Positions 1 to 64,000 of a stretch of DNA of 64,000 nt are shown one piece after another. The notes beneath the pieces were generated by a model that did not search any database, was not told the DNA's origin, and was given only the letters and a program-made list of their open reading frames with translations. Origin of the DNA: Halarcobacter sp. (lineage in GTDB: Bacteria; Campylobacterota; Campylobacteria; Campylobacterales; Arcobacteraceae). Numbering within the stretch: position 1 is the stretch's first letter; each line of letters opens with the position of its first letter. The stretch is taken from NCBI GenBank assembly GCA_963676565.1, contig OY781089.1, forward strand, positions 96,001-160,000, read 5' to 3'. The position numbers and the translations under genes were made by a program.

Positions 1-1
1 T

Positions 2-769
2 CAATTTATCTATACTTTAAAACCTGAACTTTTAAATACCCTTACCTTTGCAATAGTTGAAAGGTTCAATTCTTTAAAACAAAAACAACAAGAGTACTTA
101 AAACAATCCTTTGGTGAAGCTATAAACTTAGTTCACTATGATGATATTAGTAAAGTTAAACTTCCCCATGCCTTTTTAATTGCAAATGAGATATTTGATG
201 CCTTTCCTTGTGAACTTGTTTTCACAAAAGATGATGAACTTCAATTAGGACATGTGCAAAATCACAAAATAGATTTTAAAAAATGTGAAGATAAAAATAT
301 AATTGAACATTGTAAAAAATATAGAATTACAAAAGGTGAAATAGCTATTGGATATAAAGAATTTGCTAATGCAATATGTACTAATATAAAAAAATTTGAA
401 TTTGTAACTTTTGATTATGGTGACAACTATCCTAGAAATGACTTTTCAACTAGAATATATTCTAAACATAAAGTGTTTCCAATATTTGAAGAAAATTTAG
501 ATTTAGATACATTATATGCAAATTCAGATATTACCTATGATGTAGATTTTAAGTACTTAGAAGACTGTTTTAAAGAGTTTGATATAAAATCAGTTGATTA
601 CAAAACTCAAATGGCAACATTAATAGATTTTGGTATTATAGATTTACTGGAAATATTAAAAGAAAATAGTAACGAAAATACTTATTTAAGAGAATCTGCT
701 AAAGTAAAAACTTTACTTGAACCAACTGGTATGGGTGACAGATTCAAAGCTTTAATAGTAAAAAAATAG
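2..769 (+). CDS. SAM-dependent methyltransferase, MidA/NDUFAF7 (DUF185) family, 5'-partial
   Basis: The frame is open from the window edge and includes ANEIFDAFPC upstream of the track's GTG at 254. Also TFDYG, DITYDVDF and GMGDRFK motifs. Confidence 0.8.
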   Translation, partial: QFIYTLKPELLNTLTFAIVERFNSLKQKQQEYLKQSFGEAINLVHYDDISKVKLPHAFLIANEIFDAFPCELVFTKDDELQLGHVQNHKIDFKKCEDKNIIEHCKKYRITKGEIAIGYKEFANAICTNIKKFEFVTFDYGDNYPRNDFSTRIYSKHKVFPIFEENLDLDTLYANSDITYDVDFKYLEDCFKEFDIKSVDYKTQMATLIDFGIIDLLEILKENSNENTYLRESAKVKTLLEPTGMGDRFKALIVKK

Positions 770-791
770 AAAGTTTTTAACTTTCTATTTT
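763..791. terminator. Bidirectional intrinsic terminator-like hairpin between convergent genes
   Basis: AAAATAGAAAGTT-ttt-AACTTTCTATTTT perfect inverted repeat at the convergent stops. Confidence 0.6.
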
Positions 792-1154
792 CTTTAACTC
801 TTCATACTCTTCATCTGTAAAAATTCTAGACCTTGTTAAAAATTGATATCCTTCATCAATCTCAAGTGAAAAAGAGTTACCAAAGGCACCTTTTTCCTCT
901 TTCACATCAACAATTATTTGAGAGTGTCTAAAATATTCAAACTGTTCATGATCAATAAAAAACTCTACACCACAAATTTCACCAAGTTTTACATTTCTAC
1001 TTGGTACATAAAAGTCAGCTTTTTCATAACACATTGGAGATGTTCCATCACAACAACCACCACTTTGATTAAATACTAATTCCCCATTTTTTTCAATTAA
1101 CATCTCAATAACTTTTTGTGCTTCAGGTGTAGCTATTACTCTTCTAATATCCAT
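777..1154 (-). CDS. DUF779 family protein (aldehyde dehydrogenase-associated)
   Basis: QSGGCCDGTSPMCY motif and the usual position downstream of an AldB/ExaC-type ALDH. Confidence 0.88.
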   Translation of the reverse strand: MDIRRVIATPEAQKVIEMLIEKNGELVFNQSGGCCDGTSPMCYEKADFYVPSRNVKLGEICGVEFFIDHEQFEYFRHSQIIVDVKEEKGAFGNSFSLEIDEGYQFLTRSRIFTDEEYEELKKIES

Positions 1155-1257
1155 AACTAATCCTTTGTAATTTTATAATTGCGGGAATTTGTAGAAAATC
1201 CCTTTAAATACAATTTTAGTTAATTTTATTTAAAGAGACTTGAGGTTAGAAAATTAA

Positions 1258-1304
1258 GGCCAGGGAGGCTGAGGAAAGTAAAAAATGGAGGGGCCTCCCT
1301 GGCC
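1258..1304 (-). other. GC-rich 12-bp stem-loop with 23-nt loop in the ALDH-DUF779 intergenic region (terminator, stabiliser or 3'UTR sRNA)
   Basis: GGCCAGGGAGGC (1258-1269) pairs with GCCTCCCTGGCC (1293-1304). It is followed on the minus strand by TTAATTTTCT. Confidence 0.7.
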
Positions 1305-1326
1305 CGCTTTTAAGTTTTAATATCTA

Positions 1327-2820
1327 TTAAAAGAATCCTAAAGCATTTTTGCTGTAAGAAGTTAAGATATTTTTAGTATGTCTATAAGAGTTTAACATCA
1401 TCATGTGAGTTTCTCTACCGATACCAGATTTTTTGTATCCACCAAATGATGCATGTGATGGGTACATGTGGTAACAGTTAACCCAAACTCTACCAGCTTC
1501 AATTCCTCTAGAGAATTTATGTAATTGGTGCGCATCTCTTGACCATACACCTGAACCTAATCCGTAGATAGTATCATTTGCAATCTCTAATGCTTCATCT
1601 TCATCTTTAAATGTAGTTACTGCTAATACAGGTCCAAAAATCTCTTCTTGGAAGATTCTCATTTTATTGTGACCTTTGAAGATTGTTGGTTGAATATAGA
1701 ATCCATTTGGATTTACTTCAGACTCATAAGCATCTCCACCAATTAGACACTCAGCACCCTCTTCTTTACCAATTTTGATATATTCCATAATTTTTTCTTT
1801 TTGGTTAGAAGAACATTGAGCACCCATCATACACTCAGGATCTAATGGATTACCTAATTTAATAGCTGCAACTCTTTCAAGTACTCTTTCCATAAATGGC
1901 TCATAAATTGACTCTTGGATTAATGCTCTTGAAGGACAAGTACAAACCTCACCTGAGTTAAATGCGAATAATACAAGACCTTCAATTGCTTTATCGAAGA
2001 ACTCATCATCAGCATCCATAATTGACTCTAAGAAAATATTTGGAGATTTACCACCAAGTTCTAAAGTAGAAGGGATAATATTCTCAGTTGCATATTGCAT
2101 AATTAATTGACCAGTTGTAGTCTCACCTGTAAATCCTACTTTTTTAACATCTGGGTGAGTTGATAAGAATTTACCAATTTTTCCACCTGAACCATTAATA
2201 ATATTAACTGTACCAGCTGGTAATACTTCTTGAATAGCTTCCATCATTAATAAAATAGACATTGGAGTTGCACTCGCTGGTTTCATAACAACACAGTTAC
2301 CTGCTGCTAATGCAGGAGCTAATTTCCATGCAGCCATTAATAATGGGAAGTTCCATGGAATAATTTGAGCAACAACACCATATGGCTCATAAACCTCTTG
2401 AGAAATAGTATTTTCATCTAAATCAGCAACTGTACCAGCTTCTGATCTAATAACTGATGCAAAATATCTAAAATGATCAACAACTAAAGGAACGTCTGCT
2501 GCTAAAGTTTCTCTTACAGCTTTTCCGTTATCTAGTGTTTCTGCAACTGCTAAACTTTCTAATTTTGCTTCAATTGCATCAGCAACTTTATTTAACATAG
2601 TAGATCTTTCTACTACTGAAGTGTGTTTGTAAGATTCAAAAGCAGTTTTTGCAGCTTGAATTGCTAATTCAACATCTTCTTCATTTGATCTTGGAATTCT
2701 AGTTAATACTTCACCATCAACTGGAGAAATATTATCAAAATACTCACCACTTTTTGGAGCTACCCACTCTCCACCAATAAAGTTCTCATATTGAGGTTTA
2801 AATTCTGGTTTACTATACAT
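1327..2820 (-). CDS. exaC: NAD-dependent aldehyde (acetaldehyde) dehydrogenase, AldB/ExaC/PedI type
   Basis: IIPWNFP, GFTGET, LELGGKSP, catalytic GEVCTC and EEIFGPV motifs. The likely start is ATG 2820 (MYSKPEF) behind an AAGGA RBS; the track's upstream extension is promoter DNA. Confidence 0.9.
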   Translation of the reverse strand: MYSKPEFKPQYENFIGGEWVAPKSGEYFDNISPVDGEVLTRIPRSNEEDVELAIQAAKTAFESYKHTSVVERSTMLNKVADAIEAKLESLAVAETLDNGKAVRETLAADVPLVVDHFRYFASVIRSEAGTVADLDENTISQEVYEPYGVVAQIIPWNFPLLMAAWKLAPALAAGNCVVMKPASATPMSILLMMEAIQEVLPAGTVNIINGSGGKIGKFLSTHPDVKKVGFTGETTTGQLIMQYATENIIPSTLELGGKSPNIFLESIMDADDEFFDKAIEGLVLFAFNSGEVCTCPSRALIQESIYEPFMERVLERVAAIKLGNPLDPECMMGAQCSSNQKEKIMEYIKIGKEEGAECLIGGDAYESEVNPNGFYIQPTIFKGHNKMRIFQEEIFGPVLAVTTFKDEDEALEIANDTIYGLGSGVWSRDAHQLHKFSRGIEAGRVWVNCYHMYPSHASFGGYKKSGIGRETHMMMLNSYRHTKNILTSYSKNALGFF

Positions 2821-2885
2821 ATCTTTTCCTTTATTTTTTAATTGAAAATAAATACTCAAAAGGTATCTATTTTTTGAATATTGAA

Positions 2886-2939
2886 ATCTTACACGAGAAT
2901 TATAGCCTGAATTTAGCGATTGCGTAGCATTAACGTAGC
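2886..2939 (-). promoter_or_regulatory. Promoter with four GCTA direct repeats (11-bp period) and -10 TAAGAT
   Basis: TAGC on + at 2903, 2914, 2925 and 2936. TAAGAT (2891-2886) lies 11 nt past the last repeat. Confidence 0.7.
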
Positions 2940-3031
2940 AATTAGAAAAAAATGGTAACAATACCATGAAATAGGGCTTTTATCAATTGAAATTTTGTTA
3001 AAAAATTAAAAAATTATGCTACACTTTTTTT

Positions 3032-4924
3032 ATGAAAACATATAACTACACATTTTTCAATAACAACTTAACTGATTTAATTGATTATAGTATATTTAAA
3101 GATAAAGAAAATGTTCTAATTCAAATATTTTCTGGTCATGATTCAAGCACATTGGAGTTAATTACAAAAACAGTAATGGATAATATTCCACAGGCAGTAT
3201 GTTTAGGGACAACTACCGATGGAGAGATATGTGAATCAAAAATCTCTACACTTAAAACAATTATATCAATTTCAATTTTTGATAATACATATTTAAAAGC
3301 TTATTATATGAAAGGGGATGACGCATTTAATATAGGATATGAGATTGCACAAAAAGTTATCACCGATAATACAAAGTTAATAATCACTTTTACCGATGGA
3401 ACTGGGACAAATGCTGAAGAGTATTTGAAAGGTATAGAAAAATATGATAATTCTATAATGGTATGTGGTGGTATGGCAGGAGATAATGGAGTATTTAAAC
3501 AAACCTTTATCTCTTTAGGAAAGCAAATCTATCCTAAAGGGTATATAGCAGTTTCACTTAACTCAGATATATTAAAAGTAACAAACGCGAGAAAGTTTGA
3601 TTGGGTTCCAATAGGTTTAGAGCATACAATAGATGAAGTTGATGGAAATAGAATTTATAAAATCTCGGGGATGAGTCCTTCTGAGTTTTATAAAAAATAT
3701 TTAGGTGAGAGTGTTGCGCAAACAGAGTTTCCTTTAATAGTTGAAAGAAATGGGATACCAACAGCAAGAGCAGTACTTGAACAGCACAGAGATGGAAGTT
3801 TAAGTTGTGGAGGAAATTTAAGAAAAGGTGATATAGTTAGACTTGGTTTTGGGGATGCAGAATCTATAATGAATAATCCACTTAGTGCTTTAGATACAAG
3901 TTTTGATCATCCAATTGAAACTTTTTTCTTATATTCTTGTATGGCAAGAAGAAGGTATTTAAGAGAATTAATAAAACTTGAAACACAACCTTTTGCAGTT
4001 ATTGCTCCAACTTCTGGATTTTTTACTTATGCAGAGTTTTTCCATAGAGATGGTCATAATGAATTATTAAATCAAACATTAACAGTAGTAGCATTAAGTG
4101 AACATGATAAAAAAGTTAATGCATTGGAAATTTATCCAGAGAAGAAAACAAAATCAAAAAAAGATGCTGCCTTTGCAAGAACTTTAAGATCTCTTACTCA
4201 CTTAGTACAAAAAAGTACAGATGATTATCAAGACCAATCAAAAAGTTTAAAGGAATCAGAACTTTATGCACAAAACCTGCTAACGTCACAAAAACAATTT
4301 TTAAAACATGCAGTTCATGAAACAAATACACCACTTTCAATAATAATGGCAAACATTGAATTATATGAAATGGAAAATGGTAAAAATCAATACTTATCAA
4401 ATATTGAAGTAGCTATGAAAAATCTTTTTTCTATATATGATGATTTAAGTTATTTAGTAAAAAAAGATCAAATAGATTACCCTGAACATAAAATTGATTT
4501 TAAAGATTTTGTTAGAAGTAGAGTTGAGTTTTTTAACCAAGTTGCAACTAAAGTAAAATCAAAATTTGTTTTTAAAGCACCAAAAGAACCTATGGTTTTA
4601 CATTTTAATGAATCTAAACTACAAAGAATAATTGATAACAATCTTACAAATGCCATAAAATACACTTATGAAAATGAAGATATTTATGTAACATTAAAAA
4701 AAGAAGGAACTCACTTTAAACTTATGGTTTCAAGCCATTCAAAAAAAATCCAAGATCCAGACAAAATCTTTAAAGAATATTATAGAGAAGAGAAATCAAA
4801 AGATGGATTTGGATTGGGATTAAATTTAGTAAAAAGAATTTGTGATGAAGAGGGTGTTGAAATATATTTAGAATCTAACGAATATTTCACATCATTTGTT
4901 TATCTATTTAAAGGGGAAAGATGA
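3032..4924 (+). CDS. Cytoplasmic FIST-domain sensor histidine kinase
   Basis: FIST N/C motifs (GTTTDGEI, GGMAGD, YSCMARR, GFFTYAE), H-box HETNTPL, NNLTNAIKY and GFGLGL. No transmembrane segment seen. Confidence 0.88.
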   Translation: MKTYNYTFFNNNLTDLIDYSIFKDKENVLIQIFSGHDSSTLELITKTVMDNIPQAVCLGTTTDGEICESKISTLKTIISISIFDNTYLKAYYMKGDDAFNIGYEIAQKVITDNTKLIITFTDGTGTNAEEYLKGIEKYDNSIMVCGGMAGDNGVFKQTFISLGKQIYPKGYIAVSLNSDILKVTNARKFDWVPIGLEHTIDEVDGNRIYKISGMSPSEFYKKYLGESVAQTEFPLIVERNGIPTARAVLEQHRDGSLSCGGNLRKGDIVRLGFGDAESIMNNPLSALDTSFDHPIETFFLYSCMARRRYLRELIKLETQPFAVIAPTSGFFTYAEFFHRDGHNELLNQTLTVVALSEHDKKVNALEIYPEKKTKSKKDAAFARTLRSLTHLVQKSTDDYQDQSKSLKESELYAQNLLTSQKQFLKHAVHETNTPLSIIMANIELYEMENGKNQYLSNIEVAMKNLFSIYDDLSYLVKKDQIDYPEHKIDFKDFVRSRVEFFNQVATKVKSKFVFKAPKEPMVLHFNESKLQRIIDNNLTNAIKYTYENEDIYVTLKKEGTHFKLMVSSHSKKIQDPDKIFKEYYREEKSKDGFGLGLNLVKRICDEEGVEIYLESNEYFTSFVYLFKGER

Positions 4925-5583
4925 AAATTTTATTATTAGAAGATGATATTATGCTAAATGAGGCAATAACTCAATATCTTAGAACAGTAGGTCACTCTGT
5001 TCAATCTGTAAAAGATGGAGATGAGTGTCTAAAAAAATTAGATGAAGAAAAATTTGACCTTCTTGTTTTTGATATTAATGTTCCAAGTATTGATGGCCTT
5101 ACTATTTTAGAAGATTTACATAAAAAGAAAAGAATGGTACCAACTATTTTTATTTCTGCACTTATAGATATTGAAGATATCTCAAGGGCCTTTGATATTG
5201 GATGTCATGATTATTTAAAAAAACCATTTCACTTAAAAGAATTAAATCTTAGAATTGAAAAAATTCTAAAAACAAGAACTGCACCAATGAACCATAAAAG
5301 ATTATCAAAATCATACAGTTTTGATAGTGAAAGTATGACATTATATTTTAACAACGAACCACACATCTTACCCAAAAGACAACTTCAAATTATAGAACTA
5401 CTTACAAATAATAGAAGTTTAGTTTGTAACTATGATATGTTTAGGGATTACGTTTGGAATGACGACTTTATTGATAATGCAACAATTAGAGCAGAGGTAA
5501 ATAGAGTTAAAAAAGTTTTAAAAGAGGATTTTATTGTAAATGTTAGAGGTATTGGTTATATGGTTGAAAGACCTAGTTCTTAA
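4921..5583 (+). CDS. OmpR-family DNA-binding response regulator
   Basis: LLEDD, FDINVP and KPF receiver motifs plus a winged-helix C-terminus (NVRGIGY). ATGA overlap with the kinase. Confidence 0.92.
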   Translation: MKILLLEDDIMLNEAITQYLRTVGHSVQSVKDGDECLKKLDEEKFDLLVFDINVPSIDGLTILEDLHKKKRMVPTIFISALIDIEDISRAFDIGCHDYLKKPFHLKELNLRIEKILKTRTAPMNHKRLSKSYSFDSESMTLYFNNEPHILPKRQLQIIELLTNNRSLVCNYDMFRDYVWNDDFIDNATIRAEVNRVKKVLKEDFIVNVRGIGYMVERPSS

Positions 5584-5600
5584 GTAATATACTTAAGAAC
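5576..5600. terminator. Hairpin at convergent stops (response regulator / pqqE)
   Basis: GTTCTTAAGTA-ata-TACTTAAGAAC inverted repeat. Confidence 0.55.
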
Positions 5601-6723
5601 AACAGGTTTGTTTTTCAATAAATTTTAAAGAGTTTTGTTTATTTCTATAAATAGGTTGACTATCACTTTTATTTGCATTCTCAACTATTTTTTTAACAAC
5701 TCCATGATAAGCTGATTTATCACAAACTGGATCTGCTTCATGCATATCTTGTGTTAATGCATATGCTTGGCATCTGCATCCACCAAAATCTTTCTCTTTT
5801 TCAGGACAAGATCTGCATGTTGGATTCATCCATTCATCACCTCTAAAAAAATTAAAAGCTTTTGATTCATACCAAATCTCTTTTACAGAAGACTCCTTTA
5901 CATTTGGAAAATCTATTGGTAAAGTATTTGCAGTATTACATGGAAGAGCTATTCCATCTGGATTAATTGTTAAAAAAGTTGTTCCCCATCCATTCATACA
6001 TGCCTTTGGTCTATTTTCATAATAATCAGGTACTACAAAAAATACTTTCATATCTTTTCTTTTTTCCCTATAAAAATTTGTTACTTCCATAGCCTTGTCA
6101 AGTTGTTCTTTACTTGGTAAAAGAGCATCAACATTTTCTAATGCCCACCCATAGTATTGAATATTTGCAATCTCTAAATAGTTTGCTCCAAGCTCATCAC
6201 AAAACTCAATTATCTCACCAACTTGCTCAATATTTTGTCTTGTGATACAAGTATTTATAATAAGTTGCATACCAAGTTCTTTTACCTCTTTTGCAAAGGC
6301 AATTTTATCTTTCATTGCTGATTTATTGTTTGTAATTAAAGTCATAGTATTTTCATCATGAGACTGAATACCTAATTGAACAGTTTTAAGTCCAGCTTCT
6401 TTTAACTTTTTTAAAACTCCCTTTTCACCACCTACACCAGAAGTGATTAAGTTTGTATAAAATTTTAAATCATTTGCATATCTTACTACATCAACAATAT
6501 CTTTATTTAGTAAAGGTTCACCACCTGAAATTCCTAATTGAACAGCCCCTAAAGCTCTAGTTTCATCTAAAACTTTAAACCAATCTTCTTTACTCATACC
6601 ATCTTTTGTATTTGCAAAATCTAATTGATTATAACAATAAGTACACTCTAAAGGGCATTTGTGAGTTAACTCTAAAAGTACCCACAAAGGTGGTTTAATC
6701 CCCGACTTTTCATTAGTTGACAT
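5593..6723 (-). CDS. pqqE: PqqA peptide cyclase, radical SAM/SPASM
   Basis: PPLWVLLELTHKCPLECTYCYN, RPKACMNGWG and DFGGCRCQA motifs. Confidence 0.95.
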   Translation of the reverse strand: MSTNEKSGIKPPLWVLLELTHKCPLECTYCYNQLDFANTKDGMSKEDWFKVLDETRALGAVQLGISGGEPLLNKDIVDVVRYANDLKFYTNLITSGVGGEKGVLKKLKEAGLKTVQLGIQSHDENTMTLITNNKSAMKDKIAFAKEVKELGMQLIINTCITRQNIEQVGEIIEFCDELGANYLEIANIQYYGWALENVDALLPSKEQLDKAMEVTNFYREKRKDMKVFFVVPDYYENRPKACMNGWGTTFLTINPDGIALPCNTANTLPIDFPNVKESSVKEIWYESKAFNFFRGDEWMNPTCRSCPEKEKDFGGCRCQAYALTQDMHEADPVCDKSAYHGVVKKIVENANKSDSQPIYRNKQNSLKFIEKQTCCS

Positions 6724-6982
6724 AATTTACCCACTTTCTATCAAAGGCTTCATCAAAAAATGCTTCCACATCTTTTTCTAATCCTGACATCTCAAACTTT
6801 TTTTCCAATGTTGAAACTATTTCATTAAAATTCTTAGTTCCATCACATTGGTTCATTATTTCACCAGCACTTTGATTTAGTTGAACCATACCTTCTGGGT
6901 ATAATAAAACAAAACAATCTTGTGCTTGCTCAAATTGTAATTGAAAGTGTTCATTCACTACAATTAATTTTTCTTTGTTCAT
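6713..6982 (-). CDS. pqqD: PqqA-binding chaperone (RiPP recognition element)
   Basis: [19 protein letters not shown] motif, between pqqC and pqqE. Start chosen by RBS spacing. Confidence 0.9.
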
Positions 6983-7709
6983 TTTCATAACCTTCAATAT
7001 TGAAATACGGTGGTCTTTTTAATTCGTATGCCAAATATAAAGCATCACACATAGTCCAAAGTATATCAAGTTTAAACTGTAAAATTTCAAAAGCTTTATT
7101 TTGAAGTTCAACTGTATTAAACTCTTCTAAAGTGATTGAAAGTCCATGTTGAACATCCCTTCTTGCTTCACTCAATCTTTTTTGGAAATATCTCAAACCT
7201 TTTGCTTCAATCCAAGGATAATTATCTGGCCATGTACTTAATCTTTGTTGGTGAATTTGAGGTGCAAACATCTCAGTTAAAGATGACATTGCAGCTTCTT
7301 TCCAAGGTCTTTGTTTTGCAAAGTTAATATAAGCATCTACTGCAAATTTAACTGATGGTAAAACATATTTATGAGAAATTAAATCCTCTTTATTTAATCC
7401 AACAGCTTCACCTAATTCAAGCCAAGCTTCAATTCCACCACCAACACTATCATGGTCAATAATTCTATCAATCCATTTTCTTCTATCTTCTAAAGGTGGG
7501 TTATTTGACATAATTGCTGCATCTTTAATTGGAATTGCTGTTTGATAATAAAATCTATTTGCTACCCAGCCTTGGATTTCCTCTTTTGTACAATCCCCTT
7601 GATACATTCTAATATGAAATGGATGGTGAATGTGATACATATCACCCATACCTCTTAACTTTGCTTCAAACTCTTCTTTACTTAGTAATTCACTCATTTT
7701 TTTTGTCAT
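6951..7709 (-). CDS. pqqC: Pyrroloquinoline-quinone synthase
   Basis: [36 protein letters not shown] and FKLDILW motifs. Confidence 0.96.
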
Positions 7710-7772
7710 TCTTCTTCTCCTTATTTAATGTCAAATTTTTTATTTTTTTATAAAAAGAAATAAATATATTCT

Positions 7773-8690
7773 TTATATATCTATTCTCATCCCATCATAA
7801 GAAACTTCAATCCCATGGGAAATAAGTTCTTTATATTCAGGATTTTCTTCATCTAAGATTGGATTTGTATTGTTAATATGAATTAATATTTTTCGTGGTT
7901 TTTCTAAAGTATCTAAAATTTTAATAAGCCCTTCTTCTCCACTTAAAGGGATATGCCCCATATCAGTGCCTAATTTAGTAGAAAACTTACCTTTTATCAT
8001 CTCATCATTTGTCCAAAGGGTTCCTTCTATTAAAAGAACATCTGCATTTCGCATCTCTTCAAAAACATGATCTTCCATAACCCCAAGACCAGGAAGATAA
8101 AACAATCTTTTTCCTGTATTTTTATTTACAACTGTAATTCCAATATTATCACCCTTTCTTGGATGATCTCTATGTGGTGAATATGGTGGTGCATTTGAAA
8201 TAAGTGCATGGGCATAAAACTCATATGAAGGCATCACTGGTATTTCAAATTTTGTAGTAGAATCTGGCAAGATTTCATGCCAAACAGTTCCTCCACCATC
8301 CCAATGTTGTAACATTTTCATAGTAGGAAATGATGAATTCAATTCTTCATTTACCTCTTTTGTACAATAAATTTGGTGAGGACAACCTTCCCTTAACATA
8401 AGTAAACCAGTTGTATGGTCTATTTGAGCATCGTTAAATACGATTGCTTTAATTTTAGTTTCTCTTTTTTTTGTTGGATGTAAAAAAGGTGAATTATGAA
8501 TTTGCTCTAAAATATCTGGGCTAGTATTAAGTAAAACCCAGTTCTCACCATCTTCACTAATAGTAATTGAACTTTGAGTTCTTTTTTTTATACTTTTTTT
8601 GCCTTCTCTGTAACCTTTACAATTGTCACAGTTACAATTAAATTGTGGTAAGCCACCACCTGCACCTGAACCTAGAACTTGAATCCTCAC
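7773..8690 (-). CDS. pqqB: PQQ biosynthesis protein B (metallo-beta-lactamase fold hydroxylase)
   Basis: VLGSGAGGGLPQFNCNCDNC, RTQSS, DHTTGL and LIHINNTNPIL motifs. Likely GTG start at 8690 after AAAGGA. Confidence 0.94.
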   Translation of the reverse strand: MRIQVLGSGAGGGLPQFNCNCDNCKGYREGKKSIKKRTQSSITISEDGENWVLLNTSPDILEQIHNSPFLHPTKKRETKIKAIVFNDAQIDHTTGLLMLREGCPHQIYCTKEVNEELNSSFPTMKMLQHWDGGGTVWHEILPDSTTKFEIPVMPSYEFYAHALISNAPPYSPHRDHPRKGDNIGITVVNKNTGKRLFYLPGLGVMEDHVFEEMRNADVLLIEGTLWTNDEMIKGKFSTKLGTDMGHIPLSGEEGLIKILDTLEKPRKILIHINNTNPILDEENPEYKELISHGIEVSYDGMRIDI

Positions 8691-8751
8691 AATATATCCT
8701 TTCATTTTTCCTCAAAGAAAAAAATTCCCACATTTTTTTGTTTGAAGAAAA

Positions 8752-8773
8752 GACTAGAGCAAAAGCTCTAGTC
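8752..8773 (-). terminator. Hairpin between pqqA and pqqB
   Basis: GACTAGAGC-TTTT-GCTCTAGTC followed by TTTTCTT on the minus strand, 12 nt after the pqqA stop. Confidence 0.75.
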
Positions 8774-8785
8774 AAGTTTAAAAAA

Positions 8786-8860
8786 TTACTTTGTACAAAT
8801 GTACATAGTAACTTCAAAACCAAATCTGTTATCTACGAATGTAGGTGTTTCCCATTTCAT
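8786..8860 (-). CDS. pqqA: PQQ precursor peptide PqqA, MKWETPTFVDNRFGFEVTMYICTK (24 aa; absent from the ORF track)
   Basis: Hand translation gives the W.xP..RFGFEVTMY core with ExxxY. AGGAGG RBS at 8874-8869, directly upstream of pqqB. Confidence 0.96.
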   Translation of the reverse strand: MKWETPTFVDNRFGFEVTMYICTK

Positions 8861-8896
8861 TTTAGTTACCTCCTTTTTTGATTTTCAGATTAACTA

Positions 8897-10678
8897 TTAT
8901 TTTTTAAATAATTTAAATACGTGAACAGTTCCACCTTGGTTTATATTCTTAATAAGTTTTGCAACTTCACCACCCCATAAAGGAACAGCTCCACCCCAAC
9001 CTGAAACGATTGCGATATATTGCTCACCATTTTGCTCCCAAGTAATAGGAGAAGAAACAATTCCAGAACCAGCATTGTATTTAAATAAAATCTCACCAGT
9101 TTCATCATCAAATGCTAAGAATTTACCTTCAGGAGTTCCTGTAAATACAAGTCCACCAGCAGTAGTTAAAACTCCACCCCATAGTGGTGCAGGGTTTTTA
9201 TATTCCCATTTAATTTTTCCTGTCATTGGCTCAATTGCTTTAAGTGAACCAATGTGATCTTCAAAGATTGGTTTAATTGTAAATCCAGCACCTAAGTAAG
9301 CAGCACCTTTTTTATAATGAATTGGTTGATTCCAAATATCCATTCCCCACTCATTTGAAGGAACATAGAATAATTCAGTCTTTTTAGAATAAGCCATTGG
9401 CATCCAGTTTTTACCACCTAAGAATGAAGGAACAGAGAATACTGATTTACCTTTTGAAGCATCACCAGGATTTCCAGGTCTTCCATCTGCTGTTAACATT
9501 GGTCTACCATTTTTATCAATTCCAGTTGCCCAAGTAATATTTGAAACAAATGGATTAGCAGTAACGAATTTACCATTAGTTCTATCTAATACATAGAAGA
9601 AACCATTTCTATCTGCAGTTGCAGCATATTTCTTACCATCTTTATTAAATGAAACTAACTCATTAACACCATCGAAATCCCATCCATCATGTGGAGTAGT
9701 TTGATAATGCCAAACAATTTTTCCTGTATCAGGATTAATTGCTAATCTTGAAGAAGAGTATAAGTTGTCTCCTGGTCTATTATGTGAGTTCCATGGTGCA
9801 GGGTTTCCTGTTCCAAAGAATAATAAATCAGTCTCAGAGTCATATGTACCACCAAGCCAAGTTGCAGCTCCACCAGTTTTCCATAAATCTCCAGGCCATG
9901 TTTTACCAGCTTCGCCACCAGTAATTCCATTTTCTTTTCCATTTAAGTAACCCATGTGACCTTCAACAGTTGGTCTAGTCCAAATTAGTTTACCAGTTTT
10001 AGCATCATAAGCTTCAACTTTACCAACAATACCAAACTCACCACCAGCTACACCAGTGATAATCATATCTTTAACAACTAATGGAGCAGCAGTAATAGAG
10101 TAACCATCTTTATATTCCGCTACTTTTTTCTTCCATACTGTTTTTCCAGTTTTTCTGTTTAATGCCACTAATTTAGCATCTAGTGTTCCAAAAACTACTA
10201 AATCACCATAAATTGCAGCACCTCTGTTGATTACATCACAACATGGTAAGATTCCACTTGGAAGTCTTGCATCATATTGCCATAACTCTTCACCAGTTGC
10301 TAAATCAATTGCATACATTCTAGAATAAGATGCAGTTACATACATAACACCATCTTTTACTAATGGTTGAGATTCTTGACCTCTTTGTTTTTCACCACCA
10401 AATGAGAAATTCCATACAGAAACTAAATCTTTAACAGTCTCTTTATTCACCTGAGTCAGTGGTGAAAATCTTTGACCATTTTGTCCATGTCCATATGTTA
10501 AAACATCCCCAGTTGTTTTATCATCATTTAAAATCTCATCATATGTTACAGATGTATATGATGGCTTTGTAACCGCTGATTTACTATCAGACATTGCAGT
10601 GTTGCTAGTCGCACATCCACTAATTAATGCAGAAAGCGTAACAGCTACTGCACTAGTTAGTAAAAAACTCTTTTTCAT
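8897..10678 (-). CDS. pedH: PQQ-dependent alcohol dehydrogenase, lanthanide-type (PedH/ExaF-like), predicted lipoprotein
   Basis: Vicinal PCCD, GGEFG, GNPAPW and FLGGKNW motifs. The active-site [13 protein letters not shown] has the extra Asp (D336). N-terminal lipobox ISGC. Confidence 0.88.
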
Positions 10679-10723
10679 GCTATCTCCTTTTATAATTGTC
10701 AGACTGAAAATTGTCTTAAGAGA

Positions 10724-10755
10724 AGTATATATGAGAAAAGTAGCAACAGTTTAGC
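10724..10755 (-). promoter_or_regulatory. pedH-pqq promoter: GCTA-N7-GCTA-N11-TATACT
   Basis: TAGC on + at 10741 and 10752; agtata at 10724-10729. Confidence 0.75.
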
Positions 10756-11533
10756 TATTGTTAACTTTTTTTGATTTAAACCCTAAAAATGCCATAATTA
10801 AAGTTATAATAAGAGATATTACTAGTACTAGAAGTGCCTGTGTATCGACCTTTAGGTATAGTGAGAACCTAATAGATTCTACAATATAAGTAAAAGGATT
10901 ATATGAAGAAATTTCATATAAAAGTATAGACGAATCTTTAATTTTCCAAAGTGGGTATAAAGCGGAACTTAAAAAGAACATTGGGAAGATAACAAAGTTC
11001 ATTACAGTTGCAAAATTTTCTAATTGTTTTATAACAGAAGAGATAAAAAGTGCAAAGGCATTAAGAATTATAGATGAAATTATAATTATAGGAATAGTTA
11101 CCACTATTGCCAAATATGAAATATCTACCCCATACAATTTAGCAATAAGTAAAAAAGTGATTGCTTGAATTGTTGATACTATTGAAGTTGCAAACATTTT
11201 ACAAAATAGTAAGAAATTTCTATTTATATAAGAAGATAAAAGTATTTTCATACTACCCATCTCCCTATCAAATATCATTGTTAAACTACTTTGCATACCA
11301 TTAAAAAGTAATACCATCCCAACAAGTCCTGGAACAATATAGGTTTCATAGGTGATATAAGTTTCATATGGAGGAGTAATAGCAAGTCCTAAAGCAGTTT
11401 TAAAACCAACTGAAAAGATAAATAGCCAAAGTAAAGGTCTAACAAGAGCTGAAAAAAATCTACTTTTTTGTTTAACGAATCTAATTAATTCTTTGTAGAT
11501 AATACCTTTCATACAATTAAAATATATATTCAT
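10751..11533 (-). CDS. pedC: ABC-2 type permease, PQQ-dependent alcohol dehydrogenase system (PedC-like)
   Basis: SALVRPLLWL, PPYETYITYETYIVPGL and NFVIFPMFFLSSALYPLW motifs. Confidence 0.82.
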   Translation of the reverse strand: MNIYFNCMKGIIYKELIRFVKQKSRFFSALVRPLLWLFIFSVGFKTALGLAITPPYETYITYETYIVPGLVGMVLLFNGMQSSLTMIFDREMGSMKILLSSYINRNFLLFCKMFATSIVSTIQAITFLLIAKLYGVDISYLAIVVTIPIIIISSIILNAFALFISSVIKQLENFATVMNFVIFPMFFLSSALYPLWKIKDSSILLYEISSYNPFTYIVESIRFSLYLKVDTQALLVLVISLIITLIMAFLGFKSKKVNNS

Positions 11534-11535
11534 GG

Positions 11536-12258
11536 CTATTTTACAATTTGATTGAAAGTATCAACCAAATTCTCCTTTTCATATTTTTCCATAATAGCAC
11601 TCACAATACCCGTTTCTACTATTTTACCATCTTTAATAAATGAAATTTCATCATCTTCATTTACCTCATCGAAAAGATGAGTAATCCAAAGAACACTTAG
11701 GTTTTCCCTTTTTACTAAATCTCTAACATAATCTAAGATATCAAATCTACTTTTTAAATCAAGTCCAACAGTAGGTTCATCAAGTAAAAGTAGTTTTGGT
11801 TTATTAATTAGAGCCCTTAAAATTTCAACTCTTCTTCTATGTCCTCCATTTAGTTTTCTAGCTGTAGTATCTAAATGTGGTTTTAATTCAAGTCTTTCAA
11901 TCTCATTTTCAATTGATTTTATTGTTTGTACAAAACCTAAGCCCTTTAATGAACCATAATAATAAAGATTTTGTCTAACAGTTAAATCTAAATCTAAAGT
12001 TGGTTCTTGAAAAACAATACCAATATTTTTTAAAGCTTCACTATAGTTTTTTATGGAGTGATTATTTATATTGATTTCACCAACTTCAAGTTTAAGAAGT
12101 CTTGTAATAAGTGAAAAAATAGTTGATTTTCCAGCTCCATTTAGTCCCAATAAAACTGAAAACTCACCTTTTTTTATATTAAAAGAAACCTTATCTAATA
12201 CCTGTTTCTTTCCATAGGAAAAATCTACCTCTTTTAATTCTAATATTTTTTCACTCAT
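11536..12258 (-). CDS. pedB: ABC ATP-binding protein, PQQ-ADH system (PedB-like)
   Basis: Walker A GLNGAGKST, FQEPTLDLDL, LNGGHRRRVE and LLLDEPTVGLD. Confidence 0.82.
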   Translation of the reverse strand: MSEKILELKEVDFSYGKKQVLDKVSFNIKKGEFSVLLGLNGAGKSTIFSLITRLLKLEVGEININNHSIKNYSEALKNIGIVFQEPTLDLDLTVRQNLYYYGSLKGLGFVQTIKSIENEIERLELKPHLDTTARKLNGGHRRRVEILRALINKPKLLLLDEPTVGLDLKSRFDILDYVRDLVKRENLSVLWITHLFDEVNEDDEISFIKDGKIVETGIVSAIMEKYEKENLVDTFNQIVK

Positions 12259-12270
12259 TTTACAACTTTA

Positions 12271-13242
12271 CTATTTACTAGGAATTACTGCTAATCCCCA
12301 AGGATATCTTCCTACTTTTATTGTTTTTTCTACTTTTAAAGAATCAACATCTATTACAGATACATCACCACTTACACCATTTGTAGTATAAAGTTTTTTC
12401 TCATTCTGGGCAAAAGCTAATTGCCAAACTCTTTTTCCAACTAATAAATACTTTATAACTTTATATGTTTTTGCATCAATTACAGCAACATGGTTAGCTG
12501 GTCCTAAAGCTACAAAGGCATATTTTCCATCGCTTGTTAGTTTAATACCAACTGGCTGAATTAAATCTTTAAAAATCCCAGGAATTTTAAAACCTAATTT
12601 TGCAACACTCTCTTTTGTTTTAGTGTCAACTACCACAACAGTCCCACCAATCTCACTTGATGCCCAAACTTTATCACCATTTTTTGAAAATTCTATATGT
12701 CTTGGTCTTGCATCCACTAAAGTATTATGAACAATCTCTTTTGTTTTTGTATCAATCCAATGTAAAAAGTTAGAAGTTTCTGATGTATTAATAGCCATAC
12801 TTCCATCAGGACTTACAGCCATCCCCTCAGGTTCTAAACCAACTTCAATTTGAGATACTACAGTTCTATTTGGAATATCTACAACAGTTACAATTCCATC
12901 ATTCTCATTTGATATATAAAGCTCTTTCCCATCTGGATGTAATGCAAACTGCTCTGGGTCCTCACCTGATGGTAAATTATATAAGATTTCCCCTGTTTTA
13001 GTATCCATAGCTTGAACTGTATCATCATCACTTGCACAAATATATAATTTTTTATAATCACTTGTAAGCAGTATTCCTCTAGGTCTTTGCCCTACTTCAT
13101 ATGTTTTTATAACTTTATTTGTATCTGAATCAATAACACTAATAGTATTGTCTTTCTCATTTGATACAAATATTGTATCTGCACTTAAGATTGATGCAGC
13201 CAATACTGATAAAATAGATGTAAAAATTAATTTCTTCATCAC
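12271..13242 (-). CDS. PQQ-dependent catabolism-associated YVTN beta-propeller protein (PedA2-like)
   Basis: Signal peptide plus VSNEKDNT, VGQRPRG, PSGEDPE, YTTNGVSGD and VGRYPWG repeats. Confidence 0.85.
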   Translation of the reverse strand: MMKKLIFTSILSVLAASILSADTIFVSNEKDNTISVIDSDTNKVIKTYEVGQRPRGILLTSDYKKLYICASDDDTVQAMDTKTGEILYNLPSGEDPEQFALHPDGKELYISNENDGIVTVVDIPNRTVVSQIEVGLEPEGMAVSPDGSMAINTSETSNFLHWIDTKTKEIVHNTLVDARPRHIEFSKNGDKVWASSEIGGTVVVVDTKTKESVAKLGFKIPGIFKDLIQPVGIKLTSDGKYAFVALGPANHVAVIDAKTYKVIKYLLVGKRVWQLAFAQNEKKLYTTNGVSGDVSVIDVDSLKVEKTIKVGRYPWGLAVIPSK

Positions 13243-13263
13243 TAATTCCCTTTTAATAAAAAT

Positions 13264-13683
13264 TTATTCAACAATAAAAGTTGCTCTTTCTCTATCACTT
13301 TTAGCTGATGGTAAACCTAAAGTAAAAGTTCCTGGTTTAATAGGTATAAAAGTCATTTCAATTTCACCTTCATCATCAAACTCAAACCCATCTAAACCTA
13401 GTGGTCTTACTTCAATACCGTTAATAGATATTTGATTTACCCAAATATTTCTAAAAAAAGCTGCACCTACTATAGGTATTTCTCTAGAACCATCACTTTT
13501 TAAAACAAGTTCGTAATATTTACCCGATTCTAATTTATATGGTTCACTTGCAAGTGGTTGACCCACACTAATAGTAATAGGATTTAATTTAGTTTTAGAG
13601 TGTAATAAACCCTTCAAATTTTTAGCCGTTGCAAATTCTCCTGTTAAAAGTAGCATAGCTATTAATAATACAATTTTCTTCAT
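13264..13683 (-). CDS. Exported cupredoxin-fold-like protein lacking type-1 copper ligands
   Basis: Signal peptide and alternating beta-strand pattern ending FIPIKPGTF. Acidic patch DGFEFDDEGEIE, no Cys. Confidence 0.6.
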   Translation of the reverse strand: MKKIVLLIAMLLLTGEFATAKNLKGLLHSKTKLNPITISVGQPLASEPYKLESGKYYELVLKSDGSREIPIVGAAFFRNIWVNQISINGIEVRPLGLDGFEFDDEGEIEMTFIPIKPGTFTLGLPSAKSDRERATFIVE

Positions 13684-13711
13684 GCATAATCCTTTTTGTA
13701 ATTTATCTTTA

Positions 13712-13798
13712 ATTGTAATGAAGCTTTATAGCTATAATATAGCGTATTGATTTTTGTTATCATATTGCTAGACTGAGGCTATACATTTTATATATACT
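13712..13798. promoter_or_regulatory. Divergent promoter pair, each GCTA-N7-GCTA-N11-(-10)
   Basis: Leftward: TAGC at 13729 and 13740, TACAAT at 13717-13712. Rightward: GCTA at 13767 and 13778, TATACT at 13793-13798. Confidence 0.78.
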
Positions 13799-13825
13799 TT
13801 TACAAAATATATTTTAAGGATAGAA

Positions 13826-14977
13826 ATGAAACGATTATTTAGTCTATTTTTAATGTTAGGGTTTATAAATGCCTTTGCACTAGAAGTAAATATTTTATAT
13901 CTAGAACAAAAAATAAAAAAGCCTCCAGTACTTTCAAATATAATTGAAGACCCAGAAGATTTAGGATTAAAGGGGGCTCAAAAAGCTATAATAGACTCAA
14001 ATAAAAGTGCTAGATTTTTAAATCAAAAATACAATCTAATTGAAAAAATCTCTTATGATAAAGCTCAATTAAAAAAAGATTTTGAAGAATTTATAAATGC
14101 AGGTAACTCATATGTGGTATTAAATGTAGAAGATGATTTTTTAAAAGTGTTACTAAATGACCCACTTTCAAAAAAAGCTTTAATGGTAAATGCATCTAGT
14201 CCAACTACAAGTTTAAGACAAAACTACTGTTTACCAAACTTACTTCATACAGCTCCTTCAAATGCCATGCTTTATGATGGCTTAGTTCAATTTTTAGTAA
14301 AAAGAGATTTTAAAGATATCTTTTTAATAAGTGGAGAAAATCCAAAAGATAAAGAGATACTAAAAGATATAAAAAGGTCAGTAAAAAAATTTAATGCAAA
14401 AATTATAAAAGAAAAAGTTTGGGATAATAATTCAGATATTAGAAGAAAAGCAAATGCAGAATTTCCTGTATTTACACAAGCTAGTGATTATGATTTAATT
14501 ATGTTAGCTGACCATTATGGAGATTTTGGGGAGTTTATGTATTTTAATACTTGGCTTCCTAGACCAATAGCCGGAACTCAGGGATTAACTCCAACAGCTT
14601 GGCATAAAGTTATTGAAGCTTGGGGAGCAGCTCAAATGCAAAGTAGATTTGAAAAGTTTGCAAAAAGATGGATGCAATCAAAGGATTACACAAACTGGAC
14701 AGCAGTTAGATCTATCATTGGTGCAATCACAAAAACAAATTCTGCTGATTTAAAAACAAACCTTGATTTTATTCACTCTGATAAGTTTGATTTAGCAGCA
14801 TATATGGGAAGAAAATTATCATTTAGAGATTATAATGGACAGCTTAGAATGCCAATTTCACTTGTTCAACCTAGGGCACTTATTTCAGTTTCTCCACAAG
14901 TTGGCTTTTTACATCCTAAAACTGATTTAGATACTTTGGGTATTGCACCCTTTGAGATGAAGTGTAAAAATGATTAA
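13826..14977 (+). CDS. ABC transporter substrate-binding protein, PQQ-ADH system (PedA1-like)
   Basis: Type-I periplasmic binding fold with HTAPSNAMLYDGLVQFL, WGAAQMQSRF, LSFRDYNGQLR and SPQVGFLHP..LDTLG motifs. Confidence 0.82.
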   Translation: MKRLFSLFLMLGFINAFALEVNILYLEQKIKKPPVLSNIIEDPEDLGLKGAQKAIIDSNKSARFLNQKYNLIEKISYDKAQLKKDFEEFINAGNSYVVLNVEDDFLKVLLNDPLSKKALMVNASSPTTSLRQNYCLPNLLHTAPSNAMLYDGLVQFLVKRDFKDIFLISGENPKDKEILKDIKRSVKKFNAKIIKEKVWDNNSDIRRKANAEFPVFTQASDYDLIMLADHYGDFGEFMYFNTWLPRPIAGTQGLTPTAWHKVIEAWGAAQMQSRFEKFAKRWMQSKDYTNWTAVRSIIGAITKTNSADLKTNLDFIHSDKFDLAAYMGRKLSFRDYNGQLRMPISLVQPRALISVSPQVGFLHPKTDLDTLGIAPFEMKCKND

Positions 14978-15425
14978 ATCTTTTCTTGCACTTTTAGTTC
15001 TTAGCCTAAGTATAAATGCCTATGAGGTAACAGATAAAGATAATTACTTTACTGTAAAAATTCAAGATGAAAAATTTCATGAACTATATGTGAATTTAAA
15101 AGATGAAATAAATTTTAATTCATATGTTATAGTTCATGAATTAAATTTAGCAAAGTCTACTAAGGCTGTTGCTGATGCTCTAGAGGAAAAAGTTGTTGTA
15201 AAAAATGGAATAAATTTATTGATTTGTAAAACCTCATTTACCCTTAAAATGCATCAAGAAAATATTCACAATATGACTTTTTGTCCAATGGTTATCTCTA
15301 TATACGAAGATGAAACCTCAAACTATATATCTTTTAGGAAATATCACCCTCTAAATAACAATGATAAAATAGCACTTACTATAAATAAAAGACTAAAAAC
15401 ATTAATTTTAAACTCCCTTGATTAA
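14970..15425 (+). CDS. Exported DUF302-domain protein
   Basis: Signal peptide; LLICK...FCPMVISIYE pattern. Confidence 0.65.
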   Translation: MIKSFLALLVLSLSINAYEVTDKDNYFTVKIQDEKFHELYVNLKDEINFNSYVIVHELNLAKSTKAVADALEEKVVVKNGINLLICKTSFTLKMHQENIHNMTFCPMVISIYEDETSNYISFRKYHPLNNNDKIALTINKRLKTLILNSLD

Positions 15426-15509
15426 AAACTTTCACCTTAATTAAAATTTTTTTTAAATTGCTATTTAAATATATAATAATATAATGATATTATCTATAGG
15501 GAGAGAATT

Positions 15510-17636
15510 ATGAAAAATAATATAATAATACTATTGATAATTATTTGTTTCTCGATATTTTTTTTTCTAACTTTAGATATAAATAAAAATGAATTAATAA
15601 ATACAGAAAAAAAAGATGATAACTCCAAGATTGAATTAAAACTTGCCCATAATCTACCAAAAAATAGTGCTTTACATGAAGCATCTGTTTTATATGCAAA
15701 AAAAATAGCTGAACTTACAAAAAATAGAGTGGAAATTAAAATATTCCCTGAACAAAAATTAGGAAATGACTATCAAATGATAGAGCTGGCAAGTCAAGGA
15801 AAAATTGATATTATAATAACTCCTACTGCAAAAATGAGTGTATCAGTTCCCTCAATGCAATATGCAGACTTACCATTTTTATTTCCAACAAGAGAGGATG
15901 CCTATGAACTTTTAGATGGAGAAGTTGGGAAAATGATTCTAAAAGATTTAGATAAAATTGATCTTTTAGGTATTGGTTTTTGGGAGAATGGCTTTAAACA
16001 TTTTACTGCGAACTCTAAATTAACTAGTCCGACAGATTTCAAAGGCAAAAAGATTAGAGTTATGAAAAGTAGAATAATAATGGAGCAATTTAAAGCTTTA
16101 GGGGCACAAGCTATACCTATTGATTTTCATTCTACTAAAAAAGCTTTAGAAGATAAAGTTGTTGATGGACAGGAAAACCCTTTAGTTGCAATTGTAAATA
16201 TGCAATTTCATAAAGTTCAATCAAATTTAACTATAAGCGAACATGCATATTTACCATATTTATTTTCCATGAGTAAAAAAAGCTTACGAAAACTTCCTGT
16301 AGAGATTCAAGATATTTTAACTAATAATTTAGATGAGATTACAAAATGGGAAAGAAAAGAAACCCAAATAAGAGAAAAAGAGTTCCTAGAAACAATAAAA
16401 AATGAAGGTGTAAAAATACACTATTTAACAAAAGAAGAGAAAGAAGCCTTTAGAGAAAAAACTAAATATATTGTAAAAATGTATGAAAGAGTGATTGGTT
16501 CAAATATAATTTCTAAAACTGAAGAGATATTAAATAAAAAATATGCAAATAAAGATAATATATATTTTGGTTTAGATGTAAATCTTTCAATTGGAAATAA
16601 AGACTCAGGCTTATCTTTAAAAAGAGGCGTTGAATTGGCAATTGAAGAGATTAATTCAAATGGTGGATTATTAGGTAAAAAAATCAACCTTCTTACAAAA
16701 GATAATGAAGCTATTACAACTAAGGCTTTGAAAAATTTTAAAGAGTTCTCAAAAAATGACAATGTAAAAGTTGTAATAGGTGGGAAAAGAAGTTCTATAA
16801 TTTCAAAAGAACTAGAAGATATCCAAAAAAGTAAAAAACCTTATTTTTCACCTTGGGCATCTGCAGATAAAATTGTTAATAATGGTTATGAAGAAAACTA
16901 TATTTTTAGAGTTTCTACAAATAATAAATTTATTATAAATAGACTTTTAAAAGAGTCTTTAAAAGATGATAAAAAGCCCTTAATCGTTGTCGAAAACTCT
17001 ATTTGGGGAAGAGGAGCCCTAGAACTTATAAAACAAGACAATAAAGAGTTAGAATCTATTATTATAAACCAAGGTCAAACTAATTTTGATAATTTAATAT
17101 CTAAAATAAAACAACATAAAACAAAATCAATCTTAATGGTTTTAAATACTTTAGAAGCATCAAATATCTTAAAGACTTTGTATGAAAACCAAATAAAGAT
17201 ATCAATATCTTCACATTGGGGTATTTTAGGTGGAAAGTTTTATGAACAAAATAAAGAATACCTAAGTAATATCGATTTGAAATTTATTCAATCTTTTAGC
17301 TTTATAAAAAATAAATCAAAGAAAGCAGAAGAGTTTGCTTTAAGATATATCAAAAAATATGGTGAGAAATCTACTTATGATATAGTTTCTCCTTCCTCTG
17401 TTGCTCAAGCATATGATTCTACTATGATAATTGCACAAGCAATAAAAGATGCCAACTCCTTTGAGGGAGAAAAAATAAAAAATGCCCTAGAAAATTTAAA
17501 AGAATATAATGGTTTGATAAAAAAATATATAAAACCATTTAGTAAAACTGACCACGAAGCTTTAGAGAAAAAAGACTTTTTCTTTGCAAAATATGATCAA
17601 AAAGGAAGAGTTATTCCAATTGGTGAAATAAAGTAA
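15510..17636 (+). CDS. Membrane-anchored fusion of TRAP solute-binding (DctP) and LivJ-like ABC solute-binding domains
   Basis: N-terminal hydrophobic segment. DctP motifs (GKKIRVM, VVDGQENP), then a type-I binding domain (GVELAIEEINSNGGLLGKKI, AQAYDS). Confidence 0.8.
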   Translation: MKNNIIILLIIICFSIFFFLTLDINKNELINTEKKDDNSKIELKLAHNLPKNSALHEASVLYAKKIAELTKNRVEIKIFPEQKLGNDYQMIELASQGKIDIIITPTAKMSVSVPSMQYADLPFLFPTREDAYELLDGEVGKMILKDLDKIDLLGIGFWENGFKHFTANSKLTSPTDFKGKKIRVMKSRIIMEQFKALGAQAIPIDFHSTKKALEDKVVDGQENPLVAIVNMQFHKVQSNLTISEHAYLPYLFSMSKKSLRKLPVEIQDILTNNLDEITKWERKETQIREKEFLETIKNEGVKIHYLTKEEKEAFREKTKYIVKMYERVIGSNIISKTEEILNKKYANKDNIYFGLDVNLSIGNKDSGLSLKRGVELAIEEINSNGGLLGKKINLLTKDNEAITTKALKNFKEFSKNDNVKVVIGGKRSSIISKELEDIQKSKKPYFSPWASADKIVNNGYEENYIFRVSTNNKFIINRLLKESLKDDKKPLIVVENSIWGRGALELIKQDNKELESIIINQGQTNFDNLISKIKQHKTKSILMVLNTLEASNILKTLYENQIKISISSHWGILGGKFYEQNKEYLSNIDLKFIQSFSFIKNKSKKAEEFALRYIKKYGEKSTYDIVSPSSVAQAYDSTMIIAQAIKDANSFEGEKIKNALENLKEYNGLIKKYIKPFSKTDHEALEKKDFFFAKYDQKGRVIPIGEIK

Positions 17637-19357
17637 TGAAACCTAAACCAATTAAAAATAGTATAAAAAATAAAATCATAATTCAATTTACCCTCATATT
17701 ATCTGTTTTTTTGTTACTAATTTCATTTTCAATTGGTTATTTATTTATTAAAAACACAGAATCCCATGCACAAGATTTATTAAAAAATAGAGCCTTATTA
17801 ATAGAAGAAAAAATACAAGAAAGACTTTATTACCTAATTGAGCAAACATCACTTCTTTCAAAAAACTCACTTATGGTTAATTCTTTAATTGATGATGATA
17901 ATAAAGAGGAATACCTTTTACCACTAGCTTCAAATTTTATGGAAGATAAAAATGTAAAAGACCTAAATATCATAGATTTTGATGGTGAGATAATTTTTAA
18001 AACTGCTAAAAATGTACCTAAATATAGTAAATCAATATATATTAGAAATGCACTAGCACTAGGACAAACAACATATTATTTAGAGAAAAATGAAAACAAA
18101 TTTATTGTTGTTTCACCTGTTAAATATTATGAAACAACCCAAGGGGCTTTAATAGCTACTTTTAATCTTGAAAAAATCTTACGAAAATATATAGTTAATT
18201 CAAATGATGAATATATTGAGATACTAAATACTAAAAATGATAAACTTTTATACACAAATAACCACGATGAAAATAAAAAGTACTATTCTTATAGTTTAAA
18301 AAATCAAAACTTATCACTTTTTGATGAATTAAATATTACATTAAATATTGGAAAACTAGAATCTGCATATCTATTTCCCATACAAGATGCTGTAAAAAAA
18401 GTACTTATTATGAGTTTTATTCTAATCTTGATTGGAACCTTACTCTCATATTTATTAGCTGAATCAATCACTAAACCTATTATAGAATTATATAAAAAGA
18501 TAAACAATAATGAGTTTCATGAAAGATATAAGCCTTTAGGCACAAATGATGAATTAGAAGTATTATCATTTGCATTCCATGAAAAAGTAAAACAATTAAA
18601 TCAATTTAAAAATGAAGAGTTAGAGAAACAAAAACTTTTACTAGAACAGTCAAAAATGGCCTCATTAGGTGAGATGATTGGAAATATTGCCCATCAATGG
18701 AGACAACCTTTATCTGTTATATCAACTGCTTCAAGTGGTTTAAAAATGAAACAAGAATATGGGATTTTAGAAGAACATGAGATGTATTCTGTTCTTGATT
18801 CTATTAATGAAAACACCCAATACTTATCAAAAACAATTGATGACTTTAGAAATTTTATTATTGGGAAAAGAGAAAAGAAACAATTTAACTTAAGTAAACA
18901 AATTGATAGTTTTTTATCTTTAATGATGGGAAGTATAAAAACACATGAAATCAATATAGTACGTAAAGAACAAACAGATATAGAGATTAATGGATACCCA
19001 AATGAATTAACCCAATGTTTAATGAATATAATTAATAACTCAAAAGATGCCTTTGAAGAAAAGGGAATAAAAGAAAAATATATTTTTATAAAAACATATA
19101 CTAAAAATTCTTCAATTTTTATAGAAATTAAAGACAATGCAGAAGGTATTGATGAAGATATTATCCTAAAAATATTTGAACCTTATTTTACAACAAAACA
19201 TAAATCCAGAGGTACAGGATTAGGACTTAGTATGACATATAGATTGATTACTGAAGGGATGAAGGGTAATATAAAAGTAAGAAACACAACTTTTAATTAT
19301 GAAAAGAAAACCTATAAAGGGGCAGAATTTATTATTACTTTACCCCCTGTAGATTAG
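17636..19357 (+). CDS. Membrane sensor histidine kinase (periplasmic Cache-like domain, HAMP)
   Basis: Two TM segments, KMASLGEMIGNIAHQWRQPL, FEPYFTTK and GTGLGL. TAATG overlap with the upstream gene. Confidence 0.88.
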   Translation: MKPKPIKNSIKNKIIIQFTLILSVFLLLISFSIGYLFIKNTESHAQDLLKNRALLIEEKIQERLYYLIEQTSLLSKNSLMVNSLIDDDNKEEYLLPLASNFMEDKNVKDLNIIDFDGEIIFKTAKNVPKYSKSIYIRNALALGQTTYYLEKNENKFIVVSPVKYYETTQGALIATFNLEKILRKYIVNSNDEYIEILNTKNDKLLYTNNHDENKKYYSYSLKNQNLSLFDELNITLNIGKLESAYLFPIQDAVKKVLIMSFILILIGTLLSYLLAESITKPIIELYKKINNNEFHERYKPLGTNDELEVLSFAFHEKVKQLNQFKNEELEKQKLLLEQSKMASLGEMIGNIAHQWRQPLSVISTASSGLKMKQEYGILEEHEMYSVLDSINENTQYLSKTIDDFRNFIIGKREKKQFNLSKQIDSFLSLMMGSIKTHEINIVRKEQTDIEINGYPNELTQCLMNIINNSKDAFEEKGIKEKYIFIKTYTKNSSIFIEIKDNAEGIDEDIILKIFEPYFTTKHKSRGTGLGLSMTYRLITEGMKGNIKVRNTTFNYEKKTYKGAEFIITLPPVD

Positions 19358-19752
19358 TATTTCCCAAACTCTTTGTAAGTTTTATCTTCAAAAATTATAA
19401 ATACTGTTTTAGGGTTTTTATCGTTTTCATAAGCTGGAAGAGATAATCCAATTGCATTTTTAGGTTTTTCCTTCAAAAAGTCTTTTATAGCACGTGAGGG
19501 AACATTCCCTTCAAAAACATAATCTCCCATTAGTGAAGTATTACAAGATTGAATATCATAAGGAATTCCTATTTGTCTTTTTAAATTTTTTACATTCATA
19601 ACTGTAACAACATCAACCTCTTTTGCTACTTTTTCCATCTCTATAAACCAAGATTTAGGGCAAGTGCTTGTTGGTGGTTGAAAAACTTGTAGTTTAGATT
19701 CACTGGCAAAAAGTGAAATTGCCAACAAACAAAAAGCTAAAATTTTCATCAT
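19354..19752 (-). CDS. Exported DUF411/CopG-like protein with degenerate metal ligands
   Basis: KRQIGIP..IQSCNT..GDYVFEGNVP..I.DFL.EKP..IGL matches the DUF411 pattern. Confidence 0.65.
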   Translation of the reverse strand: MMKILAFCLLAISLFASESKLQVFQPPTSTCPKSWFIEMEKVAKEVDVVTVMNVKNLKRQIGIPYDIQSCNTSLMGDYVFEGNVPSRAIKDFLKEKPKNAIGLSLPAYENDKNPKTVFIIFEDKTYKEFGKY

Positions 19753-20447
19753 AATTCTCCTTTTAAAATATTTGGATATTTTTCCAATAGATTATTTTTT
19801 ATTTGATCAATATTTTTAATATCAAAACTTTGATTATTAGGGTTATTAAACTCTAAAACTATTTTTGCAGGTTTACTAGAAAGAAATAAAATTCTATTGG
19901 AAAATAAAATTGCTTCACTAATATCATGAGTTACTAAAACAACAATTGGATTAAACTTATTACATAGTTTTAAAAACTCTTTTTTTAATTCTTGGGAAGT
20001 TGGAAAATCCAAAGATATAAAAGGTTCATCTAAAAAAATTACCTCTGGTTGGTTTATAAAAGCTCTAGCTAGTGCAACTCTTCTTTTCATACCACCAGAT
20101 AAAGCCTTTGGAAACTTATCTAAAACATCTTCTAATGCAACTAATTTTAAAATATCATTTATCTCATCTAAATCTTTAGATCTTGAAACTAATAAAAGAT
20201 TTTCTTTGATACTAAGCCAAGGTAATAATCTATCATCTTGAAACATAAATGATATATTTTTATAAGGCATTGAAATATCACCTTTGTAATCAGTTTCTAA
20301 ATTTGCCAATAAATTTAAAAAAGTGCTTTTACCACAACCACTAGGACCAACAATTGAAATGAACTCTTGTTCTTTAATTTTAAATTCAATATCTTCTAAT
20401 ACCTTTATTTCATTAAAACTTTTGTTTTGAATATTTATATTTATCAT
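19749..20447 (-). CDS. NitT/TauT-family ABC ATP-binding protein
   Basis: GPSGCGKST, LSGGMKRRVALARA and LDEPF. Confidence 0.9.
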   Translation of the reverse strand: MININIQNKSFNEIKVLEDIEFKIKEQEFISIVGPSGCGKSTFLNLLANLETDYKGDISMPYKNISFMFQDDRLLPWLSIKENLLLVSRSKDLDEINDILKLVALEDVLDKFPKALSGGMKRRVALARAFINQPEVIFLDEPFISLDFPTSQELKKEFLKLCNKFNPIVVLVTHDISEAILFSNRILFLSSKPAKIVLEFNNPNNQSFDIKNIDQIKNNLLEKYPNILKGEL

Positions 20448-20448
20448 T

Positions 20449-21183
20449 TTATTTCCATTCCAACATCTTATTTTCTAAAGGTTTTAAAATAGCCATCTCT
20501 ATAAACATAACAATAAAAATAAAAGCTAAAGAATAAGCTAATATAGAAGTTATATCAAAAAATTGGAAAAACATTGAGATTTTAAATCCTATACCATCAC
20601 TTCTCCCAAGTAATTCAACAACTAAAACTATTTTCCAAATTAAAGACAAAGATAATCTAGCAGAAGCCATCATATATGGATAAATTTGAGGTAAAAAAAC
20701 TTTGAAAAACACTTGTTTTTTTGGAACCTTATAAACTTTTGCTAAATCCATATATTTTGACTCAATTGCCCTAGTCCCTTCCCTTATATTAACAACTACT
20801 ATTGGAACTTTATTTATAATTACAGCTAGAAGTGCTGCAAAATCAGTTAATCCAAACCAAATATAACAAATAACAATTACTACTAAAGCTGGAATATTTA
20901 AACCTAAAACTAATAAAAAATCAAAGATATCATCTATTTTTTTTGATATTCCCATTATAATTCCAAAAAATATTCCAATTATCATAGTGATAAAAAATGT
21001 TATTACAACCCTAAATAGTGTAATCTTTAAATCATCTAATAATTCCCCATCTACTAAATGTTCAAATAGTTTTATACCTATATCAACAGATGAAGGGAAA
21101 ACTTGAGATGCAAGGACTATTGAAGAGGCTTGCCATATGATAATAAAAGCACAAATTGATAATAATCTAGTTTGTAACAACAC
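20449..21183 (-). CDS. NitT/TauT-family ABC permease
   Basis: Six TM segments; WKIVLVVELLGRSDGIG. Confidence 0.88.
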   Translation of the reverse strand: MLLQTRLLSICAFIIIWQASSIVLASQVFPSSVDIGIKLFEHLVDGELLDDLKITLFRVVITFFITMIIGIFFGIIMGISKKIDDIFDFLLVLGLNIPALVVIVICYIWFGLTDFAALLAVIINKVPIVVVNIREGTRAIESKYMDLAKVYKVPKKQVFFKVFLPQIYPYMMASARLSLSLIWKIVLVVELLGRSDGIGFKISMFFQFFDITSILAYSLAFIFIVMFIEMAILKPLENKMLEWK

Positions 21184-21201
21184 TTTTTCCTAATTTTTAT
21201 T

Positions 21202-22161
21202 TTACTGATTAGTTTCCCAAAAAGTTGCAGGGTCTAACTCTTTGCTATTTTTAACTAATTTTTTTCCACCTTGTTTTTGTAATACTTTAAATATTTTTTT
21301 TGAATCTTCGATGTTTTTTTCATCAAATTTAAGTATCACTCCATTTTTATAGCCCTCTTTTAATGAGTTAAATGTTACTTCATCTTTTACTTTCATCAGT
21401 GGTTTTATTCTATCCCATTCTTTATCATCTTCTAACAAGATTTTTTTAGCACTTTTACTTGCATTTATAAATGAATCATATAATCTTGGATCCATGAGAG
21501 CTAAATCTCTTCTAAATGTCCAACCAATTAAAGGTATATCTTCATTAATTCCAAAACTTTTAAAAACCTCTTTAATTTCAATAATAGGTCTTGCTCCTTT
21601 TGCCTTTGCTTTTGCATTAAAATGCCAAAAGTTCAGCGCTCCATCTAAAGAACCATCAAGTACTTTTTTAAGTAATATGGGAGGAGCAGCAAAGGTTGGA
21701 TTAATAATATCTTTAAAATCTTTGCCATATTTTAATTTACTATATGCCCTTAAGATAAGCCAAGTTTTATCAACAGGTCCTCCTGCAACTCCAATATTTT
21801 TCCCTTCTAAATCTAATAAAGTTTTAGCATTACTGTTTTTTCCAAGGTATAAAGTCCCCGTTGCCTTAGAATAAGGGTAAAGTGTATAATCTCCCCCATT
21901 TGCCCTTTGAGTATTTACCCAAACCCAATCAGTAACTATAATATCAACACTTCCAGATTGAAGGGCTATTGATGTAGCATTTTTTGAAGCTAGTTTAACA
22001 ACTTCAAGTTCAAAACCATTTTTAATATCAAGTTTATTATGTTTTAAAACATCTAATTCCCAATTAACTGTTCCAAATGCTAAAACACCTACTTTTAATT
22101 TTTCCAAAGCATATAAATTTGTAAACAAAAAACAAATTGTTAAAAATATGATTTTAAACAT
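21202..22161 (-). CDS. NMT1/TauA-like substrate-binding protein, probably PqqT-like (PQQ binding)
   Basis: GVLAFGTVNWEL, IVTDWVWV, GGPVDKTW and LNFWHF motifs. From memory, this family is linked to xoxF/ped clusters. Confidence 0.65.
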   Translation of the reverse strand: MFKIIFLTICFLFTNLYALEKLKVGVLAFGTVNWELDVLKHNKLDIKNGFELEVVKLASKNATSIALQSGSVDIIVTDWVWVNTQRANGGDYTLYPYSKATGTLYLGKNSNAKTLLDLEGKNIGVAGGPVDKTWLILRAYSKLKYGKDFKDIINPTFAAPPILLKKVLDGSLDGALNFWHFNAKAKAKGARPIIEIKEVFKSFGINEDIPLIGWTFRRDLALMDPRLYDSFINASKSAKKILLEDDKEWDRIKPLMKVKDEVTFNSLKEGYKNGVILKFDEKNIEDSKKIFKVLQKQGGKKLVKNSKELDPATFWETNQ

Positions 22162-22187
22162 CTATCTACCTTTTAATTATTTTTTAT

Positions 22188-22272
22188 ATTGTATATCAAT
22201 TAAGTAGCATCAATTTAGCATAATAAAAGATTTTTTAATTGCTATAATCAAGCTATAAAAACACTTTATAAT
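22188..22272. promoter_or_regulatory. Divergent promoter pair, each GCTA-N7-GCTA-N11-(-10)
   Basis: Leftward: TAGC at 22205 and 22216, TACAAT at 22193-22188. Rightward: GCTA at 22241 and 22252, TATAAT at 22267-22272. Confidence 0.8.
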
Positions 22273-22305
22273 TCCAACATGCAAAAATTTCGCAAAAGGA
22301 TATAC

Positions 22306-22725
22306 ATGAATAAAATCGAAAAATTAACACTTGCAGTTTTGTTTTCTGCAATAACTGCATTTGGGCATGGAAGTGTTACACCACAAAAAGTTGACACAAC
22401 AGGTTTAGAACAATTAGGTGATACTTGGGTATCAGAAAATCCATATAGTACTGATAATGCAAGAGCTGTAGAGATTGGAAGATCTGGATATAGTGAAAAC
22501 TGTGCAAGATGTCATGGACTTGATGTTATCTCTGGTGGTATTGCTCCTGATTTAAGAGAGTTAGATAAGTTTGAAGATGAATACTTCTTAGGAAAAGTAT
22601 TAAGTGGAGTTACAAGAAATGGTAATGTTTATATGCCATCATTTGCTGAAGTTTTAAGTCAAGAAGCAATTTGGGCAATTAGAACATATATCATGGATAG
22701 AAGAGCAAAAGACGGTATAGAGTAA
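22306..22725 (+). CDS. pedF: Cytochrome c-550, electron acceptor of the quinoprotein ADH (PedF/ExaB)
   Basis: AFGHGSVTPQKVDT, ENPY, heme motif CARCH, SGGIAPDLR and YMP..LSQEAIWAIR. Start after AAAGGA. Confidence 0.9.
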   Translation: MNKIEKLTLAVLFSAITAFGHGSVTPQKVDTTGLEQLGDTWVSENPYSTDNARAVEIGRSGYSENCARCHGLDVISGGIAPDLRELDKFEDEYFLGKVLSGVTRNGNVYMPSFAEVLSQEAIWAIRTYIMDRRAKDGIE

Positions 22726-22729
22726 TATT

Positions 22730-23599
22730 ATGAAAATTCTTAGATTATTAGTTTTATTTGCACTTTTGATAGTTTTTGCAAAAGCAAGAAGCATTGAAGA
22801 GATTCAAGAAAGTGGTTATATAACAATAGCTGTTTACGAAGATTTTCCACCTTACTCATTTACAGAAAACAATGAGTTAAAAGGGATTGATGTAGATTTA
22901 GGAAAACTACTTGCAAAATCTCTAAAAGTAAAAGCTAAATGGCAATTAACAGGCTCTGATGAAACTTTAGCTGATGATCTAAGAATTAATATTTGGAAGG
23001 GTAATCTAATTCATAAAAACTATGCAGACGTAATGTTTAGAGTTCCATACGATTATGATTATTTAAGATTAAGAGATAAACAAACAGGTGAACTTCAAAC
23101 AGATATGGTTTCTATTAAAGGGCCATATCATAGTGAAAAATGGGTTATAGCAACACACAAGGATAAAATTCCAAAGATTAATACTTTAGGAATTTTTGCT
23201 TACCATACTATAGGTGTAGAGTTAGATACCCTTCCAGATAATCATTTAACAGGATTTGCAAGAGGTTTAATTAATAAAAATGTTAAACACTATTTCCACT
23301 TTAAAGATGCAATAAAAGATTTTAAAGAGGGAAAAATTGATGCAATTGCTGGATTAAAATCCCAATTAGAGTATCTATTAGATTTTAATAACAATAAAGA
23401 TAAGTTTTATATGACTAGTAAAATTCCACAAATAAAATCACACTGGGATATTGCCACAGCAGTTCACACTAGTTATAGACCATTAAGTTATCATATTGAT
23501 GGCTTAATATCTGAAAATTACGAGAATGGTAATATTAAAAAAATATTTGAAAAATATGGAGTCAATTACTTACCTCCAATAGCAAGAACACAACAATAA
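22730..23599 (+). CDS. Quinoprotein dehydrogenase-associated periplasmic binding-fold protein (MxaJ/XoxJ-like role)
   Basis: AVYEDFPPYSF, DETLADDLR.NIWKG and ADVMFRVPYD motifs. Follows pedF as in Pseudomonas ped clusters. Confidence 0.78.
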   Translation: MKILRLLVLFALLIVFAKARSIEEIQESGYITIAVYEDFPPYSFTENNELKGIDVDLGKLLAKSLKVKAKWQLTGSDETLADDLRINIWKGNLIHKNYADVMFRVPYDYDYLRLRDKQTGELQTDMVSIKGPYHSEKWVIATHKDKIPKINTLGIFAYHTIGVELDTLPDNHLTGFARGLINKNVKHYFHFKDAIKDFKEGKIDAIAGLKSQLEYLLDFNNNKDKFYMTSKIPQIKSHWDIATAVHTSYRPLSYHIDGLISENYENGNIKKIFEKYGVNYLPPIARTQQ

Positions 23600-23613
23600 A
23601 ATAAGGAGTTGTC

Positions 23614-24357
23614 ATGAAAAGTATACTCATTTTCGCTACATTAATTCTAACAATGTTAAACCTAGAAGCAAAGAATCCTATAGTATCTCCCACTTTTGAT
23701 GATATTATCAAAATTACTATTGGCGAAGATGAGTATACCTTTGATGACAAAAATGTCCAAGTAAAGGTACCCTCTTTTGCTGATAACCCTGTTCAAGTTC
23801 CCATTTTTGTAGATGCCTCAAAAATTAAGAATCCTAAAAAAATGATTCTTTTTGCTGATTTGAATCCTATTCCAGTTATTTTAACTATGACACCAAAAGA
23901 TTTTCTACCAGTTATCTCAACAAATATAAAAGTTGCCCAAGAAACTCCTTTAAGAGCTTTAGTTTTAGATGAAAATAATCTATGGCATGTTGGAAGCGCA
24001 AACATCAATAGTAATGGTGGAGGTTGCGATGTAACAAGTTTAGCAGCTGCGAATGGAAATGTTGCAGAAAATATAGGGAAAAGTAAAGGGAAAATATTTG
24101 ATAAAAAAGATCAAAAAAGAGTTAAATTCTCAATATTTCATCCTATGGAAACTGGCTTAGTTTTTGGGGCTAGCTCATTTTTTATAAATAAAATAGAAAT
24201 TAAAGATGAGAATAACAAGTTATTAACTGTTTTAGATACAAGCGCAGCAATTAGTGAAAATCCAAGAATTACTTTAGAAACAAAAAAAGAGTTTAAAGAA
24301 TTAAATATCAACTTTTTGGATACTGATGCAAATAATTTTGAGTTAAATATAAAATGA
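23614..24357 (+). CDS. Quinoprotein dehydrogenase-associated SoxYZ-like carrier (fused)
   Basis: FADLNPIP, GGGC swinging-arm motif, HPMETGLV and AISENP. Confidence 0.85.
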   Translation: MKSILIFATLILTMLNLEAKNPIVSPTFDDIIKITIGEDEYTFDDKNVQVKVPSFADNPVQVPIFVDASKIKNPKKMILFADLNPIPVILTMTPKDFLPVISTNIKVAQETPLRALVLDENNLWHVGSANINSNGGGCDVTSLAAANGNVAENIGKSKGKIFDKKDQKRVKFSIFHPMETGLVFGASSFFINKIEIKDENNKLLTVLDTSAAISENPRITLETKKEFKELNINFLDTDANNFELNIK

Positions 24358-25259
24358 AAATTTTATTTTTAGCAATAATATTTTTTAATTCACTTTTTGC
24401 CTTTGAATATAAGCTAAAGCCAGAAAAGCTAGATGAAAATAGCTACTATTTTTATGGAAAAGAGGAGTATTTTTCAAAGGAAAATGGTGGAGATATTGCA
24501 AACACTGCTTTTATAATCACTAAAAATTCTGTTATAGTAATAGATACAGGAACAACAGTTGATTATGCAAATGCTATGAAAAAAGAGATTTCAAAGCTTA
24601 CTAAAAATCCTATAAATTTTGTAATAAATACACACCACCATCCTGATCATTTTTTAGGAAATAAAGCCTTTAAAGATGCTAAAATTTATGCAACAGAGCA
24701 TACAATTGAAGATATAAAATTAAATGGTGAAAAATATGTTTCAAATATGGTAAACCTAATAGGTGAAGCTGCTTATTCAACTAGAGCTAAAGTTCCAAAT
24801 AAATTACTTACAACAAAAAAACTAGTCTTAGATGGGTATGAATTAGATATTTTATACTTAGATGGTCATACAAAAAGTGATATAGCTATACTAGATAATA
24901 AAACAAAAATACTCTATGCTTCTGATTTAGTTTTTAACCACAGAGCCCTAGCAACACCCCATGCAAATTTAAAAAAGTGGATTTTGGCATTAAAAGAATT
25001 AAAAAAACTTGATTTTAAAACTTTAGTTCCAGGGCATGGAAAAGTGACTTTCTCAAAAAATGTTATTGATAAAGATATCAGATACTTAAAGTTTTTGGAT
25101 AAAACATTGAAAGAAGCTATAGAAAATGGACTTGATACCTTTGAAATTTTGGAACAAGAAATTCCAGAGGATATTAAAAATTATTCTATGTTTGAAGAAG
25201 AGTATGAAAGAAGTATTATAAATCTATACAAAAAGTATGAACTGCAACTCTCTTATTAA
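24354..25259 (+). CDS. Quinoprotein relay system zinc metallohydrolase (MBL fold)
   Basis: NGGDIAN, THHHPDHFLGN, GHT..D and VPGHG motifs; directly after the SoxYZ-like gene. Confidence 0.85.
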   Translation: MKILFLAIIFFNSLFAFEYKLKPEKLDENSYYFYGKEEYFSKENGGDIANTAFIITKNSVIVIDTGTTVDYANAMKKEISKLTKNPINFVINTHHHPDHFLGNKAFKDAKIYATEHTIEDIKLNGEKYVSNMVNLIGEAAYSTRAKVPNKLLTTKKLVLDGYELDILYLDGHTKSDIAILDNKTKILYASDLVFNHRALATPHANLKKWILALKELKKLDFKTLVPGHGKVTFSKNVIDKDIRYLKFLDKTLKEAIENGLDTFEILEQEIPEDIKNYSMFEEEYERSIINLYKKYELQLSY

Positions 25260-25283
25260 AAGATAAATAGCATAAAAAGCTAT

Positions 25284-26705
25284 TTATCTTATTCCTTTTA
25301 TATATTCAACTAGTAATCTAACACTAGCTCCTGTTCCACCAAAGCTATTATATCCCCAAACTTTTTCTCTGTAAGCAGCCCCTGCTATATCTAAATGAAG
25401 CCATTTGTTTTTATTCTCTTTTTTTATAAATTTATCTAAAAATAAAGAAGCAGTTATTGAACTACCTGCCCTTGAACCAGGCGAGTTTACCACATCCGCA
25501 ATATTTGATTTTAACATTGGGGGAAGGTATCTATTAAATGGTAAAAATCCAACTAGCTCACCACTTTTGTTTGAAGCTTTTTTTATTTGTTTTTTCATCT
25601 TTTCACTATGTCCCATAACACCAGTTGTATATTCACCTAGTGCAACAATACAAGCTCCTGTTAAAGTAGCAACATCAAAAATTGAATCAATATCTTTTAT
25701 TTCATCTTGGGCATAACATAAACAATCAGCTAAAACTAGTCTACCCTCTGCATCAGTATTAGTAACCTCAATAGTAACACCATTTTTAGCTTTTAATACA
25801 TCATCAGGTTTATAAGCATCTCCACCAATCATATTTTCAACTGCACCAATAATACCATGAACTTCAACATCAAGTTTTAATTTAGCAACTGCATCTAAAA
25901 TACCTAGAACTGCACTTCCTCCACTTTTGTCACATTTCATTGAGACCATATCTTGTTTTAAACTTAGTCCCCCTGCATCATAAGTAAGACCTTTACCTAC
26001 AATAACAACTTTTGCTTTTGCCTTTTTAGGCTTATAAGTTAAATGAACTAACTGACTTTCATGTCTAGATGCACGTCCTACTGCAAGCATTGCATTCATA
26101 CCATTGTTAAGTAAATATTCTTCACCAAAAATCTTGCACTCAAGATTATTCTTTAAAGCTAACTCTTTTGCTTTTTTTGAAAAACTTTTTGGATAAAAAT
26201 CTTCTGGTGTAGTATTTACAATAGTTCTTACCATATTTACACTATTGCATATTGTTTTAATTTCTTCAAAATCTTTGTTTAATTCTTCAAAAGTTTTTTT
26301 AGAACCTTTTACATCAATAAAAATATTTATTTTTGATTCTTTCTTTTTACTCTTGTAATCTTCAAAAGTATAAGACCCAAGGATTAATCCTTCAGTTAAC
26401 TCTTTAATATTTAGTTCTTTTTCACTTACTAAATTAATTAAAATATTCTCATATTTTGTTTTTTGTAAAACTCTTATTGCATTGGAAAAAGCAATTTTTA
26501 AATCCTCTTTTTTTAAACTTGTCGCACCAATATAAAGTTTATTTTCAAAAAAACACTCTTGAGATTCTTTTCCTTCAAAACCAATTTTTTTTAATTTTTT
26601 TGATATTTTTTTATCAATTTTCTTTAGATTTTGTAAAACAACAAGTTCTAAATCATTATTAAAATTTTTTTTATTTGAATTAAATAATTTTATTTCCATT
26701 TCCAT
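25284..26705 (-). CDS. pepA: Leucyl aminopeptidase (M17)
   Basis: GKGLTYDAGG, MKCDKSG, NTDAEGRLVLAD and WLHLDIAG. Confidence 0.93.
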   Translation of the reverse strand: MEMEIKLFNSNKKNFNNDLELVVLQNLKKIDKKISKKLKKIGFEGKESQECFFENKLYIGATSLKKEDLKIAFSNAIRVLQKTKYENILINLVSEKELNIKELTEGLILGSYTFEDYKSKKKESKINIFIDVKGSKKTFEELNKDFEEIKTICNSVNMVRTIVNTTPEDFYPKSFSKKAKELALKNNLECKIFGEEYLLNNGMNAMLAVGRASRHESQLVHLTYKPKKAKAKVVIVGKGLTYDAGGLSLKQDMVSMKCDKSGGSAVLGILDAVAKLKLDVEVHGIIGAVENMIGGDAYKPDDVLKAKNGVTIEVTNTDAEGRLVLADCLCYAQDEIKDIDSIFDVATLTGACIVALGEYTTGVMGHSEKMKKQIKKASNKSGELVGFLPFNRYLPPMLKSNIADVVNSPGSRAGSSITASLFLDKFIKKENKNKWLHLDIAGAAYREKVWGYNSFGGTGASVRLLVEYIKGIR

Positions 26706-26778
26706 CCCTTTACTTAAGAGAATAAGGATATCAAAATTGTTATTTTTTTTAGTTAAAGAATAAAATTAATTTAAAACT

Positions 26779-28419
26779 TTATTGTATAGGTATTATTATT
26801 GTAAACAAGGCACCAACAAATTTTTCACCTTCGTATTCATATTCAATATTTTTTGCTGATATATAACCTTTTAGTTGTTTTACAATAATTTGATGAGTCA
26901 TATATAAACCTATTCCTGTTCCTTGTGATTGATGTTTAGTAGTAAAATAAGGATCAAATATTTTTTCAATATTAGAAGAAGAGATTCCTCCACCATTATC
27001 CTTTATACTCAAAATTACATTAGAATCATCCTTTTTTATAGATACAAATATTAATCTTTTCCCCTCATTTTCTTTTAATACATCAAGGGCATTATTATAA
27101 ATATTTATCAAAGCTTGTATTAGTAAATTTTTATTCCCAAGAATAAATAGCTCTTTTTCAATATCATAATGAACTTGAACAAAATTGATTTTAAAAGAGT
27201 CTTTTGTTAAATCATTTACTTTATTTATTGCATCATTTATTTCAAACTCAGATACCTCAGACATATCTTCACTAAAAAATCCTCTAAAATCTTCAATTGT
27301 TTTTGATAAGAATTGTGTTTGAGAATTAATCTTTTCAAGTGTTTCTATAGTCTCTTCCTTTGACATATTCATTTCCATCTCTAGTTGAACTTTTAATCCT
27401 GTTGAAGCAGTTGAAATTGCAGACAAAGGTTGTCTCCATTGGTGAGCAATATTACCAATCATCTCACCAATAGCAGAAGTTCTTGCTTGCTGTAAAATCA
27501 TTTTTTCCTGTTGTTTTAATACAGAAACATCTGAAAAAATACCAATGTAATTAATAGCTGTACCATCATTGTTTTTAATAGTATTTATACTTAAGTATTC
27601 TTCATATAATTCACCATTTTTCTTTTTGTTTGTTATCTCACCATGCCATGAGCCAGTATTTTTTAATTCTTTCCACATCTGTTTATAAAAATCAGTATCT
27701 TTTGTATTTGATTTTAAAATAGAAGGATTTTTGCCAACAACCTCTTCATAGTTATAACCTGTAGTCTCACAAAAAGAGTTATTTACATCAATAATCTCAT
27801 TATTTGAGTTAGTAATCATAATACCTTCATTAGTATTTTCATAAACAGCTAAAGCCTGCTGCATCTTAAATTCAGTCTCTTTTCTAAGTGTAATGTCAGT
27901 ATGTGTACCTATAAGTCTATTAGGTTTTCCATTTTCATTTTTTTGAACAACAATACCTCTATCATGAACCCATTTATAAGAACCATCTTTACATTTCACA
28001 CGATGTTCATTGGAATAAATATCTGTTTCACCATTCATATGAGAACTTATATCTTCATAAACTTTCTCTAAATCATCTGGATGAACTCTTTTTTTCCACT
28101 CTTCAAGTGAGCCTTTAATCTCATCTTCTTTAAATCCAAACATCTCTTTCCATGCCTTGGAAAAATAAACTTCATTTGTATCAACATTCCAATCCCAAAG
28201 TCCATCACCTCTTCCATCAACAGCAAATTTCCATCTGAATTCACTCTCTTCAAGTTGTTTTTTTTGTTTATTTAATTGGGCTGTTCTTTTTTTTAATTCA
28301 CTTTCTAACTCTTCATTATAGTGTTCTAGAATTGCATTATTTCTAATAACTAGTTTTTCATACCTAAAAGCTAGATATGCAAATAAAAATGAAACTAGAG
28401 TAATAAGAAAATATACCAT
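26779..28419 (-). CDS. PAS-PAS sensor histidine kinase (probably the C-terminal part of a split CHASE kinase)
   Basis: One N-terminal TM segment, two PAS/PAC domains, AHQWRQPL and GTGIGL. Confidence 0.82.
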   Translation of the reverse strand: MVYFLITLVSFLFAYLAFRYEKLVIRNNAILEHYNEELESELKKRTAQLNKQKKQLEESEFRWKFAVDGRGDGLWDWNVDTNEVYFSKAWKEMFGFKEDEIKGSLEEWKKRVHPDDLEKVYEDISSHMNGETDIYSNEHRVKCKDGSYKWVHDRGIVVQKNENGKPNRLIGTHTDITLRKETEFKMQQALAVYENTNEGIMITNSNNEIIDVNNSFCETTGYNYEEVVGKNPSILKSNTKDTDFYKQMWKELKNTGSWHGEITNKKKNGELYEEYLSINTIKNNDGTAINYIGIFSDVSVLKQQEKMILQQARTSAIGEMIGNIAHQWRQPLSAISTASTGLKVQLEMEMNMSKEETIETLEKINSQTQFLSKTIEDFRGFFSEDMSEVSEFEINDAINKVNDLTKDSFKINFVQVHYDIEKELFILGNKNLLIQALINIYNNALDVLKENEGKRLIFVSIKKDDSNVILSIKDNGGGISSSNIEKIFDPYFTTKHQSQGTGIGLYMTHQIIVKQLKGYISAKNIEYEYEGEKFVGALFTIIIPIQ

Positions 28420-28420
28420 G

Positions 28421-29170
28421 TCAAAAACTTCTTATTTTTTTTTCTAAGAGAAAAACCCATTTTCCATTAGGTACATCAATATCAAACTCTAAAGGATCTT
28501 TTCCTGTAAAATTATCACTTTTACTAAATATCGGTCTTTTCTTAACATCTGGATTAAAGCCTTCAAGCTTATACTCAAAGCCATTATCTTTAATCTTTTT
28601 TTCTAATGATTTCATAATATTCTCAACATATATAATTACAATAGAAAATCCCCAAAATTTTTCTTTATTATTAATCTCTTTAAAAACTGGTTTTCTAGCA
28701 ATTAGTGCATATTTATCATTTTGTATTAATTTAATTGGTCCTACAAAGGTTATATCTCTATTCTTAATAGCTAAAAGTGCTCCATCATCTCTTCTTTTAT
28801 CTTTTAAAAGATCATGACCCATAGCTATTTTATGCTCTTCATAGGGGTAAATATTTGTTACAATACCATCTTTTGCTAACTGCAAACATGCAATTGAATC
28901 TTTCCCTTTTATTATTTCAAATGCCCATTTATCAAAATCTTTAGTATTGTAATTATTTTGTTTAAGTAAAAGTACTTGTGAGTCTATTGCTGTTACACCT
29001 TGAGATATCTTTGCTTGAATTTCATTTACAACACTTAACATCAATAAATTTGCTTTGTTAGATATCTCTTTATCCTCTTTTTCTTTATAAAACATATAAA
29101 AACTAAGTAGGGTAAAAAACACAACAAAAAAAGTTATAATAAAAGTTACTATTGGCTTATTAATTTTCAT
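28421..29170 (-). CDS. CHASE-domain periplasmic sensor fragment
   Basis: TM segment, then QLAKDGIV..YP, GHDLL, GPIKLIQ, ARKPVF and FWGF. Ends just before the expected second TM segment. Confidence 0.75.
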   Translation of the reverse strand: MKINKPIVTFIITFFVVFFTLLSFYMFYKEKEDKEISNKANLLMLSVVNEIQAKISQGVTAIDSQVLLLKQNNYNTKDFDKWAFEIIKGKDSIACLQLAKDGIVTNIYPYEEHKIAMGHDLLKDKRRDDGALLAIKNRDITFVGPIKLIQNDKYALIARKPVFKEINNKEKFWGFSIVIIYVENIMKSLEKKIKDNGFEYKLEGFNPDVKKRPIFSKSDNFTGKDPLEFDIDVPNGKWVFLLEKKIRSF

Positions 29171-29256
29171 TTCTAAAACTCATTATCTGCTTAAATTAAC
29201 ATCATATTAACATGATTATATAATTATTTTAGATAAAAGCCCTTGATTATTTCTGA

Positions 29257-29607
29257 TTATTTAAAATTAAATAATTTTTTTAATTCATTTTTATATGAAG
29301 ATGAAATGTAATAATTGATTTGAAGCCCTTCCCTTTTTGAAATAAAAATACCAGCGTCTTTTAATTTTCTTAAGTGTTGAGAAACAGGAGATTGTTTCAT
29401 GTTTATCATATCACTTATATCACATACACAAAGTTTTTCATGTTTTAAAAGAAGATAAACAATTTTTAATCTAACTTCACTTCCTAAAAGGGAAAATATC
29501 TTTGCTTCTTTTATAAAAAACTCATCTAAAGCGGATAACTCTTTTCTTTCTTTTTCAATTAATTCTTCATTAATCTCGTATCTTAAACAGGTAGTATCGT
29601 TTTTCAA
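29257..29607 (-). CDS. ArsR/SmtB-family metalloregulator
   Basis: RLKIVYLL..LCVCDI...QSPVSQHLRKLK..REG..YY. Confidence 0.9.
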   Translation of the reverse strand: MKNDTTCLRYEINEELIEKERKELSALDEFFIKEAKIFSLLGSEVRLKIVYLLLKHEKLCVCDISDMINMKQSPVSQHLRKLKDAGIFISKREGLQINYYISSSYKNELKKLFNFK

Positions 29608-29622
29608 AATATTCCTTATGTT

Positions 29623-30795
29623 TTATTTATTTTGACTAAAATTAACCTTTTTTGTCAAGTTTTGTTTAGCAAGATTTGGATTAAGTGGATTTATATTGTT
29701 ATCTTGATTAACTTTAAAACTTGGTGTCTTATCTGTATTACTTTTATCAGCTGATTTTTTATTTATTCTTTCTTTAAATAGATGATAAATAATTAATGCA
29801 ATCATAATAAATGATGAAATCCAATTTACTATAGATATGTGTTCATGATCAGTCACAAGAGTTAAAATACTTAATTCTTTAAAAAATGTATCATAGATAA
29901 ATCCAAAAAATAAAGCTAAAACTGCAATAACTAATAAATAAACTATTAAAGCCCCTCGTCCTAACATCTTATAAACTACACTCATTGTTACCATACTTGT
30001 AGCAGGACCAGCAGTTAAAAATATAAATACAGCACCAGGTGACATACCCTGCATCATAAATGCAGCTGCAAAAGGCAAAGAAGCAGTGGCACAAGTATAT
30101 AAAGGCATTGCAAAAAGCATAATTACTATGTAAGTTAAAAATTGGTTCTCAAATAGCATTTGTGTATACTCTTTTGGAACAACAGATATAAAAAGAGCCC
30201 CTAATATAAGTCCTATAATAAGAGCTTTTGCCATATCTTTAAATAACGTAATATAAGCATATTTAAACACTGCATTAAATGAAAACTTTTTTGATTCTTT
30301 ATTTGAACTACAACAACTAGAAGATGATGAGAAACAAGATGTTTCTAAATTATCTTGCACAAATTTTTTTTCTTCTTTTTTTTCTTTAAAAATAAAATTT
30401 TGAACTAAACCTACACTAATTGCTATTATTACTGAAGAGACAACTCTAAAAGCAGTAAAGACAAAACCAAATAATGAATAGGTAGCCAAAATAGAATCAA
30501 CACCTGTAATTGGAGTTGAGATTAAAAAACTTTGAACTGCTCCTTTACTAGCACCCTCTTTTTTAAGACCTTGGGCTATTGGTATAACAGAACAAGAACA
30601 AACTGGCAAAGGAATGCCAAATAAAGTAGCTTTTATAACTGACCCCGTAGAATCTTCCCCTAAATGTTTACTAACAAAATCATCTGAAATAAATTGTTTT
30701 AACACACCTGCTGCAAATAAACCAACAATTATATATATTGACATTGCATTTAACAAATTTAAAAAGTTTTGAAAAAAGTTTAATATAATTTCCAT
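29623..30795 (-). CDS. SO_0444/ArsP-type (DUF318) metal efflux permease
   Basis: GIPLPVCSCSVIP, STPITGVDS and YTCATAS motifs with a Cys/Ser-rich loop. Start approximate. Confidence 0.82.
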   Translation of the reverse strand: MEIILNFFQNFLNLLNAMSIYIIVGLFAAGVLKQFISDDFVSKHLGEDSTGSVIKATLFGIPLPVCSCSVIPIAQGLKKEGASKGAVQSFLISTPITGVDSILATYSLFGFVFTAFRVVSSVIIAISVGLVQNFIFKEKKEEKKFVQDNLETSCFSSSSSCCSSNKESKKFSFNAVFKYAYITLFKDMAKALIIGLILGALFISVVPKEYTQMLFENQFLTYIVIMLFAMPLYTCATASLPFAAAFMMQGMSPGAVFIFLTAGPATSMVTMSVVYKMLGRGALIVYLLVIAVLALFFGFIYDTFFKELSILTLVTDHEHISIVNWISSFIMIALIIYHLFKERINKKSADKSNTDKTPSFKVNQDNNINPLNPNLAKQNLTKKVNFSQNK

Positions 30796-30807
30796 CATCA
30801 ACTCCAA

Positions 30808-30835
30808 TAGTATATTAGAATATACTAATATACTA
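30808..30835. promoter_or_regulatory. Probable ArsR/SmtB operator
   Basis: Perfect inverted repeat TAGTATATTAG-N6-CTAATATACTA directly upstream of the permease-ArsR operon. Confidence 0.65.
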
Positions 30836-30924
30836 CAATTAGCTTAATTAAAAATAAGTTATTCACTCTTTTAAAATAAATTTGACTTAATTTAGATAAA
30901 ATCTAAAAAAACTAAAGGTAAGGA

Positions 30925-31125
30925 ATGAATTTAATAGTTAATGGTGAAGAAAAACAGTTCGAAGAAAATTCAACACTTCAAACAATAATAACAAATCTAA
31001 AAATAGAAGACAAAGTTATGGCAGCAGCCGTGAACATGGAAATAGTTAAAAAAGATGAATGGAATACTTATATAGTTAAAGAGGATGATAAACTAGAGTT
31101 ATTACAGTTTGTTGGTGGCGGTTGA
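30925..31125 (+). CDS. thiS: Sulfur carrier protein ThiS
   Basis: 66 aa ending ELLQFVGGG. Confidence 0.9.
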   Translation: MNLIVNGEEKQFEENSTLQTIITNLKIEDKVMAAAVNMEIVKKDEWNTYIVKEDDKLELLQFVGGG

Positions 31126-31153
31126 TTAAATAAATTTAAAGTAGGGAGAGAAG

Positions 31154-33232
31154 ATGATTGCTGATATAAATTCAGTTTGTACTTATTGTGGTGTAGGCTG
31201 TGACATTACAGGTCAAGTACAAGATAATAAAATATTAAAAATTTATGCACAAAATGATGGATATGTTAGTCAAGGAAAACTATGTATTAAAGGTGCGAAG
31301 GGTTTTGATTTCGTTCATAGTGAACAAAGGATAAGAAACACAAGGGTTAAAAAATCTTTTATTGAAAAAAACCTTGAAGAATTACCAAGGGAGTTAAAAG
31401 CAAGGGCTAAAACCTTAAAGGAATTTGATGATGAGTACTTTGAAACTCCCTATGAGTTTACAACTTCACTTGCCGCTTGGAAACTTAGTGAAATAAAAGA
31501 AAAATATGGAAGACATAGTTTTTGTGGAATGGGAGGGGCTAGAACTTCATGTGAAAGCTCTTATATGTTCCAAAAGTTTGTAAGAGAAGGTATGGACTCA
31601 CCGCATATTGATTGTTGTGCAAGAGTTTGTCATAGTCCAAGTTTAAAAGGGATGAAACCCCTTATTGGTGAAGGGGCTGCTACAAATCCGTTTGATGATA
31701 TTTATAAAACAGAAAATATAATTATTATGGGCTCAAATACAACTGAAGCCCATCCAATTGTTTCAAATAGAATTATTAAAGCGTCTAAAGCGAAAACAGC
31801 TGACGTTACAGTTATTGATGTAAGAAATATTCAAATTGGAAAATATGGTAAAGAATTAGTAATTCCTTATGAAGCAAATCTACTAGTATTAAATATGATG
31901 GCCTATGTAATTTTATCTGAAAAACTATATAACAATGAATTTATTGATTCAAGATGTGAAGGTTTTGAAGAGTATAAAGAATCTATTTTAAATGACCCAT
32001 ATGCAAATCCAGAATATATGAGAAATATAAAAGGTTATGAGGAATTAGCTGATCAAATCCCTGAAGTAGCAAGACAATATGCTAGTAAAAAATCTATGTT
32101 TTTCTGGGGACTAGGAATAACTGAGCATCTTGATGGAAGTTTTGCAGTTATGGCAATTGTTCATTTAGCACTTTTAACAGGAAATATTGGAAAAGAGGGA
32201 ACGGGTCTTATGCCATTAAGAGGACAAAACAATGTTCAAGGGGCATGTGATACAGGATGTTTACCATATTTTGACCCAGATTATGCAACTCCAAAAGAGA
32301 TTGGACTTATGACTCCAGAACTTATTGATGAGATGTTAAAAGACAATATCAAAGCGATGTATGTAATGGGTGAAGATATTGCCCATATCCATCCAAATCA
32401 AAATAAGATTCACAAAGCATTGGAGCATTTAGAGTTAATTATTTCAAATGAACTATTTATGAATGAGATCTCTAAAAAAGCAGATATTGTATTTGGTGTC
32501 AAATCTGCCTATGAAAAAACAGGTGTTTATGTAAATGCAATGAGAAGACTTCATTTATCTCAACCTTTAGTTGAAACAGATTTACCCGATGATTGGGAAG
32601 TATTAAGGGATATTGAAAATAAGATAAATGGTGAATTTATATACGAAACTAGTGAAGATGTTTGGAATGAAACTAAAGAGAAAGTTTATTCTAGATTTCA
32701 TGGAGCAACATACCATAAACTATCAAAAAATAGAAATAGAGGTATGCAGTGGCCAATTACAAAAGAGGATACTCCAATTTTACATCTTGAACAGTTTAGA
32801 ACTGAAAGTGGAAAAGGATATTTTCAATACCACCAATACAAATTAAGAGAACAAATTGAGAAGCTTGTAAAAGATATACCATTTGAAAAAAATGAGTTTT
32901 ATCTAACAACAGGGAGAACAATAGTTCACTACAACAATTCAGCTCAAACAAGACATAGTGATGCTCTAAATTCAAGATATGACAAAGATGTAGTTTTAGC
33001 CTCAAAAGAGGATTTTGAAAGAATTGGAAGTGATCAAATCATAATGAAAACCCAATATGGTGAAACTGCAATTTTACCAGTTAAATACACAAATAAAATA
33101 AAACCTGGAACACTTTTTACAACCTTCCATCACCCAGAATCAAAAGTTAATTTTATCTTTGGAGATGAAGCTGATGAACTTATACTAACTGCTAGATTTA
33201 AATCTCTACGAGTAGAAGTTGAGCCGGCATAA
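31154..33232 (+). CDS. Cytoplasmic FdhF-like molybdopterin oxidoreductase (Cys-ligated)
   Basis: CTYCGVGC..LCIKG 4Fe-4S motif, ARVCHSPS, PLRGQNNVQGACD and LTTGR. No Tat signal. Confidence 0.82.
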   Translation: MIADINSVCTYCGVGCDITGQVQDNKILKIYAQNDGYVSQGKLCIKGAKGFDFVHSEQRIRNTRVKKSFIEKNLEELPRELKARAKTLKEFDDEYFETPYEFTTSLAAWKLSEIKEKYGRHSFCGMGGARTSCESSYMFQKFVREGMDSPHIDCCARVCHSPSLKGMKPLIGEGAATNPFDDIYKTENIIIMGSNTTEAHPIVSNRIIKASKAKTADVTVIDVRNIQIGKYGKELVIPYEANLLVLNMMAYVILSEKLYNNEFIDSRCEGFEEYKESILNDPYANPEYMRNIKGYEELADQIPEVARQYASKKSMFFWGLGITEHLDGSFAVMAIVHLALLTGNIGKEGTGLMPLRGQNNVQGACDTGCLPYFDPDYATPKEIGLMTPELIDEMLKDNIKAMYVMGEDIAHIHPNQNKIHKALEHLELIISNELFMNEISKKADIVFGVKSAYEKTGVYVNAMRRLHLSQPLVETDLPDDWEVLRDIENKINGEFIYETSEDVWNETKEKVYSRFHGATYHKLSKNRNRGMQWPITKEDTPILHLEQFRTESGKGYFQYHQYKLREQIEKLVKDIPFEKNEFYLTTGRTIVHYNNSAQTRHSDALNSRYDKDVVLASKEDFERIGSDQIIMKTQYGETAILPVKYTNKIKPGTLFTTFHHPESKVNFIFGDEADELILTARFKSLRVEVEPA

Positions 33233-33551
33233 GGGTAATATTGCTGAAGAAAAAGCTTGCGATTACTTAAAATCGCAAGGCTTTAATATCATTGAACAAA
33301 ACTTCTATGCTAAAAAACTAGGCGAAATAGATATCATTTGTAAAAAAGAAAAGGTATATCATTTTGTTGAAGTAAAATCAGCAGATGATTATGAAATTGC
33401 TATCAACAATGTTACACTTTCTAAACTTTCAAAATTAAAAAGAAGTGTTGATTATTATTTACAAAAAAACTCTTTAGATACTGATTTTTGTATTGATGTT
33501 ATTATTGTAGTTGAAGATAAAATAGAAATTTTAGAGAATATTACATTTTAA
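33219..33551 (+). CDS. YraN (UPF0102) family endonuclease-like protein
   Basis: GNIAEEKA..YL, GEIDII and FVEVK motifs. Confidence 0.88.
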   Translation: MSRHKGNIAEEKACDYLKSQGFNIIEQNFYAKKLGEIDIICKKEKVYHFVEVKSADDYEIAINNVTLSKLSKLKRSVDYYLQKNSLDTDFCIDVIIVVEDKIEILENITF

Positions 33552-33579
33552 AGCAATGGCATATATTTTGCCATTGCTT
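33551..33579. terminator. Bidirectional terminator hairpin
   Basis: AAGCAATGGC-N9-GCCATTGCTT between convergent genes. Confidence 0.7.
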
Positions 33580-33586
33580 ATATTGA

Positions 33587-35851
33587 TTATAGGTTTTTCC
33601 CATCAAAATTGTTTTTATTAACACCTTCAACAACATCTTTAGAAATGTTTTGCGTTTTAAGTGCAATAGAATTTGTTTGTTCTGCAATTGATGCATTTTC
33701 TTGAGTAAATTTATCTAACATTCCAACGGCATCAGCTATTTGTTGAATTCCTAAACTTTGCTCTTTAGCCGCTGTAGCAACATCATTAATTAATTCACTT
33801 GTTTCAATAACTTTATTTTCTAAGCTTGTGAAACCTTCTATCATATTTGCACTTATAGTTTTACCACTATTTGCTTTTTGAGTTGCTGTTTCAACTAACT
33901 CTTTAATATCTTTTGCAACCTCAGCTGATCTTGCAGCTAGATTTCTAACCTCTTGTGCAACAACAGCAAAACCTTTTCCAGCTTCTCCAGCAGTTGCTGC
34001 TTCAACAGCTGCATTAAGTGAAAGAATATTTGTCTGGAAAGCAATTTGATCAATCATAGTAATCGCTTCATTAATAGTTAATACAGTTTCATTTATATCA
34101 TCCATTGAACTTGCTGTATCACTTGCAAGTTTTTTACCATCATTAGCTGAAACCCTTGTATCTTCTGATAAAGAGTTCATTTGTTGTGCTTTAATATTTG
34201 TTTGTTCAATATTACTAGTAATCTCATCAATAGAAGCCGCAGTTTCCTCAAGTGAAGCTGCTTGTCTTGTAGCATTATTACTAATTGTGTATACACTTTG
34301 AGATAGATTATCTGCACTTTCTTTTAATGAAGCTCCATCTTTTTGACTATCTTGAAGCATTTTAGTAATCATCTCATTCATATGCATAATTTCACTACCA
34401 ATTTTCCCAGAAGTTGAATCAAGTTTAACAGTAAAGTCTCTATTTGAATAACTCTCTAAAGCTTTAATAATCTTATTAATATCTTTTCCAACTTGAGTTT
34501 CTAATTGATCAAGCATATGATTTAAAATCTCTTTTAATTCATTTAAAGAATCTATTGATGTTTTTTTATTTACTCTTTTATCAAACTTACCGTCTGATAT
34601 TGTTTGAGCTATATCTTTTACATCTTCAATTAACTCCATATCTTCTTGTGTTGAGATTTTTATTTTCTCTACATTTTCGTTAATTGAGTGTGCCATAACA
34701 CCAAACTCACATGTTGTATTTATATCAATCTCTTTTGTTGTTGATTTCTTTGTATTTAAATACTCAAAGAAACTTTCAAGTCCTGAAGTGATTTTTAGTA
34801 AATAAGTATTTAGTTTTTTTACAGAAATAAGAATAATTAGTCCAATAACTAATAAACTTAATATTGAAGAGATAATTGAAACATTTCTAATGAAATTTGC
34901 ATTTGCTAAATACTCTTCTTCTGGTGCTGAAATTACAAAACTCCAGTTAGTATCTGTATATTTTAAACCAAAGGCATAAGAGTAGTAAATTGAGTTTTGC
35001 CCTGTAGTGAATGACTTTTTAAAGAAAAAGTGATCTTCACCTTTTTTACTATTTTCAAGTAATGATACATAATCTGAATCATTTTTAACAACATCTAATA
35101 TTTTCTTATTCTGAAGATCTTTTTCAATATGACCAACAAGAATCCCATTACTATCTAGAATAAATCCATAACCATTATCATAAAGTTTTATAGAAGAGAT
35201 AAGTTTTGATAACCCATTTAAAAGTAGATCAACTCCAGCTGAACCTATAAATTCACCATCTTTATACATAGGGATACAAATAGAAACAAGAAATTCATCA
35301 ACCCCATCAATTTTCCAAAGATATGGTGCAGTTATAAAAGGTTTTCCTGCATCTTTTGGTCCTTTTATCCAACTCTTTGATTCATCATAGACTGATGGCT
35401 TTGTAAAAACTAATTTACCCTTTGATTTTAATATATATGGATGGAATATTCCATCATTATCATAACTAGTTGAACCATCACTATTATCACCTTTTGGTGT
35501 TAACTTCTCTCCATATTTAGGACTATACCAAATACTATTTATTGCCACATTTCTATTTAATATTGATTTTTCCCATGCTATCATCTCTTTTTCATCAATC
35601 ATAGCACCATTTACAGCAGCTGCTTCTATTCTTGTAGCAAAAGACTGTGCAACTTCTAATGCTATATTTAACTCTTCTTGAACAGCTGTACCATGTTTTT
35701 GGGCAAATGTTTTTATGTAAGATTCTGCATCACTTTGTGCTGCTTCATAAGAAAACTTCACTATTATTACTGAAGCTAAACCAAATACAATAAAAACAGT
35801 TCCAAGGATATTAAATAGTAATTTTTTACCAAAACTTGATTTTTTTTTCAT
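33587..35851 (-). CDS. Methyl-accepting chemotaxis protein with dCache sensor
   Basis: Two TM segments, Cache (ITAPY..GSAGVD) and signalling hairpin [30 protein letters not shown]. Confidence 0.94.
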
Positions 35852-36022
35852 GCAAATTTCCTTAACTTATATATGGCTAAAATTATACCATAAAATAAAT
35901 AATTTTTAAAACTTATTTATTATTTCTTTAAATAAAGGTTTATTTTAAATTTGAACACTAATTTTTAATAAAATAATAAAAAAATCTGCTCTTTTATATA
36001 TTTTCAAATTTATCTTTAATCT

Positions 36023-36388
36023 CTAAAGATGTGTATTAATTCTTGATAATACTTCCTTTACCCTAAATGGCTTAGTTATATAATCTACTCCTCCTACTTC
36101 ATAGGCTTTTTCAATTGATTCTTCATCTGTATTTGCAGTTATAAAAATCACAGGGATATTTTTTGTTTTTTCATCGTTTTTTAGTTTTTCACAAACTTCA
36201 AAACCATTAAGCTTTGGCATTAAAATATCTAAAAGAATTAGATCAACCCTTTCTTCTTTTAAAAGCTCCATCCCTTCTTCTCCATCAAGTGATGCTAAAA
36301 TATCATATTTGTCATCAAGTAAATCCATTAATGTATTTACATTTACTTCATTATCATCTATTATTAGAATTGTTTTCAACTCATTCAT
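36023..36388 (-). CDS. Stand-alone receiver-domain response regulator
   Basis: IIDD, LLDILMP, FITA and DYITKPF motifs; ends RINTHL. Confidence 0.85.
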   Translation of the reverse strand: MNELKTILIIDDNEVNVNTLMDLLDDKYDILASLDGEEGMELLKEERVDLILLDILMPKLNGFEVCEKLKNDEKTKNIPVIFITANTDEESIEKAYEVGGVDYITKPFRVKEVLSRINTHL

Positions 36389-39300
36389 CAAATAGCTCCA
36401 AGGCATCTTTAAACTTAAATTTAGAAGTAATTTTTTTTATTTCTTCAAAAAAGATTCTATCTTTTTCATTTAATTTCAGTCCTTCTAACTTTTCAATTAT
36501 AGGTTTACAATTTTTTGCTCTTTTTGTTTTTATCGCTTCTTTTAAATTATTGAAAAGTTCATCTCTTAAATCTTTTGAAATATCTTCCTTTTCTATTTTT
36601 TCATTTGGTAGCTTTTCTTCAATCTCTTCAATAACTGTATTTAATTTTGAAATAAATAAAGGCAATAACTGTTTATTTGAGCTTTTTTCAATCTCTTCTG
36701 CCATTTTTGAAATTTCTAAAGCCCCTGCACTAGCACTTAAACCTTTTATTGAATGCATTGTTCTTTTAAACTCTTCTCCATCTAAAGTTTCATAATTTAA
36801 ATTTTTGTAATTTAATAAACCTTTTACAATTTTTATATAAGTATCTTCCATATCCATTACAAGTTTTAAACCATACTCTGTATCTAAATTTTCAAAATTA
36901 GGAATTGATGATTTGTTATTATTTTCGATTTTATTATCCATTGAAACATCAATTTTTTTTGAGATATATTTAATCAAAACATTATAAAGTTTTTCTATTT
37001 CTATAGGTTTGTTTAAATGTTCATCCATACCTACTTGTTTTGTTTTTTCTATATCTTCTCTCATAGCATTTGCAGTTAAAGCAATAATTGGAATATCTTT
37101 ATCTTTTTGTCTAATTGCTTTTGTAGCTTCATAGCCATCTAAGATTGGCATTTGAATATCCATTAATATAAGTTCAAATTTATTTGTTTTTGATTCATGG
37201 GCAATTATAGCCTCTGCTCCATTTGATACAATATCAATATTAATATCAAATTCCTTTAAGATATCAACTATTATCTCTTGGTTAGTTTCATTATCCTCAA
37301 CTAGTAAGATACTACTACCTTTTAAAGATTTCATTTTATTTACTAAATCTTTTTTATCATTAATACTTTTTTTTCTTTTTATACTTGGTTCCCCTAAAAA
37401 TATCTCCGATAAAATATCATTAATTTGTGAAGGGTTAACAGGCTTATGAAGATAATATTTAATCCCAATATCTTTTATGGCTTCTTCTATACTATCAGTA
37501 GTATTTCCACTAAGAAGAATTATTTTATTAGAATCGATTTTTAACTCATTTTTCATTTTTAAACAGACATCTAAGCCATCAATATCATCAAGTCTCCAAT
37601 CTACAATAACTAAATCAAAACTTTTAGGATTACCTGAAACAATCTGTAAACCATCATTTCCACTTTTTGTTAATAAAGCTTCGATGCCAAATCTTTTTAA
37701 TAAATTATCAATTATCTCCAACCAACTTGCACAGTCATCAATTACTAAAACTTTTTTATCATGAAAAATATTGTATGTGCATTCAATTGTTCTTTTTTCT
37801 AATTCTATTTCAAATTTAAAATTGCTTCCTTTGCCAATACTACTTTCAACACTAATTTCTCCATCCATTAATTCAAGAAGTTGTTTAGTAATAGCAAGAC
37901 CTAAACCTGTTCCTCCAAATTTTTTACTTGTACTACTATCAGCTTGAGAAAAAGATTTAAATAGCTTATTTTTTTGTTCTTCAGTTAAACCTATACCTGT
38001 ATCTTTTACCTCAAATCCTATTCTATCTTCATTTATTTTTCTAACCTTTAAGGCAATTTCACCTTCATTAGTAAATTTAACTGCATTTCCTAAAAGATTC
38101 ATTAAAATCTGATTTATTCTTAAGCTATCTCCATAATATTCTTTCCCTAAGATTGGGTCATATTCTACAGTTAAGATAAGGTTTTTTTCACTTGCTTTAA
38201 GTTCAATTAGATTAATTACATTTTCAATCAATGCAAATAAATCAAAATTTGCTTTGTTTAATTCAAGTTTACCTGCTTCAATTTTGCTTATATCTAGAAT
38301 ATCATTTATTATTGTTAAAAGTGTATTTGCAGAATGACTGATTTTATTATTATAATGCTCTTGTTTTTTATCTAATTTTGTTTTTGAAAGAAGATAAGAC
38401 ATTCCTAAGATTCCACCCATAGGGGTTCTAATCTCATGGGACATATTTGCAAGAAAAGTCGATTTTGCTTTTGTTGCTAATTCAGCCTCTTCTTTTGCAC
38501 TTACTAAAGCTTTTTCTGCCTTTTTTTGTATTGTAATATCTTCAATAATACCTTGTATTTCAATAATCTCATTGTTTTCATCTTTAATTGAATAGGCAAA
38601 AACATTACAATACACCAACTCTCCATTGGGTTTTAAAAGTTCTGTTACATGATAATTATAATCTGATCTTTTTTCTAAAAGTTCATTATGACTTTTGATA
38701 TTTTCTTTTAAACCCTTTTCTGTCCAATTAATGAAATCTGTCCAAGAATTATTGATGATTTTTTCTCTGCTAATCCCAAATATCTTTTGAGCTGCATTAC
38801 TTAAATATAAAACCTTTATATCCTTTGGTTCATAAGAAAAGATCGCAAATTCACTACCAATATTTTCAATAAAATTCTCATATTGGTTTTTTATTTCAAA
38901 TATTTGTTTTGTTTTCTTTTCAACCTCTTCTTCTAAATGTTCAGATAATCGTTTTTGTTCAGTTATATCTTCTGAAACACCCAACAAAAATTTAGGATTC
39001 CCATCTAAATCATCAATTGTAATCTTCTTAGTATGTAAAACTCTTACTCCTATTGGAGTATCTATTAACTCCTCTTTTATATCTTCTAATTTTCCTGATG
39101 AAATAACTTTTCTATCTTTAGTTACAAAAAAATCGGCTTGCTCTTTAGGGAAAAAATCATAATCACTTTTACCAAGCATTTTTTCTTTTGCTTGTCCAAC
39201 TAGCTTTTCAAATGAATCATTTAAATGTACATATTTTAATTTTTCTGCATCTTTTATAAATAGTGGTGTGGGAATTGTATTTATGATTGTTTTTAATTGA

Positions 39301-40742
39301 GTTTCACTCTCTTTTATCTCTTTTAGTAATTTATTATTTTCAGTAATATCTCTAAAAGATACATAAATAAACTCTTCATTATTTAATTTTATTTTAATTG
39401 CATTAATAGAAACATCTAATGTTTCTCCATCTTTTCTTTTATATTTTGATTCAAAATTTAAAGGCTTATAATCTAAAGAATTAATATTTTTTCTAATTTG
39501 TTCTTTCGTATGACGTGTTTCGAAAAAAGATACATGTTGTCCTATTAACTCATTTTTTTTGAACCCTAAAGTTTTTAGGGCTTGTGTACTACATTCTAAA
39601 ACAATACCTTTAAAATTAGAAATAAAAATCGAATCTGAAGATTTTTCTATCATACTTTTATATTTGGTTCTTTCATCTTCTAAAGCTCTTTGATTCTCTT
39701 CAAGCTTTTCTTTTTGAATCATTAATCTATATAACACAATACACAATATAGTATAAAGTACAAAAAATATAAGCTCAATATATGTAACAGTTTTTTTCGT
39801 AAAAGCTATAGATTCATCATCAGTATAATTTACAATCCAAGCTTTTTTATCTTCATTATCAGAAGATAAAGGTAAAAAAGATGCTGCTGTATATTCTACT
39901 GTATGTTTGTTAAAAATGGCAAGTGCAAATGGTTTATTTAAATCCATTTTTTCTTTTATCTCATCTTTTTTTAATTTAATCTCTTCTGATAAACCTTTCC
40001 ATGTATTTATATGAGCTTCGTTTTCTTCTTTACTAAAGTTTACTACATACTCATCATTTTCAATACTTTTAGTTAGTTTTTTATTTTCCCCTACAGTCCA
40101 AACTCTATGCTCAAGCATTTTTTTGTTTAATAAAAGATGGGTGTGTTTCCCTTCTGCATCAGCTAACTGCTTTTGTAAAAAAGTCGTTGGAAAAGCTATA
40201 TCAACTAAACCAATATAATCTCCTTTTTTATTAAACAATGGGTATATTTGCCTATAAGAAGAGATTGTTTTCCCAGAAGTAAGACCTTGAAAAACAGTTT
40301 TAGTTTTATGAACCTTTAAATAATCTTTTCTTATTTTGTCTAAATTGTCTCCAAAATAATTTGGTTTATGCATTCTTAAAAAAGAATTGTTATCTTCAAA
40401 GACAAAATGCACTTGATAAACACCTTTTACCTTAGCATCCAAATAGTCTTCTTCAAATATTTTATAAATAACTTTTCTATAAGTATTTAATAATTTAACA
40501 TCTTTTTCATTTTTAGCTTTATTGAAAATATTGATTAGTTTTTCATTTTTTGTGATTTTTTTATGTAGTAAATTTGATTCAGTTTCTAGGGATTTAATTA
40601 ATCTTTTTACTTGCTTTTTTACACTATCTAAGTGACTATTTAAGGATAGTTCAACTCTTTGAACACTATTTATTTCACTAATTAAATAAACTATTGCATT
40701 TAATATAATAAATACAAATAAAAGTATAGTCTTCTTTTTCAT
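36381..40742 (-). CDS. Hybrid sensor kinase (Cache, 3 PAS, HisKA/HATPase, 2 REC, Hpt-like)
   Basis: FLANMSHEIRTPM, NLLGNAVKFT, GGTGLGL, two receiver domains and HSIKG. Confidence 0.92.
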   Translation of the reverse strand: MKKKTILLFVFIILNAIVYLISEINSVQRVELSLNSHLDSVKKQVKRLIKSLETESNLLHKKITKNEKLINIFNKAKNEKDVKLLNTYRKVIYKIFEEDYLDAKVKGVYQVHFVFEDNNSFLRMHKPNYFGDNLDKIRKDYLKVHKTKTVFQGLTSGKTISSYRQIYPLFNKKGDYIGLVDIAFPTTFLQKQLADAEGKHTHLLLNKKMLEHRVWTVGENKKLTKSIENDEYVVNFSKEENEAHINTWKGLSEEIKLKKDEIKEKMDLNKPFALAIFNKHTVEYTAASFLPLSSDNEDKKAWIVNYTDDESIAFTKKTVTYIELIFFVLYTILCIVLYRLMIQKEKLEENQRALEDERTKYKSMIEKSSDSIFISNFKGIVLECSTQALKTLGFKKNELIGQHVSFFETRHTKEQIRKNINSLDYKPLNFESKYKRKDGETLDVSINAIKIKLNNEEFIYVSFRDITENNKLLKEIKESETQLKTIINTIPTPLFIKDAEKLKYVHLNDSFEKLVGQAKEKMLGKSDYDFFPKEQADFFVTKDRKVISSGKLEDIKEELIDTPIGVRVLHTKKITIDDLDGNPKFLLGVSEDITEQKRLSEHLEEEVEKKTKQIFEIKNQYENFIENIGSEFAIFSYEPKDIKVLYLSNAAQKIFGISREKIINNSWTDFINWTEKGLKENIKSHNELLEKRSDYNYHVTELLKPNGELVYCNVFAYSIKDENNEIIEIQGIIEDITIQKKAEKALVSAKEEAELATKAKSTFLANMSHEIRTPMGGILGMSYLLSKTKLDKKQEHYNNKISHSANTLLTIINDILDISKIEAGKLELNKANFDLFALIENVINLIELKASEKNLILTVEYDPILGKEYYGDSLRINQILMNLLGNAVKFTNEGEIALKVRKINEDRIGFEVKDTGIGLTEEQKNKLFKSFSQADSSTSKKFGGTGLGLAITKQLLELMDGEISVESSIGKGSNFKFEIELEKRTIECTYNIFHDKKVLVIDDCASWLEIIDNLLKRFGIEALLTKSGNDGLQIVSGNPKSFDLVIVDWRLDDIDGLDVCLKMKNELKIDSNKIILLSGNTTDSIEEAIKDIGIKYYLHKPVNPSQINDILSEIFLGEPSIKRKKSINDKKDLVNKMKSLKGSSILLVEDNETNQEIIVDILKEFDINIDIVSNGAEAIIAHESKTNKFELILMDIQMPILDGYEATKAIRQKDKDIPIIALTANAMREDIEKTKQVGMDEHLNKPIEIEKLYNVLIKYISKKIDVSMDNKIENNNKSSIPNFENLDTEYGLKLVMDMEDTYIKIVKGLLNYKNLNYETLDGEEFKRTMHSIKGLSASAGALEISKMAEEIEKSSNKQLLPLFISKLNTVIEEIEEKLPNEKIEKEDISKDLRDELFNNLKEAIKTKRAKNCKPIIEKLEGLKLNEKDRIFFEEIKKITSKFKFKDALELFDE

Positions 40743-40866
40743 AGGAAATCCCTAAAAACAATTTTATTGCCTATTTTAAAATTACTTTTTTATTATAATT
40801 AAATATACTAACATATTAATAATATAAAAATAATGATTATATTTTATAAGAAGTGTTTAAAATAAT

Positions 40867-42294
40867 TTATAATTTAGGGGGATTTTCTTTTCTTCTTTTT
40901 TTCCTTATAGAAGACCTTTTTGATTTAATATATAAAATTCTAATAATTCTTTTTATATTTATAAAAAACCTAGTTGTATAAGAAGCTTCAGTATGTTCTA
41001 TCTCTTCACCTAAATTTACATTTAAGGCATCACTTTTTTTAACAGATAAAATTTGTGAAGGGAAAACACTTCTATGACCTGTCATTAAAAAAGCAATAAT
41101 AATAGATAAAGCTGAATAATGGGCAACATTAATACCAAATAGTTCAACAGCCATAATCATAGCAGCAATTGGCGCACTTGTTGTCCCTGCTAATACACTA
41201 ACAAATCCTAAAGCTGCAAATAATGGGATATAACTATCAACTAAACTCCCAAAGAAATTACCACTTGTTGCACCCATATAAAAAATTGGAGTAATAACTC
41301 CTCCACTTCCACCAAATCCTAAAGTTAAAGCAGTAAACAAAGTTTTTAAAATAAAAGCATACCAAGGGACACTTTCATGGTCCATAGAACTTGCAGAAAT
41401 AGAATCTTTTATTGTTTCAAAACCTAAACCTAGATATTCATCTCCAAAGATTAAAGCAAGAATTACAATTAATACTCCACCTAAAAAAGCTTTTATAACA
41501 TAATGAAGATTAATTGATTTTGCAAGATTATGTATATATCTTAAAGTTGTAATAATAAAATCTGAAACTAGCCCAAAAAATACACCGGCTAAGATAACTT
41601 TTGCTATTAAAACATAATCAAAATCGAAGCTTACATAATATGCAATATCAAAGTAAGTATAACTTATTCCAAACATTTTTGCCACAAAAAAAGCAGAGAA
41701 TCCAGCAACAATTGAAGGTAATAAAATATCATACATCAAAGCACCAACAATAAGAATTTCAACTCCAAAAATAGCTCCAGCTAAAGGTGTTCCAAATACA
41801 GAAGCAAAACCTGCACTAATCCCACAAATAACCATTTTCTTTCTATCTCTTTTTGAAAACTTAAACATTGTTGCAATAAACGAAGCTGATGCAGCACCAA
41901 TTTGTGCTCCAGGTCCCTCTTTACCAACAGAACCACCAGCAAATATTGTAATAACAGTAGCCATAAGTTTAATTGGGACTACAGCAACATTCATTTTTCC
42001 TTGATTTTTATGAACCGCTTCAATAACTTTTTCAGTCCCATGTCCTTCAGCTGTAGGAGCAAATTTTTTTACAATAACAACTGTTAAAACTAAAGCAAAA
42101 GGTAGAGTATAGTAATACTCAAAAGGTAATTCACCCCTTTGATTTTCAAAGTATTCTAGAATTTTTAAAAAACCTGCAACAATAGCTCCAATCAAACCTC
42201 CAATAAGTGAGGAGAGTAGTATCCATTTTGTGATTGATGCGAACATTACAGTTTGTTCTGTAATGTGAGTTGTTACTTTTTTATTATTATCCAT
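40867..42294 (-). CDS. CLC-family chloride channel/transporter
   Basis: GHGTE, GGSVGKEGP, FGTPLAG and GGVITP motifs. Confidence 0.9.
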   Translation of the reverse strand: MDNNKKVTTHITEQTVMFASITKWILLSSLIGGLIGAIVAGFLKILEYFENQRGELPFEYYYTLPFALVLTVVIVKKFAPTAEGHGTEKVIEAVHKNQGKMNVAVVPIKLMATVITIFAGGSVGKEGPGAQIGAASASFIATMFKFSKRDRKKMVICGISAGFASVFGTPLAGAIFGVEILIVGALMYDILLPSIVAGFSAFFVAKMFGISYTYFDIAYYVSFDFDYVLIAKVILAGVFFGLVSDFIITTLRYIHNLAKSINLHYVIKAFLGGVLIVILALIFGDEYLGLGFETIKDSISASSMDHESVPWYAFILKTLFTALTLGFGGSGGVITPIFYMGATSGNFFGSLVDSYIPLFAALGFVSVLAGTTSAPIAAMIMAVELFGINVAHYSALSIIIAFLMTGHRSVFPSQILSVKKSDALNVNLGEEIEHTEASYTTRFFINIKRIIRILYIKSKRSSIRKKRRKENPPKL

Positions 42295-42408
42295 ACTATG
42301 CGCTTTTTATGAGAATCTTTTAAGAGATTCTAACATAAAAGTTATTATTTTCCGTTACAAAAGTGATGCAAAAATAACTTTTTTTTAAAATTATTGGACA
42401 TATGTTCA

Positions 42409-43080
42409 TTATTTACTCTTTAGATGTTCATTTAAGGTTTTATATTCTTCAATATCTTTAGGTTCAACACCTAAAATTTCAGGTAATGATTTTACTCCCA
42501 TTGATAAAAGATATTGTAAATTTGAGTCAAAAGTAGCTTCTTCTATAACCCAAATATTATCCTTGTGAGTTTCAAACATATACCCACCATTTGGAATTGG
42601 AGTCATTGATAAAACAACAGTATAATGATCTTTTACAATAGATTCTTTAGTAGAATACATAAGACCAACATTATATTCATTCTTTGAAAAACCACGAATT
42701 AAAACAACTAAAACTTTCTTCTCACCAGACTTTGAAGTGTTAAAAATATTTATAAGCTCTTTAATAGTCTCATATCCAGGAATTTTAGAATAAAGTTTTT
42801 GGATAAAATCCATCATACCAGTTTCTACAAAAACACCTAATACATATGCTAAAAACCCCAATGATGCTAAACCTATAAATGTCCATAATACTGGATAATT
42901 ATTTGGTTCAAATCCAACTAAATGAAAAAGTTGTCCCGTTAATAAATTTACATTTTCATAAAGCCATAAAATAATCATTGTAATTGCTGCAATAGGAGCA
43001 AGCCAAAATAAACCTTTTAAGATAACAGTTATTATATGATCTTTACCATGGGCAAAAAACTCTTTTATTTTTTCAAGCAT
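42409..43080 (-). CDS. DUF502 membrane protein
   Basis: KIPGY.TIK and MTPIPNGGY motifs with N-terminal TM segments. Confidence 0.75.
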   Translation of the reverse strand: MLEKIKEFFAHGKDHIITVILKGLFWLAPIAAITMIILWLYENVNLLTGQLFHLVGFEPNNYPVLWTFIGLASLGFLAYVLGVFVETGMMDFIQKLYSKIPGYETIKELINIFNTSKSGEKKVLVVLIRGFSKNEYNVGLMYSTKESIVKDHYTVVLSMTPIPNGGYMFETHKDNIWVIEEATFDSNLQYLLSMGVKSLPEILGVEPKDIEEYKTLNEHLKSK

Positions 43081-43172
43081 TAAAAAACCTTTTTTTAAAT
43101 TATATCTTTGTATTATAACCATTTGATAACCGAATTTAATTAAAATCTAAACAATATTGAAAAAGAGTAAAA

Positions 43173-43541
43173 ATGAGAAACCAACCTAAATATCATTTTA
43201 TAAAAAATACTACTTATGCCTTAAAAGGTTTAAAAGATATTATTGCAACAGAAAACTCATTTAAAATAGAATTGATATTTTTTATTTTTGCTGTAGTTTT
43301 ATTGTTTTTAATAGATACCTCACTTACAAACAAAATTATACTTTTTTCAACAATTTCTCTTGTCCTTTTAACAGAAGCTATAAATTCTGCAATTGAAAGA
43401 GCGATAGATTTAGTAACCTTAGAGCATGAAGTTTTAGCAGGTAAAGCTAAAGATGCAGGAAGTGCAGCAGTTTTTATATCAATAATTATAGCCTTGGTTT
43501 CATGGAGTTTAATTTTATTAGATAGTTTTAATTTGATATAA
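43173..43541 (+). CDS. dgkA: Diacylglycerol kinase
   Basis: EAINSAIERAID and AKDAGSAAV. Confidence 0.92.
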   Translation: MRNQPKYHFIKNTTYALKGLKDIIATENSFKIELIFFIFAVVLLFLIDTSLTNKIILFSTISLVLLTEAINSAIERAIDLVTLEHEVLAGKAKDAGSAAVFISIIIALVSWSLILLDSFNLI

Positions 43542-43594
43542 AACTTATACAGAAAACAAGATTATTTTTTTGTTTTTTTGGATAAAATCTATCC

Positions 43595-45196
43595 ATGGAA
43601 ACAACACTATTAATAATATTTTTATCCCTTGCCCTAGCAACAGTATTAAATTTGATTTTAAAAAAATTATCAATATCACATATAATTGGTTATATATTAA
43701 CTGGTGCAATTATGGCACCAATTTTTAATATAGGGCCTCATAATGATGTACTTTTATTAATAGCAGAGTTTGGTATTGTATTTTTAATGTTTACAATTGG
43801 ATTAGAGATGCCAATTGAAAAACTAAAAAAGATGAAAGAGCTTTTATTTCTTAATGGCTCACTTCAAGTTGGTATTAGTGCAATCATAATCTTTACAATC
43901 TCAAAATTTATATTTTCAATTGATACAAATTCATCAATTATAATTGCCCTAGCTTTTTCACTTTCATCAACAGCAATCGTTTTAAGTTACTTAAAACAAT
44001 CAAAAGATATTTACACTCCATATGGTGAAGCTTCAACTGCAATTTTAGTTTTCCAAGATTTAGCAGTAATTCCAATACTTCTTTTAATCTCATTTTTATC
44101 AAATGAGACATTAAGTATGAGTGAGATAATTCTAAAAACAGTTTTATCTGCTGTGATAATTATAGTATTTATGTTTACAATAGGTAAAAAAGCCTCAACA
44201 TGGCTATTACAATTTTCATCAAATAGTAGACTTGAAGAGTTATTTTTAGGCTCTGTAATGTCAATTTTATTTGGGGCTTCTATTTTAGCTCATTATTTAG
44301 GGTTTACTTATTCATTAGGAGCATTTATAGCTGGGATGATTATTGCCGAAACAAAATTTCATATAAAGGTTGAATCAGATATTGCTTCCTATAAAGATTT
44401 ACTACTAGGAACTTTTTTCTTTTCAGTTGGTACAAAAATAGATGCAAGTTTTTTAATTAGTAATATACATTATGTATTTTTAGTATTTATTTCAGTAATG
44501 CTTATTAAAGCCTTCGTGATTTATGCCATAATCAAAAGAAAATTAAACAAAAGTGATTCTATAAAATCAGCTTTAGCCTTATGTCAAGTTGGTGAATTTT
44601 CCTTTGCAGTTTTTGCCTTAGCTAGTGCAGATGGATTATTAGAAAATGATATGGCAAAATTTTTAATACTAGTTACAACTTTATCTATGATTTTAACACC
44701 TTTTATTGTTAATAATATCTATAAGTTAGCTTCATATTTTGTTGTAGAATTTTATGAATCAGATAAAATCACGCCAATTAATAAAAAAGATCATATAGTT
44801 ATTTGTGGTTACTCTATGCTTGGAAGAATTATTGCTATGCAGTTAAATGAAAAAGGCAAACCCTTTGTAATAATTTCAGATAATTTAAAACATGTATTAT
44901 TAGCAAGAAAAAATGGTTACATGGCTTATTTTGGACATATTGAAAAATTACCAGTTTTAGAATCACTTAAAGTTGATGAGGCACAATCTATTATTGTAGC
45001 TTTATCAAATTTAAAGGAAAAAAGATTAATTTGTGAAGCAATTTTAAACTTTAAAGCAGATTCAAAACTAATTGTAAAAATTGACTCTTTAGATGAAAAA
45101 AAAGAATTAAGGGATTTAAATATAGATCAATTTGTTCATTCTCAACTTGAAACTGCAAAACTAATTGTTGATAAAGCTTTAGATATACAAAAATAA
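43595..45196 (+). CDS. CPA2/KefC-like cation:proton antiporter with TrkA-N domain
   Basis: LSSTAIV, LVFQDLA, QVGEFSF and ICGYSMLG. Confidence 0.9.
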   Translation: METTLLIIFLSLALATVLNLILKKLSISHIIGYILTGAIMAPIFNIGPHNDVLLLIAEFGIVFLMFTIGLEMPIEKLKKMKELLFLNGSLQVGISAIIIFTISKFIFSIDTNSSIIIALAFSLSSTAIVLSYLKQSKDIYTPYGEASTAILVFQDLAVIPILLLISFLSNETLSMSEIILKTVLSAVIIIVFMFTIGKKASTWLLQFSSNSRLEELFLGSVMSILFGASILAHYLGFTYSLGAFIAGMIIAETKFHIKVESDIASYKDLLLGTFFFSVGTKIDASFLISNIHYVFLVFISVMLIKAFVIYAIIKRKLNKSDSIKSALALCQVGEFSFAVFALASADGLLENDMAKFLILVTTLSMILTPFIVNNIYKLASYFVVEFYESDKITPINKKDHIVICGYSMLGRIIAMQLNEKGKPFVIISDNLKHVLLARKNGYMAYFGHIEKLPVLESLKVDEAQSIIVALSNLKEKRLICEAILNFKADSKLIVKIDSLDEKKELRDLNIDQFVHSQLETAKLIVDKALDIQK

Positions 45197-45200
45197 GAGT

Positions 45201-45230
45201 AAAAAAAAAGAGCAAATTAATTTGCTCTTT
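45201..45230 (-). terminator. Intrinsic terminator (strong on minus strand, probably bidirectional)
   Basis: AAAGAGCAAA-TTAA-TTTGCTC followed by T9 on the minus strand. Confidence 0.8.
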
Positions 45231-45262
45231 TCTCTACTATGAAGGACGTTTAATTAGTAGGT
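45201..45262 (-). ncRNA. Candidate ~60-nt small regulatory RNA with anti-SD loop
   Basis: Upstream GCTA-N7-GCTA-N11-TATAAT promoter, CUACUA/UAGUAG hairpin with an UCCUU loop, and a terminator with U9. No start codon. Confidence 0.62.
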
Positions 45263-45268
45263 GAAATA

Positions 45269-45300
45269 ATTATAATAAAGCATCATAGCAAAACAGTAGC
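45269..45300 (-). promoter_or_regulatory. Promoter GCTA-N7-GCTA-N11-TATAAT
   Basis: TAGC on + at 45286 and 45297; attata at 45269-45274. Confidence 0.7.
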
Positions 45301-45377
45301 ATTTAAAAGAAATTTAACAATTTTTAATAGCTTTTTCAATAGAATTACAAAATTTAACCAAAAAAGAGACACTTATC

Positions 45378-46472
45378 TTGTATTCCAAAGAGCTTAATTC
45401 AATAAAAAAATCAAATCGTTATAGAAAAAGAGAAGTCTATGATGTAAACTTAATTGACCTTGCATCAAACGATTACCTTGGATTATCAGTAAAAAAAGAG
45501 CTTTTCGAAAATGCATATAAAAGAGTTTTAAATGAAAAATATTCTTCTCCAAAAGCATCTATGCTTGTAAATGGATACTCAAAAATTCATAAAGATTTTG
45601 AAGATGCTTTAAAAAAAGCCAATAATTTTGAAGATGCATTAGTTGTAGGAAGTGGTTTTTTAGCAAACCTTTCTATGATAGAAGCACTTGTAAGAAAAGG
45701 TGATGTTTTATTTCTTGATGAAGATTACCACGCAAGTGGAATGTTAGCAAGTAAATTATTAGATGAGAAACAACTTGTTATTTTTAAACATAATGACCAC
45801 AAAGATTTAGATGAAAAAATCAATTCAAGCATAGTAAAGGGTCGAAAAATAATCGCCATTGAAGGTGTTTATTCTATGGGTGGAGATTTAGCTTCAAAAG
45901 AGATTTTTGATATTGCCCAAAAACAAAATGCCTTACTAATTGTAGATGAAGCGCACTCTTCTGGGGTTTTAGGTGATAACCTTCTTGGTATTTTTAGTCA
46001 CTATAAAATCAAACCACAAAATAACCATATTAAAATGGGTACCTTAGGAAAAGCCTATGGAAGCTATGGTGCATACATTTTAGCATCAAATGAGATTATT
46101 GAATTTTTACTAAATCGTGCAAAGGCAGTAATTTATACAACTGCCCCATCGCTATTTGATATTGCTTTAGGGCATGAGGCTTTAAATTTTATTTTAGAAA
46201 ATACTAATTTATTGAAAAAAAGAATTAAGTCCAATTTACAAGTAATAAATGATATTTTAGGTATAAATTCAGATAGTTTAATTATTCCAATTGAAATTGC
46301 TGATAATAAAAAAGTTATTGAAATTCAAAGTCAATTGAAAGAAAAAGGCTATTTAGTTGGTGCAATCAGGCAACCAACAGTTAAAAGTGCAATTATTAGA
46401 CTTATTGCAAAAATTGATATTAGTAGTGATGAACTTACAAAAGTTTGTACTTTAATTAAGGAGTTAAAATGA
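45378..46472 (+). CDS. bioF: 8-amino-7-oxononanoate synthase
   Basis: ASNDYLGL, SGFLAN, EGVYSMGGD, VDEAHS, GTLGKAYG and AIRQPTV. Confidence 0.88.
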   Translation: MYSKELNSIKKSNRYRKREVYDVNLIDLASNDYLGLSVKKELFENAYKRVLNEKYSSPKASMLVNGYSKIHKDFEDALKKANNFEDALVVGSGFLANLSMIEALVRKGDVLFLDEDYHASGMLASKLLDEKQLVIFKHNDHKDLDEKINSSIVKGRKIIAIEGVYSMGGDLASKEIFDIAQKQNALLIVDEAHSSGVLGDNLLGIFSHYKIKPQNNHIKMGTLGKAYGSYGAYILASNEIIEFLLNRAKAVIYTTAPSLFDIALGHEALNFILENTNLLKKRIKSNLQVINDILGINSDSLIIPIEIADNKKVIEIQSQLKEKGYLVGAIRQPTVKSAIIRLIAKIDISSDELTKVCTLIKELK

Positions 46473-46711
46473 AAATATTATTACTAGTTACCTCTTTAGT
46501 TTTATGCTCCCTGGCAAATGAAAATTTTACAAATATGAAAAAATGTGAAGTAATTAAATTATCAAAATTTACAACTTTAATATCTTGTCACAAAGTTGAT
46601 TACTTAGTTAAATATAAACTTCAAGATGATGAAGAGAAAGATAATATCAAAAAAATTACAGTTATAACAACAAAAGATCAAAAAATAATATTAGGTGAAG
46701 AGAGAAATTAA
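46469..46711 (+). CDS. Small exported hypothetical protein
   Basis: AAGGAG RBS, ATGA overlap and a signal peptide. Confidence 0.7.
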   Translation: MKILLLVTSLVLCSLANENFTNMKKCEVIKLSKFTTLISCHKVDYLVKYKLQDDEEKDNIKKITVITTKDQKIILGEERN

Positions 46712-47368
46712 ATGCCTTTAGAAAAATTAATTGAAGGAAATGCATACTTTGTGGAAGAGAGATATCCTCATATGGAAGAGGAACTTCTAAACTTAGTTAA
46801 ATATGGACAACATCCAGAAGTGATGTTTATTGGTTGTAGTGATAGTAGAGTAACTCCAGATTTAATGTTAAATACAAAACCTGGCGATATGTTTATTTTA
46901 AGAAATGTTGGGAATTTTGTTCCACCATTTAAACATGATGAGGATTTCCATGGAAGTGCAGCTGCAATTGAGTTTGCAATTGCAGTTTTAAAAGTAAAAC
47001 ATATTATAGTTTGTGGTCATTCACATTGTGGTGCCTGTAAATCTTTATATCAAGAGATACCTGAAAATGAATCATATATTCACATAAAAACGTGGTTAAA
47101 ACTTGGTCAAAAAGCAAAAGAAAGAACCCTAAAGAATAAACAATTCACAACTGAAGAAGAGATGTATCGAGTAACAGAGCGAAACTCTATTAGACATCAA
47201 CTTGATAATCTAATGACCTATCCAGATGTGGAAAAACTAGTAAATGCTGGAAAGCTTCAAATCCATGGCTGGTATTATGATATAGCAACAGGTATTATTA
47301 ATTTTTATGAAAAAGAAACAGATACATTCAAACCATTAAGTGAGTTTAACTATGAGCCAACAAAATAA
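46712..47368 (+). CDS. Beta-carbonic anhydrase
   Basis: GCSDSRV, RNVGN, CGHSHCG and HGWYYD. Confidence 0.93.
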   Translation: MPLEKLIEGNAYFVEERYPHMEEELLNLVKYGQHPEVMFIGCSDSRVTPDLMLNTKPGDMFILRNVGNFVPPFKHDEDFHGSAAAIEFAIAVLKVKHIIVCGHSHCGACKSLYQEIPENESYIHIKTWLKLGQKAKERTLKNKQFTTEEEMYRVTERNSIRHQLDNLMTYPDVEKLVNAGKLQIHGWYYDIATGIINFYEKETDTFKPLSEFNYEPTK

Positions 47369-47681
47369 TATAGAAGTAAGAAAACTACCAAAGAAAACTG
47401 TAATTATTATAGTAATTATGAGTGTAATTTGTTTTTTAGGTTTTCTTTTTATAATGTTTACGAAAAATTTAAAGATGGAAGAGGTTCTACATGGCCTTGG
47501 ACATAAAAACATTTCTGAAGTAAAAGTAATTAATAAATTAAGTGTTGAAGATAAAGAAACAAAAATAAAAAGTACAGTTTACAAAGTTATGTTTATAGAC
47601 AAAGATTTAAATAAAGAGTGCATTGGTTTCGTTCATAGAAGTAACCATGGAAAATATAGTGAAGATATAGACTGTAAATAA
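47352..47681 (+). CDS. Single-TM hypothetical protein
   Basis: In-operon ORF with one TM segment and a C-terminal Cys pair. Confidence 0.7.
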   Translation: MSQQNNIEVRKLPKKTVIIIVIMSVICFLGFLFIMFTKNLKMEEVLHGLGHKNISEVKVINKLSVEDKETKIKSTVYKVMFIDKDLNKECIGFVHRSNHGKYSEDIDCK

Positions 47682-47693
47682 AAAGAGAAATTT

Positions 47694-48755
47694 ATGAGTA
47701 TTTTAGAAAAATTAGAGAATAAAGAAAGATTATCATATGAAGAAGCGATAAAGCTTTATGATTTGGAACTTTTTGAATTGGCAGAAATTGCAAATGAGAT
47801 TAGATTAGATAAGCATGGCAAAAAAACATATTTTAATATCAATAGACATATAAACCCAACAAATATTTGTAAAGATGTATGTCAATTTTGTGCTTATAGT
47901 GCAAGTAGAAAAAACCCAAATCCATATACAATGAGCCATGAACAAATTTTAGATATTGTAGAGAATTCAAAGAAAAATGATATAAAAGAGGTTCATATAG
48001 TTTCAGCCCATAATCCAGATACTGGATTAGAGTGGTATTTAGATGTATTTAGAAAAATCAAAGAGAAGTTCCCTGATATTCATGTAAAAGCGTTAACAGC
48101 TGCTGAAATACACTTCTTAGCCCAAGAATATAATTTAACATATGAACAAATTATTGAAAAAATGATTGAAAGTGGTGTTGATTCAATGCCAGGTGGTGGA
48201 GCAGAAATCTTTGATGAAAAGGTTAGAAAAAGAATTTGTGGAGGGAAAGTAACTTCACAGCAATGGCTTGATATTCATAAACTTTGGCATAAAACTGGTC
48301 ACCAAAGTAATGCAACTATGCTTTTTGGACATGTTGAAAGTAGAGAACATAGAATTGACCATATGTTAAGATTAAGAGATTTACAAGATGAAACAGGAGG
48401 ATTTAATGCTTTTATTCCACTTGTTTATCAAAAAGAGAATAACTATTTAAAAGTAAAAGATTTTTTAACTGGTCAAGAGATTTTAAAAACTATGGCTATT
48501 GCGAGAATTTTACTTGATAATATTCCACATATTAAAGCTTATTGGGTAACCTCAACAATAAAACTTGCTTTACTAGCTCAAGAGTTTGGAGCAAATGATT
48601 TAGATGGTACTATTGAAAGGGAATCAATTCAAAGTGCAGCAGGCGCAGCTAGTAAGCATGGAATGCCTCTTAATTCTTTTGTTGATTTAATCAAAAACTC
48701 TGGATTTACACCAGTTGAAAGAGACTCAATTTATAATGAAGTAAAAGCTTGGTAA
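47694..48755 (+). CDS. mqnE: Aminofutalosine synthase (radical SAM, futalosine pathway)
   Basis: NRHINPTNICKDVCQFCAY, MPGGGAEIF, HIKAYW and FGANDLDGT. Confidence 0.9.
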   Translation: MSILEKLENKERLSYEEAIKLYDLELFELAEIANEIRLDKHGKKTYFNINRHINPTNICKDVCQFCAYSASRKNPNPYTMSHEQILDIVENSKKNDIKEVHIVSAHNPDTGLEWYLDVFRKIKEKFPDIHVKALTAAEIHFLAQEYNLTYEQIIEKMIESGVDSMPGGGAEIFDEKVRKRICGGKVTSQQWLDIHKLWHKTGHQSNATMLFGHVESREHRIDHMLRLRDLQDETGGFNAFIPLVYQKENNYLKVKDFLTGQEILKTMAIARILLDNIPHIKAYWVTSTIKLALLAQEFGANDLDGTIERESIQSAAGAASKHGMPLNSFVDLIKNSGFTPVERDSIYNEVKAW

Positions 48756-48770
48756 CCAAAGCTTTTACTT
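48739..48770. terminator. Hairpin spanning convergent stops
   Basis: AAGTAAAAGCTT-N8-AAGCTTTTACTT. Confidence 0.6.
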
Positions 48771-50045
48771 GAAAAGACCACCTTTTTTTATTTTTAAATC
48801 GCCATTTTCTTTTTGTAAATTTGTAACTAAATCTCTAAGTTCATTTATTCTTTTTTGATTTTCAATCTCTTTTTCTATTAGACTTGAAACCTCACCCTCT
48901 TTTGAATCATACATTGCTTGCATAGATTTTAAATCATTTTCTAATTTTAAGTTTCTAGTTTTTAAAGCATTTAAAGATTTATACATATCATCAAATTGTT
49001 TTGATTTATCTTGTTTTGCCATGATATCCATTTTATTGTGTTGTAAATTACTACTTTCATATGCTTCCAACTGCTTTAATAATGATTTTCTTTTATCTTC
49101 CGAAACTCTTGCTTTTTCCTCTAAAACACTAAAAGTTTTTTGAGTTTCAAGTAATCTTTTATCAAGATTTTCTTTATCAGTTTTTAATTTTCCAATTGTT
49201 TTTTTATATTCAGTTAACTGCTCAATAAATCTTTTAAAATTTTTTCGTTTCTCTTGTTCCTCTTCAGTTACTAAAAATCTAACTGCCATATACTCAACAA
49301 TATTTTCTCTATTTATATCAAAAATTGGAAAAATTTTAGTGTTTACAAAATATGTTGTTCCATCTTTTGTTATGTTTTTATGGGTACCATTCCATATTTT
49401 ACCCTCTTTTATAGTAGACCACATATCTTCAAAAAAAGACTTATTTACATCAGGATGACGAACAATATTGTGGGGTGAACCTATTAACTCTTCCCTTGTA
49501 TATCCCGAAACTTCACAAAAACCATCATTTACAAAGGTAATTTTACCTTTTAAATCTGTTTTTGAAACCAATGCTTCTTGATTTATAATCTCTAAGTAGT
49601 TATCTAATTCTGATTTTTGAGCTTCAATTTTTTTCTCTAAATTTAAATTGTTACAAATTTTATCTAGTTTTTTTGTTATCTCTTCTAGGTCAATAGGTTT
49701 TAAAATATATTCAGTAACCTGTAAAGAGATAGCCTTTATAAGATTTTCACTTTCATTTCTTGCAGTAATAAAAGCACAAGGGATTTCACTATCAAACTCT
49801 CTTATTTTTTCAAGCATCTCAAGTCCATCCATTTTTGGCATATTGATATCACTTAAAATCAAATCAAATTTTTTTCCACTATTAAATGCCTCTTGAAATT
49901 TTAAAAAACCATCAAGTCCATTTTCACATAGTTCAACCTCTTCAAATCTACGTCTAAGAAATTTTCCTAATTTTTGCCTAGCTAAATCTTCATCTTCAAC
50001 AAATAAAACTTTTAATTTTTCTTTTTCTAATTTAACTTCTTCCAT
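48765..50045 (-). CDS. REC-PAS-coiled-coil response regulator
   Basis: FVEDE and SDINMP receiver, Aer-like PAS (SPHNIVRHPD) and a long heptad-rich tail. Confidence 0.82.
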   Translation of the reverse strand: MEEVKLEKEKLKVLFVEDEDLARQKLGKFLRRRFEEVELCENGLDGFLKFQEAFNSGKKFDLILSDINMPKMDGLEMLEKIREFDSEIPCAFITARNESENLIKAISLQVTEYILKPIDLEEITKKLDKICNNLNLEKKIEAQKSELDNYLEIINQEALVSKTDLKGKITFVNDGFCEVSGYTREELIGSPHNIVRHPDVNKSFFEDMWSTIKEGKIWNGTHKNITKDGTTYFVNTKIFPIFDINRENIVEYMAVRFLVTEEEQEKRKNFKRFIEQLTEYKKTIGKLKTDKENLDKRLLETQKTFSVLEEKARVSEDKRKSLLKQLEAYESSNLQHNKMDIMAKQDKSKQFDDMYKSLNALKTRNLKLENDLKSMQAMYDSKEGEVSSLIEKEIENQKRINELRDLVTNLQKENGDLKIKKGGLFK

Positions 50046-50772
50046 CTTTCATCCTTAGCTTATATCCAAAGCCATACATATTTTCAATATTTAAATCTTG
50101 TATTTTAACCCTTAATCTTGAAATAAGATTTTTCAAATTTGCTACTGCAGACTCTAAATCTTTTATATCATCCCAAATAGAGTTAATAATATCATCTGTA
50201 TTTACTACCCTATTGATATTCTTACACAAAATATCAATTAGTAACAACTCTTTTTTTGTCAATTTAATTGTATTGTTATCTTTGTATAAAATTTTATCTT
50301 GAATATCCCATTCATAATCATTTTCTAATAGTATAGAGTTTTTCTCCCCTATTAAAAAACTTTTTTTATAACTCTTATTCAAAGTTTTTTCAATACTATG
50401 AAGTAAAGGCTCCACATCAATTGGTTTTAAAATATAATCATTGATATCAAGTTTTACCACATCTAATAACTGTTTAACATCAAGTTGAGCTGTTAAAAAA
50501 ATAAAAGGTAAAAGTTCATCAATATGTCTTACATTTTTTAGTAAATCAACACCATCCATTATTGGCATATTAATATCACTAATAACTAAATCAAAAGATT
50601 TACCCCTTAAATAGAAATCTCTAATTATCATCAAGGCATCATCTCCATTTTTTGCCACAATAATATTATTATAAATTCTATTTAATATCTTTAACAACTT
50701 AACTTGAGTGTCATATTCATCTTCTACAAGAAGTATTCTTGCATTTTTTTTGTAATTTACTATATTTTCCAT
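50032..50772 (-). CDS. OmpR-family response regulator
   Basis: LVEDE and SDINMP receiver; winged helix LTKKE...ISRLR...GFGY. Confidence 0.88.
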   Translation of the reverse strand: MENIVNYKKNARILLVEDEYDTQVKLLKILNRIYNNIIVAKNGDDALMIIRDFYLRGKSFDLVISDINMPIMDGVDLLKNVRHIDELLPFIFLTAQLDVKQLLDVVKLDINDYILKPIDVEPLLHSIEKTLNKSYKKSFLIGEKNSILLENDYEWDIQDKILYKDNNTIKLTKKELLLIDILCKNINRVVNTDDIINSIWDDIKDLESAVANLKNLISRLRVKIQDLNIENMYGFGYKLRMKDGRS

Positions 50773-50815
50773 AACTTAATTCTATTAATAAATCGTACTA
50801 TAATGGTATCATAAA

Positions 50816-51499
50816 TTAGTAAATTTTATAATCATTAATTATATATCCTTGATTTGATATATTTTTAATTATTTCATAATATGATTTTTCTCTAATTTTA
50901 TTAACTACATTTCGCATACTGAAAATTGAACATTTTTTCCCATCCCAAACACTTTCTATTATTTTTTCATATGGAACTATTCTATTTTTATTTTCAAGCA
51001 ACACTTTTACAAAACTAGTTTCTAGGCTTGTTAAATTAACTTCTCTATCTTTGAAATAAAATCTATTTTTTCTCATACAAAAAGAGTAATCATGATTAAA
51101 ATAAACTCTGCTATTTTTTTTCATTGTTATTGCAATGTATATATCAATATAATCTAATTGTTCGTTTTTTAAAAGAATATTATTTAAAGGAACATTTTCA
51201 ATATATTCTAATATTGAAAGCTCTAAAGTAGAAGAGATATAAATAATTGGTAGATTAAAATTTTTTAGTTTATCATTAAATAATGAATTATCAAGATAGT
51301 GAACATCAAAATAATCAATATCAATAATAATCATATCGTATAATGAAAAATCTGACTTATAAATAAAATCATTTACATAAAAACTTTTTACTAATGGTGT
51401 AAGCTTTTCATTTATTCTATTTGTTACATTTGCATCTTTTGTCAAGAGAAGTACTCTCTTTGTATTTAGAAAGTTAACATTATAAATCTTCTTAGTCAT
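50816..51499 (-). CDS. Winged-helix regulator with degenerate receiver domain
   Basis: C-terminal LTSLE..VVNKIREK..QGY. The N-terminus lacks the canonical acidic pocket and KP motif. Confidence 0.75.
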   Translation of the reverse strand: MTKKIYNVNFLNTKRVLLLTKDANVTNRINEKLTPLVKSFYVNDFIYKSDFSLYDMIIIDIDYFDVHYLDNSLFNDKLKNFNLPIIYISSTLELSILEYIENVPLNNILLKNEQLDYIDIYIAITMKKNSRVYFNHDYSFCMRKNRFYFKDREVNLTSLETSFVKVLLENKNRIVPYEKIIESVWDGKKCSIFSMRNVVNKIREKSYYEIIKNISNQGYIINDYKIY

Positions 51500-51673
51500 C
51501 TAAAACTCCTAATTATTTTAAATTATTATAACAATTAAGAATATTTAAATAATATCTTTTGATATCATAAAATGATACTTTTTTAGTACTTTTATAAATT
51601 AAATCAACTCAAAAATATAATGATACGATTGGAATACTCTTTTATTCTATAATTGCATTATAAGGAGTACAAG

Positions 51674-53470
51674 GTGATTAAAAATAATTATCTAAAAAGT
51701 TTAAATATATTATATGTAGAAGATGAGCCCACAACCGCAAAAAAATTTTCATCTATTTTAAAAAAAATATTTAATGAGGTTTTTTATGCTCCAAATGGGA
51801 AAGAAGCCCTTGATATTTTTTACAGTAACAATATTAATATAATCATTAGTGATATCAATATGCCAATTTTAAATGGTTTAGAATTAGCAAAAGAGATTCG
51901 AAAAACTGATATAAACATCCCTATTGTATTAATCTCTGCAAGAAATGAAAGTGATACACTATTACGAGCAATTGATTTAAATATAGATAGTTACATTTTA
52001 AAACCAATTACTCTAGATGGTTTCATAGAAAAAATTAACTCAATAAGTGAAAAAATTGAAGCAAAAGAGAATCAAAAAATATTAGACCAATATAAGCAAG
52101 TTATAGAGGATGCTTCAATTGTAGTTAAATTTGATTTAGATGGAAAAATTACATATATAAATAAACAATACTCAAAAGTATCTGGCTTCAATTTTGATGA
52201 AGTTAGCGAAAAATATTTTAATTTTAATCAACATAATGAGGAAAAATCAAGCATTTATTTAGAACTTTGGGAGAAGTTAAGAAAAAAACAACAATGGAAA
52301 GGTAGACTAAGAAACTACACAAAAGATAAAAATGAATACTTTATTGACTCTATTATTATCCCTATAATAGATATTAATAACAATATAAAAGAGTATATCT
52401 CAATCTCAAATGATGTTACTGACCAAATTTCACTGAACAATCTTTTAGATATTGAAATAAAAAGTTACCAAGACAATCTTACAAATAAAAGTCATTTATT
52501 AACTGAGTATCAAAGGGGATTAAATGAAATAACCTCAATTGCAAAAATCGATAAAGATTTTAATATTATTACTATAAACACAAAGTTTTTAAAAATTTTA
52601 GAATTAAAAAGGAAAGATTTAATAAATAAAAACCTTTTTAGCTTTATTAACACAAAAGAGAATAATTGTTTTGAACTTTTAGAAAACTTAGAAAATAAAA
52701 AAGCTTCTGAACAAATGATTATCTTTAATACTAAAAAAGAGAAAAAATTTATTGATATAAATATTTCACCAGTTTTAGACTCTAATAGAAATATTATTGA
52801 ATACTTAGTTGTGGCAAATGATTTAACCCATAGTATTAACCTACAACATGAGATTGAACTAACCCAAAAAGATGTTATTTTAACTTTAGGTGAAATAGCT
52901 GAACAAAGATGTAATGAAACAGGAAATCATGTAAAAAGGGTTTCAAAATATTCATATCTCTTAGCAAAAAAATTAGGACTTAGTGAAGAAGAAGCAAACT
53001 TAATACAGTTAGCAGCACCAATGCATGACATAGGTAAGATTGGTATTCCAGATTCTATCTTACATAAAAAAGGGAAACTTACTAAAGAGGAATTTGCAAT
53101 TATAAAAACCCATACAACAATTGGTTTTGATATGTTAAAAAACTCCCAAAGAAAGATTATGAAAGCAGCTGCAATTATTTCCCATGAGCATCATGAAAAA
53201 TGGAATGGGAGTGGATATCCAAGGGGATTAGCAGGAGAAGAGATACATATTTATGGAAGGATATTATCTGTTGTTGATACTTTCGATGCTTTAGGAAGCC
53301 AAAGATGTTATAAAGAAGCTTGGGGATTAGATGCTATATTAAATTATTTTAAAGAAAAAGCAAATAAAGACTTTGATCCTAAATTAGTTGATATCTTATT
53401 AAACAATATAGATGAATTTCTAAAAATAAAAGAAGAGTTTACTTCTGAAGTTGAAGGAGAAGTGGCATGA
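51674..53470 (+). CDS. REC-PAS-PAS-HD-GYP c-di-GMP phosphodiesterase
   Basis: ETGNHVKRV, MHDIGKIG and HHEKWNGSGYP. GTG start after AAGGAG. Confidence 0.9.
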   Translation: MIKNNYLKSLNILYVEDEPTTAKKFSSILKKIFNEVFYAPNGKEALDIFYSNNINIIISDINMPILNGLELAKEIRKTDINIPIVLISARNESDTLLRAIDLNIDSYILKPITLDGFIEKINSISEKIEAKENQKILDQYKQVIEDASIVVKFDLDGKITYINKQYSKVSGFNFDEVSEKYFNFNQHNEEKSSIYLELWEKLRKKQQWKGRLRNYTKDKNEYFIDSIIIPIIDINNNIKEYISISNDVTDQISLNNLLDIEIKSYQDNLTNKSHLLTEYQRGLNEITSIAKIDKDFNIITINTKFLKILELKRKDLINKNLFSFINTKENNCFELLENLENKKASEQMIIFNTKKEKKFIDINISPVLDSNRNIIEYLVVANDLTHSINLQHEIELTQKDVILTLGEIAEQRCNETGNHVKRVSKYSYLLAKKLGLSEEEANLIQLAAPMHDIGKIGIPDSILHKKGKLTKEEFAIIKTHTTIGFDMLKNSQRKIMKAAAIISHEHHEKWNGSGYPRGLAGEEIHIYGRILSVVDTFDALGSQRCYKEAWGLDAILNYFKEKANKDFDPKLVDILLNNIDEFLKIKEEFTSEVEGEVA

Positions 53471-54591
53471 AGAATATAAAATTATATAAAAACCTAGAAG
53501 AGTTTATTTCAAATAATCAAAATTCTAAAAAAGAGTACTATCTTTTAGTAGCTGAAAATTGTGACTTTGATTATAAAAAATTAAAAACATCAGCTATCAA
53601 ATTCCATGGGGCAATTGTTACTCAAGTAATCTATAATGACTCAAACTATGATAATGCGTTAATTGCTTGTGAGCTTGAAGATGAAAGAATCAATTTAATT
53701 GAAGATTTAGAAAATCCTATTTTAATAGAAAATGATTATAAAGATGCTAGTTCCCTATTAGTTTTATTAGATGGATTAAGTGCAAATATAACTGCTTTTT
53801 TAGATTCACTATTTAATATTTTACCTTTAAATATTGAAATTTTAGGTGGAGGGGCTGGAAAGTTAACACTAAAACAAGAACCAGTAATATTTAACAATAA
53901 TGGTATTTATCAAAATGCTGCTTTAACTGTTATCACAAAATCAAAACTTTTTATTGGTGTTGAAAATGGTTGGGAGTTTTTAGAAGGTCCTTTTATGGTA
54001 ACTTCATCAAATAAAAATATTTTAAAATCTCTTAATTTCATGGATGCCTTTGAAATTTATAAAAGTGTTGTTGAAAAAGACTCTGGACTTAAATTTAATA
54101 ATGCCTTTGAAACATATAAAAATGTTGTTGAAAAAGAATCAGGGAAACAAATAACAGAGGATAATTTCTTTGATATAGCAAAATCTTATCCCCTTGGAAT
54201 TGTAAAATTTAATAAAGAGATTATTGTACGAGATCCTATTGCAAAGGATGAAAAGGGGAATATGATATTAGTTGGTGATTTAGAACAAAATTCAACTATC
54301 AATATTTTAAAAGGGAATAAAAAATCTTTAATCAAATCATCAAATAATGCAATCAAAAATGCCCTTGAATCAAACAATGAAAAATTAAAGATAAAAAATG
54401 TAGTCTTATTTGATTGTATCTCAAGGTGTATTTTTTTAGAAGATGATTTTACAAAAGAACTTGATGGAATTAAAAAACAAGTTGATAATGAAACATTATT
54501 TGGAGCTTTAACTTTAGGTGAGATTGCAAATAATGGAAATGAATATATTAACTTCTATAATAAAACTTGTGTAGTAGGTGTCTTATGCTAG
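53467..54591 (+). CDS. Stand-alone FIST (NosP-like) sensory protein
   Basis: GGGAG, GWEFL, YPLG, FDCISR, GALTLGEIA and FYNKT motifs. Confidence 0.85.
   Translation: MKNIKLYKNLEEFISNNQNSKKEYYLLVAENCDFDYKKLKTSAIKFHGAIVTQVIYNDSNYDNALIACELEDERINLIEDLENPILIENDYKDASSLLVLLDGLSANITAFLDSLFNILPLNIEILGGGAGKLTLKQEPVIFNNNGIYQNAALTVITKSKLFIGVENGWEFLEGPFMVTSSNKNILKSLNFMDAFEIYKSVVEKDSGLKFNNAFETYKNVVEKESGKQITEDNFFDIAKSYPLGIVKFNKEIIVRDPIAKDEKGNMILVGDLEQNSTINILKGNKKSLIKSSNNAIKNALESNNEKLKIKNVVLFDCISRCIFLEDDFTKELDGIKKQVDNETLFGALTLGEIANNGNEYINFYNKTCVVGVLC
54044..54157 (+). repeat. Diverged 57-bp in-frame tandem duplication inside the FIST gene
   Basis: atgcctttgaaa..tataaaa.tgttgttgaaaaaga occurs at 54044 and 54101. 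Confidence 0.85.
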
Positions 54592-56144
54592 TACAAAATC
54601 TCGCCATAACATATAAATGTTATAGTTCCATTGGAAACTCTTTAGATTTAAAAGAGATGATGGATCAAACGTTAAAAACCTTTGTTAGTGAAACTTATGC
54701 TATCTTTGCTCAATATTGTATTAAAAATGAAGAAGGGTTTTTAGTAAAACTCTCTACTTTTGGTAAAATTGATAATTTTAATCCAAATGATTATTCCCAC
54801 TATGAAGATGACATTAAACTTGTTGTTGAAGAGGATAGAAAAGTACTTATAATAAAACTTGATTTTGGTTCTATATATTTAATCACTAAAAATATGGAAG
54901 CACAATGTTCATTTTTTATCTCAATGTTTGAAAGTTTTTTACAAAAACTAAATATGAGTGTGCATGCTTGTTTAAATGTTCAAAAAATGCAAAAGGCAAA
55001 TAAACTTTTAAAAGAACAAAAAAAGGCATTAAGAGAAGCAAGTAAAGCAAAAGATGACTTTATGGCAAATATGAGTCATGAGTTAAAAACTCCACTAAAC
55101 TCAATCAATGTTATCTCATCAGTTATGAAAAAGAATAAAGATGGTTCATTAAACGAAAAACAAATTAAAAATCTAGAGATTATAAATAGTTGTGGAAATT
55201 ATCTTTTAACTTTAATAAATGATGTTCTTGATATTTCTAAACTTGAAGCAGGAAGAATAAATACAAGCTATTCAAAGGTTTATTTAAAACAAACACTAAC
55301 TGAAGTTTATGAGATGTTTTTACCACAAGTAAAAGAAAAAGGTGTAAAACTATTTTTTAATTTTGAAGATACAATTAATCATATTTATAGTGATGACCAT
55401 AAAATCAAGCAAATAGTAAAAAATCTTTTGAGTAATGCATTGAAATTTGTTGGCGATGGTTCAATTTATCTAGATGTAAAAGATGAAGATAATTATGTAA
55501 CAATTAGTATAAAAGATGAAGGAATTGGAATCCCTAAAGAGAAACTTGAAAATATTTTTGACAGATTTAAACAAGCAGATGCTACAACAACTAGAAAATA
55601 TGGTGGTACTGGTTTAGGATTAGCAATATGTAAAGAGTTACTTGATTTATTAAAAGGAACTATATATGTAAAAAGTGAAGTTGATATTGGGACAACTTTT
55701 TATGTAACTATTCCTAAAAATCTAGATAATTTAGAACATATGGATTTATTAGATTTAAATAATGAAAACAATTTAGATACTCCTAGTATCCCTTTAAATT
55801 TTGAAAATTCAAATGAAGATGAGGAAAAAGAAAAAATTGTTGTTTATAACACAAACCCTTCAGAGTTTTTCAAATTGATAATTGACTTGCAAAAGGATTT
55901 TGAAACAATTCAAGTTTTCAAAAAATATGAACTTCAAAAAGTAGCAAATAATGAGATTAAAAAAATTATTATTGACATAGATACAGTTGATAAAGATGAA
56001 TTAAATGATATTATTTTAGAATATGGTGAGAAACTGATTATTTTAACGGAAGATGAAAACTTACAATATTCAAAAGATATTGAAATAGATGTTGCTTTGA
56101 AAAATGAGATAAATTCTATAAATAAGAAAATAAAAGGAATATAA
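54585..56144 (+). CDS. FIST-associated cytoplasmic histidine kinase
   Basis: SIGNSLDL N-terminus, FMANMSHELKTPL, NLLSNALKF and GGTGLGL. Confidence 0.88.
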   Translation: MLVQNLAITYKCYSSIGNSLDLKEMMDQTLKTFVSETYAIFAQYCIKNEEGFLVKLSTFGKIDNFNPNDYSHYEDDIKLVVEEDRKVLIIKLDFGSIYLITKNMEAQCSFFISMFESFLQKLNMSVHACLNVQKMQKANKLLKEQKKALREASKAKDDFMANMSHELKTPLNSINVISSVMKKNKDGSLNEKQIKNLEIINSCGNYLLTLINDVLDISKLEAGRINTSYSKVYLKQTLTEVYEMFLPQVKEKGVKLFFNFEDTINHIYSDDHKIKQIVKNLLSNALKFVGDGSIYLDVKDEDNYVTISIKDEGIGIPKEKLENIFDRFKQADATTTRKYGGTGLGLAICKELLDLLKGTIYVKSEVDIGTTFYVTIPKNLDNLEHMDLLDLNNENNLDTPSIPLNFENSNEDEEKEKIVVYNTNPSEFFKLIIDLQKDFETIQVFKKYELQKVANNEIKKIIIDIDTVDKDELNDIILEYGEKLIILTEDENLQYSKDIEIDVALKNEINSINKKIKGI

Positions 56145-57259
56145 TGGAAAATAGATTCTCTATACTAATAATTGATGATGTTGAAGAAAACATATATTCA
56201 TTAAAACTTCTTATTGAAGAGTTTGATGTAGATATATATAGTGCCTTGAGTGCGAATGAAGGAATCTCGATTCTAACAAAACACTCTATTGATTTAATCC
56301 TTTGTGATATTCAAATGCCAGAGATTGATGGTTTTCAATTTGCAGAATATCTAAAAGGGATAGAAAGTTTAAAAAACATCCCTATTATCTTTGTTACAGG
56401 TATTTATGACAAAGATTCTTACCAACAAAGGGGTTATGACCTTGGGGCCATTGAATATATTACAAAACCAATTGATGATGTTTTACTAACTTCAAAACTA
56501 AAAGTTTATATTGAGTTATTTAATAAAAATAAAGAAACAAAAGAATCTCTAGAATTAGCAAATAAACTAGTTGTTCATAATACAAAAATGGCAAGTATTG
56601 GGGAGATGATTGGAGTTATTTCTCACCAATTAAAACAACCATTAAATGTACTTTCTTTATATTGTGAAGATATTAAATATTCGTATGATTATGGTGATTT
56701 AGATAAAGAAACAGTTGATGATTTTTCTGTAAATACAAAAAAACAAATTCACCATATGAAAGATACTATTGATGGTTTCCTAGGTTTTTTCAATCCAAAT
56801 AAACCAAAAGAGAATTTTTCAGTAATAGAGTCTTTAAAAGATTCATTAGCACTTATGCATTCCCATTTAGATAAAAATAAAGTACAGCTTCATGAAAAGT
56901 TTGAGGATGATTTTTTATTAAATGGAATTACTATGGAGCTTTCTCAAGTAGTGATGAACTTTATAACAAATTCAATCCAAGCTTTCAATGAAAGAGAAAT
57001 TGAACAAAGAAATATAGAGATTAGATGTTATAGTGAAGATGGTAAAAACTATATAACTTTTACTGATGATGCAGGTGGAATCAAAGAAGATAATCTAGAA
57101 AAAATATTTGACCCATACTTCACAACAAAAAGTGAAGGTAGCGGAATTGGATTATATATGGTAAAACTTGTAATTACAAAAACATTTGGTGGAAAGTTAA
57201 GTCTTGAAAACTTTGAGAAGGGTGTAAGATTTATATTAGAATTTGACAAAGTAGATTAA
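56144..57259 (+). CDS. REC-histidine kinase hybrid
   Basis: IIDD and CDIQMP receiver; SHQLKQPL, FDPYFTTK and GSGIGL. Confidence 0.88.
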   Translation: MENRFSILIIDDVEENIYSLKLLIEEFDVDIYSALSANEGISILTKHSIDLILCDIQMPEIDGFQFAEYLKGIESLKNIPIIFVTGIYDKDSYQQRGYDLGAIEYITKPIDDVLLTSKLKVYIELFNKNKETKESLELANKLVVHNTKMASIGEMIGVISHQLKQPLNVLSLYCEDIKYSYDYGDLDKETVDDFSVNTKKQIHHMKDTIDGFLGFFNPNKPKENFSVIESLKDSLALMHSHLDKNKVQLHEKFEDDFLLNGITMELSQVVMNFITNSIQAFNEREIEQRNIEIRCYSEDGKNYITFTDDAGGIKEDNLEKIFDPYFTTKSEGSGIGLYMVKLVITKTFGGKLSLENFEKGVRFILEFDKVD

Positions 57260-57270
57260 TTTCTACTTTG
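57247..57270. terminator. Hairpin at convergent stops
   Basis: CAAAGTAGA-N6-TCTACTTTG. Confidence 0.5.
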
Positions 57271-58846
57271 GTTGATGAAATTGTAAGATAAACTCCACTT
57301 CAATTCCAGCTTCTGTTTTAATAAAATTAATTGGATATGAGATATTTATTGAATATAACTCATTATTTAATCTATTAATCAATTCAAAAAACTCCAATGG
57401 GTTTTGTATAACAACATTAACTAAATAATTAAAAGTTACAACTTCAGATTTAAAACTTGATTTAAAAGTTACAATTGCATTTTCAGGAAGTAAAATTTTT
57501 ATTTGCTCTGTAACTCTAATAATTGGCATAAACTCATTTTGAATATATATATCTTTATAATCTTTTAATATAGGTTTTTCTTTCTCTTTTAAACCCTCTG
57601 CACTAAGAGTAGCTTCTAAAATAGGTGTTTTATTTTCTTCTTTAAATTCAATTTGTGAAACAACATAAGATTTAAGTAATTCTGGTTGTAAAATTTTGAT
57701 ATAAGTATCTTTATTTAAAAGATTTATATCCATTTTTAGATAGTTTCTTTCAAGGCTTAGTTCATTTAAAACAACATCATAAGGAATTAGTTCTAAAGCT
57801 TTTAAAACTCTTGTTTCAACAAAAGAATTCTTCTCAATATGATCTGGCAGATTAATTGGCTTTAGAGAGGTTGCACTTTCCTCTTTTAGATTCTCTTGTG
57901 TATTTATCTTTGAAACTTGATTAAATAATTCTTTTACAGGTAAAAAGTAGTATCCTATACCTAAAATCAAAACTATCATAATTATCGATATGAAAAAAGT
58001 TTTTAGTGAATTTTTAGGTTTAATTCTAGGCTTTATAAAACTTTTTACACTATGAGAATCCTTTGAAAGCTGGAAAAGCTCTTCATCAACAGAGATAGGA
58101 TGATATGAAAGTTCTATCATAAAATCATCACTCATTTGTTGAATTTGTTCTTCAGAGATAAGTTTTAAATTATAAAGGATAGAAATCTTTTCAATAAATA
58201 CATTTTTAGTAATAGAATAAAACTCTTCAATTGTATTTTTAATAAGCTCATAAATCTCTAAAGCATAAACCTCATCATAAAGCTTTTGACCCATAATCTC
58301 ATTTTCATAAAATTCACTTTGTTTTATCTCTTCAAAAGCTGTAACATCAACTCTTTTATTAAATATAATCTCACCCTTTGAATTTAAAATAAAACAAAAT
58401 GCTTGGTTATTAAATAAAAGAATTACAAGATTGTTATTGCAAGGGTTTTGCTCAATATGTAAATTTAAAATATGGTATGCTGAAAAAATATAATCAATAC
58501 CACATTTTTCAAAGAAATTTTTAGATTCAAATAGTATATTTTTAGATACGGCTATATTATATTCATCATTTAAAGGTGATACTACATAATCTTTTGGTTT
58601 AGGTTGATTCTTTTTTAGAAGTCTTGTTTCATCTTGTAAAAGAAGTGTTGAGATAAAAGTGTTTTCAGTCTCTTCTTGTTGTGCATTTATCTTTGTAGCT
58701 ATATCACGACCTAGGATATCATCTTTTACTACAAAGGTCGAGCTATTAGTTTCAACTATATCATTATTACTTAATTTTTTATAATTTATTTTTAGTTGGG
58801 TTTTATATTTTATAGCATTTATATACAAAGACTCTTTAGCAAACAT
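57263..58846 (-). CDS. Conserved hypothetical bitopic membrane protein
   Basis: 527-aa ORF with one central TM segment, at the end of the miaB operon. Confidence 0.7.
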   Translation of the reverse strand: MFAKESLYINAIKYKTQLKINYKKLSNNDIVETNSSTFVVKDDILGRDIATKINAQQEETENTFISTLLLQDETRLLKKNQPKPKDYVVSPLNDEYNIAVSKNILFESKNFFEKCGIDYIFSAYHILNLHIEQNPCNNNLVILLFNNQAFCFILNSKGEIIFNKRVDVTAFEEIKQSEFYENEIMGQKLYDEVYALEIYELIKNTIEEFYSITKNVFIEKISILYNLKLISEEQIQQMSDDFMIELSYHPISVDEELFQLSKDSHSVKSFIKPRIKPKNSLKTFFISIIMIVLILGIGYYFLPVKELFNQVSKINTQENLKEESATSLKPINLPDHIEKNSFVETRVLKALELIPYDVVLNELSLERNYLKMDINLLNKDTYIKILQPELLKSYVVSQIEFKEENKTPILEATLSAEGLKEKEKPILKDYKDIYIQNEFMPIIRVTEQIKILLPENAIVTFKSSFKSEVVTFNYLVNVVIQNPLEFFELINRLNNELYSINISYPINFIKTEAGIEVEFILQFHQPK

Positions 58847-58859
58847 AAAACTTTTTATC

Positions 58860-59474
58860 CTAATTTATGGCATTAATGAGCATTTTGTTTTTTATAACCT
58901 CTTTAGCTTCTTCATTTTCAAGATCACTAACATCTAAAGGCTCACTTATAAAAAATTCCAATGTACCAAATGGCTTAGGAACAATAAACTTATCCCAAGA
59001 GTTAAACTGCCAATATTTTGTACACTTACAATTAAATATCAATATTTTAGCATTTGTTTTCTTATGAATAGCGACAATTCCATCTGCAACTGAATGTCTA
59101 GGTCCTCTAGGGCCATCAGGAGTAATAGCTATATCATCTCCACCTTTTATCTCTTTAATTGCAGCAATTAGTGCTTTTGCTCCACCTTTTGAGCTTGAAC
59201 CTCTAATTGAATCAATCCCTAAATACTCTACTGTTTTTGTAATTGCTTCACCATCTTTATGCTCACTAATCATAGCACTTACTTTTCCCGATGGTTTTAA
59301 TTTTTGATAGTTAAATGGTTGCATAAGAAGCTCCCCGTGCCAAAAGGCTACGATGAAAGCTTCATTTTTATCTATGTTTGGGTGGTGGTAAACTTTTTTA
59401 CTAGTTAAATAGATTATTCTTACAATAAGTTGCATTATAAAAGGAACAACTTTTGTTACTAAAAAAAGTTTCAT
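58860..59474 (-). CDS. lpxJ: DUF374 lipid A secondary acyltransferase (LpxJ-like)
   Basis: FWHG, SEHKDGE, RGSS, ITPDGPRGP and SWDKF..PKPF motifs. Synteny with miaB as in Helicobacter. Confidence 0.72.
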   Translation of the reverse strand: MKLFLVTKVVPFIMQLIVRIIYLTSKKVYHHPNIDKNEAFIVAFWHGELLMQPFNYQKLKPSGKVSAMISEHKDGEAITKTVEYLGIDSIRGSSSKGGAKALIAAIKEIKGGDDIAITPDGPRGPRHSVADGIVAIHKKTNAKILIFNCKCTKYWQFNSWDKFIVPKPFGTLEFFISEPLDVSDLENEEAKEVIKNKMLINAIN

Positions 59475-60790
59475 TAATTTACCACTTCACCTTTTAAAGC
59501 AGTCCTTGTTGCAGCAGTTACTTTAACATCCACAAGTTTTCCTAGAAGTTCATCACTTCCTTTAACAAAAACTTGACAATAATTATCTGTAAATCCAGCA
59601 ACTTCTCCATTTGGTTTTAAAGTATCAAATAAAACAGTTACTGTTTTTCCAACATTTAAATCCATTAGTTCACTTTGATGCTCTTTATGAAGTTCAATAA
59701 CCTCAATTAATCTTTTACTTCCAATCTCATCAGGAATCTCTAAATCTTTTAATTCTAAAGCTTCAGTATTTGGTCTTGGAGAATATTTGAAATTAAAAAT
59801 CTGGTCAAATTTAACTTCTTTTATAACATCAATAGTATCTTGAAAATCTTCATCAGTTTCCCCAGGGAAAGCTACAATAATATCAGTTGTAATTCTAACA
59901 TCAGGAACCAAACTTCTTATTTTTTTAGCTCTTTTGATAAAACCTTCTTTAGAATATCCTCTTTTCATAGCCTTTAAAATAGATGTTGACCCACTTTGTA
60001 ATGGCATATGAATACATTTTGAGATCTTTGGATTTTTTGCAAACTCTTCAATAAATTCATCATCCATATGTAATGGGTGTGGTGAAGTAAATCTGATTCT
60101 TTCAAGTCCTTCAATTTTTGAAACCTCTTGAAGAAGTTTAGTAAATGAAGTTTTTTCTCTTTTGTCTGAGAATCTTTTCCCATAAGAATTTACATTTTGT
60201 CCTAGTAAAGTAACCTCTTTGGCTCCTTTAGCAACATCTTTTTCTACTTGATCAACAATCATCTCAATTGGAATAGAAATCTCATCACCTCTAGTTGCAG
60301 GAACAATACAGAAAGTACATTTCTTATCACACCCTATAGAGATGTTTACAGAAGTTTTATATAAATTGTGTCCGCTTTGAGCAAATTGGTAAGTTGAATC
60401 ATCATAATCGATATCAATCTCAACTGCACCTTTTTTATCAACAACATCTTTAATTTTTGAAATATTTCTAGCACCTAATACAAAATCAACATAGGGTGCT
60501 CTTTTCATAATATCTTCACCTAAATGTGAAGCTGTACAACCACAAACTCCAATTTTGGCATTCTCTTTTTTCTTTACATTAAATTGCCCTATTTCTGAAA
60601 AAAGTTTAGAAACAGGTTTTTCTCTAACTGAACAAGTATTAATAATAATTAAGTCTGCATCTTCCATTTTGTCAGTTGTAGAGTAATTTTTATGCTCTTT
60701 TAATTCAGCAATAATATGTTGGCTGTCAGTATCGTTCATCTGACAACCAAGTGTTTGTATAAATAGTTTTTTTTCTTCTTGTTTACTCAT
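59474..60790 (-). CDS. miaB: tRNA-2-methylthio-N6-dimethylallyladenosine synthase
   Basis: TLGCQMN, NTCSVRE, GCDKKCTFC, RFTSPHP and a TRAM domain. Confidence 0.96.
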   Translation of the reverse strand: MSKQEEKKLFIQTLGCQMNDTDSQHIIAELKEHKNYSTTDKMEDADLIIINTCSVREKPVSKLFSEIGQFNVKKKENAKIGVCGCTASHLGEDIMKRAPYVDFVLGARNISKIKDVVDKKGAVEIDIDYDDSTYQFAQSGHNLYKTSVNISIGCDKKCTFCIVPATRGDEISIPIEMIVDQVEKDVAKGAKEVTLLGQNVNSYGKRFSDKREKTSFTKLLQEVSKIEGLERIRFTSPHPLHMDDEFIEEFAKNPKISKCIHMPLQSGSTSILKAMKRGYSKEGFIKRAKKIRSLVPDVRITTDIIVAFPGETDEDFQDTIDVIKEVKFDQIFNFKYSPRPNTEALELKDLEIPDEIGSKRLIEVIELHKEHQSELMDLNVGKTVTVLFDTLKPNGEVAGFTDNYCQVFVKGSDELLGKLVDVKVTAATRTALKGEVVN

Positions 60791-60811
60791 TAAGTTTTTT
60801 AATTCCTTATC

Positions 60812-61054
60812 TTATAAAGCATGAACCTCATACATATATTCATCATCAGCAAGTCCATATTTAACTTCTCTAAAATACACATTAAAACCTTCATCTTCCA
60901 AAGAGTCAACAAGCGCCATCATGTCTTTATGAGAATTATCTTTATCAAAATAAAATATTTTTTCACCTAAGTTTTTTAATTCTTCTTTAACTTTGTCTAG
61001 TTGTACTTTTTTTGGCTTTTCACTTAACTCATTTCTTGCAAGTAATAATTCCAT
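60812..61054 (-). CDS. HP0268-family nuclease
   Basis: 80 aa, MELLLAR..FYFDKDNSHKD..REVKYGL..YMYEVH, upstream of miaB. Confidence 0.85.
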   Translation of the reverse strand: MELLLARNELSEKPKKVQLDKVKEELKNLGEKIFYFDKDNSHKDMMALVDSLEDEGFNVYFREVKYGLADDEYMYEVHAL

Positions 61055-61208
61055 CTCAATAAACCCTTATCTTTTTAAATTAGCTAAATAGTTTATCTTA
61101 AAATTGCTTTAATTTCTATAAAAGCTGTTTTTAGATAATATATCATCCTACTCTCACATTGAAAATCAAAACATTACATTTCAATGTTAAAAAAACAGAA
61201 GGTTACTA

Positions 61209-62384
61209 ATGGACAAAATAATAGATATTTTAGACTCTATTGCCTATGAAAAAGGTCTAAAAAACGAAGATGTTGAAACAGCATTAAAAGAATCGTTAAT
61301 TAAAACTGCCGAAAAGATGGTTGATGCAACTCTTAGATATGATGCAGAGATTGATAGAAAAAATAAAAAATTAGAACTATTCCAAAAAATTGAAGTTGTT
61401 GAAAATGGCGACGAAAGATTGCTAGAAGATGGAGTTGATCAATATGATAACATTATCAGTAAAGAAAACTTTATCTCAATTGATGAAGCAAAAGAGATTG
61501 ATGAAAGTTTAGAAATCGGAGACTTTGTAAACTACGATTTAGAATTTGAAAACATGGGAAGAAACGCTGCAACTATTTTGCACAATAACTTCGAATATAG
61601 AGTTCAAAGATTTTTAGAAGAATCACTACTAAGTAAATATAAAAATAAAATTGGAAAAACGATTAGTGGAACTGTAACAAGGGTTGATAGACAAGAAAAC
61701 ACCTTTGTAGAAATTGGTGAAGTTAAAGGTATGCTTCCAAGAAAAAGTAGAATCAAAGGTGAATCTTTTAGAGTTGGAGATACTGTAAAAGCTGTTGTTA
61801 GAGGTGTTAATATCGACAAAACAAATGGTTTAGTTGTTGAGATTTCAAGAACATCTCCAAAATTCTTAGAATCACTTTTAGCTTCTGAAGTTCCAGAATT
61901 AAAAGATGGAATCATCTCAATTGAAGCAAGTGCTAGAATCCCAGGAAGTAGAGCAAAAATTGCCCTTTTATCAACAGATTCAAATGTAGACCCTATTGGT
62001 TCTATTGTTGGGGTAAAAGGTGTTAGAATTGGTGCTGTTTCAAAACAATTAAGTGGTGAAAACATTGATTGTGTTGAATACTCAACAATCCCTGAAATGT
62101 TTATCTCAAGAGCTTTATCTCCTGCAATTATCTCAAGTGTAGTTATTGAAAAATATGCAGAGGGAAATGAAAAAGGTAAGGCAATTGTTACAATTCCAGG
62201 TGATCAAAAATCAAAAGCTATTGGAAAAGCTGGATTAAATATCAGATTAGCTTCAATGCTTACAAAATATGAAATTGAGTTAAAAGAGATTGGCGGAGCT
62301 TCTGTTCAAAGTGGAGATAAAAATAATTCACAAGAACAAGAAAAAGTAACAGATACAGCAAGTTTAGAGGCACTATTTAAATAA
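61209..62384 (+). CDS. nusA: Transcription termination/antitermination factor NusA
   Basis: S1 and KH domains; ARIPGSRAKIA, DPIGSIVGVKG and AIGKAGLNIRLA. Confidence 0.96.
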   Translation: MDKIIDILDSIAYEKGLKNEDVETALKESLIKTAEKMVDATLRYDAEIDRKNKKLELFQKIEVVENGDERLLEDGVDQYDNIISKENFISIDEAKEIDESLEIGDFVNYDLEFENMGRNAATILHNNFEYRVQRFLEESLLSKYKNKIGKTISGTVTRVDRQENTFVEIGEVKGMLPRKSRIKGESFRVGDTVKAVVRGVNIDKTNGLVVEISRTSPKFLESLLASEVPELKDGIISIEASARIPGSRAKIALLSTDSNVDPIGSIVGVKGVRIGAVSKQLSGENIDCVEYSTIPEMFISRALSPAIISSVVIEKYAEGNEKGKAIVTIPGDQKSKAIGKAGLNIRLASMLTKYEIELKEIGGASVQSGDKNNSQEQEKVTDTASLEALFK

Positions 62385-63784
62385 TGAAAATTGAAATCTT
62401 TGATTCAGTAAAAAAAACAAAAGTTCTATTTGAACCAATTAAAAATGATGAAGTAAGAATATATGTTTGTGGACCAACAGTTTATGACGATTCACACTTA
62501 GGACATGCAAGATCTGCGATTGCTTTTGATTTACTCCATAGGGTTTTAAAAGCTAATGGATATAAAGTTATTATGACTAAAAACTTTACTGATATTGATG
62601 ATAAGATTATCAAAAAAATGCACGAAACTAAAAGAAGTTTGGAAGATATTACAAGTCTTTATATCAATGCTTATAAAAGTGATATGGAAACTTTAAATAT
62701 CTTACCAAACTCACTTGAACCAAAGGCAACACAAAATCTTCAAATAATGATTGATATGATTGAAGATTTGATGTCAAAAGATATAGCCTATAAAATCTCA
62801 GATGGTGTTTATTTTGATGTATCAAAAGATAGTGAATATGGTTCTTTATCAAAAAGAGCTAGTGACGAAAACTCAATTGCTAGAGTTGAATCAAACACTG
62901 AAAAAAGAAACCCTAGTGATTTTGCACTTTGGAAATTTGAAAAAGCAGATGATGTAGCCTATGAGTCTCCTTTTGGGAAAGGAAGACCTGGATGGCATAT
63001 TGAATGTTCTGCAATGATTAATAAACATCTAGCTTATAAAGATGAGCCTTTTCAAATAGATATTCATGGTGGCGGTGCTGACCTTCTATTTCCTCACCAT
63101 GAAAATGAAGCTGCTCAAACTAGATGTTCAACAAAATCACACCTTGCAAAATATTGGATGCACAATGGTTTTGTAACAATTGATGGTGAAAAGATGAGTA
63201 AATCTTTAGGGAACTCATTTTTCCTAAAAGATATCTTAAAATCTTATTCAGGTGAGGTTGTTAGATTTTATCTATTAACTGCACAATATAGAGCAAACTT
63301 TAACTTCAATGAAGAGGATTTAATCTCTTCTAAAAAAAGACTTGATAAATTATATAGAGTTAAAAAAAGAGTTTATGGTGGTGGAAAATCTGCTGTAAAC
63401 AAAGAGTTTAAAGAGTCTTTACTAACTGCTTTAAATGATGATTTAAACTCAGCAAAAGCTATCTCAATCATAGATGAGTATATAAATAAAGCCAATGAAA
63501 CACTTGATAAAGAACCAAAAAATAAAGCTTTCAAAAAAGAGCTTGTTGCAACTTTGGAGTTTATTGATGAAGTGATTGGAATTGGTGGAAGTGATGCTTA
63601 CTCTTATTTTCAATTTGGAATTTCAAATGAAGATATCTCTAAAATTGAAGAACTTATTGAAAAAAGAACTGAAGCTAAAAAAGCAAAAGATTTTGAAACA
63701 GCTGATAAAGTTAGGGATGAATTAACAGCACTGGGAATTTCTGTAATGGATACGCCTAATGGTGTTGTTTGGGAAAAACTGTAA
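62384..63784 (+). CDS. cysS: Cysteine-tRNA ligase
   Basis: YVCGPTVYD.SHLGHAR, GRPGWHIECSAM and KMSKS. Confidence 0.97.
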   Translation: MKIEIFDSVKKTKVLFEPIKNDEVRIYVCGPTVYDDSHLGHARSAIAFDLLHRVLKANGYKVIMTKNFTDIDDKIIKKMHETKRSLEDITSLYINAYKSDMETLNILPNSLEPKATQNLQIMIDMIEDLMSKDIAYKISDGVYFDVSKDSEYGSLSKRASDENSIARVESNTEKRNPSDFALWKFEKADDVAYESPFGKGRPGWHIECSAMINKHLAYKDEPFQIDIHGGGADLLFPHHENEAAQTRCSTKSHLAKYWMHNGFVTIDGEKMSKSLGNSFFLKDILKSYSGEVVRFYLLTAQYRANFNFNEEDLISSKKRLDKLYRVKKRVYGGGKSAVNKEFKESLLTALNDDLNSAKAISIIDEYINKANETLDKEPKNKAFKKELVATLEFIDEVIGIGGSDAYSYFQFGISNEDISKIEELIEKRTEAKKAKDFETADKVRDELTALGISVMDTPNGVVWEKL

Positions 63785-63822
63785 AATTAGTTTTTCTCAT
63801 ATCCTTTTATAAGGTATATGTA

Positions 63823-63999
63823 CTATTCACGAGTATATTCATTTGCCATTGTTTCTAATTCTAGTACACGCTTTATGTTTTGTTCCATTGGACAAAAATA
63901 ATACATTGGTGAACCTACATAATTTCCCATCAATTTGCAATGGATATTTCTATATTTGAGCCATGCTATTTGTGAGTTTTCAAATTGCTTTGCATCATC
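63823..63999 (-). CDS. LprI/DUF1311-family protein, C-terminal part (5'-partial; absent from the ORF track)
   Basis: Hand translation: DDAKQFENSQIAWLKYRNIHCKLMGNYVGSPMYYFCPMEQNIKRVLELETMANEYTRE*. Matches the Q.AWL.YR..C...C...R..EL pattern. Confidence 0.7.
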   Translation of the reverse strand, partial: DDAKQFENSQIAWLKYRNIHCKLMGNYVGSPMYYFCPMEQNIKRVLELETMANEYTRE

Positions 64000-64000
64000 T

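Follow-up and report, generated by a model that had tools for sequence, protein, structure and literature searches.

The closest described systems are the ped cluster of Pseudomonas putida KT2440, the lut and PqqT systems of Methylorubrum extorquens AM1, and the exa genes of Pseudomonas aeruginosa. In P. putida, PedF, a substrate-binding protein (SBP), a SoxYZ-like carrier, and a hydrolase are encoded in that order by PP_2675-PP_2678 (Table 1 of PMC12997753), and La-dependent growth needs the ABC system PedA1A2BC, with a similar system, lut, described as required for lanthanide-dependent growth in M. extorquens AM1 (both as given in PMC6839425). Structure 9B1U is PqqT of M. extorquens (as described in PMC11331073), and P. 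aeruginosa PAO1 is listed without the PedA1A2BC, PedG, SoxYZ, and SoxH genes in PMC12997753. Our literature search found no published description of such a system in Campylobacterota, in line with the statement in the original prediction that no experimental description was known there.

We analyzed a 64,000-nt window of Halarcobacter sp. (GCA_963676565.1, contig OY781089.1, positions 96,001-160,000 of the forward strand), in which an alcohol-oxidation island spans positions 777-25259, each component being an intact ORF (Table 1). Parts were identified by Pfam and NCBIfam matches against family cut-offs, and these bore out the predicted inventory of an aldehyde dehydrogenase (ALDH) with DUF779, pqqABCDE, one PQQ alcohol dehydrogenase (ADH), pedA1/A2/B/C homologues, a PqqT-like ABC system, and a c550-SBP-SoxYZ-metallohydrolase series. 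The source genome is a single contig of 3.34 Mb, 99.97% complete. The nusA and cysS genes lie in the same window, 36 kb from the island, and the best four records for NusA, at 97%, 89%, 88%, and 86% identity, comprise two titled Halarcobacter (97% and 86%), one Campylobacterales, and one Arcobacter, confirming the Arcobacter-like host that had been predicted. This chromosomal island of a Halarcobacter-like bacterium in the Arcobacteraceae is probably a PedH-type (lanthanide) locus for periplasmic alcohol oxidation, both complete and intact, and would go back in the family to one ancestral entry followed by mostly vertical inheritance.

Table 1. Features of the alcohol-oxidation island, in window positions; paired values are bit scores and family cut-offs
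Feature	Position	Strand	Evidence
DUF779 protein, downstream partner of ALDH	777..1154	-	PF05610 E 2e-36
NAD-type ALDH, ExaC/PedI-like	1327..2820 (ORF to 2967)	-	PF00171 E 1e-157; NF050026
Sensor histidine kinase, N-terminal FIST_N+FIST_C	3032..4924	+	Pfam FIST, FIST_C, HisKA, HATPase_c
OmpR-family response regulator, overlaps kinase stop	4921..5583	+	Response_reg + Trans_reg_C
pqqE, radical SAM/SPASM	5593..6723	-	TIGR02109 467 vs 381
pqqD	6713..6997	-	NF002535 106.9 vs 101; TIGR03859 100 vs 46
pqqC	6951..7709	-	TIGR02111 332 vs 240
pqqB	7773..8705	-	TIGR02108 376 vs 245
Terminator-like hairpin directly 3' of pqqA	8752..8773	-	9-bp stem, 4-nt loop, T-rich tail
pqqA, 24-aa precursor peptide, E-x3-Y	8786..8860	-	TIGR02107 42.6 vs 20
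PedH-type PQQ-ADH, 593 aa	8897..10678	-	TIGR03075 784 vs 480
pedC-like ABC-2 permease	10751..11533	-	TIGR03861 346 vs 241
pedB-like ABC ATPase	11536..12258	-	TIGR03864 289.8 vs 302, slightly below
pedA2-like periplasmic YVTN beta-propeller	12271..13242	-	TIGR03866 504 vs 287
u139, secreted, 139 aa	13264..13683	-	predicted cupredoxin-like fold
pedA1-like SBP, divergent from pedA2BC	13826..14977	+	TIGR03863 416.5 vs 413.6
u151, secreted, 151 aa, weak DUF302 relative	14970..15425	+	PF03625 E 0.024
Strain-specific insert: 708-aa DctP + Peripla_BP_6 fusion, dCache histidine kinase	15510..19357	+	Pfam
DUF411 (CopG-family) variant, last gene of PqqT-like ABC operon	19354..19752	-	PF04214 E 1.6e-11
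PqqT-like system ABC ATPase	19749-20447	-	ABC_tran
PqqT-like system permease	20449-21183	-	BPD_transp_1
PqqT-like periplasmic binding protein	21202..22161	-	PDB 9B1U E 4.6e-52, 180 bits
Cytochrome c550, PedF/ExaB-like	22279..22725	+	TIGR04494 184.6 vs 122
Periplasmic binding protein, PedG position	22730..23599	+	SBP_bac_3; TIGR03871 26.8 vs 212
Quinoprotein-associated SoxYZ-like carrier	23614..24357	+	TIGR04557 154.8 vs 140
Quinoprotein relay system zinc metallohydrolase 1 (SoxH-like)	24354..25259	+	TIGR04558 359.9 vs 300

In the route that we propose, PQQ would be made by pqqABCDE and could be imported from the periplasm by the PqqT-like ABC system, lanthanide ions would be handled by the PedA1A2BC-like system, and the single, putatively lipid-anchored PQQ-ADH would bind PQQ and a light lanthanide and carry out the periplasmic oxidation of ethanol or other alcohols to aldehydes. 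Electrons would pass from the ADH through the PedF-type cytochrome c550 to a cbb3 oxidase, the ccoN gene of which is present in the genome (693 bits, cut-off 583), and the cytoplasmic ExaC-like ALDH, with DUF779, would convert aldehyde to acid. The PedG-position SBP, the SoxYZ-like carrier, and the SoxH-like hydrolase may serve in maturation or protection, the role suggested for them in Pseudomonas. This SBP barely matches TIGR03871 and is 24-40% identical to the same-position gene of the 13 listed proteobacterial loci having one.

The best NCBIfam match of the ALDH is ExaC (837 bits, below the equivalog cut-off of 900), and its true start is likely the ATG at 2820, behind AAGGA. DUF779 adjoins the ALDH in all 10 family regions compared. 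A full isocitrate lyase was not found in the genome, which holds one 58-bit partial match, and AcsA over its cut-off was also absent from it, so that growth on ethanol as the sole carbon source is not assured. The lack of a complete glyoxylate shunt marker and of such an AcsA, along with the delivery of electrons to a c-type cytochrome and a high-affinity cbb3 oxidase, would suit a lanthanide-type system that is real but serves mainly as an auxiliary respiratory electron input or in the detoxification of volatile alcohols or aldehydes, and with a substrate range as broad as that of PedH, it could also accept other alcohols given off by algae, plants, or fermenters. The RNA libraries X19, labelled as a root metagenome, and X17, labelled as a wastewater metagenome, contain related ADH and ALDH sequences, a faint hint in the same direction. 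In the random-primed metatranscriptome run X19, contigs 90-99% alike fell almost only on the ALDH and ADH, in 9 of 30 bins, which also lends weak support to the PedH-type route proposed above; these contigs belong to relatives rather than to this strain, and the two genes are the most strongly conserved ones, which by itself could account for the pattern. On the other side, an ExaC-like ALDH is linked to the island in all 10 family regions, which fits a catabolic route to acetate, and we hold the auxiliary role to be possible but doubtful.

The periplasmic alcohol-oxidation route of the PedH type draws on the ADH itself, which scores 894.7 bits against PedH (6ZCW) and 674.8 bits against the Ca-type ExaA (1FLG). 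Residues 333-337 read WDFDG, as in the aligned PedH, whereas ExaA reads WDFSG; the predicted lanthanide Asp is thus in place. The alignment shows identity to PedH across the D-x-D, CC, GGEFG, and GNPAPWN stretches, vicinal Cys146-Cys147 are present, and an N-terminal lipobox (LISG-C) predicts a lipoprotein. The lipobox Cys recurs in 19 of 33 family lanthanide-type rows besides the window, compared with 0 of 72 proteobacterial rows. No second PQQ-ADH occurs in the 3.34-Mb genome. Two cytoplasmic Fe-ADH family genes lie elsewhere in it and could oxidize alcohols independently, so the original prediction's proviso of no other ADH in the genome needs care.

This one Asp and the likeness to PedH suggest that the enzyme would depend on lanthanides. 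It might instead be Ca-dependent or metal-promiscuous despite the Asp, with the pedA1A2BC homologues moving something other than lanthanides, such as alcohols, and no rare earths needed. In NCBIfam the transporter does carry the name 'alcohol ABC transporter', the analysis identified no outer-membrane or chelator genes specific to lanthanides, with no outer-membrane lanthanide receptor, lanmodulin, or lanthanophore gene seen in the island, and dissolved lanthanide is very scarce in marine and wastewater habitats. However, to our knowledge every characterized enzyme with the lanthanide Asp is lanthanide-dependent, and the ADH resembles PedH far more than ExaA (895 vs 675 bits). The pedA1 homologue also tracks the Asp-type ADH, being found in 47 of 51 lanthanide-type family genomes (the 4 others are 61-94% complete) and missing from all 5 Ca-type (Ser-type)-only genomes (95-100% complete), counts that overstate the support as family relatives are not independent. 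With the P. putida transporter needed for La-dependent growth (as given in PMC6839425), we consider this alternative improbable. The pedB-like ATPase (290 vs 302 bits) falls slightly below its equivalog cut-off. In the PqqT-like SBP, residues 20-314 align to residues 3-297 of 9B1U, and the PQQ-binding Lys142 of PqqT (site as given in PMC11331073) is conserved.

The original prediction had called for a survey of the family and an ADH phylogeny, and both were carried out. ADH and pqqC were over their cut-offs in 55 and 56 of 184 family genomes, respectively; the 58 pqqC-matching genomes are the 59 ADH-matching genomes minus G117, with a weak ADH match (E 1.8e-4). Motif-covering ADHs in 56 genomes were lanthanide-type only in 47, Ca-type only in 5, and of both types in 4, placing the lanthanide type in 51 of 184 genomes, about a quarter of family species, compared with none among 377 genomes that represent 13 further families of the phylum. 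Gene order was the same in 10 of 10 family regions spanning 6 genus codes. The pepA gene flanks the hydrolase end in 7 of these. In G155 it occurs on that side at a distance of about 5 kb from the hydrolase, and it occupies that side in G169 too, though SoxYZ and hydrolase genes are absent there; the remaining region, G047, stopped short of this position. That about one in four species of the family carries this set in the same position marks an old family trait, and a locus conserved across the family, not peculiar to this genome, is less surprising here.

In a quick-search ADH tree of 125 sequences, the 38 family lanthanide-type rows all fall into a single clade (SH-aLRT 100), nested in a 61-row clade (SH-aLRT 99) that also holds 20 Pseudomonadaceae and 3 Alteromonadaceae rows, although the nearest outside relative may be missing since the proteobacterial rows are the best 80 of at least 595 tblastn matches. 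Genus labels required 10 changes on this tree, compared with 19.9 when shuffled. Island genes have GC3 values of 0.11-0.24, and the eight non-island genes compared have values of 0.12-0.17. That all characterized relatives are proteobacterial, and that the ADH is 70-75% identical to those of Pseudomonas and Alteromonadaceae among the tblastn matches listed, could suggest that the island arrived recently by horizontal transfer, or is an artefact of assembly or binning, rather than being a native campylobacterotal trait, but this is already contradicted, and most improbable, given the single near-complete contig with NusA and CysS encoded in the same window, the host-like GC3, pepA beside the locus in other family genera, family ADHs grouping in one clade largely by genus label, and accessory genes only 30-67% identical to the proteobacterial ones listed. 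These results favor a single old acquisition: the locus would have entered an Arcobacteraceae ancestor once, from a gammaproteobacterium-like source, and then been passed on mostly vertically with many losses.

Of the original interpretation, the inventory, the Asp, the host, and the old acquisition (the last by host-like GC3 and by synteny and a pepA flank kept across genera) hold, whereas host-type promoters are not supported and the ped order is shared only in one four-gene module. Sigma-70-like sites numbered 57, compared with 70.4 +/- 9.1 in shuffles, and are not enriched, a result uninformative either way. Regulatory rewiring is partly supported: the FIST kinase is kept in all 10 family regions and occurs in none of the 72 proteobacterial loci, copies of the OmpR-type regulator 76-96% identical occur in 10 of 10 regions, and the pair stands beside the ADH in 7 of 8 named Arcobacter-type loci, compared with 0 of 72 proteobacterial loci. 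These two proteins may control the locus in place of the LuxR-type regulators of Pseudomonas.

Several small or variable genes complete the island, and its additional small periplasmic proteins are among the features that set it apart from Pseudomonas. The u139 protein has no Pfam or NCBIfam match, and a PDB sequence search with E values up to 10 gave none either; it has 491 homologues, contains a conserved acidic motif, no Cys, and one His outside the fold, and its model (pLDDT 84) gives Foldseek matches to cupredoxin domains at TM 0.5-0.6, from which a cupredoxin-like fold is predicted. It is optional, being present in 4 of 10 family regions, whereas u151, for which an Atlas score of 0.89 to DUF302 clusters is a lead only, occurs in all 10 and in 0 of 72 proteobacterial loci. 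The DUF411 variant, aligned in 14 copies, was likewise found in 0 of 72 proteobacterial loci. The insert (GC 0.256) sits in the variable slot of the island, and none of the 10 family regions or 80 named loci holds a homologue.

Compared with P. aeruginosa ExaA-ExaB-ExaC and pqqABCDE, the island shares the basic design, with a quinoprotein ethanol dehydrogenase, a c550, and an NAD ALDH by a pqq operon, but ExaA has Ser at the lanthanide position and uses Ca2+; Ser-type ADHs of this kind occur in 9 of 56 typed family genomes, this one not among them. M. extorquens AM1 ExaF belongs to the same lanthanide-type ethanol dehydrogenase subfamily (Methylobacteriaceae rows 68-71% identical among the matches listed), and the island SBP resembles its PqqT; however, XoxF, lanmodulin, LanD, and LutH were not identified here, and nothing gathered marks this host as a methylotroph. 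The likeness to the P. putida KT2440 ped cluster lies in an ADH closest to PedH with the same D-F-D motif, in homologues of pedA1, A2, B, C, and the ALDH (PedI), and in the four-gene pedF-SBP-SoxYZ-hydrolase order, common to both as far as PMC12997753 gives it. The same-order claim of the original prediction stands for this module and fails for ADH and pedA1 placement: the ADH adjoins pedC and pqqA rather than following the hydrolase, and pedA1 is divergent from pedA2BC. Further differences are the absence of the Ca-type partner PedE from the genome and of PedS2/PedR2, AgmR, PedD, YiaY, and rhodanese PP_2666 homologues from the island. In turn, the island encloses the pqq operon, bears a lipobox Cys on its ADH, carries the FIST kinase and OmpR-type regulator, and adds the PqqT-type ABC system, the DUF411 variant, and the DUF302-like gene.

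The ORF listing, together with Pfam and NCBIfam scans, resolved window positions 777-25259 (the island) into a contiguous block in which every ORF is intact, and all components of the gene inventory originally predicted for this interval were recovered as intact ORFs. All five pqqABCDE genes were intact and in order, with matches to TIGR02107, TIGR02108, TIGR02111, TIGR03859/NF002535, and TIGR02109 above the respective cut-offs, and downstream of pqqA there is a 9-bp hairpin (8773-8752) ending in a T tail. The ALDH, whose likely true start is the ATG at 2820 preceded by AAGGA, scored 837.3 bits against NF050026 (ExaC; cut-off, 900), with the next family far lower at 481. The PedF c550 (TIGR04494, 184.6 bits vs. 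122), the SoxYZ-like carrier (TIGR04557, 154.8 vs. 140), and the metallohydrolase (type 1, TIGR04558, 359.9 vs. 300) exceeded their cut-offs. The binding protein in the PedG position reached 26.8 bits against TIGR03871 (cut-off, 212) and was 24-40% identical to the same-position gene in the 13 displayed proteobacterial loci holding one.

Features of the island and its flanks (window positions)
Feature	Position	Strand	Basis
Methyltransf_28 gene (flank)	2-769		
DUF779	777-1154	-	Pfam scan
ExaC-like ALDH	ORF 1327-2967	-	837 bits vs. cut-off 900
FIST-domain histidine kinase	3032-4924	+	Pfam scan
OmpR-type regulator	4921-5583	+	Pfam scan
pqqE, D, C, B	5593-8705	-	each above NCBIfam cut-off
pqqA, 24 aa	8786-8860	-	TIGR02107, 42.6 vs. 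20
PQQ alcohol dehydrogenase (ADH)	8897-10678	-	TIGR03075, 784 vs. 480
pedC, pedB, pedA2 homologues	10751-13242	-	NCBIfam scan
u139, secreted 139-aa protein	13264-13683	-	no family
pedA1 homologue	13826-14977	+	NCBIfam scan
u151, secreted 151-aa protein	14970-15425	+	weak DUF302
DctP/Peripla_BP_6 fusion	15510-17636	+	Pfam scan
dCache kinase	17636-19357	+	Pfam scan
DUF411, ABC ATPase, permease, binding protein	19354-22161	-	Pfam scan
PedF c550, binding protein, SoxYZ-like carrier, SoxH-like metallohydrolase	22279-25259	+	NCBIfam scan
pepA (flank)	25284-26705		

ALDH and DUF779 are separated by 172 bp, in which a palindromic hairpin of 5 bp, perfect and GC-only (GGGCC...GGCCC, 1291-1305), is conspicuous against DNA of 29% GC and was called terminator-like on both strands. 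Just past the island, at 29257-33232, lie an ArsR-family regulator and an ArsP-type permease (29257-30807, minus strand), followed by a molybdopterin oxidoreductase (31154-33232, plus strand); these are ordinary genes without a link to the island.

The island ADH was assigned to the methanol/ethanol PQQ dehydrogenase family (TIGR03075, 784.4 bits vs. a cut-off of 480). Among PDB entries, it scored 894.7 bits with PedH (6ZCW), 674.8 with the Ca-dependent ExaA (1FLG), and about 361 with XoxF. Residues 333-337 read WDFDG, as in the aligned PedH, vs. WDFSG in ExaA; the extra Asp two residues past the catalytic Asp (D-x-D) is an established mark of lanthanide enzymes, with Ser or Ala in the Ca type. 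Cys146-Cys147 (PCCDVINRG), GGEFG, and GNPAPWN were identical to 6ZCW in the printed alignment, and these stretches presumably belong to the metal/PQQ active site. The protein also falls on the Asp-type side of the ADH tree and is the sole PQQ-ADH in the genome (one contig, 3.34 Mb, 99.97% complete). Taken together, its sequence features point to a lanthanide-type ADH, closer to PedH than to the Ca enzyme, with a predicted requirement for light lanthanides. The 22-residue N-terminus, followed by a Ser/Thr/Asn-rich linker, forms a lipobox, and the ADH is predicted to be lipid anchored. The lipobox Cys was aligned in 19 of the 33 family lanthanide-type rows that include an N-terminus, in addition to the window, and in none of the 72 proteobacterial Asp-type rows from the best 80 named loci of at least 595 tblastn matches.

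PQQ-ADH genes above cut-off were identified in 55 of 184 species-level Arcobacteraceae genomes, representing 10 of 22 genus codes, and pqqC above cut-off in 56 of the 184. Genomes with any pqqC match numbered 58, the same as the 59 matching ADH minus one (G117) with a weak ADH match (E 1.8e-4). We fetched every ADH place covering the motif and thereby typed 56 genomes, of which 47 encoded only the Asp (lanthanide) type, WDFDG or WDYDG, 5 only the Ser (Ca) type, WDFSG, and 4 both; two further genomes had ADH fragments only, and one weak ADH match was spurious. A presence/absence survey had been proposed for the original prediction, and it established the island in the family and removed the idea of a single-genome peculiarity, with a lanthanide-type ADH in 51 of the 184 genomes, about a quarter. 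Of 401 sampled genomes from across the phylum, 377 belong to 13 other families and none of these matched, vs. 4 of the 23 family genomes other than the window's own. In one family genome (G167:C15:400674-402246), the Asp-type ADH match is split into two neighbouring pieces that overlap (model positions 5-316 and 306-530), suggesting that the gene is frameshifted or broken. Three family genomes (G004:C22:111654-112331, G019:C61:20-697, and G025:C79:8045-8722) have an additional pqqC-like gene near the island that is more divergent than the first (258-265 bits vs. about 335), and the named locus L006 has extra pqqC- and pqqE-like genes between ADH and pqqB.

The pedA1 homologue was present in 49 of the 184 family genomes, comprising 47 of the 51 Asp-type genomes and the two fragment-only genomes; the four Asp-type genomes without it are 61-94% complete. 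None of the 5 Ser-type-only family genomes, which are 95-100% complete, carried pedA1. The gene tracks the lanthanide-type over the Ca-type ADH, and because relatives are not independent, this co-occurrence is support and not a statistical test.

The host is Arcobacter-like, as first proposed: the best named matches of NusA (61209-62384) were records titled Halarcobacter sp. (97%, 86%, and 85%), Campylobacterales (89%), and Arcobacter (88%), and further Arcobacteraceae came next. The best ADH matches among named records were Arcobacter and Aliarcobacter (80-84%), then Halioxenophilus (75%) and Pseudomonas (about 70%); the cultured Arcobacter sp. YIC-464 is among the record titles with this ADH. 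The ADH tree (IQ-TREE quick mode, LG+G4, root not fixed) comprised 125 non-identical sequences from the window, the family loci, and the best 80 named loci of at least 595 tblastn matches. All 38 family Asp-type rows formed one clade (SH-aLRT 100), nested in a 61-row clade (SH-aLRT 99) that also includes 20 Pseudomonadaceae and 3 Alteromonadaceae rows, and the three family Ser-type rows were placed beside 12 Pseudomonadaceae-type PedE rows. Genus labels required 10 changes on the tree vs. 19.9 when shuffled. The GC content is 0.290 in the island vs. 0.272 in the rest of the window, and GC3 is 0.11-0.24 in island genes and 0.12-0.17 in NusA, CysS, MiaB, and other host genes. Since the family's Asp-type ADHs form a single clade, the tree largely fits the genus labels, the island genes have host-like GC3, and the accessory proteins are 30-67% identical to their displayed proteobacterial counterparts, the sequences indicate a single old acquisition followed by mostly vertical inheritance and recurrent loss, in agreement with the old acquisition originally suggested. 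The promoter scan says nothing on the accompanying notion of host-type promoters, since sites were not enriched (57 vs. 70.4 in shuffles).

Six genus codes are represented among the 10 family genomes whose 40-kb regions we compared by tblastn with the window's 31 proteins. The units DUF779-ALDH, FIST kinase-regulator, pqqEDCB-ADH-pedC-B-A2, pedA1-u151, DUF411-ABC, and pedF-SBP-SoxYZ-hydrolase recurred in all 10 regions, and pepA adjoins the hydrolase end in 7 of them. Two further regions carry pepA at this end, G155 at a distance of about 5 kb from the hydrolase and G169 in the absence of the SoxYZ and hydrolase genes; the region from G047 is too short to show the pepA end. The methyltransferase adjoins DUF779 in 4 of the 10 regions. 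PepA was only 55-57% identical to that of same-genus genomes without the ADH, too distant for placing the island boundaries by flank synteny. A variable slot separates u151 from DUF411, and in the window's closest relative the two are joined directly. In the window, the slot (15510-19357, plus strand) holds a 708-aa fusion of TRAP-type DctP and Peripla_BP_6 and then the dCache histidine kinase, which has no adjacent regulator; neither was found in the 10 family regions or in the best 80 named loci of at least 595 tblastn matches. The u139 gene was present in only 4 of the 10 regions. In one both-type genome, the Ser-type gene sits between pedA2 and pedB, and one Ser-type-only genome is without pedA1A2BC and the PqqT-like ABC system.

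All four parts of a PedA1A2BC-like system were identified, namely a substrate-binding protein (pedA1; TIGR03863, 416.5 vs. 413.6), a YVTN beta-propeller (pedA2; TIGR03866, 503.7 vs. 287), an ATPase (pedB; TIGR03864, 289.8, slightly below the cut-off of 302), and an ABC-2 permease (pedC; TIGR03861, 346 vs. 241). In P. putida, PMC6839425 describes all four pedA1A2BC genes as required for La-dependent growth, and by analogy the island system is a candidate lanthanide-ion transporter. The binding protein at 21202-22161 matched no Pfam family and aligned over its whole length with 9B1U (E 4.6e-52, residues 20-314 vs. 3-297), which PMC11331073 identifies as M. extorquens PqqT, a periplasmic protein that binds PQQ. 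With residue roles from that paper and its numbering offset of 27 applied, the island protein keeps Leu37, Thr41, Gly112, and the PQQ-contacting Lys142, and it is without Glu111 (Thr), Asn143 (Thr), and Ala42, its D-K-T aligning with D-K-N. The designation as a PqqT-like ABC system is upheld by the full-length match and the retained Lys142, and PQQ binding is predicted.

The u139 family had 491 matches and no Pfam domain, with GKY, FFRN-W, E-RP-G, and EFD-EG as invariant positions. The u139 model (pLDDT 84.2) resembled cupredoxin domains in Foldseek (TM 0.5-0.6); the protein has no Cys and its lone His is outside the fold, and a cupredoxin fold without copper ligands and with an acidic EFD-EG patch is predicted. 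Its homologues, which include proteins from Malaciobacter pacificus, Arcobacter peruensis, and Arcobacter roscoffensis, are annotated in the sources as hypothetical, "copper-binding," or "cupredoxin domain-containing." The gene, flanked here by pedA2 and pedA1, also occurs close to ped-type genes in some Pseudomonas loci. An identity with LanD or another solved lanthanide protein was rejected, as no PDB sequence matched at E up to 10 and Foldseek returned only generic cupredoxin domains. With the limit relaxed to E 5, neither u139 nor u151 had more than chance-level or weak matches in Pfam and NCBIfam, u151 being a weak relative of DUF302 (E 0.024). The DUF411 copy (19354-19752, minus strand), which closes the PqqT-like ABC operon, keeps two conserved Cys and has SCNT and EGNVP in 14 of 14 aligned copies, the Asn of both motifs replacing the His of canonical DUF411 (CopG-family) proteins.

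Separately, a four-gene signalling operon (51653-57259, plus strand) encodes a PAS+HD response regulator, a stand-alone FIST protein (53467-54591), a histidine kinase, and a receiver-kinase hybrid. The best NCBIfam match of the regulator was the NosR-family c-di-GMP phosphodiesterase (173 bits, below the cut-off of 400), and the operon looks like a NosP/NahK-type module. A relationship between its FIST protein and the FIST domain of the island kinase was dismissed, with no significant similarity (E 0.11).

Judged from the gene families, PqqABCDE would make PQQ, a periplasmic and probably lipid-anchored lanthanide-PQQ dehydrogenase would oxidise alcohols, electrons would pass from the dehydrogenase to the c550 PedF and on to a cbb3 oxidase, and the cytoplasmic ALDH would yield the acid. 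The functional proposal of alcohol oxidation with rare-earth metals appears reasonable. The window's genome encodes a cbb3 ccoN (693 bits vs. 583) and two Fe-ADH family genes; a weak second ccoN-like match (G000:C1:1438716-1440038, minus strand, 48 bits) contains one in-frame TAA. Because the ICL family was matched only partially and no AcsA above cut-off was found in this genome, energy gain or detoxification may be more important than growth on ethanol.

The DNA runs in which the stretch was present include some labelled as salt marsh and wastewater metagenomes. In the random-primed metatranscriptome X19, 15 contigs (90-99% alike) covered 9 of 30 bins, nearly all on ALDH and ADH; as they derive from relatives and fall on the most conserved genes, they are weak evidence of expression. 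The oligo-dT RNA run X21 gave 3 partial, uninformative reads, and two runs were left out as evidence, X17 because it may be DNA and X18 for its low, scattered depth, with 87% of the sequence running on unlike the window.

No paper joining Arcobacter, Arcobacteraceae, Campylobacterota, or Epsilonproteobacteria with PedH, a lanthanide-dependent ADH, or a PQQ-ADH was found in the literature outside supplements and subscription journals, in line with the original remark that no experimental description in Campylobacterota was known. The papers examined that mention such terms together were unrelated in content. The enzyme described in the A. butzleri genome paper (PMC2147049) is a CTQ amine dehydrogenase rather than a PQQ-ADH, and "Arcobacter" and "Campylobacter" are absent from a 2026 ped-cluster review (PMC12997753). 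Lanthanide-using ADHs have been studied in methylotrophs and Pseudomonas, and here the corresponding gene set is conserved and vertically inherited in about a quarter of the species-level Arcobacteraceae genomes. Members of this family are frequent in coastal water and sediments, in wastewater, and in association with animals, so a requirement for rare earths in alcohol oxidation would bear on its ecology, cultivation media, and lanthanide cycling. The 47 lanthanide-only, 5 Ca-only, and 4 both-type genomes offer a natural comparison set for the roles of transporters and accessory proteins.

No Ca-type back-up ADH was present in 47 of the 56 typed genomes. A far-reaching and, in our judgment, improbable reading is that in most island-bearing Arcobacteraceae the oxidation of alcohols in the periplasm depends entirely on rare earths and runs through a variant pathway, with a lipid-anchored PedH, a FIST-domain sensor replacing PedS2/PedR2, and family-specific or unstudied periplasmic proteins (the cupredoxin-fold u139 without copper ligands and with its invariant acidic patch, the DUF302-like u151, and the His-less DUF411) possibly trafficking lanthanides or PQQ instead of lanmodulin, LanD, or LutH. 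If true, lanthanides and volatile alcohols would have an unrecognised sink in the abundant Campylobacterota of marine, wastewater, and host-associated settings.

For comparison with known systems, we analyzed 72 proteobacterial loci (ADH ± 10 kb) and 8 named Arcobacter-type loci. The usual order in the 72 is pedC-B-A2-A1 and pedF-SBP-SoxYZ-hydrolase-ADH-ALDH-pqq. The FIST kinase, u151, and DUF411 had homologues in 7, 6, and 5 of the 8 Arcobacter-type loci, respectively, and in none of the 72 proteobacterial loci, which are among the best 80 of at least 595. The original prediction had given the island the same order as the P. putida ped cluster; this is true of the four-gene pedF module, which follows PP_2675-2678 (Table 1 of PMC12997753), and fails for the overall arrangement and the regulators. 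In P. putida, pedA1-A2-B-C is predicted to be a single operon (PMC6839425), whereas the plus-strand pedA1 of the island is divergent from the minus-strand u139-pedA2-pedB-pedC and the genes form no single unit. Standard family models name the island genes correctly, and the locus is an extension of the known system: a conserved family trait and a phylum-level addition with modest variants, rather than a one-genome oddity.

Follow-up and report, generated by a model that had tools for sequence, protein, structure and literature searches.

Genes and promoters of the island

The window, the whole 64,000-nt stretch of Halarcobacter sp. contig OY781089.1 that was analysed, contains a 20-kb island with a complete ped/exa-type gene set: a PedH/ExaA-type quinoprotein alcohol dehydrogenase (ADH), PedF, pqqA-E, and the ABC and beta-propeller genes of the PQQ system. 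TIGR03075, c550_PedF, TIGR03866, TIGR03863, TIGR04557 and TIGR04558 all score above cutoff in the island. Six promoters have the pattern GCTA-N7-GCTA-N11-TAnnnT, and a check of the sequence shows that every coordinate and spacing in the earlier note, which had claimed six promoters with the motif at identical spacing, is exact.

The first operon (777–2820, minus strand) encodes an ExaC-like NAD-aldehyde dehydrogenase (ALDH, 1327–2820) and a DUF779 protein (777–1154). The ALDH has 497 aa and a full-length Aldedh match, and scores 837 bits against the AcaldDHExaC model, which is under the cutoff of 900. Its start is the ATG at 2820, located behind a ribosome-binding site. The list of open reading frames gives a start at 2967 instead, which would place the repeats inside the frame. 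The operator consists of four GCTA units with an 11-bp period at 2903, 2914, 2925 and 2936 (array 2903–2939, minus strand; starts are those of TAGC on the plus strand), and the -10 TAAGAT (2886–2891) is 11 nt after the proximal GCTA.

The second operon (5593–10678, minus strand) has the PedH-type PQQ-ADH at 8897–10678, pqqA at 8785–8859, a hairpin at 8752–8773 and pqqBCDE at 5593–8705. The PQQ-ADH matches structures 6zcw and 6zcv with E values of 1e-267 or better and a WDFDG stretch in common, against 1e-201 for 1flg. The operator (10724–10755, minus strand) has GCTA at 10741 and 10752 and the -10 TATACT at 10724–10729; its distal GCTA shares bases with the stop codon of the permease gene upstream. 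There is no separate motif before pqqB or pqqE in this island.

That permease gene belongs to the third operon (13683–10751, minus strand), which encodes a 139-aa protein, a PQQ-associated beta-propeller protein, an ABC ATPase and an ABC-2 permease, behind GCTA at 13729 and 13740 and the -10 TACAAT at 13712–13717 (operator 13712–13743, minus strand). The 139-aa protein (13264–13683) had been labelled cupredoxin-like, which could not be confirmed, as the protein has no Pfam or NCBIfam match. The fourth operator (13767–13798, plus strand; GCTA at 13767 and 13778, -10 TATACT at 13793–13798) precedes an operon on the plus strand that begins at 13826 and encodes the PQQ-ADH-system substrate-binding protein (TIGR03863) and a 151-aa protein. 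Behind it in this genome are an inserted DctP-PBP fusion and an orphan dCache kinase, which extend to 19357.

The fifth operon (22161–19354, minus strand) encodes a 319-aa binding protein, a permease, an ATPase and a DUF411 protein; its operator (22188–22219, minus strand) has GCTA at 22205 and 22216 and the -10 TACAAT at 22188–22193. The sole match of the binding protein (21202–22161) is a weak one to SsuA_fam, below cutoff, and the description PqqT-like is thus not borne out. The sixth operon (22306–25259, plus strand) encodes the cytochrome c-550 PedF, a binding protein, a SoxYZ-like carrier and a zinc metallohydrolase, with GCTA at 22241 and 22252 and the -10 TATAAT at 22267–22272 (operator 22241–22272, plus strand).

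Sensor kinase and response regulator

The gene at 3032–4924 (plus strand) encodes a 630-aa sensor histidine kinase that is cytoplasmic and has no hydrophobic segment. FIST_N and FIST_C domains (E values of 2.4e-30 for FIST and 2.2e-18 for FIST_C) are fused to HisKA and HATPase_c, and there is no receiver or Hpt domain. The C-terminus matches the NahK/ErcS 'near_NosP' model weakly, with 47 bits against a cutoff of 400, and sequence searches found no solved structural relative of the FIST part. No GCTA pair is oriented towards the kinase gene.

The stop of the kinase gene overlaps the start of the regulator gene (4921–5583, plus strand) at positions 4921–4924, and the pair is retained in every orthologous locus examined. 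The regulator has a Response_reg domain (4.7e-25) and a Trans_reg_C domain (2.1e-09, above the gathering score). It aligns end to end with DrrD (1kgs), with the acidic pocket E7-D8-D9, D51 and K101 in register, and also aligns over its full length to BasR and PrrA. The two domains and the DrrD alignment confirm its identification as a regulator of the OmpR/PhoB family, the proposed binder of the repeats.

The proposed operator motif and its specificity

Tandem direct repeats with a period of about 11 bp are present at all six promoters, and some have arrays of 4 to 6 units. The consensus of the two units is GCTA-W-A-Y-T-N-A-N followed by GCTA-T-A-W-A, and the distance from the proximal GCTA to the -10 hexamer is exactly 11 nt in 6/6 sites. 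The architecture is as noted earlier, i.e., 11-bp-period direct repeats that end 11 nt upstream of a sigma70-type -10. The hexamers are of the ordinary sigma70 type, and we infer that they are functional -10 elements. A scan of this AT-rich DNA with the sigma70 consensus gives 100 promoter-like sites, where shuffled sequences have 113.7 on average. Four raw RNA runs labelled as another organism yield 0–4 partial reads per run when mapped on positions 2801–22800, which amounts to no coverage.

GCTA-N7-GCTA occurs nine times in the window, compared with a mean of 0.68 (maximum 4) in 100 dinucleotide shuffles, none of which reaches nine. In the genome (3.34 Mb, 28.4% GC) there are 52 pairs with a spacing of 7, while spacings of 4, 10 and 13, which have the same codon phase, give 10, 22 and 14. 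The full pattern with N11-TAnnnT is found 11 times, six of them inside the island.

A matrix was built from 54 sites of nine relatives, excluding this genome and a neighbour 97% identical to it. On both strands of the genome (6.7 million positions) this matrix, whose training sites were chosen by the exact core pattern, places the six island sites within the top 7. The island promoters score 24.5–38.9 bits. A promoter outside the window, before an NDH-2-like flavoprotein gene, scores 27.3 and represents a seventh promoter; it is kept in 4/5 relatives. An in-gene match at position 699445 of the genome (G000) scores 22.3, and the next site 13.4. The ninth GCTA pair of the window, at 45286 (minus strand), was rejected as a seventh promoter: it scores 3.3 bits with the regulon matrix, its flanks are of the paralogue type and no gene lies downstream. 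A short RNA seems to be transcribed from it.

Conservation in island-bearing relatives

Upstream of the PQQ-ADH gene the full pattern is found in 25 of the 29 evaluable family loci (including that of the window, with ADH identity down to 71%), at 77–84 nt before the ATG. The other four are one base off, with CCTA in the distal unit. The position of the operator is kept while the flanks diverge across genera. In 10/10 relatives the kinase and regulator genes keep their synteny with the island. In these non-independent samples the motif is present at the ALDH operon in 9/10, the ADH in 8/10, the beta-propeller operon in 10/10, the binding-protein operon in 9/10, the second ABC operon in 9/9 and the pedF operon in 9/9, the last being counted by orientation of the site towards the neighbouring binding-protein gene. 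The ALDH promoter has TAnnnT at N11 in 9/10, and most island-bearing relatives retain the four-repeat ALDH array. None of the ten has the motif before the kinase gene, pqqB, pqqE or the DUF411 gene. Some relatives encode a second PQQ-ADH paralogue.

The pair and the motif beyond the PQQ island

In 15 genomes with no PQQ-ADH match, a DUF779-ALDH operon is divergent from the kinase-regulator pair in 15/15. The exact full motif is present in 13 and one-base variants in the other two; 12 have four-repeat arrays, and 13/15 have TAnnnT at N11 of the ALDH promoter. In another family the orthologous pair (54–59% kinase identity) has one of two neighbours: a Mo-aldehyde oxidoreductase of 907 aa, where 6/6 loci have the motif, or a W-type aldehyde:ferredoxin oxidoreductase, which the pair and motif precede. 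Among 25 Arcobacteraceae orthologues of the regulator the recognition helix does not vary, and it is nearly invariant in the other family. In a separate collection of 18 loci, one of which is too short to judge, the divergent full motif is found in 15/17.

Two genomes that have the ALDH (79–80% identical) and no kinase orthologue show no GCTA pair in 4.5 kb. The exact pair is also absent near the kinase orthologues L096 and L097 of other order-level relatives, and near L107 and L108, loci titled Sulfurospirillum.

Five whole genomes contain the pattern 1–3 times each, one copy always about 150–200 nt before the kinase gene, and a reversed-pattern control gives none. AT-rich intergenic DNA has low complexity, which could favor a reading of the motif as chance or repeat-derived sequence with no regulatory role. 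The reversed control, the absence of any shuffle that reaches the observed count, the matrix ranking of the island sites and the conservation of position amid diverging flanks make this reading extremely improbable.

Synteny, the motif that travels with the pair and, in five whole genomes, is nearly restricted to the promoter beside the kinase gene, and the invariant helix support on comparative grounds the assignment of the repeats, made in the earlier note, to the regulator at 4921–5583. Because the FIST-kinase/regulator pair and the motif travel together across contexts, the system is probably an aldehyde-responsive one that recruited a ped-like island. On these comparisons the system is not ped-specific; its predicted core target, which is conserved, is an aldehyde-oxidising enzyme, and the PQQ island is an accessory recruit.

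Other GCTA repeats and the acetate-cluster paralogue

GCTA repeats with an 11-bp period form at least two further classes in the genome, one at an acetate cluster and one at an aromatic-catabolism island, and the genome encodes some 40–50 OmpR-type regulators. Cross-binding is possible, since the GCTA-N7-GCTA core is shared with these other classes and the regulators are numerous. The acetate cluster encodes a sCache_2 kinase and an OmpR-type regulator (1,348,507–1,350,718 in this genome) that is 52% identical to the island regulator, with an almost identical recognition helix. Promoters of the cluster (pta and actP-like genes) have TGCTA repeats with an 11-bp period, one of them with TATAAT at N11. 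This system differs from that of the island in the flanks of the half-site (TGCTA-Y-N-T-T), in the sensor domain and in the targets (ackA, pta and DUF485/SSF permeases).

The operator may be genuine but bound by another protein, such as the acetate-cluster paralogue or a further OmpR-type regulator, or it may represent a promoter class of an alternative (ECF) sigma factor. The paralogue has a nearly identical helix, and the same GCTA core and period recur in its sites. In the ALDH array, moreover, only the two proximal units are island-type; the two distal ones resemble the acetate-cluster type and form a 15-mer that is letter-for-letter identical to one acetate-cluster site. An ECF sigma mutant of A. 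butzleri also affects an ALDH operon and ackA-pta. The extended matrix nevertheless separates the two types: acetate-type sites reach at most 8.9 bits on the repeat matrix and 5.7 on the full matrix, on which the island sites have the scores given above. The motif tracks the FIST-kinase pair and not the acetate cluster across three gene contexts, and the ordinary sigma70-type -10 hexamers speak against a separate sigma class. Another binder is on balance improbable.

Proposed mechanism

The repeats are quite likely the operator of the island's own FIST kinase/OmpR regulator pair, with pho-box-like activation of a seven-promoter regulon. From the arrangement of genes and sites we infer regulator binding, the direction of its effect, the signal and the start sites. 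A signal, most likely aldehyde or something closely tied to aldehyde load, would cause the kinase to phosphorylate the regulator, which would bind head-to-tail on one helix face, one monomer per 11-bp unit. With 11 nt between the end of the proximal unit and a sigma70-type -10, the protein would sit where a -35 would be; it would take the place of that element and recruit RNA polymerase. The predicted regulon comprises ALDH-DUF779, pedH-pqqA(-pqqBCDE), the beta-propeller/ABC-2 operon, the PQQ-system binding-protein operon, the second ABC transporter, pedF and the NDH-2-like gene. There may be another layer of control on the system.

The same regulator on the same operator might instead be a repressor that covers the -35 and spacer region and blocks RNA polymerase until a signal removes it. 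From about -38 to -17 of the inferred start, the box occupies a region in which a bound protein could occlude the polymerase. In this AT-rich group a promoter can do without a -35, which leaves room for repression from that position; no -35 is recognisable here, the sigma70 scan does no better than shuffles, and an activator is thus not strictly required. The rigid N11 phasing to the -10 in all six sites and in nearly all orthologous sites, with head-to-tail arrays that extend upstream, is the geometry of OmpR/PhoB-type activation, and two-component systems usually activate the substrate-inducible catabolic operons that they control. Repression is consequently unlikely, if a little less so than a different binder, and activation is the preferred reading.

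Comparison with known systems

The pho box consists of direct repeat units with an 11-bp period, placed a short and constant distance ahead of the -10, where PhoB activates without a -35. The island operators are similar in having at least two direct units on one helix face, fixed to the -10, and a regulator composed of a receiver and a winged helix. They differ in the GCTA half-site, the cytoplasmic FIST kinase, the aldehyde/alcohol oxidation regulon and in that binding here is predicted.

As in the ped/exa systems of Pseudomonas (PedS2/PedR2, EraSR, ErbR/AgmR), two-component genes accompany a PedH/ExaA-type PQQ-ADH cluster, although here control is predicted. Also in common are pedF, the pqq genes, PedA1A2BC-like transporter genes and an ExaC-like ALDH. 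PMC6115532 describes PedR2 and EraR as activators of PQQ-ADH genes and the Pseudomonas output regulators as LuxR-type. Such outputs (PedR1/ErbR, PedR2/EraR) are absent here: no LuxR/GerE domain was found among the 31 ORFs scanned (1–30.8 kb), the only regulator of the island is OmpR-type, and one operator covers all island operons. This genome has one PQQ-ADH match and shows no sign of a lanthanide-switch pair.

The suggestion that an OmpR regulator replaces the LuxR/NarL circuitry is supported for the output side of the island, but the replacement is not complete since Pseudomonas ped clusters also carry a FIST protein. According to PMC12997753, the NosP homologue PP_2663 is co-cistronic with the kinase PedS1, and FIST has so far been known as a haem/NO sensor in NosP (PMC12570481). 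The island resembles NosP-NahK (ErcS') and PP_2663-PedS1 in having a FIST sensor coupled to a soluble histidine kinase inside an alcohol-oxidation cluster. NosP is a haem protein in its own right, which senses NO and modulates a hybrid kinase that feeds into a phosphorelay, whereas the FIST part here is joined to a classical kinase that has its own OmpR-type regulator.

Implications

A literature search found no description of this regulation in Arcobacteraceae, and a precise operator and a seven-promoter regulon are here proposed for alcohol/aldehyde oxidation in this family. That three unrelated aldehyde oxidisers are swapped beside the pair points to the class of ligand that a FIST sensor domain may recognise. 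As a tentative view, held to be less likely than not, the FIST domain could be a cytoplasmic sensor of aldehyde, or of a direct consequence of aldehyde load, and the pair a widespread aldehyde-responsive module of Campylobacterota. One portable GCTA operator would then serve the NAD-ALDH, the Mo-aldehyde oxidoreductase, the W-aldehyde:ferredoxin oxidoreductase and, in Arcobacteraceae, the lanthanide-type PQQ island. If this is true, the Pseudomonas NosP homologue/PedS1 pair may convey similar information to alcohol oxidation, and not NO alone. The motif can be used to annotate regulon members, e.g., the NDH-2-like gene and the second PQQ-ADH paralogue of some relatives. Judged from the sequence comparisons, one OmpR-output two-component system may control all parts of a PedH-type cluster, from the enzyme and PQQ synthesis to the cytochrome and the transporters, for which the Pseudomonas counterpart is a multi-layer LuxR-type network.

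Proposed operators of the PQQ island

The pattern GCTA-N7-GCTA-N11-TAnnnT is present as one operator per operon at all six island operons that have a metabolic or transport role. N11 is the gap from the proximal GCTA to the -10 hexamer, and a TAnnnT hexamer is exactly 11 nt past the proximal GCTA at every one of the six promoters. The DUF779 and ExaC-like aldehyde dehydrogenase (ALDH) genes (777-2820, minus strand) are preceded by four GCTA units at 2903/2914/2925/2936 (minus); ALDH in fact begins with the ATG at 2820 rather than at 2967. A pair at 10741/10752 (minus) precedes the operon of pqqEDCB, pqqA with a hairpin, and a PQQ alcohol dehydrogenase (PQQ-ADH; 5593-10678, minus). The best solved matches of this dehydrogenase are 6zcw and 6zcv, which we take to be PedH. 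The pair at 13729/13740 (minus) belongs to an ABC-2 permease, an ATPase, a PQQ-associated beta-propeller and a 139-aa protein (10751-13683, minus), and that at 13767/13778 (plus) to a PQQ-ADH-system binding protein and a 151-aa protein (13826-15425, plus). A second ABC transporter with DUF411 (19354-22161, minus) has its pair at 22205/22216 (minus), and the operon of pedF, a binding protein, a SoxYZ-like carrier and a zinc metallohydrolase (22306-25259, plus) has its pair at 22241/22252 (plus). The coordinates that the earlier note gave for a shared motif at six promoters were all borne out by reading of the four intergenic regions and by pattern search. An operator was also looked for before the kinase-regulator operon, pqqB, pqqE and DUF411, and none was found there.

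Several other features are present in the island. The pqqA gene (24 codons; region 8752-8859, minus) is directly 3' of the ADH gene, and a hairpin with a 9-bp stem and a T tail lies between pqqA and pqqB, where it may set the transcript ratio of pqqA to pqqB-E. The PQQ-ADH 5' leader has an inverted repeat (10698-10719, minus) just past the -10. Nearly all of the 29 orthologous leaders retain it, with paired bases AGAC/GTCT in the window's genome versus ACAAA/TTTGT in most relatives, and it may form a hairpin in the leader or serve as a second operator. Genes for a DctP-Peripla_BP_6 fusion and an orphan dCache_1 histidine kinase (15510-19357, plus) are inserted after the binding-protein operon in the window's genome only, being absent in all ten relatives compared. 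The 84-nt gap ahead of them has a sigma70-like TTGCTA-16-TATAAT, and the inserted genes may provide a second sensory input.

Genome-wide specificity

GCTA-N7-GCTA has 9 matches in the window versus 0.68 expected, and none of 100 shuffles reached 9. The genome (G000) is 3.34 Mb in one contig with 28.4% GC. It has 52 GCTA pairs at spacing 7, against 10, 22 and 14 at spacings 4, 10 and 13, which are in the same codon phase. A crude ORF call puts 28 of these 52 pairs outside ORFs; three further pairs are those of the ALDH promoter, placed by the same caller within an over-long ORF. The full pattern including the -10 has 11 copies in the genome, six of them in the island.

A genome-wide motif search, proposed in the earlier note as a check, singles out the island promoters when an extended matrix is used. 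Its training set comprised 54 sites in nine relatives, with G000 and its nearest neighbor excluded, and both G000 strands were scanned. All six island promoters (24.5-38.9 bits) rank among the eight best matches, together with position 1,888,370 (27.3) and a site within a gene at 699,445 (22.3), and the ninth-best score is 13.4 bits; this test is partly independent only, because the training sites were picked by the exact core and from related genomes. Two or more further site classes of the genome also have the GCTA core at an 11-bp period, so that specificity resides only in the extended motif.

The operator at 1,888,370 (positions 3370-3404 of extracted locus L055) is 72 nt before a Pyr_redox_2 (NDH-2-like) gene, the seventh promoter of the proposed regulon. 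GCTA-N7-GCTA-N11-TAnnnT is found before the best orthologue of this gene in 4 of 5 relatives. Weaker, half-degenerate operator copies at 1,885,216 and 1,882,935 are ahead of FeS-assembly-like/HupE genes.

Other GCTA-repeat classes

An acetate cluster (G000 C1 1,332,001-1,351,000) comprises ackA, pta, a second ackA, two DUF485+SSF permease pairs and DUF294/CBS proteins. It also encodes an sCache_2 kinase together with an OmpR-type regulator that shares 52% identity with that of the island, and its promoters have five TGCTA-type repeat pairs. A 15-mer at 1,343,520 is the same as the distal ALDH pair at window position 2925. In A. butzleri, an ALDH operon and ackA-pta are reported to be altered in an ECF sigma mutant (PMC3445524); such an effect may represent an upper control layer or be indirect.

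A paralogue-type repeat pair with TATAAT at N11 is present at window 45286-45300 (minus), followed by about 55 nt that end in a strong terminator hairpin (z = -4.0) and contain no ORF (45203-45300, minus). Two other species (L059, L068) have the core of this short transcript in identical letters, likewise behind similar promoters. A comparison with Rfam gave no match at a family's gathering score. It is a candidate small RNA with a CCUUC loop.

A third class, ATGCTA-N5-ATGCTA, is found at G000 C1 2,750,507, 2,756,234, 2,758,193 and 2,767,556. After each copy comes a conserved stretch that contains the palindrome CGTTAAGCG. The genes that these repeats precede (HpaB-like, phenol-hydroxylase-like, OprD-like and PrpF) make up an aromatic-catabolism island.

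Conservation among island-bearing relatives

PQQ-ADH is present in 43 of the 151 genomes of the family. The search returned 30 loci, one of them cut at the 5' end of the gene, leaving 29 to be judged, the window's own included. The full pattern is 77-84 nt before the PQQ-ADH ATG in 25 of these; in the other four the distal GCTA is CCTA. Sequence around the operator diverges among the 29 loci.

Ten relatives with ADH identities of 69-96% were compared over approximately 38 kb each. The island and the kinase-regulator pair are syntenic in all ten, which are non-independent samples. The full pattern is found before ALDH in 9/10, before ADH in 8/10, at the binding-protein operon in 9/10, and at the second ABC and pedF operons in 9/9 each. 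At the beta-propeller operon it is present in 10/10, before the 139-aa gene in 6/6 and, where that gene is missing, before the propeller gene in 4/4. Some relatives have additional operator copies ahead of inserted genes. An operator of six tandem units precedes such genes in G130 (L043/L044, merged coordinates 27535-27593), and in G018 (L037/L038, merged coordinates 13415 and 16349) operators precede a second PQQ-ADH paralogue, 57% identical.

Linkage of the motif to the kinase-regulator pair

The regulator (4921-5583, plus) has all marks of the OmpR/PhoB family and is encoded with a histidine kinase (3032-4924, plus) that has FIST_N/FIST_C domains and lacks any hydrophobic segment. An orthologue of the kinase is present in 117 of the 151 family genomes, versus 43 for PQQ-ADH, at a cut-off of 1e-60 near which matches are paralogues. 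The DUF779-ALDH genes are divergent from the kinase-regulator pair in all 15 PQQ-ADH-less genomes examined. Thirteen of these have the exact full motif (12 as four-repeat arrays), and the remaining two have repeat arrays with one-base variants.

In a phylum sample of 301 genomes, a second family has kinase orthologues in 8 of 11 genomes, and there the motif's neighbor gene is not ALDH. It is a 907-aa Mo-aldehyde oxidoreductase in one genus (6/6 loci) and, in another, a W-type aldehyde:ferredoxin oxidoreductase with ThiS-/ThiF-like genes. No exact GCTA pair was found at two further kinase-orthologue loci of this sample. A separate collection of 18 loci, one too short to judge and some from genomes already counted, has the full motif in divergent orientation, 100-150 nt ahead of the kinase gene, in 15 of 17; none was found at the two Sulfurospirillum-titled loci.

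Five whole genomes, of which four lack the PQQ island, have 1, 2, 1, 1 and 3 copies of the pattern GCTAWANTNNNGCTA-N11-TANNNT, and a reversed control has 0. One copy is always beside the kinase gene. Two ALDH-bearing genomes without a kinase orthologue, a sample of two only, have no GCTA pair within 4.5 kb. The regulator's recognition helix shows no change among 25 Arcobacteraceae orthologues and almost none in the second family. Five comparative lines tying the regulator to the motif support the assignment made in the earlier note, with this protein as the probable binder of the repeats.

A second GCTA pair, of another flank type, is located about 70-110 nt before the kinase start and points away from the kinase. 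It recurs in the ALDH-kinase spacers of loci L112, L114, L116, L117 and L118 and genomes G115 and G054, and may act in autoregulation of the kinase operon or as an upstream element of the ALDH promoter.

Proposed mechanism and signal

The repeats have the geometry of OmpR/PhoB-type activation where a promoter lacks a -35: they are direct units of 11 bp, their arrays extend in the upstream direction, and they are rigidly phased to a sigma70-type -10. From this geometry they are read as a predicted activator operator; that the regulator acts there as a repressor is less probable. A transcription start about 7 nt past the hexamer would place the two GCTA cores near -38 and -27. Four RNA runs mapped to positions 2801-22800 gave no coverage.

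The PQQ-ADH genes of Pseudomonas are driven by LuxR-type regulators (PMC6115532); no protein of this type was found among the 31 island ORFs scanned. This is consistent with the suggestion that an OmpR-type regulator would stand in place of the Pseudomonas circuitry. FIST domains are known as the haem/NO-sensing part of NosP (PMC12570481), and inside Pseudomonas ped clusters the kinase PedS1 (ErcS'/NahK) is co-cistronic with a homologue of NosP (PMC12997753). Alcohol oxidation in Pseudomonas and in the island may therefore have a FIST input in common, with a different output. In the limited literature collection searched, no description of the regulon or of a FIST-aldehyde link was found.

The enzyme beside the kinase-regulator system is always an aldehyde oxidizer, drawn from three unrelated enzyme families. 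Since the neighbor always oxidizes aldehydes and the kinase is cytoplasmic, the most economical guess is that the signal would be an aldehyde or something that follows closely from the aldehyde load. The comparative sequence evidence supports a two-component regulon that would be centered on aldehyde and would have recruited the ped-like island.

Follow-up and report, generated by a model that had tools for sequence, protein, structure and literature searches.

In XoxF1 and ExaF, the Asp of the D-x-D motif is required for lanthanide function: the D320A variant of XoxF1 loses function with La3+, and the D319S variant of ExaF loses efficient function with La3+ (10.1101/2020.02.25.964783). PedH, which has an Asp at the position of Ser295 in PedE, is reported to be active with rare-earth metals (PMC5487730). 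That D-x-D marks lanthanide enzymes, as a preliminary description of the DNA analysed here had stated, is established knowledge (10.1101/2020.02.25.964783; PMC11996626), the dependence being worded in the available text of the second source as 'at least facultative', with mixed cofactor use in families such as type 2b (PMC11996626). PedA1A2BC is described as essential for PedH-dependent growth, and the accessible part of the same report presents Pseudomonas aeruginosa PAO1 as having no lanthanide enzyme and as being without PedA1A2BC (PMC12997753). Among marine PQQ dehydrogenases, the majority are reported to be of the lanthanide type. The accessible portions of the literature on Arcobacter or Campylobacterota in combination with lanthanides or PQQ contained no link to such an enzyme; the supplements of large surveys may list the genes.

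The window analysed here is a stretch of 64,000 nucleotides with a G+C content of 27.9%, corresponding to bases 96001-160000 of a Halarcobacter sp. genome that consists of one contig of 3,340,668 bases and is 99.97% complete. It carries a gene for a PQQ-dependent alcohol dehydrogenase (hereafter ADH) within an island of associated genes. The explanation that best accounts for the whole, and which on the sequence evidence we hold with good confidence, is that ADH would be a lanthanide enzyme of the PedH/ExaF type, the sole quinoprotein route of this genome, and lanthanide-dependent.

The D-x-D motif and active-site residues of ADH

Translation of the window gave an open reading frame of 593 aa on the minus strand, with the following coordinates.

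8897..10678, minus strand: PQQ-dependent alcohol dehydrogenase, assigned to the PedH/ExaF type from TIGR03075, PDB scores, tree, residues and a lipobox regular expression
9671..9682, minus strand: codons of W333-D334-F335-D336 (W333 at 9680-9682, D334 at 9677-9679, F335 at 9674-9676, D336 at 9671-9673)

ADH matched the NCBIfam profile TIGR03075 (PQQ dehydrogenase, methanol/ethanol family) with 784.4 bits against a cut-off of 480.05, over the full length of the profile (positions 3-530 of 530), and a PQQ propeller was found in it by Pfam. The W333-D334-F335-D336 motif lies in a 13-residue stretch, residues 328-340 of the protein, and the translation of 8897-10678 reproduced exactly both the position and the residues that had been given for it in the preliminary description. 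In HMMER alignments, a 14-residue stretch containing the motif is identical in the PedH chains 6zcw and 6zcv, whereas the Ca-type ExaA (1flg) reads tpndawdfsgnnel in the same columns, with Ser at the position of D336. In place of the Ser, Ala or Thr of the Ca-type ExaA/PedE enzymes, ADH has Asp (D336), i.e., the extra Asp two residues past the catalytic Asp by which the D-x-D enzymes of type 2b are recognized is present as D334-F335-D336. D334 is aligned to the catalytic Asp of PedH and D336 to its extra lanthanide-coordinating Asp. From the alignment offsets, E214, N292, D334 and D336 correspond to residues 199, 281, 323 and 325 of chain 6zcv, which we take to be the metal ligands of PedH. 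A vicinal Cys-Cys pair is an active-site feature of the methanol/ethanol-family PQQ dehydrogenases, and ADH has this pair as C146-C147 in PCCDVINRG, the sole CC of the protein, with the same letters in PedH and ExaA. ADH thereby shares with PedH of P. putida KT2440 (6ZCW/6ZCV) the Glu, Asn, Asp and Asp positions as well as the vicinal Cys pair. The two differ at the N-terminus, where a regular expression detected in ADH a lipobox-like LISGC ahead of a linker of some 20 residues; such an N-terminus was detected in 24 of 37 full-length D-x-D enzymes from Arcobacteraceae, in 3 of 83 rows from outside the family, and in 1 of 7 Arcobacteraceae enzymes with WDFSG, the last match being probably spurious.

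The best matches of ADH in the PDB were the PedH chains of P. putida (6zcw, 894.7 bits, spanning residues 44-592; 6zcv, 890.9 bits), followed by the Ca-type ExaA (1flg, 674.8 bits). Quinohaemoprotein ADHs scored about 400 bits or less, and the XoxF and MxaF methanol dehydrogenases together about 272-361 bits; since the XoxF chains reached only 356.8-361.1 bits, ADH is not a XoxF. XoxF (6OC5, 6DAM, 4MAE) shares with ADH the D-x-D principle and PQQ, but the context in the window is one of ethanol and aldehyde genes (exaC-like, pedF) and not of methylotrophy genes. By BLASTP, ADH was 65.5% identical to the D-x-D enzyme of Pseudomonas juntendi, 70.4% to that of Methylorubrum rhodinum and 75% to that of Halioxenophilus, compared with 51-51.6% to D-x-S enzymes, and the closest named protein was from Arcobacter arenosus (97% identity). 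Judging by its genus name, the M. rhodinum enzyme would be the ExaF orthologue. ExaA (P. aeruginosa, 1FLG) and PedE have in common with ADH the TIGR03075 family, the eight-bladed propeller and the type of cytochrome c550 partner, but differ from it in the Ser that replaces D336, in an identity of ~51%, and in being separated from it by the best-supported branch of the tree described below. By motif, PDB scores and tree position taken together, ADH is thus assigned to the PedH/ExaF (D-x-D) type.

Gene neighbourhood of ADH

The following genes and features accompany ADH in the window.

777..1154, minus strand: DUF779 protein, downstream of the aldehyde dehydrogenase gene (PF05610, 124.6 bits)
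1327..2967, minus strand: ExaC-like NAD-dependent acetaldehyde dehydrogenase (NF050026, 837.3 bits, just below the cut-off of 900; Pfam Aldedh)
3032-4924, plus strand: FIST-domain histidine kinase (Pfam)
4921-5583, plus strand: OmpR-type response regulator (Pfam)
5593-6723, minus strand: pqqE, in the pqq block 5593..8705
6713-6997, minus strand: pqqD, named by position and conservation
6951-7709, minus strand: pqqC, in the same block
7773-8705, minus strand: pqqB, in the same block
8752..8773, minus strand: terminator-like hairpin directly 3' of pqqA (9 pairs, 5 of them G-C, then a T-rich tail)
8786..8860, minus strand: pqqA, 24-aa precursor peptide with E-V-T-M-Y, from the list of open reading frames
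10751-11533, minus strand: pedC-like ABC permease (TIGR03861, 346.3 bits, over the cut-off)
11536-12258, minus strand: pedB-like ATPase (TIGR03864, 289.8 bits, a little short of the cut-off of 302.25)
12271-13242, minus strand: pedA2-like beta-propeller protein (TIGR03866, 503.7 bits, over the cut-off)
13264..13683, minus strand: 139-aa secreted protein between pedA2 and pedA1 (no Pfam or NCBIfam match)
13826..14977, plus strand: pedA1-like periplasmic binding protein of a quinoprotein-ADH-associated ABC system (TIGR03863, 416.5 bits, cut-off 413.6)
14970..15425, plus strand: 151-aa protein downstream of pedA1 (no Pfam or NCBIfam match)
22279..22725, plus strand: cytochrome c550 PedF (TIGR04494, 184.6 bits, cut-off 122)
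22730-23599, plus strand: SBP_bac_3 binding protein (PF00497)
23614-24357, plus strand: quinoprotein-dehydrogenase-associated SoxYZ-like carrier (over the cut-off; TIGR04557/TIGR04558 pair)
24354-25259, plus strand: quinoprotein relay zinc hydrolase 1 (over the cut-off; same pair)

Within the pqq block, pqqB, pqqC and pqqE all scored over the cut-offs of their NCBIfam profiles (TIGR02108, TIGR02111 and TIGR02109). The short pqqA gene was named by its position and by the Glu-x3-Tyr pattern, which we take to be the mark of pqqA, and it is 87-95% identical in the islands of relatives; the hairpin that follows it may act as an attenuator. In the window pqqABCDE comes directly after the ADH gene, whereas in P. 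putida the pqq operon is described as lying apart from the ped cluster (PMC12997753). All four genes of a PedA1A2BC-type ABC system, an associated rather than defining feature of type 2b, flank ADH, with the pedC-, pedB- and pedA2-like genes upstream of it and the pedA1-like gene divergently transcribed. Their presence beside ADH agrees with lanthanide use, in view of what is reported for Pseudomonas (PMC12997753). Like the window, Pseudomonas ped loci have pedA1A2BC-like, pedF, SoxYZ-like and zinc-hydrolase genes nearby. The host, a member of the Campylobacterota, is unlike that of PedH, and the regulators next to the island are also different from those of the PedH system: the FIST kinase and the OmpR-type regulator, which adjoin pqqE in 6 of the 7 Arcobacteraceae loci compared, are candidates for the regulation of the island. 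Across the Arcobacteraceae loci compared, one core order is found again: pedA1 / pedA2-B-C-ADH-pqqABCDE / regulator-kinase / exaC.

Three smaller observations concern the same region. The sensors of the island also include a fusion of a binding protein with a Cache kinase. The 139-aa reading frame by pedA2 was considered as the cytochrome c550 and rejected, as it has no CxxCH, the true PedF being encoded at 22279-22725; it had a tblastn match in only one of the seven Arcobacteraceae loci compared, and its nearest Atlas clusters, which are a lead only, are unnamed or annotated as 'copper-binding'/cupredoxin-like. The 151-aa protein was found in 6 of the 7 loci, at 32-57% identity.

The arrangement of these genes suggests the following route. 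ADH, a PQQ-ADH of type 2b that would be periplasmic and probably lipid-anchored, would bind a lanthanide ion, along with PQQ, through E214, N292, D334 and the additional D336. The neighbouring pqqABCDE genes provide the PQQ, and the substrates of ADH would be ethanol and further short alcohols. Electrons would pass from ADH to the cytochrome c550 PedF, its likely electron acceptor, and the aldehyde product would be handed to the ExaC-like dehydrogenase, while the pedA1A2BC-like ABC system may supply or sense the metal.

ADH is the sole copy in the genome

A search of the whole genome with TIGR03075 returned one match from one candidate, and in a whole-genome tblastn with ADH, at E values up to 10, the next-best match had E = 0.075 (32.7 bits). 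A hidden Ca-type paralogue, or the relic of one, was accordingly rejected for the whole genome by both searches. The preliminary description had called ADH the only quinoprotein ADH and had noted that the island has no calcium-type paralogue: the former holds, for the methanol/ethanol family, in the island and the whole genome alike, and the latter was borne out, with the search for a PedE-type gene that it proposed finding none genome-wide either. Unlike P. putida, this genome is therefore without a Ca-type partner (PedE), and the pairing of a Ca-type with a lanthanide-type enzyme in one genome, as in the PedE/PedH switch, was not found in it. Since ADH is the only methanol/ethanol-family quinoprotein in a complete genome, the periplasmic quinoprotein route should need lanthanides, and as judged from the sequence this route is probably lanthanide-dependent.

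Other dehydrogenase genes are present outside the island. Far from it lies a six-bladed GSDH-family gene (PF07995, 377.7 bits), so that PQQ may serve a second, unrelated enzyme. Two cytoplasmic Fe-ADH family genes are located at ~30.6 and ~50.6 kb of the chromosome; one shows similarity to the ADH half of AdhE or to lactaldehyde reductase (434.7 and 323.8 bits, both below the cut-offs), and the other to a YqhD-type alcohol dehydrogenase (389.2 bits, below the cut-off). Two MDR-family oxidoreductase genes were found elsewhere in the genome. Because of the two Fe-ADH and two MDR-family genes, growth on alcohols need not depend on ADH. The suggestion in the preliminary description that the pathway may depend strictly on lanthanides is unsupported in that wording, as alcohol oxidation by the two cytoplasmic Fe-ADHs could proceed in the absence of lanthanides.

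Distribution of D-x-D enzymes in Arcobacteraceae

We searched 151 evenly drawn Arcobacteraceae genomes, the genome of the window included, for the enzyme (match at E <= 1e-30) and for PedA1 (TIGR03863, E <= 1e-30). The enzyme was found in 43 genomes, and the motif could be read in all of them. D-x-D (WDFDG or WDYDG) was present in 40 genomes, three of which have cut or split genes, and WDFSG in seven. D-x-D was the only type in 36 of the 43 enzyme-bearing genomes; four carried both types, with the two genes 3-14 kb apart, and three, two of them in the window's own genus, carried WDFSG only. The lone D-x-D enzyme is thus the rule in Arcobacteraceae and not a peculiarity of the window. For comparison, in 11 of 19 loci fetched from Pseudomonadaceae the WDFDG gene has a WDFSG gene no more than 8 kb away, some of the other loci being cut by contig ends, and the view that Pseudomonas clusters usually pair both enzymes is a fair one.

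PedA1 was found in 39 of the 151 genomes. Of the 40 D-x-D genomes, 38 have it, and the two without a match are fragmented assemblies (G036, 94% complete in 290 contigs; G039, 78% complete in 180 contigs); it was found in none of the three WDFSG-only genomes (95-100% complete) and in one of the 108 genomes that lack the enzyme (85% complete). These counts are descriptive only and not independent events, because the sampled genomes are related to each other. For PedA2, the five genomes searched divide in the same way. The pattern of PedA1 in Arcobacteraceae agrees with what the available text reports for Pseudomonas (PMC12997753).

Position of ADH in the enzyme tree

A FastTree phylogeny was computed for 136 rows, of which the family sample contributed 44 and a set of 80 named loci the other 92; it is unrooted, carries no bootstrap values and includes the motif columns. 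Part of the search for the named loci relied on the pattern PHDGWDFD, which makes their D-x-D state an ascertained one. A single change between the D-x-D and D-x-S labels suffices on this tree, and it falls on a branch with a support of 100. ADH falls among the D-x-D rows, its closest relatives in the tree being 98% identical. The 45 D-x-D rows of Arcobacteraceae form one group (support 100), which adjoins the D-x-D enzymes of Alteromonadaceae and Pseudomonadaceae (support 99), with Methylobacteriaceae further out; the WDFSG rows of Arcobacteraceae group with the WDFSG enzymes of Pseudomonadaceae. ExaF of Methylorubrum extorquens AM1 belongs to the same D-x-D side of the tree as ADH. Unlike the methylotroph in which ExaF operates beside XoxF and MxaF, the genome of the window has no other methanol/ethanol-family quinoprotein.

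The third-position GC of ADH (0.157) and of exaC (0.17) is the same as in nusA and cysS (0.153 and 0.163), i.e., there is no compositional sign of a recent horizontal transfer, which was rejected on this basis. The position of the Arcobacteraceae clade in this unrooted tree would fit an old transfer.

Alternative explanations for the D-x-D enzyme

The enzyme may be of the lanthanide type while the cell is not lanthanide-dependent, with cytoplasmic NAD(P)-linked iron-type ADHs taking over once lanthanides are lacking and the quinoprotein serving as an optional high-efficiency bypass, a reading for and against which we find the case almost evenly balanced. The two Fe-ADH genes at ~30.6 and ~50.6 kb would be at hand for this, and the available text on P. 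putida allows for less efficient routes with some substrates (PMC5487730). However, neither Fe-ADH reaches an equivalog cut-off, which leaves their substrates unassigned by family, and neither gene lies in the island, where the ExaC-like gene adjoins the quinoprotein genes and not the Fe-ADHs. It is improbable, in our estimate, that ADH can use Ca2+, whether alongside lanthanides or in their place, such that the motif overstates the dependence. The 'at least facultative' dependence and the mixed cofactors within type 2b (PMC11996626) speak for it, as does the finding that XoxF1 produced without La3+ binds Ca2+; but this Ca-loaded form is reported to have little or no activity, and ExaF D319S is impaired with La3+ (10.1101/2020.02.25.964783). 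ADH is, moreover, far closer to PedH than to the Ca-type ExaA (894.7 versus 674.8 bits), and across Arcobacteraceae the presence of the transporter genes goes with the D-x-D enzyme, not with the D-x-S enzyme.

The chance that the motif is accidental, or decayed in a gene that has lost its function, appears negligible, and no evidence for it was found in the data at hand. The frame is open over 593 aa and matches positions 3-530 of the 530 in TIGR03075; E214, N292, D334, D336 and C146-C147 are all kept; the nearest neighbours of ADH in the tree share 98% identity with it; third-position GC (0.157) is like that of the housekeeping genes (0.153 and 0.163); and, against chance, D-x-D is retained, in the form WDFDG or WDYDG, by all 40 same-clade relatives of the family sample.

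Implications for Arcobacteraceae

The lanthanide-type reading of ADH as the sole quinoprotein route builds on much that is already known. The D-x-D marker, PedH and ExaF, the transporter, and the ocean prevalence of lanthanide-type enzymes are established, and the lone D-x-D state is usual in Arcobacteraceae. The part most worth attention is family-wide, namely the lone D-x-D enzyme together with the transporter, and the few Ca-only species without the transporter. For the family, we propose tentatively and with some doubt that Arcobacteraceae may be a lineage outside Pseudomonadota in which periplasmic alcohol oxidation is obligately rare-earth dependent, by way of a PedH-type enzyme that is anchored to lipid and has been passed down together with pqqABCDE and pedA1A2BC as a single block, Ca-type enzymes being a rare exception. 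If this were true, lanthanide-dependent metabolism would reach the Campylobacterota, and cultivable marine and sediment relatives of Arcobacter would offer a model for picomolar lanthanide acquisition without a calcium back-up: small-genome hosts in which one enzyme, the cofactor operon and the transporter operon occur together, with no Ca-type back-up, would provide a clean background for studying rare-earth scavenging in seawater and sediment. Growth tests on alcohols in ordinary lanthanide-free media may, in that case, give false negatives.

As a weak hint of expression in relatives, from contigs that give no level, strand or proof of transcription, metatranscriptome contigs from four runs in three studies match ADH and exaC with a likeness of 90-99%. 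One of these contigs covers 1386 bases over 8872-10262, with 57 differences.

Predicted membrane tethering of the alcohol dehydrogenase

The N-terminus of the PedH/ExaF-type PQQ-dependent alcohol dehydrogenase (ADH) carries a lipobox-like signal, and a linker of about 20 aa, rich in Ser, Thr and Asn, lies between this signal and the conserved domain.

10603-10678, (-), ADH N-terminus, beginning [22 protein letters not shown], lipobox-like signal

In those relatives that do not have the lipobox Cys, the linker is absent as well. These features suggest that the PedH-type enzyme is membrane-tethered, as a predicted property, across much of the Arcobacteraceae. Outside the window, the same genome carries a six-bladed GSDH-family (PF07995) gene at C1:2576553-2577518, which is a second candidate PQQ enzyme of the genome.

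The pqqA region

A hairpin follows directly after pqqA, separating it from pqqB.

8752-8773, (-), hairpin with a 9-bp stem and a T-rich tail

With the hairpin placed 3' of pqqA, the pqqA transcript may be made in excess of pqqB-E. For contigs from X18, a salt-marsh metatranscriptome run, the summed contig word depth along the window reached 1476.8 in the bin 8656-9146, where pqqA and the last part of the ADH gene (its 3' end) lie; every other bin was at or below 22.4. A pqqA-like stretch, 87% identical, was also observed at about 6198 (+) in L055, a locus on the same contig as the Arcobacteraceae relative G038, which has both enzyme types. There it is located between the gene with the Ca-type WDFSG motif and pedB, whereas the pqqA of the window follows the D-x-D gene.

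Proteins between the pedA genes and at the island edge

Further proteins belong to the island or its border.

13264-13683, (-), secreted protein of 139 aa with no family, between pedA2 and pedA1
15510-19357, (+), 708-aa protein in which a DctP-type TRAP binding domain is fused to a type-1 periplasmic binding domain, then a Cache-domain histidine kinase

The nearest Atlas clusters of the 139-aa protein are either unnamed or, by label, copper-binding or cupredoxin-like, and tblastn matched it in one of the seven Arcobacteraceae loci compared. The 708-aa fusion and the Cache kinase look like a candidate solute sensor at the island edge; tblastn of the 8-kb flanks of the compared relatives gave no match to this region.

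ADH loci in other genomes

At L053 (G069:C15:400400-402500), in another Arcobacteraceae relative, the D-x-D ADH matches the family profile in two overlapping pieces (5-316 and 306-530), and numerous stops occur across the locus in the reading frame of the motif. Either a frameshift in the gene or faulty assembly may explain this. A further D-x-D ADH, L066, was observed on a MAG contig titled Klebsiella pneumoniae. In the tree it falls into a tight group with Burkholderiales and Betaproteobacteria MAGs, and the bin label looks wrong.

Remainder of the window

Signalling genes are abundant in the window, which also has a Cu/Zn efflux gene.

29257-33232 (within), ArsR-type regulator and SO_0444-family Cu/Zn efflux protein, side by side
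29257-33232 (within), adjoining these two genes, formate-dehydrogenase-alpha-like molybdoenzyme (513 bits, under its cut-off)
36023-40742, (-), and 48765-57259, signalling genes, among them those for a 1453-aa hybrid PAS kinase and for several receiver proteins, as well as for an HD-domain regulator and a second FIST protein with its kinases

Follow-up and report, generated by a model that had tools for sequence, protein, structure and literature searches.

The window analysed here is a 64,000-nucleotide stretch of Halarcobacter DNA. Within it, a short minus-strand unit comprising a promoter, a predicted small RNA (sRNA) and a terminator lies between two plus-strand genes, encoding a KefB/C-like antiporter (kefB) and a bioF-like synthase, with the PQQ island ending some 20 kb away (position 25259). 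The features of the locus are:

45297..45301, minus strand: distal TGCTA box, at about -39 to -35, a predicted half-site for an OmpR-family regulator
45286..45290, minus strand: proximal TGCTA box, at about -28 to -24, repeating with an 11-bp period
45269..45274, minus strand: TATAAT, a sigma70 -10 hexamer, 11 nt past the proximal box
45201..45262, minus strand: predicted 62-nt sRNA, with +1 put at A45262, 6 nt after the -10
45234..45260, minus strand: 5' stem-loop, CUACUA/UAGUAG closing a 15-nt loop (predicted fold)
45238..45249, minus strand: seed region with the anti-Shine-Dalgarno UCCUUCA, predicted to pair with the doxX start region
45201..45232, minus strand: intrinsic terminator with a U9 tail (45209-45201)
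43595..45196, plus strand: KefB/C-like CPA2 potassium antiporter, the convergent neighbour in 20 of 23 loci
45378..46472, plus strand: bioF-like 8-amino-7-oxononanoate synthase, the divergent neighbour in 22 of 23 loci

The promoter, TGCTA-N6-TGCTA-N11-TATAAT, shares its architecture with genes of the island. The first-pass annotation had placed GCTA at 45300-45297 and 45289-45286 on the minus strand, separated by N7 and followed by N11 and TATAAT at 45274-45269; these positions are exact, and each GCTA is preceded by a T. The RNA sequence that it proposed is equally exact, running for 62 nt from A45262 to the U9 run, and is predicted to fold as described into the CUACUA/UAGUAG stem, a loop with UCCUU and the terminator. 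AUG and GUG are absent, as had been noted, and a single UUG lies in the terminator arm; the sRNA has its own promoter and its own terminator without a coding frame. A small peptide was considered and rejected, the 4-codon plus-strand frame being broken or extended in 4 of 23 loci.

Several observations bear on the direction of transcription. A covariance model of the sRNA scores 92 bits on the minus strand versus 29.5 on the plus strand and finds one copy in the genome, and a terminator scan calls the hairpin on the minus strand only. The first-pass annotation had noted that the U9 tail faces a direction with no reading frame to terminate. In this genome, 93 gene pairs of the same orientation have a perfect hairpin, and the sRNA locus is the only one of them with a reverse-strand U tail of at least 8. 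The sRNA is very probably transcribed from the minus strand. Three raw RNA runs, not from the host organism, gave no reads on the sRNA, and one contig set of uncertain kind gave scattered pieces.

The unit is conserved across the genus, with sRNA matches in 22 of 24 same-genus (Halarcobacter-like) genomes (DNA search, E < 1e-22), a near-invariant loop and intact boxes, the two elements whose conservation the first-pass annotation had made decisive. A scan of the wider collection gave 18 matches, of which 12 are true (six labelled Halarcobacter, the rest Arcobacter or unclassified Campylobacterales); the other six were discarded as short chance similarities in unrelated taxa. The distal TGCTA box shows no variation in 21 of 21 aligned genus sequences, the proximal box is TGCAA in one genome, and the T, A and final T of TATAAT are invariant, while the spacer from the boxes to the -10 drifts freely. 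Within the RNA, the 5' 29 nt, which lie outside the terminator and the boxes, are near-invariant; of the 29 alignment columns that never vary, 27 belong to the 5' domain, and the seed is near-invariant in 22 aligned sequences. The terminator varies in sequence and length among the genus loci with its pairing kept: counted on an alignment fitted to the covariance model, 7 of 9 pairs are changed on both sides, in 33 cells, and none of 500 shuffles is as high on cells. The whole fold (6-bp stem, 15-nt loop, terminator) has a predicted energy of -17.1 kcal/mol with a z of -5.5, a value owed mostly to the terminator. Since the 5' stem never varies (none of its six pairs changes across 21 distinct sequences, with no covariation), its pairing stands as a prediction that covariation does not prove, and the exposure of the seed in the 15-nt loop is likewise predicted.

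These patterns can be set against a reading in which there is no functional RNA, the locus being a kefB terminator with a regulator site for bioF, or a leader or attenuator of DUF502-clc genes. The hairpin does begin 5 nt past the kefB stop, can work on the plus strand and may also end kefB there (with a U4 tail); bioF is the most constant neighbour; and a DUF502 gene follows in the sRNA direction in six genomes (G013, G181, G180, G178, G112 and G027). However, neither a terminator nor a regulator site covers the near-invariant 29 nt, and the long U tail faces the sRNA direction. Boxes and terminator are also kept without the neighbours: in G007 the unit lies beside neither kefB nor bioF, and in G001 and G013 it is present without kefB. 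Promoter, body and terminator move as one block, independent of what flanks them. A leader, moreover, cannot serve a downstream gene in the 20 loci that converge on kefB. We regard this reading as very improbable, and the sRNA of this locus is very probably real. G020 retains only a promoter remnant followed by unrelated sequence (L026, G020:C18, near 392340), with a nearby frame that we take from its sequence to be transposase-like, and no sRNA match was obtained in G021 (94% complete, 430 contigs). Two other ideas were rejected by inspection. For a CsrA sponge, the GGA would be on the plus strand, which has no promoter and no long U tail; for an inverted-repeat bioF operator, what lies between the arms is invariant, with a length varying from 15 to 17.

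By its sequence the RNA is predicted to be a trans-acting base-pairing sRNA of the anti-Shine-Dalgarno kind, a kind already known. The first-pass annotation had suggested this class with targets whose 5'UTRs resemble UGAAGGACGUUU; no start region of this genome has a perfect match to that pattern or contains the perfect 10-mer complement. A conserved complementary site was found at doxX. Within this genome, ranking 2961 start regions did not by itself outperform shuffled seeds: the best value was -19.6 kcal/mol, and 12 shuffled seeds reached -18.4 to -24.6. The DoxX-family gene doxX (G000:C1:2022429-2022848) was drawn from this genome's top list, in which 5 of 7 candidates lost pairing in relatives; EamA, Fe-ADH, DctP, NuoA and CTI were rejected as targets, with pairing lost in 1 to 5 relatives with orthologues. 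Using the g1 seed, 16 of 18 genus orthologues of doxX rank in the top 5% when set against the 2961 start regions of this genome, and 14 of them reach the top 1.2%, whereas none of 23 orthologues from genus g11 reaches the top 5% with that seed. The mean, which excludes this genome and its closest relative, is -15.5 kcal/mol versus -9.5 +/- 1.4 for 500 shuffled seeds, none of which is as low.

The doxX pairing uses two non-homologous sites, UAUGAAGGA over the ribosome-binding site and AUGAGGACGUU over the start codon, and G002 has both. This genome lacks the AUGAGGACGUU site, which therefore played no part in the selection of doxX. Eleven orthologues begin Met-Arg; all use AGG as codon 2, and codon 3, where it encodes Thr, is ACG in 9 of 10. 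Among 81 conserved columns of doxX these are the only G/C-ending codons that are fixed, although the orthologues share ancestry and the fixed codons may trace to one event. Other Arg columns are AGA and other Thr columns ACA or ACT; genome-wide use of AGG and ACG is 9.7% and 2.5%, and synonymous identity elsewhere in doxX is only 0.55 (median). When the doxX start is co-folded with the whole sRNA, the energy is -10.8 to -12.7 kcal/mol in 5 of 5 cases tested. There are exceptions: doxX in G015 shows no pairing (49.9th percentile), that in G009 is weak (7.5), and the G004 copy, at 54-56% identity, may be a paralogue. In G020, where the sRNA is lost, doxX was also not found.

Computationally, then, doxX carries an sRNA-complementary translation-start site that is conserved across the genus, and from these comparisons it is probably a direct target. 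The sRNA might nonetheless be real and act on other mRNAs, or bind a protein, with the doxX match incidental. In favour of this, five of 22 sRNA-bearing relatives gave no doxX match, and the 5' motif UACUAAUU is the part common to genera that include g3, g7, g41 and g10, with different or absent seeds. Against this are the genus-specific complementarity at two separate doxX sites, the two rare codons fixed exactly under the seed, and the poor ranks elsewhere, with 18 of 20 orthologue groups (at least three distinct leaders each) at a median percentile of 32 or worse. We consider this reading improbable. With doxX retained as the target, the outcome of pairing would be repression, the sRNA probably blocking translation of doxX, a gene for a small membrane protein.

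A weaker second candidate is an NADPH-dependent FMN reductase, for which 9 of 13 orthologues fall in the top 5%. DoxX proteins and such FMN reductases often belong to quinone and electrophile stress responses, and a literature search on the two in that setting gave no usable support. A genus search for TATGAAGGA before ATG, covering 150 of 289 matches (30 loci and 80 regions examined), yielded no further gene recurrent in more than three genomes.

The distribution of the promoter code was considered at the level of the window and the genome. GCTA-N7-GCTA occurs nine times in the window against 0.68 expected, and none of 100 shuffles reaches nine. Genome-wide, 16 of 19 TGCTA-N6-TGCTA pairs are intergenic (the intergenic share of the genome is 8%), while for other spacings the intergenic count is 0 to 2. 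In this genome pta and an amino-acid binding protein gene are likewise preceded by the full architecture, as is, with one mismatch, the solute-symporter operon of an acetate uptake and assimilation cluster. Box pairs further precede both DUF485-actP-like operons, frdC, acnB and TRAP genes, where the names actP, acnB and TRAP are our reading of the translations of unscanned genes. The first-pass annotation had placed the sRNA in the alcohol/PQQ/lanthanide regulon. Its observation of a shared island promoter architecture stands, but the box is not tied to PQQ-ADH, and the distribution gives no support to a regulon limited to alcohol and PQQ: 10 of 24 genus genomes yielded PQQ-ADH, each of them with the sRNA, against 22 of 24 with an intact-box sRNA. 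Because 12 of 22 carriers have no PQQ-ADH match (one query) and acetate-uptake and pta promoters bear the box too, the alcohol/lanthanide label is too narrow, and the box belongs to a wider carbon-source network. Two regulators are candidates for reading it:

4921..5583, plus strand: island OmpR-family response regulator, a candidate activator of the sRNA
3032-4924: island kinase with FIST domains, partner of the island regulator
G000:C1:1348492-1349154, outside the window: acetate-cluster OmpR-family regulator, the second candidate activator

The acetate-cluster regulator sits directly upstream of the acetate cluster and is the closest paralogue of the island regulator (52% identity; next best 36-39%). 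It is present at 78-92% identity in all 21 box-bearing genomes, and the full architecture is seen in the promoter directly downstream of it at 24 of 24 family loci. The partner kinase of this regulator carries an sCache_2 sensor domain; such domains bind short carboxylates. Five genomes have the acetate regulator (67-85%) with the box at bioF absent.

The same sRNA could instead be driven mainly by the exaC/island regulator, which would make it an arm of an aldehyde/alcohol regulon to which the PQQ/lanthanide genes are a patchy add-on. The island-type regulator and kinase pair occurs in 24 of 24 genus genomes, the kinase orthologue usually beside exaC with TGCTA repeats. The pair is often near the sRNA locus, several genomes having the regulator a few kb or less from bioF, and the two regulators have near-identical recognition helices. 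Other observations point away from this driver. In G034, G073 and G033 the sRNA promoter is intact and the acetate-cluster regulator is the only match found, an island-type regulator being absent from searches that used the acetate regulator as query; a close island-kinase orthologue was also not found in the two of these genomes that were searched. PQQ-ADH is missing from more than half of the carriers, as given above for the query used. Finally, 16 of 18 distinct sRNA box pairs lie nearer the acetate class than the exaC/island class, on a score built from 9 distinct acetate boxes without cross-validation. An sRNA driven mainly from the island seems unlikely. Weighing presence and box class against the position of the island pair near the sRNA, we put the acetate-cluster regulator first and allow for cross-talk: these comparisons make it fairly likely to be the main activator, and cross-activation of the sRNA promoter by the island regulator is possible.

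Four further observations concern these boxes and regulators. On the minus strand at window positions 2903-2939, four GCTA repeats with an 11-bp period lie upstream of exaC and are kept in genomes without PQQ-ADH; the ORF-finder start of exaC (2967) overruns them, and translation probably begins some 50 codons further downstream. At G000:C1:2750521, 2756248, 2758207 and 2767570 (minus strand), four intergenic TGCTA-N6-TGCTA pairs are each followed by a shared motif with CGTTAAGCG; they stand in an aromatic-catabolism-like gene cluster, and the motif is possibly a second regulator site. The acetate cluster itself (G000:C1:1332843-1350718; L079, L142) holds ackA-pta-ackA, two DUF485-symporter pairs and a further symporter; with the adjacent OmpR regulator and sCache_2 kinase it has the look of an acetate regulon, so far undescribed, that extends through the family. 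Three members of the regulator clade occur in G030, G026 and G203 (L113, L116, L120) and in G113, one of them a few kb from bioF.

Taken together, we lean towards a trans-acting sRNA driven by the acetate regulator, with doxX as its best-supported target and the FMN reductase second. A carbon-source signal, probably an acetate-like acid, would lead an OmpR-family regulator, most likely the one beside the acetate cluster, to bind both TGCTA repeats over the -35 position (about -39 to -24); that the signal is an acetate-like carboxylate is what we infer. The bound regulator would drive sigma70 transcription of the 62-nt RNA, ended by its own terminator, so that the sRNA would be switched on together with the acetate uptake and assimilation genes, and the paralogous regulator beside exaC and the PQQ island, when active, may act on it too. 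The exposed UCCUUCA seed would then mask doxX and a few other mRNAs at the ribosome-binding site or the start codon, so that their translation is blocked or lowered.

The same locus was surveyed across the family in the region upstream of bioF, in the 30 best-scoring of 37 family genomes. The same promoter, with the same spacing and facing away from bioF, is present at 21 of 30 loci in 10 genera. The transcribed bodies opposite bioF differ by genus; most have a (U)ACUAAUU-like start and a hairpin end. A CCUUCA seed core is also found in g11, g45 and part of g44, and its position shifts, from the 5' loop in g1 to a single-stranded linker in g44, where single-stranded CUCCUUCA or CUCCUCCUCA comes after a short hairpin, and to the terminator loop in g11 and g45, which carries GCGACCUUCA. 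In g11, the largest genus (44 genomes), which we guess includes Arcobacter butzleri, this loop is kept at 21 of 22 bioF-adjacent loci and its exact 10-mer occurs in 30 of 31 genomes. In the 30 loci examined, searching for the perfect 10-mer complement of the g11 loop turned up no start-region site that is conserved, and g11 doxX scored with the g11 seed is no more than suggestive, with 4 of 23 orthologues reaching the top 5%. At the syntenic locus of g3, g7, g41 and g10, no CCUUCA-like seed is evident. As the covariance model built on g1 misses the other genera (0 of 29 family bioF loci detected), homology across genera rests on synteny, promoter and 5' motif. A tentative extension is that most Arcobacteraceae share a single orthologous sRNA gene, with promoter and position fixed, its CCUUCA seed moved between scaffolds, its promoter read by two paralogous regulators (for periplasmic carboxylate and cytoplasmic aldehyde/alcohol signals) and the first codons of its targets co-evolving with the seed; we hold this to be possible but doubtful.

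The sRNA is apparently undescribed so far, as the first-pass annotation had supposed. Rfam gave no matches across the window, and in three loci the best E was 1.3, far under the thresholds; the literature searched on Arcobacter and Halarcobacter small RNAs, which covered few subscription journals, held no description of it and no Arcobacteraceae regulatory sRNA. In the portion consulted, none of the regions in the Arcobacter sp. L table of Stav et al. (PMC6429828) is linked to bioF or kefB, and the words sRNA and ncRNA are absent from the accessible main text of the A. butzleri transcriptome paper (PMC9927503) and of the CemR paper (PMC11334517). The locus gives ready access to post-transcriptional control in a bacterial family with marine, wastewater and food-borne members: it brings a promoter code, two candidate activators and a target site for which a two-base change would serve as a test. 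With it the TGCTA box, first linked to an alcohol island, is placed in a wider carbon-source network, and the family loci form a natural series for seed relocation within an sRNA gene.

As far as the available parts of the cited papers go, four systems are the closest parallels. In CJnc190 of Campylobacter jejuni, from the same phylum, a C/U-rich loop pairs with the ptmG ribosome-binding site and start codon and represses translation, much as is proposed for the seed described here; it involves RNase III processing and an antisense partner (PMC8687705), whereas our sRNA has its own regulator-box promoter and terminator, and no Rfam match links the two, which were compared by description. CJnc230 of C. 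jejuni has a single-stranded anti-Shine-Dalgarno CCUU between stem-loops, as in our sRNA, but is a 98-nt, RpoN-dependent flagellar RNA located 3' of flgE (PMC11187230), in contrast to a sigma70-type promoter beside bioF. The ribosome-binding motif of C. jejuni is given as aAGGa (PMC3847290). On the regulator side, PceP (RR2) of Sulfurospirillum is a Campylobacterota OmpR-family regulator whose CTATW direct repeats overlap the -35, like the TGCTA repeats, although its site is CTATW-N17-CTATW, its regulon is organohalide respiration and the main text mentions no sRNA (PMC7755780). RepG of Helicobacter pylori carries a C/U-rich seed in its terminator loop, like the g11 and g45 versions, but targets a G-repeat, unlike our sRNA, and is reported to have no homologue outside Helicobacter, Arcobacter being among the genomes searched (PMC8295292). 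A RepG-like layout is seen in genus g4, where the syntenic RNA opposite bioF (L128, L132) is about 110 nt with a long C/U-rich loop.
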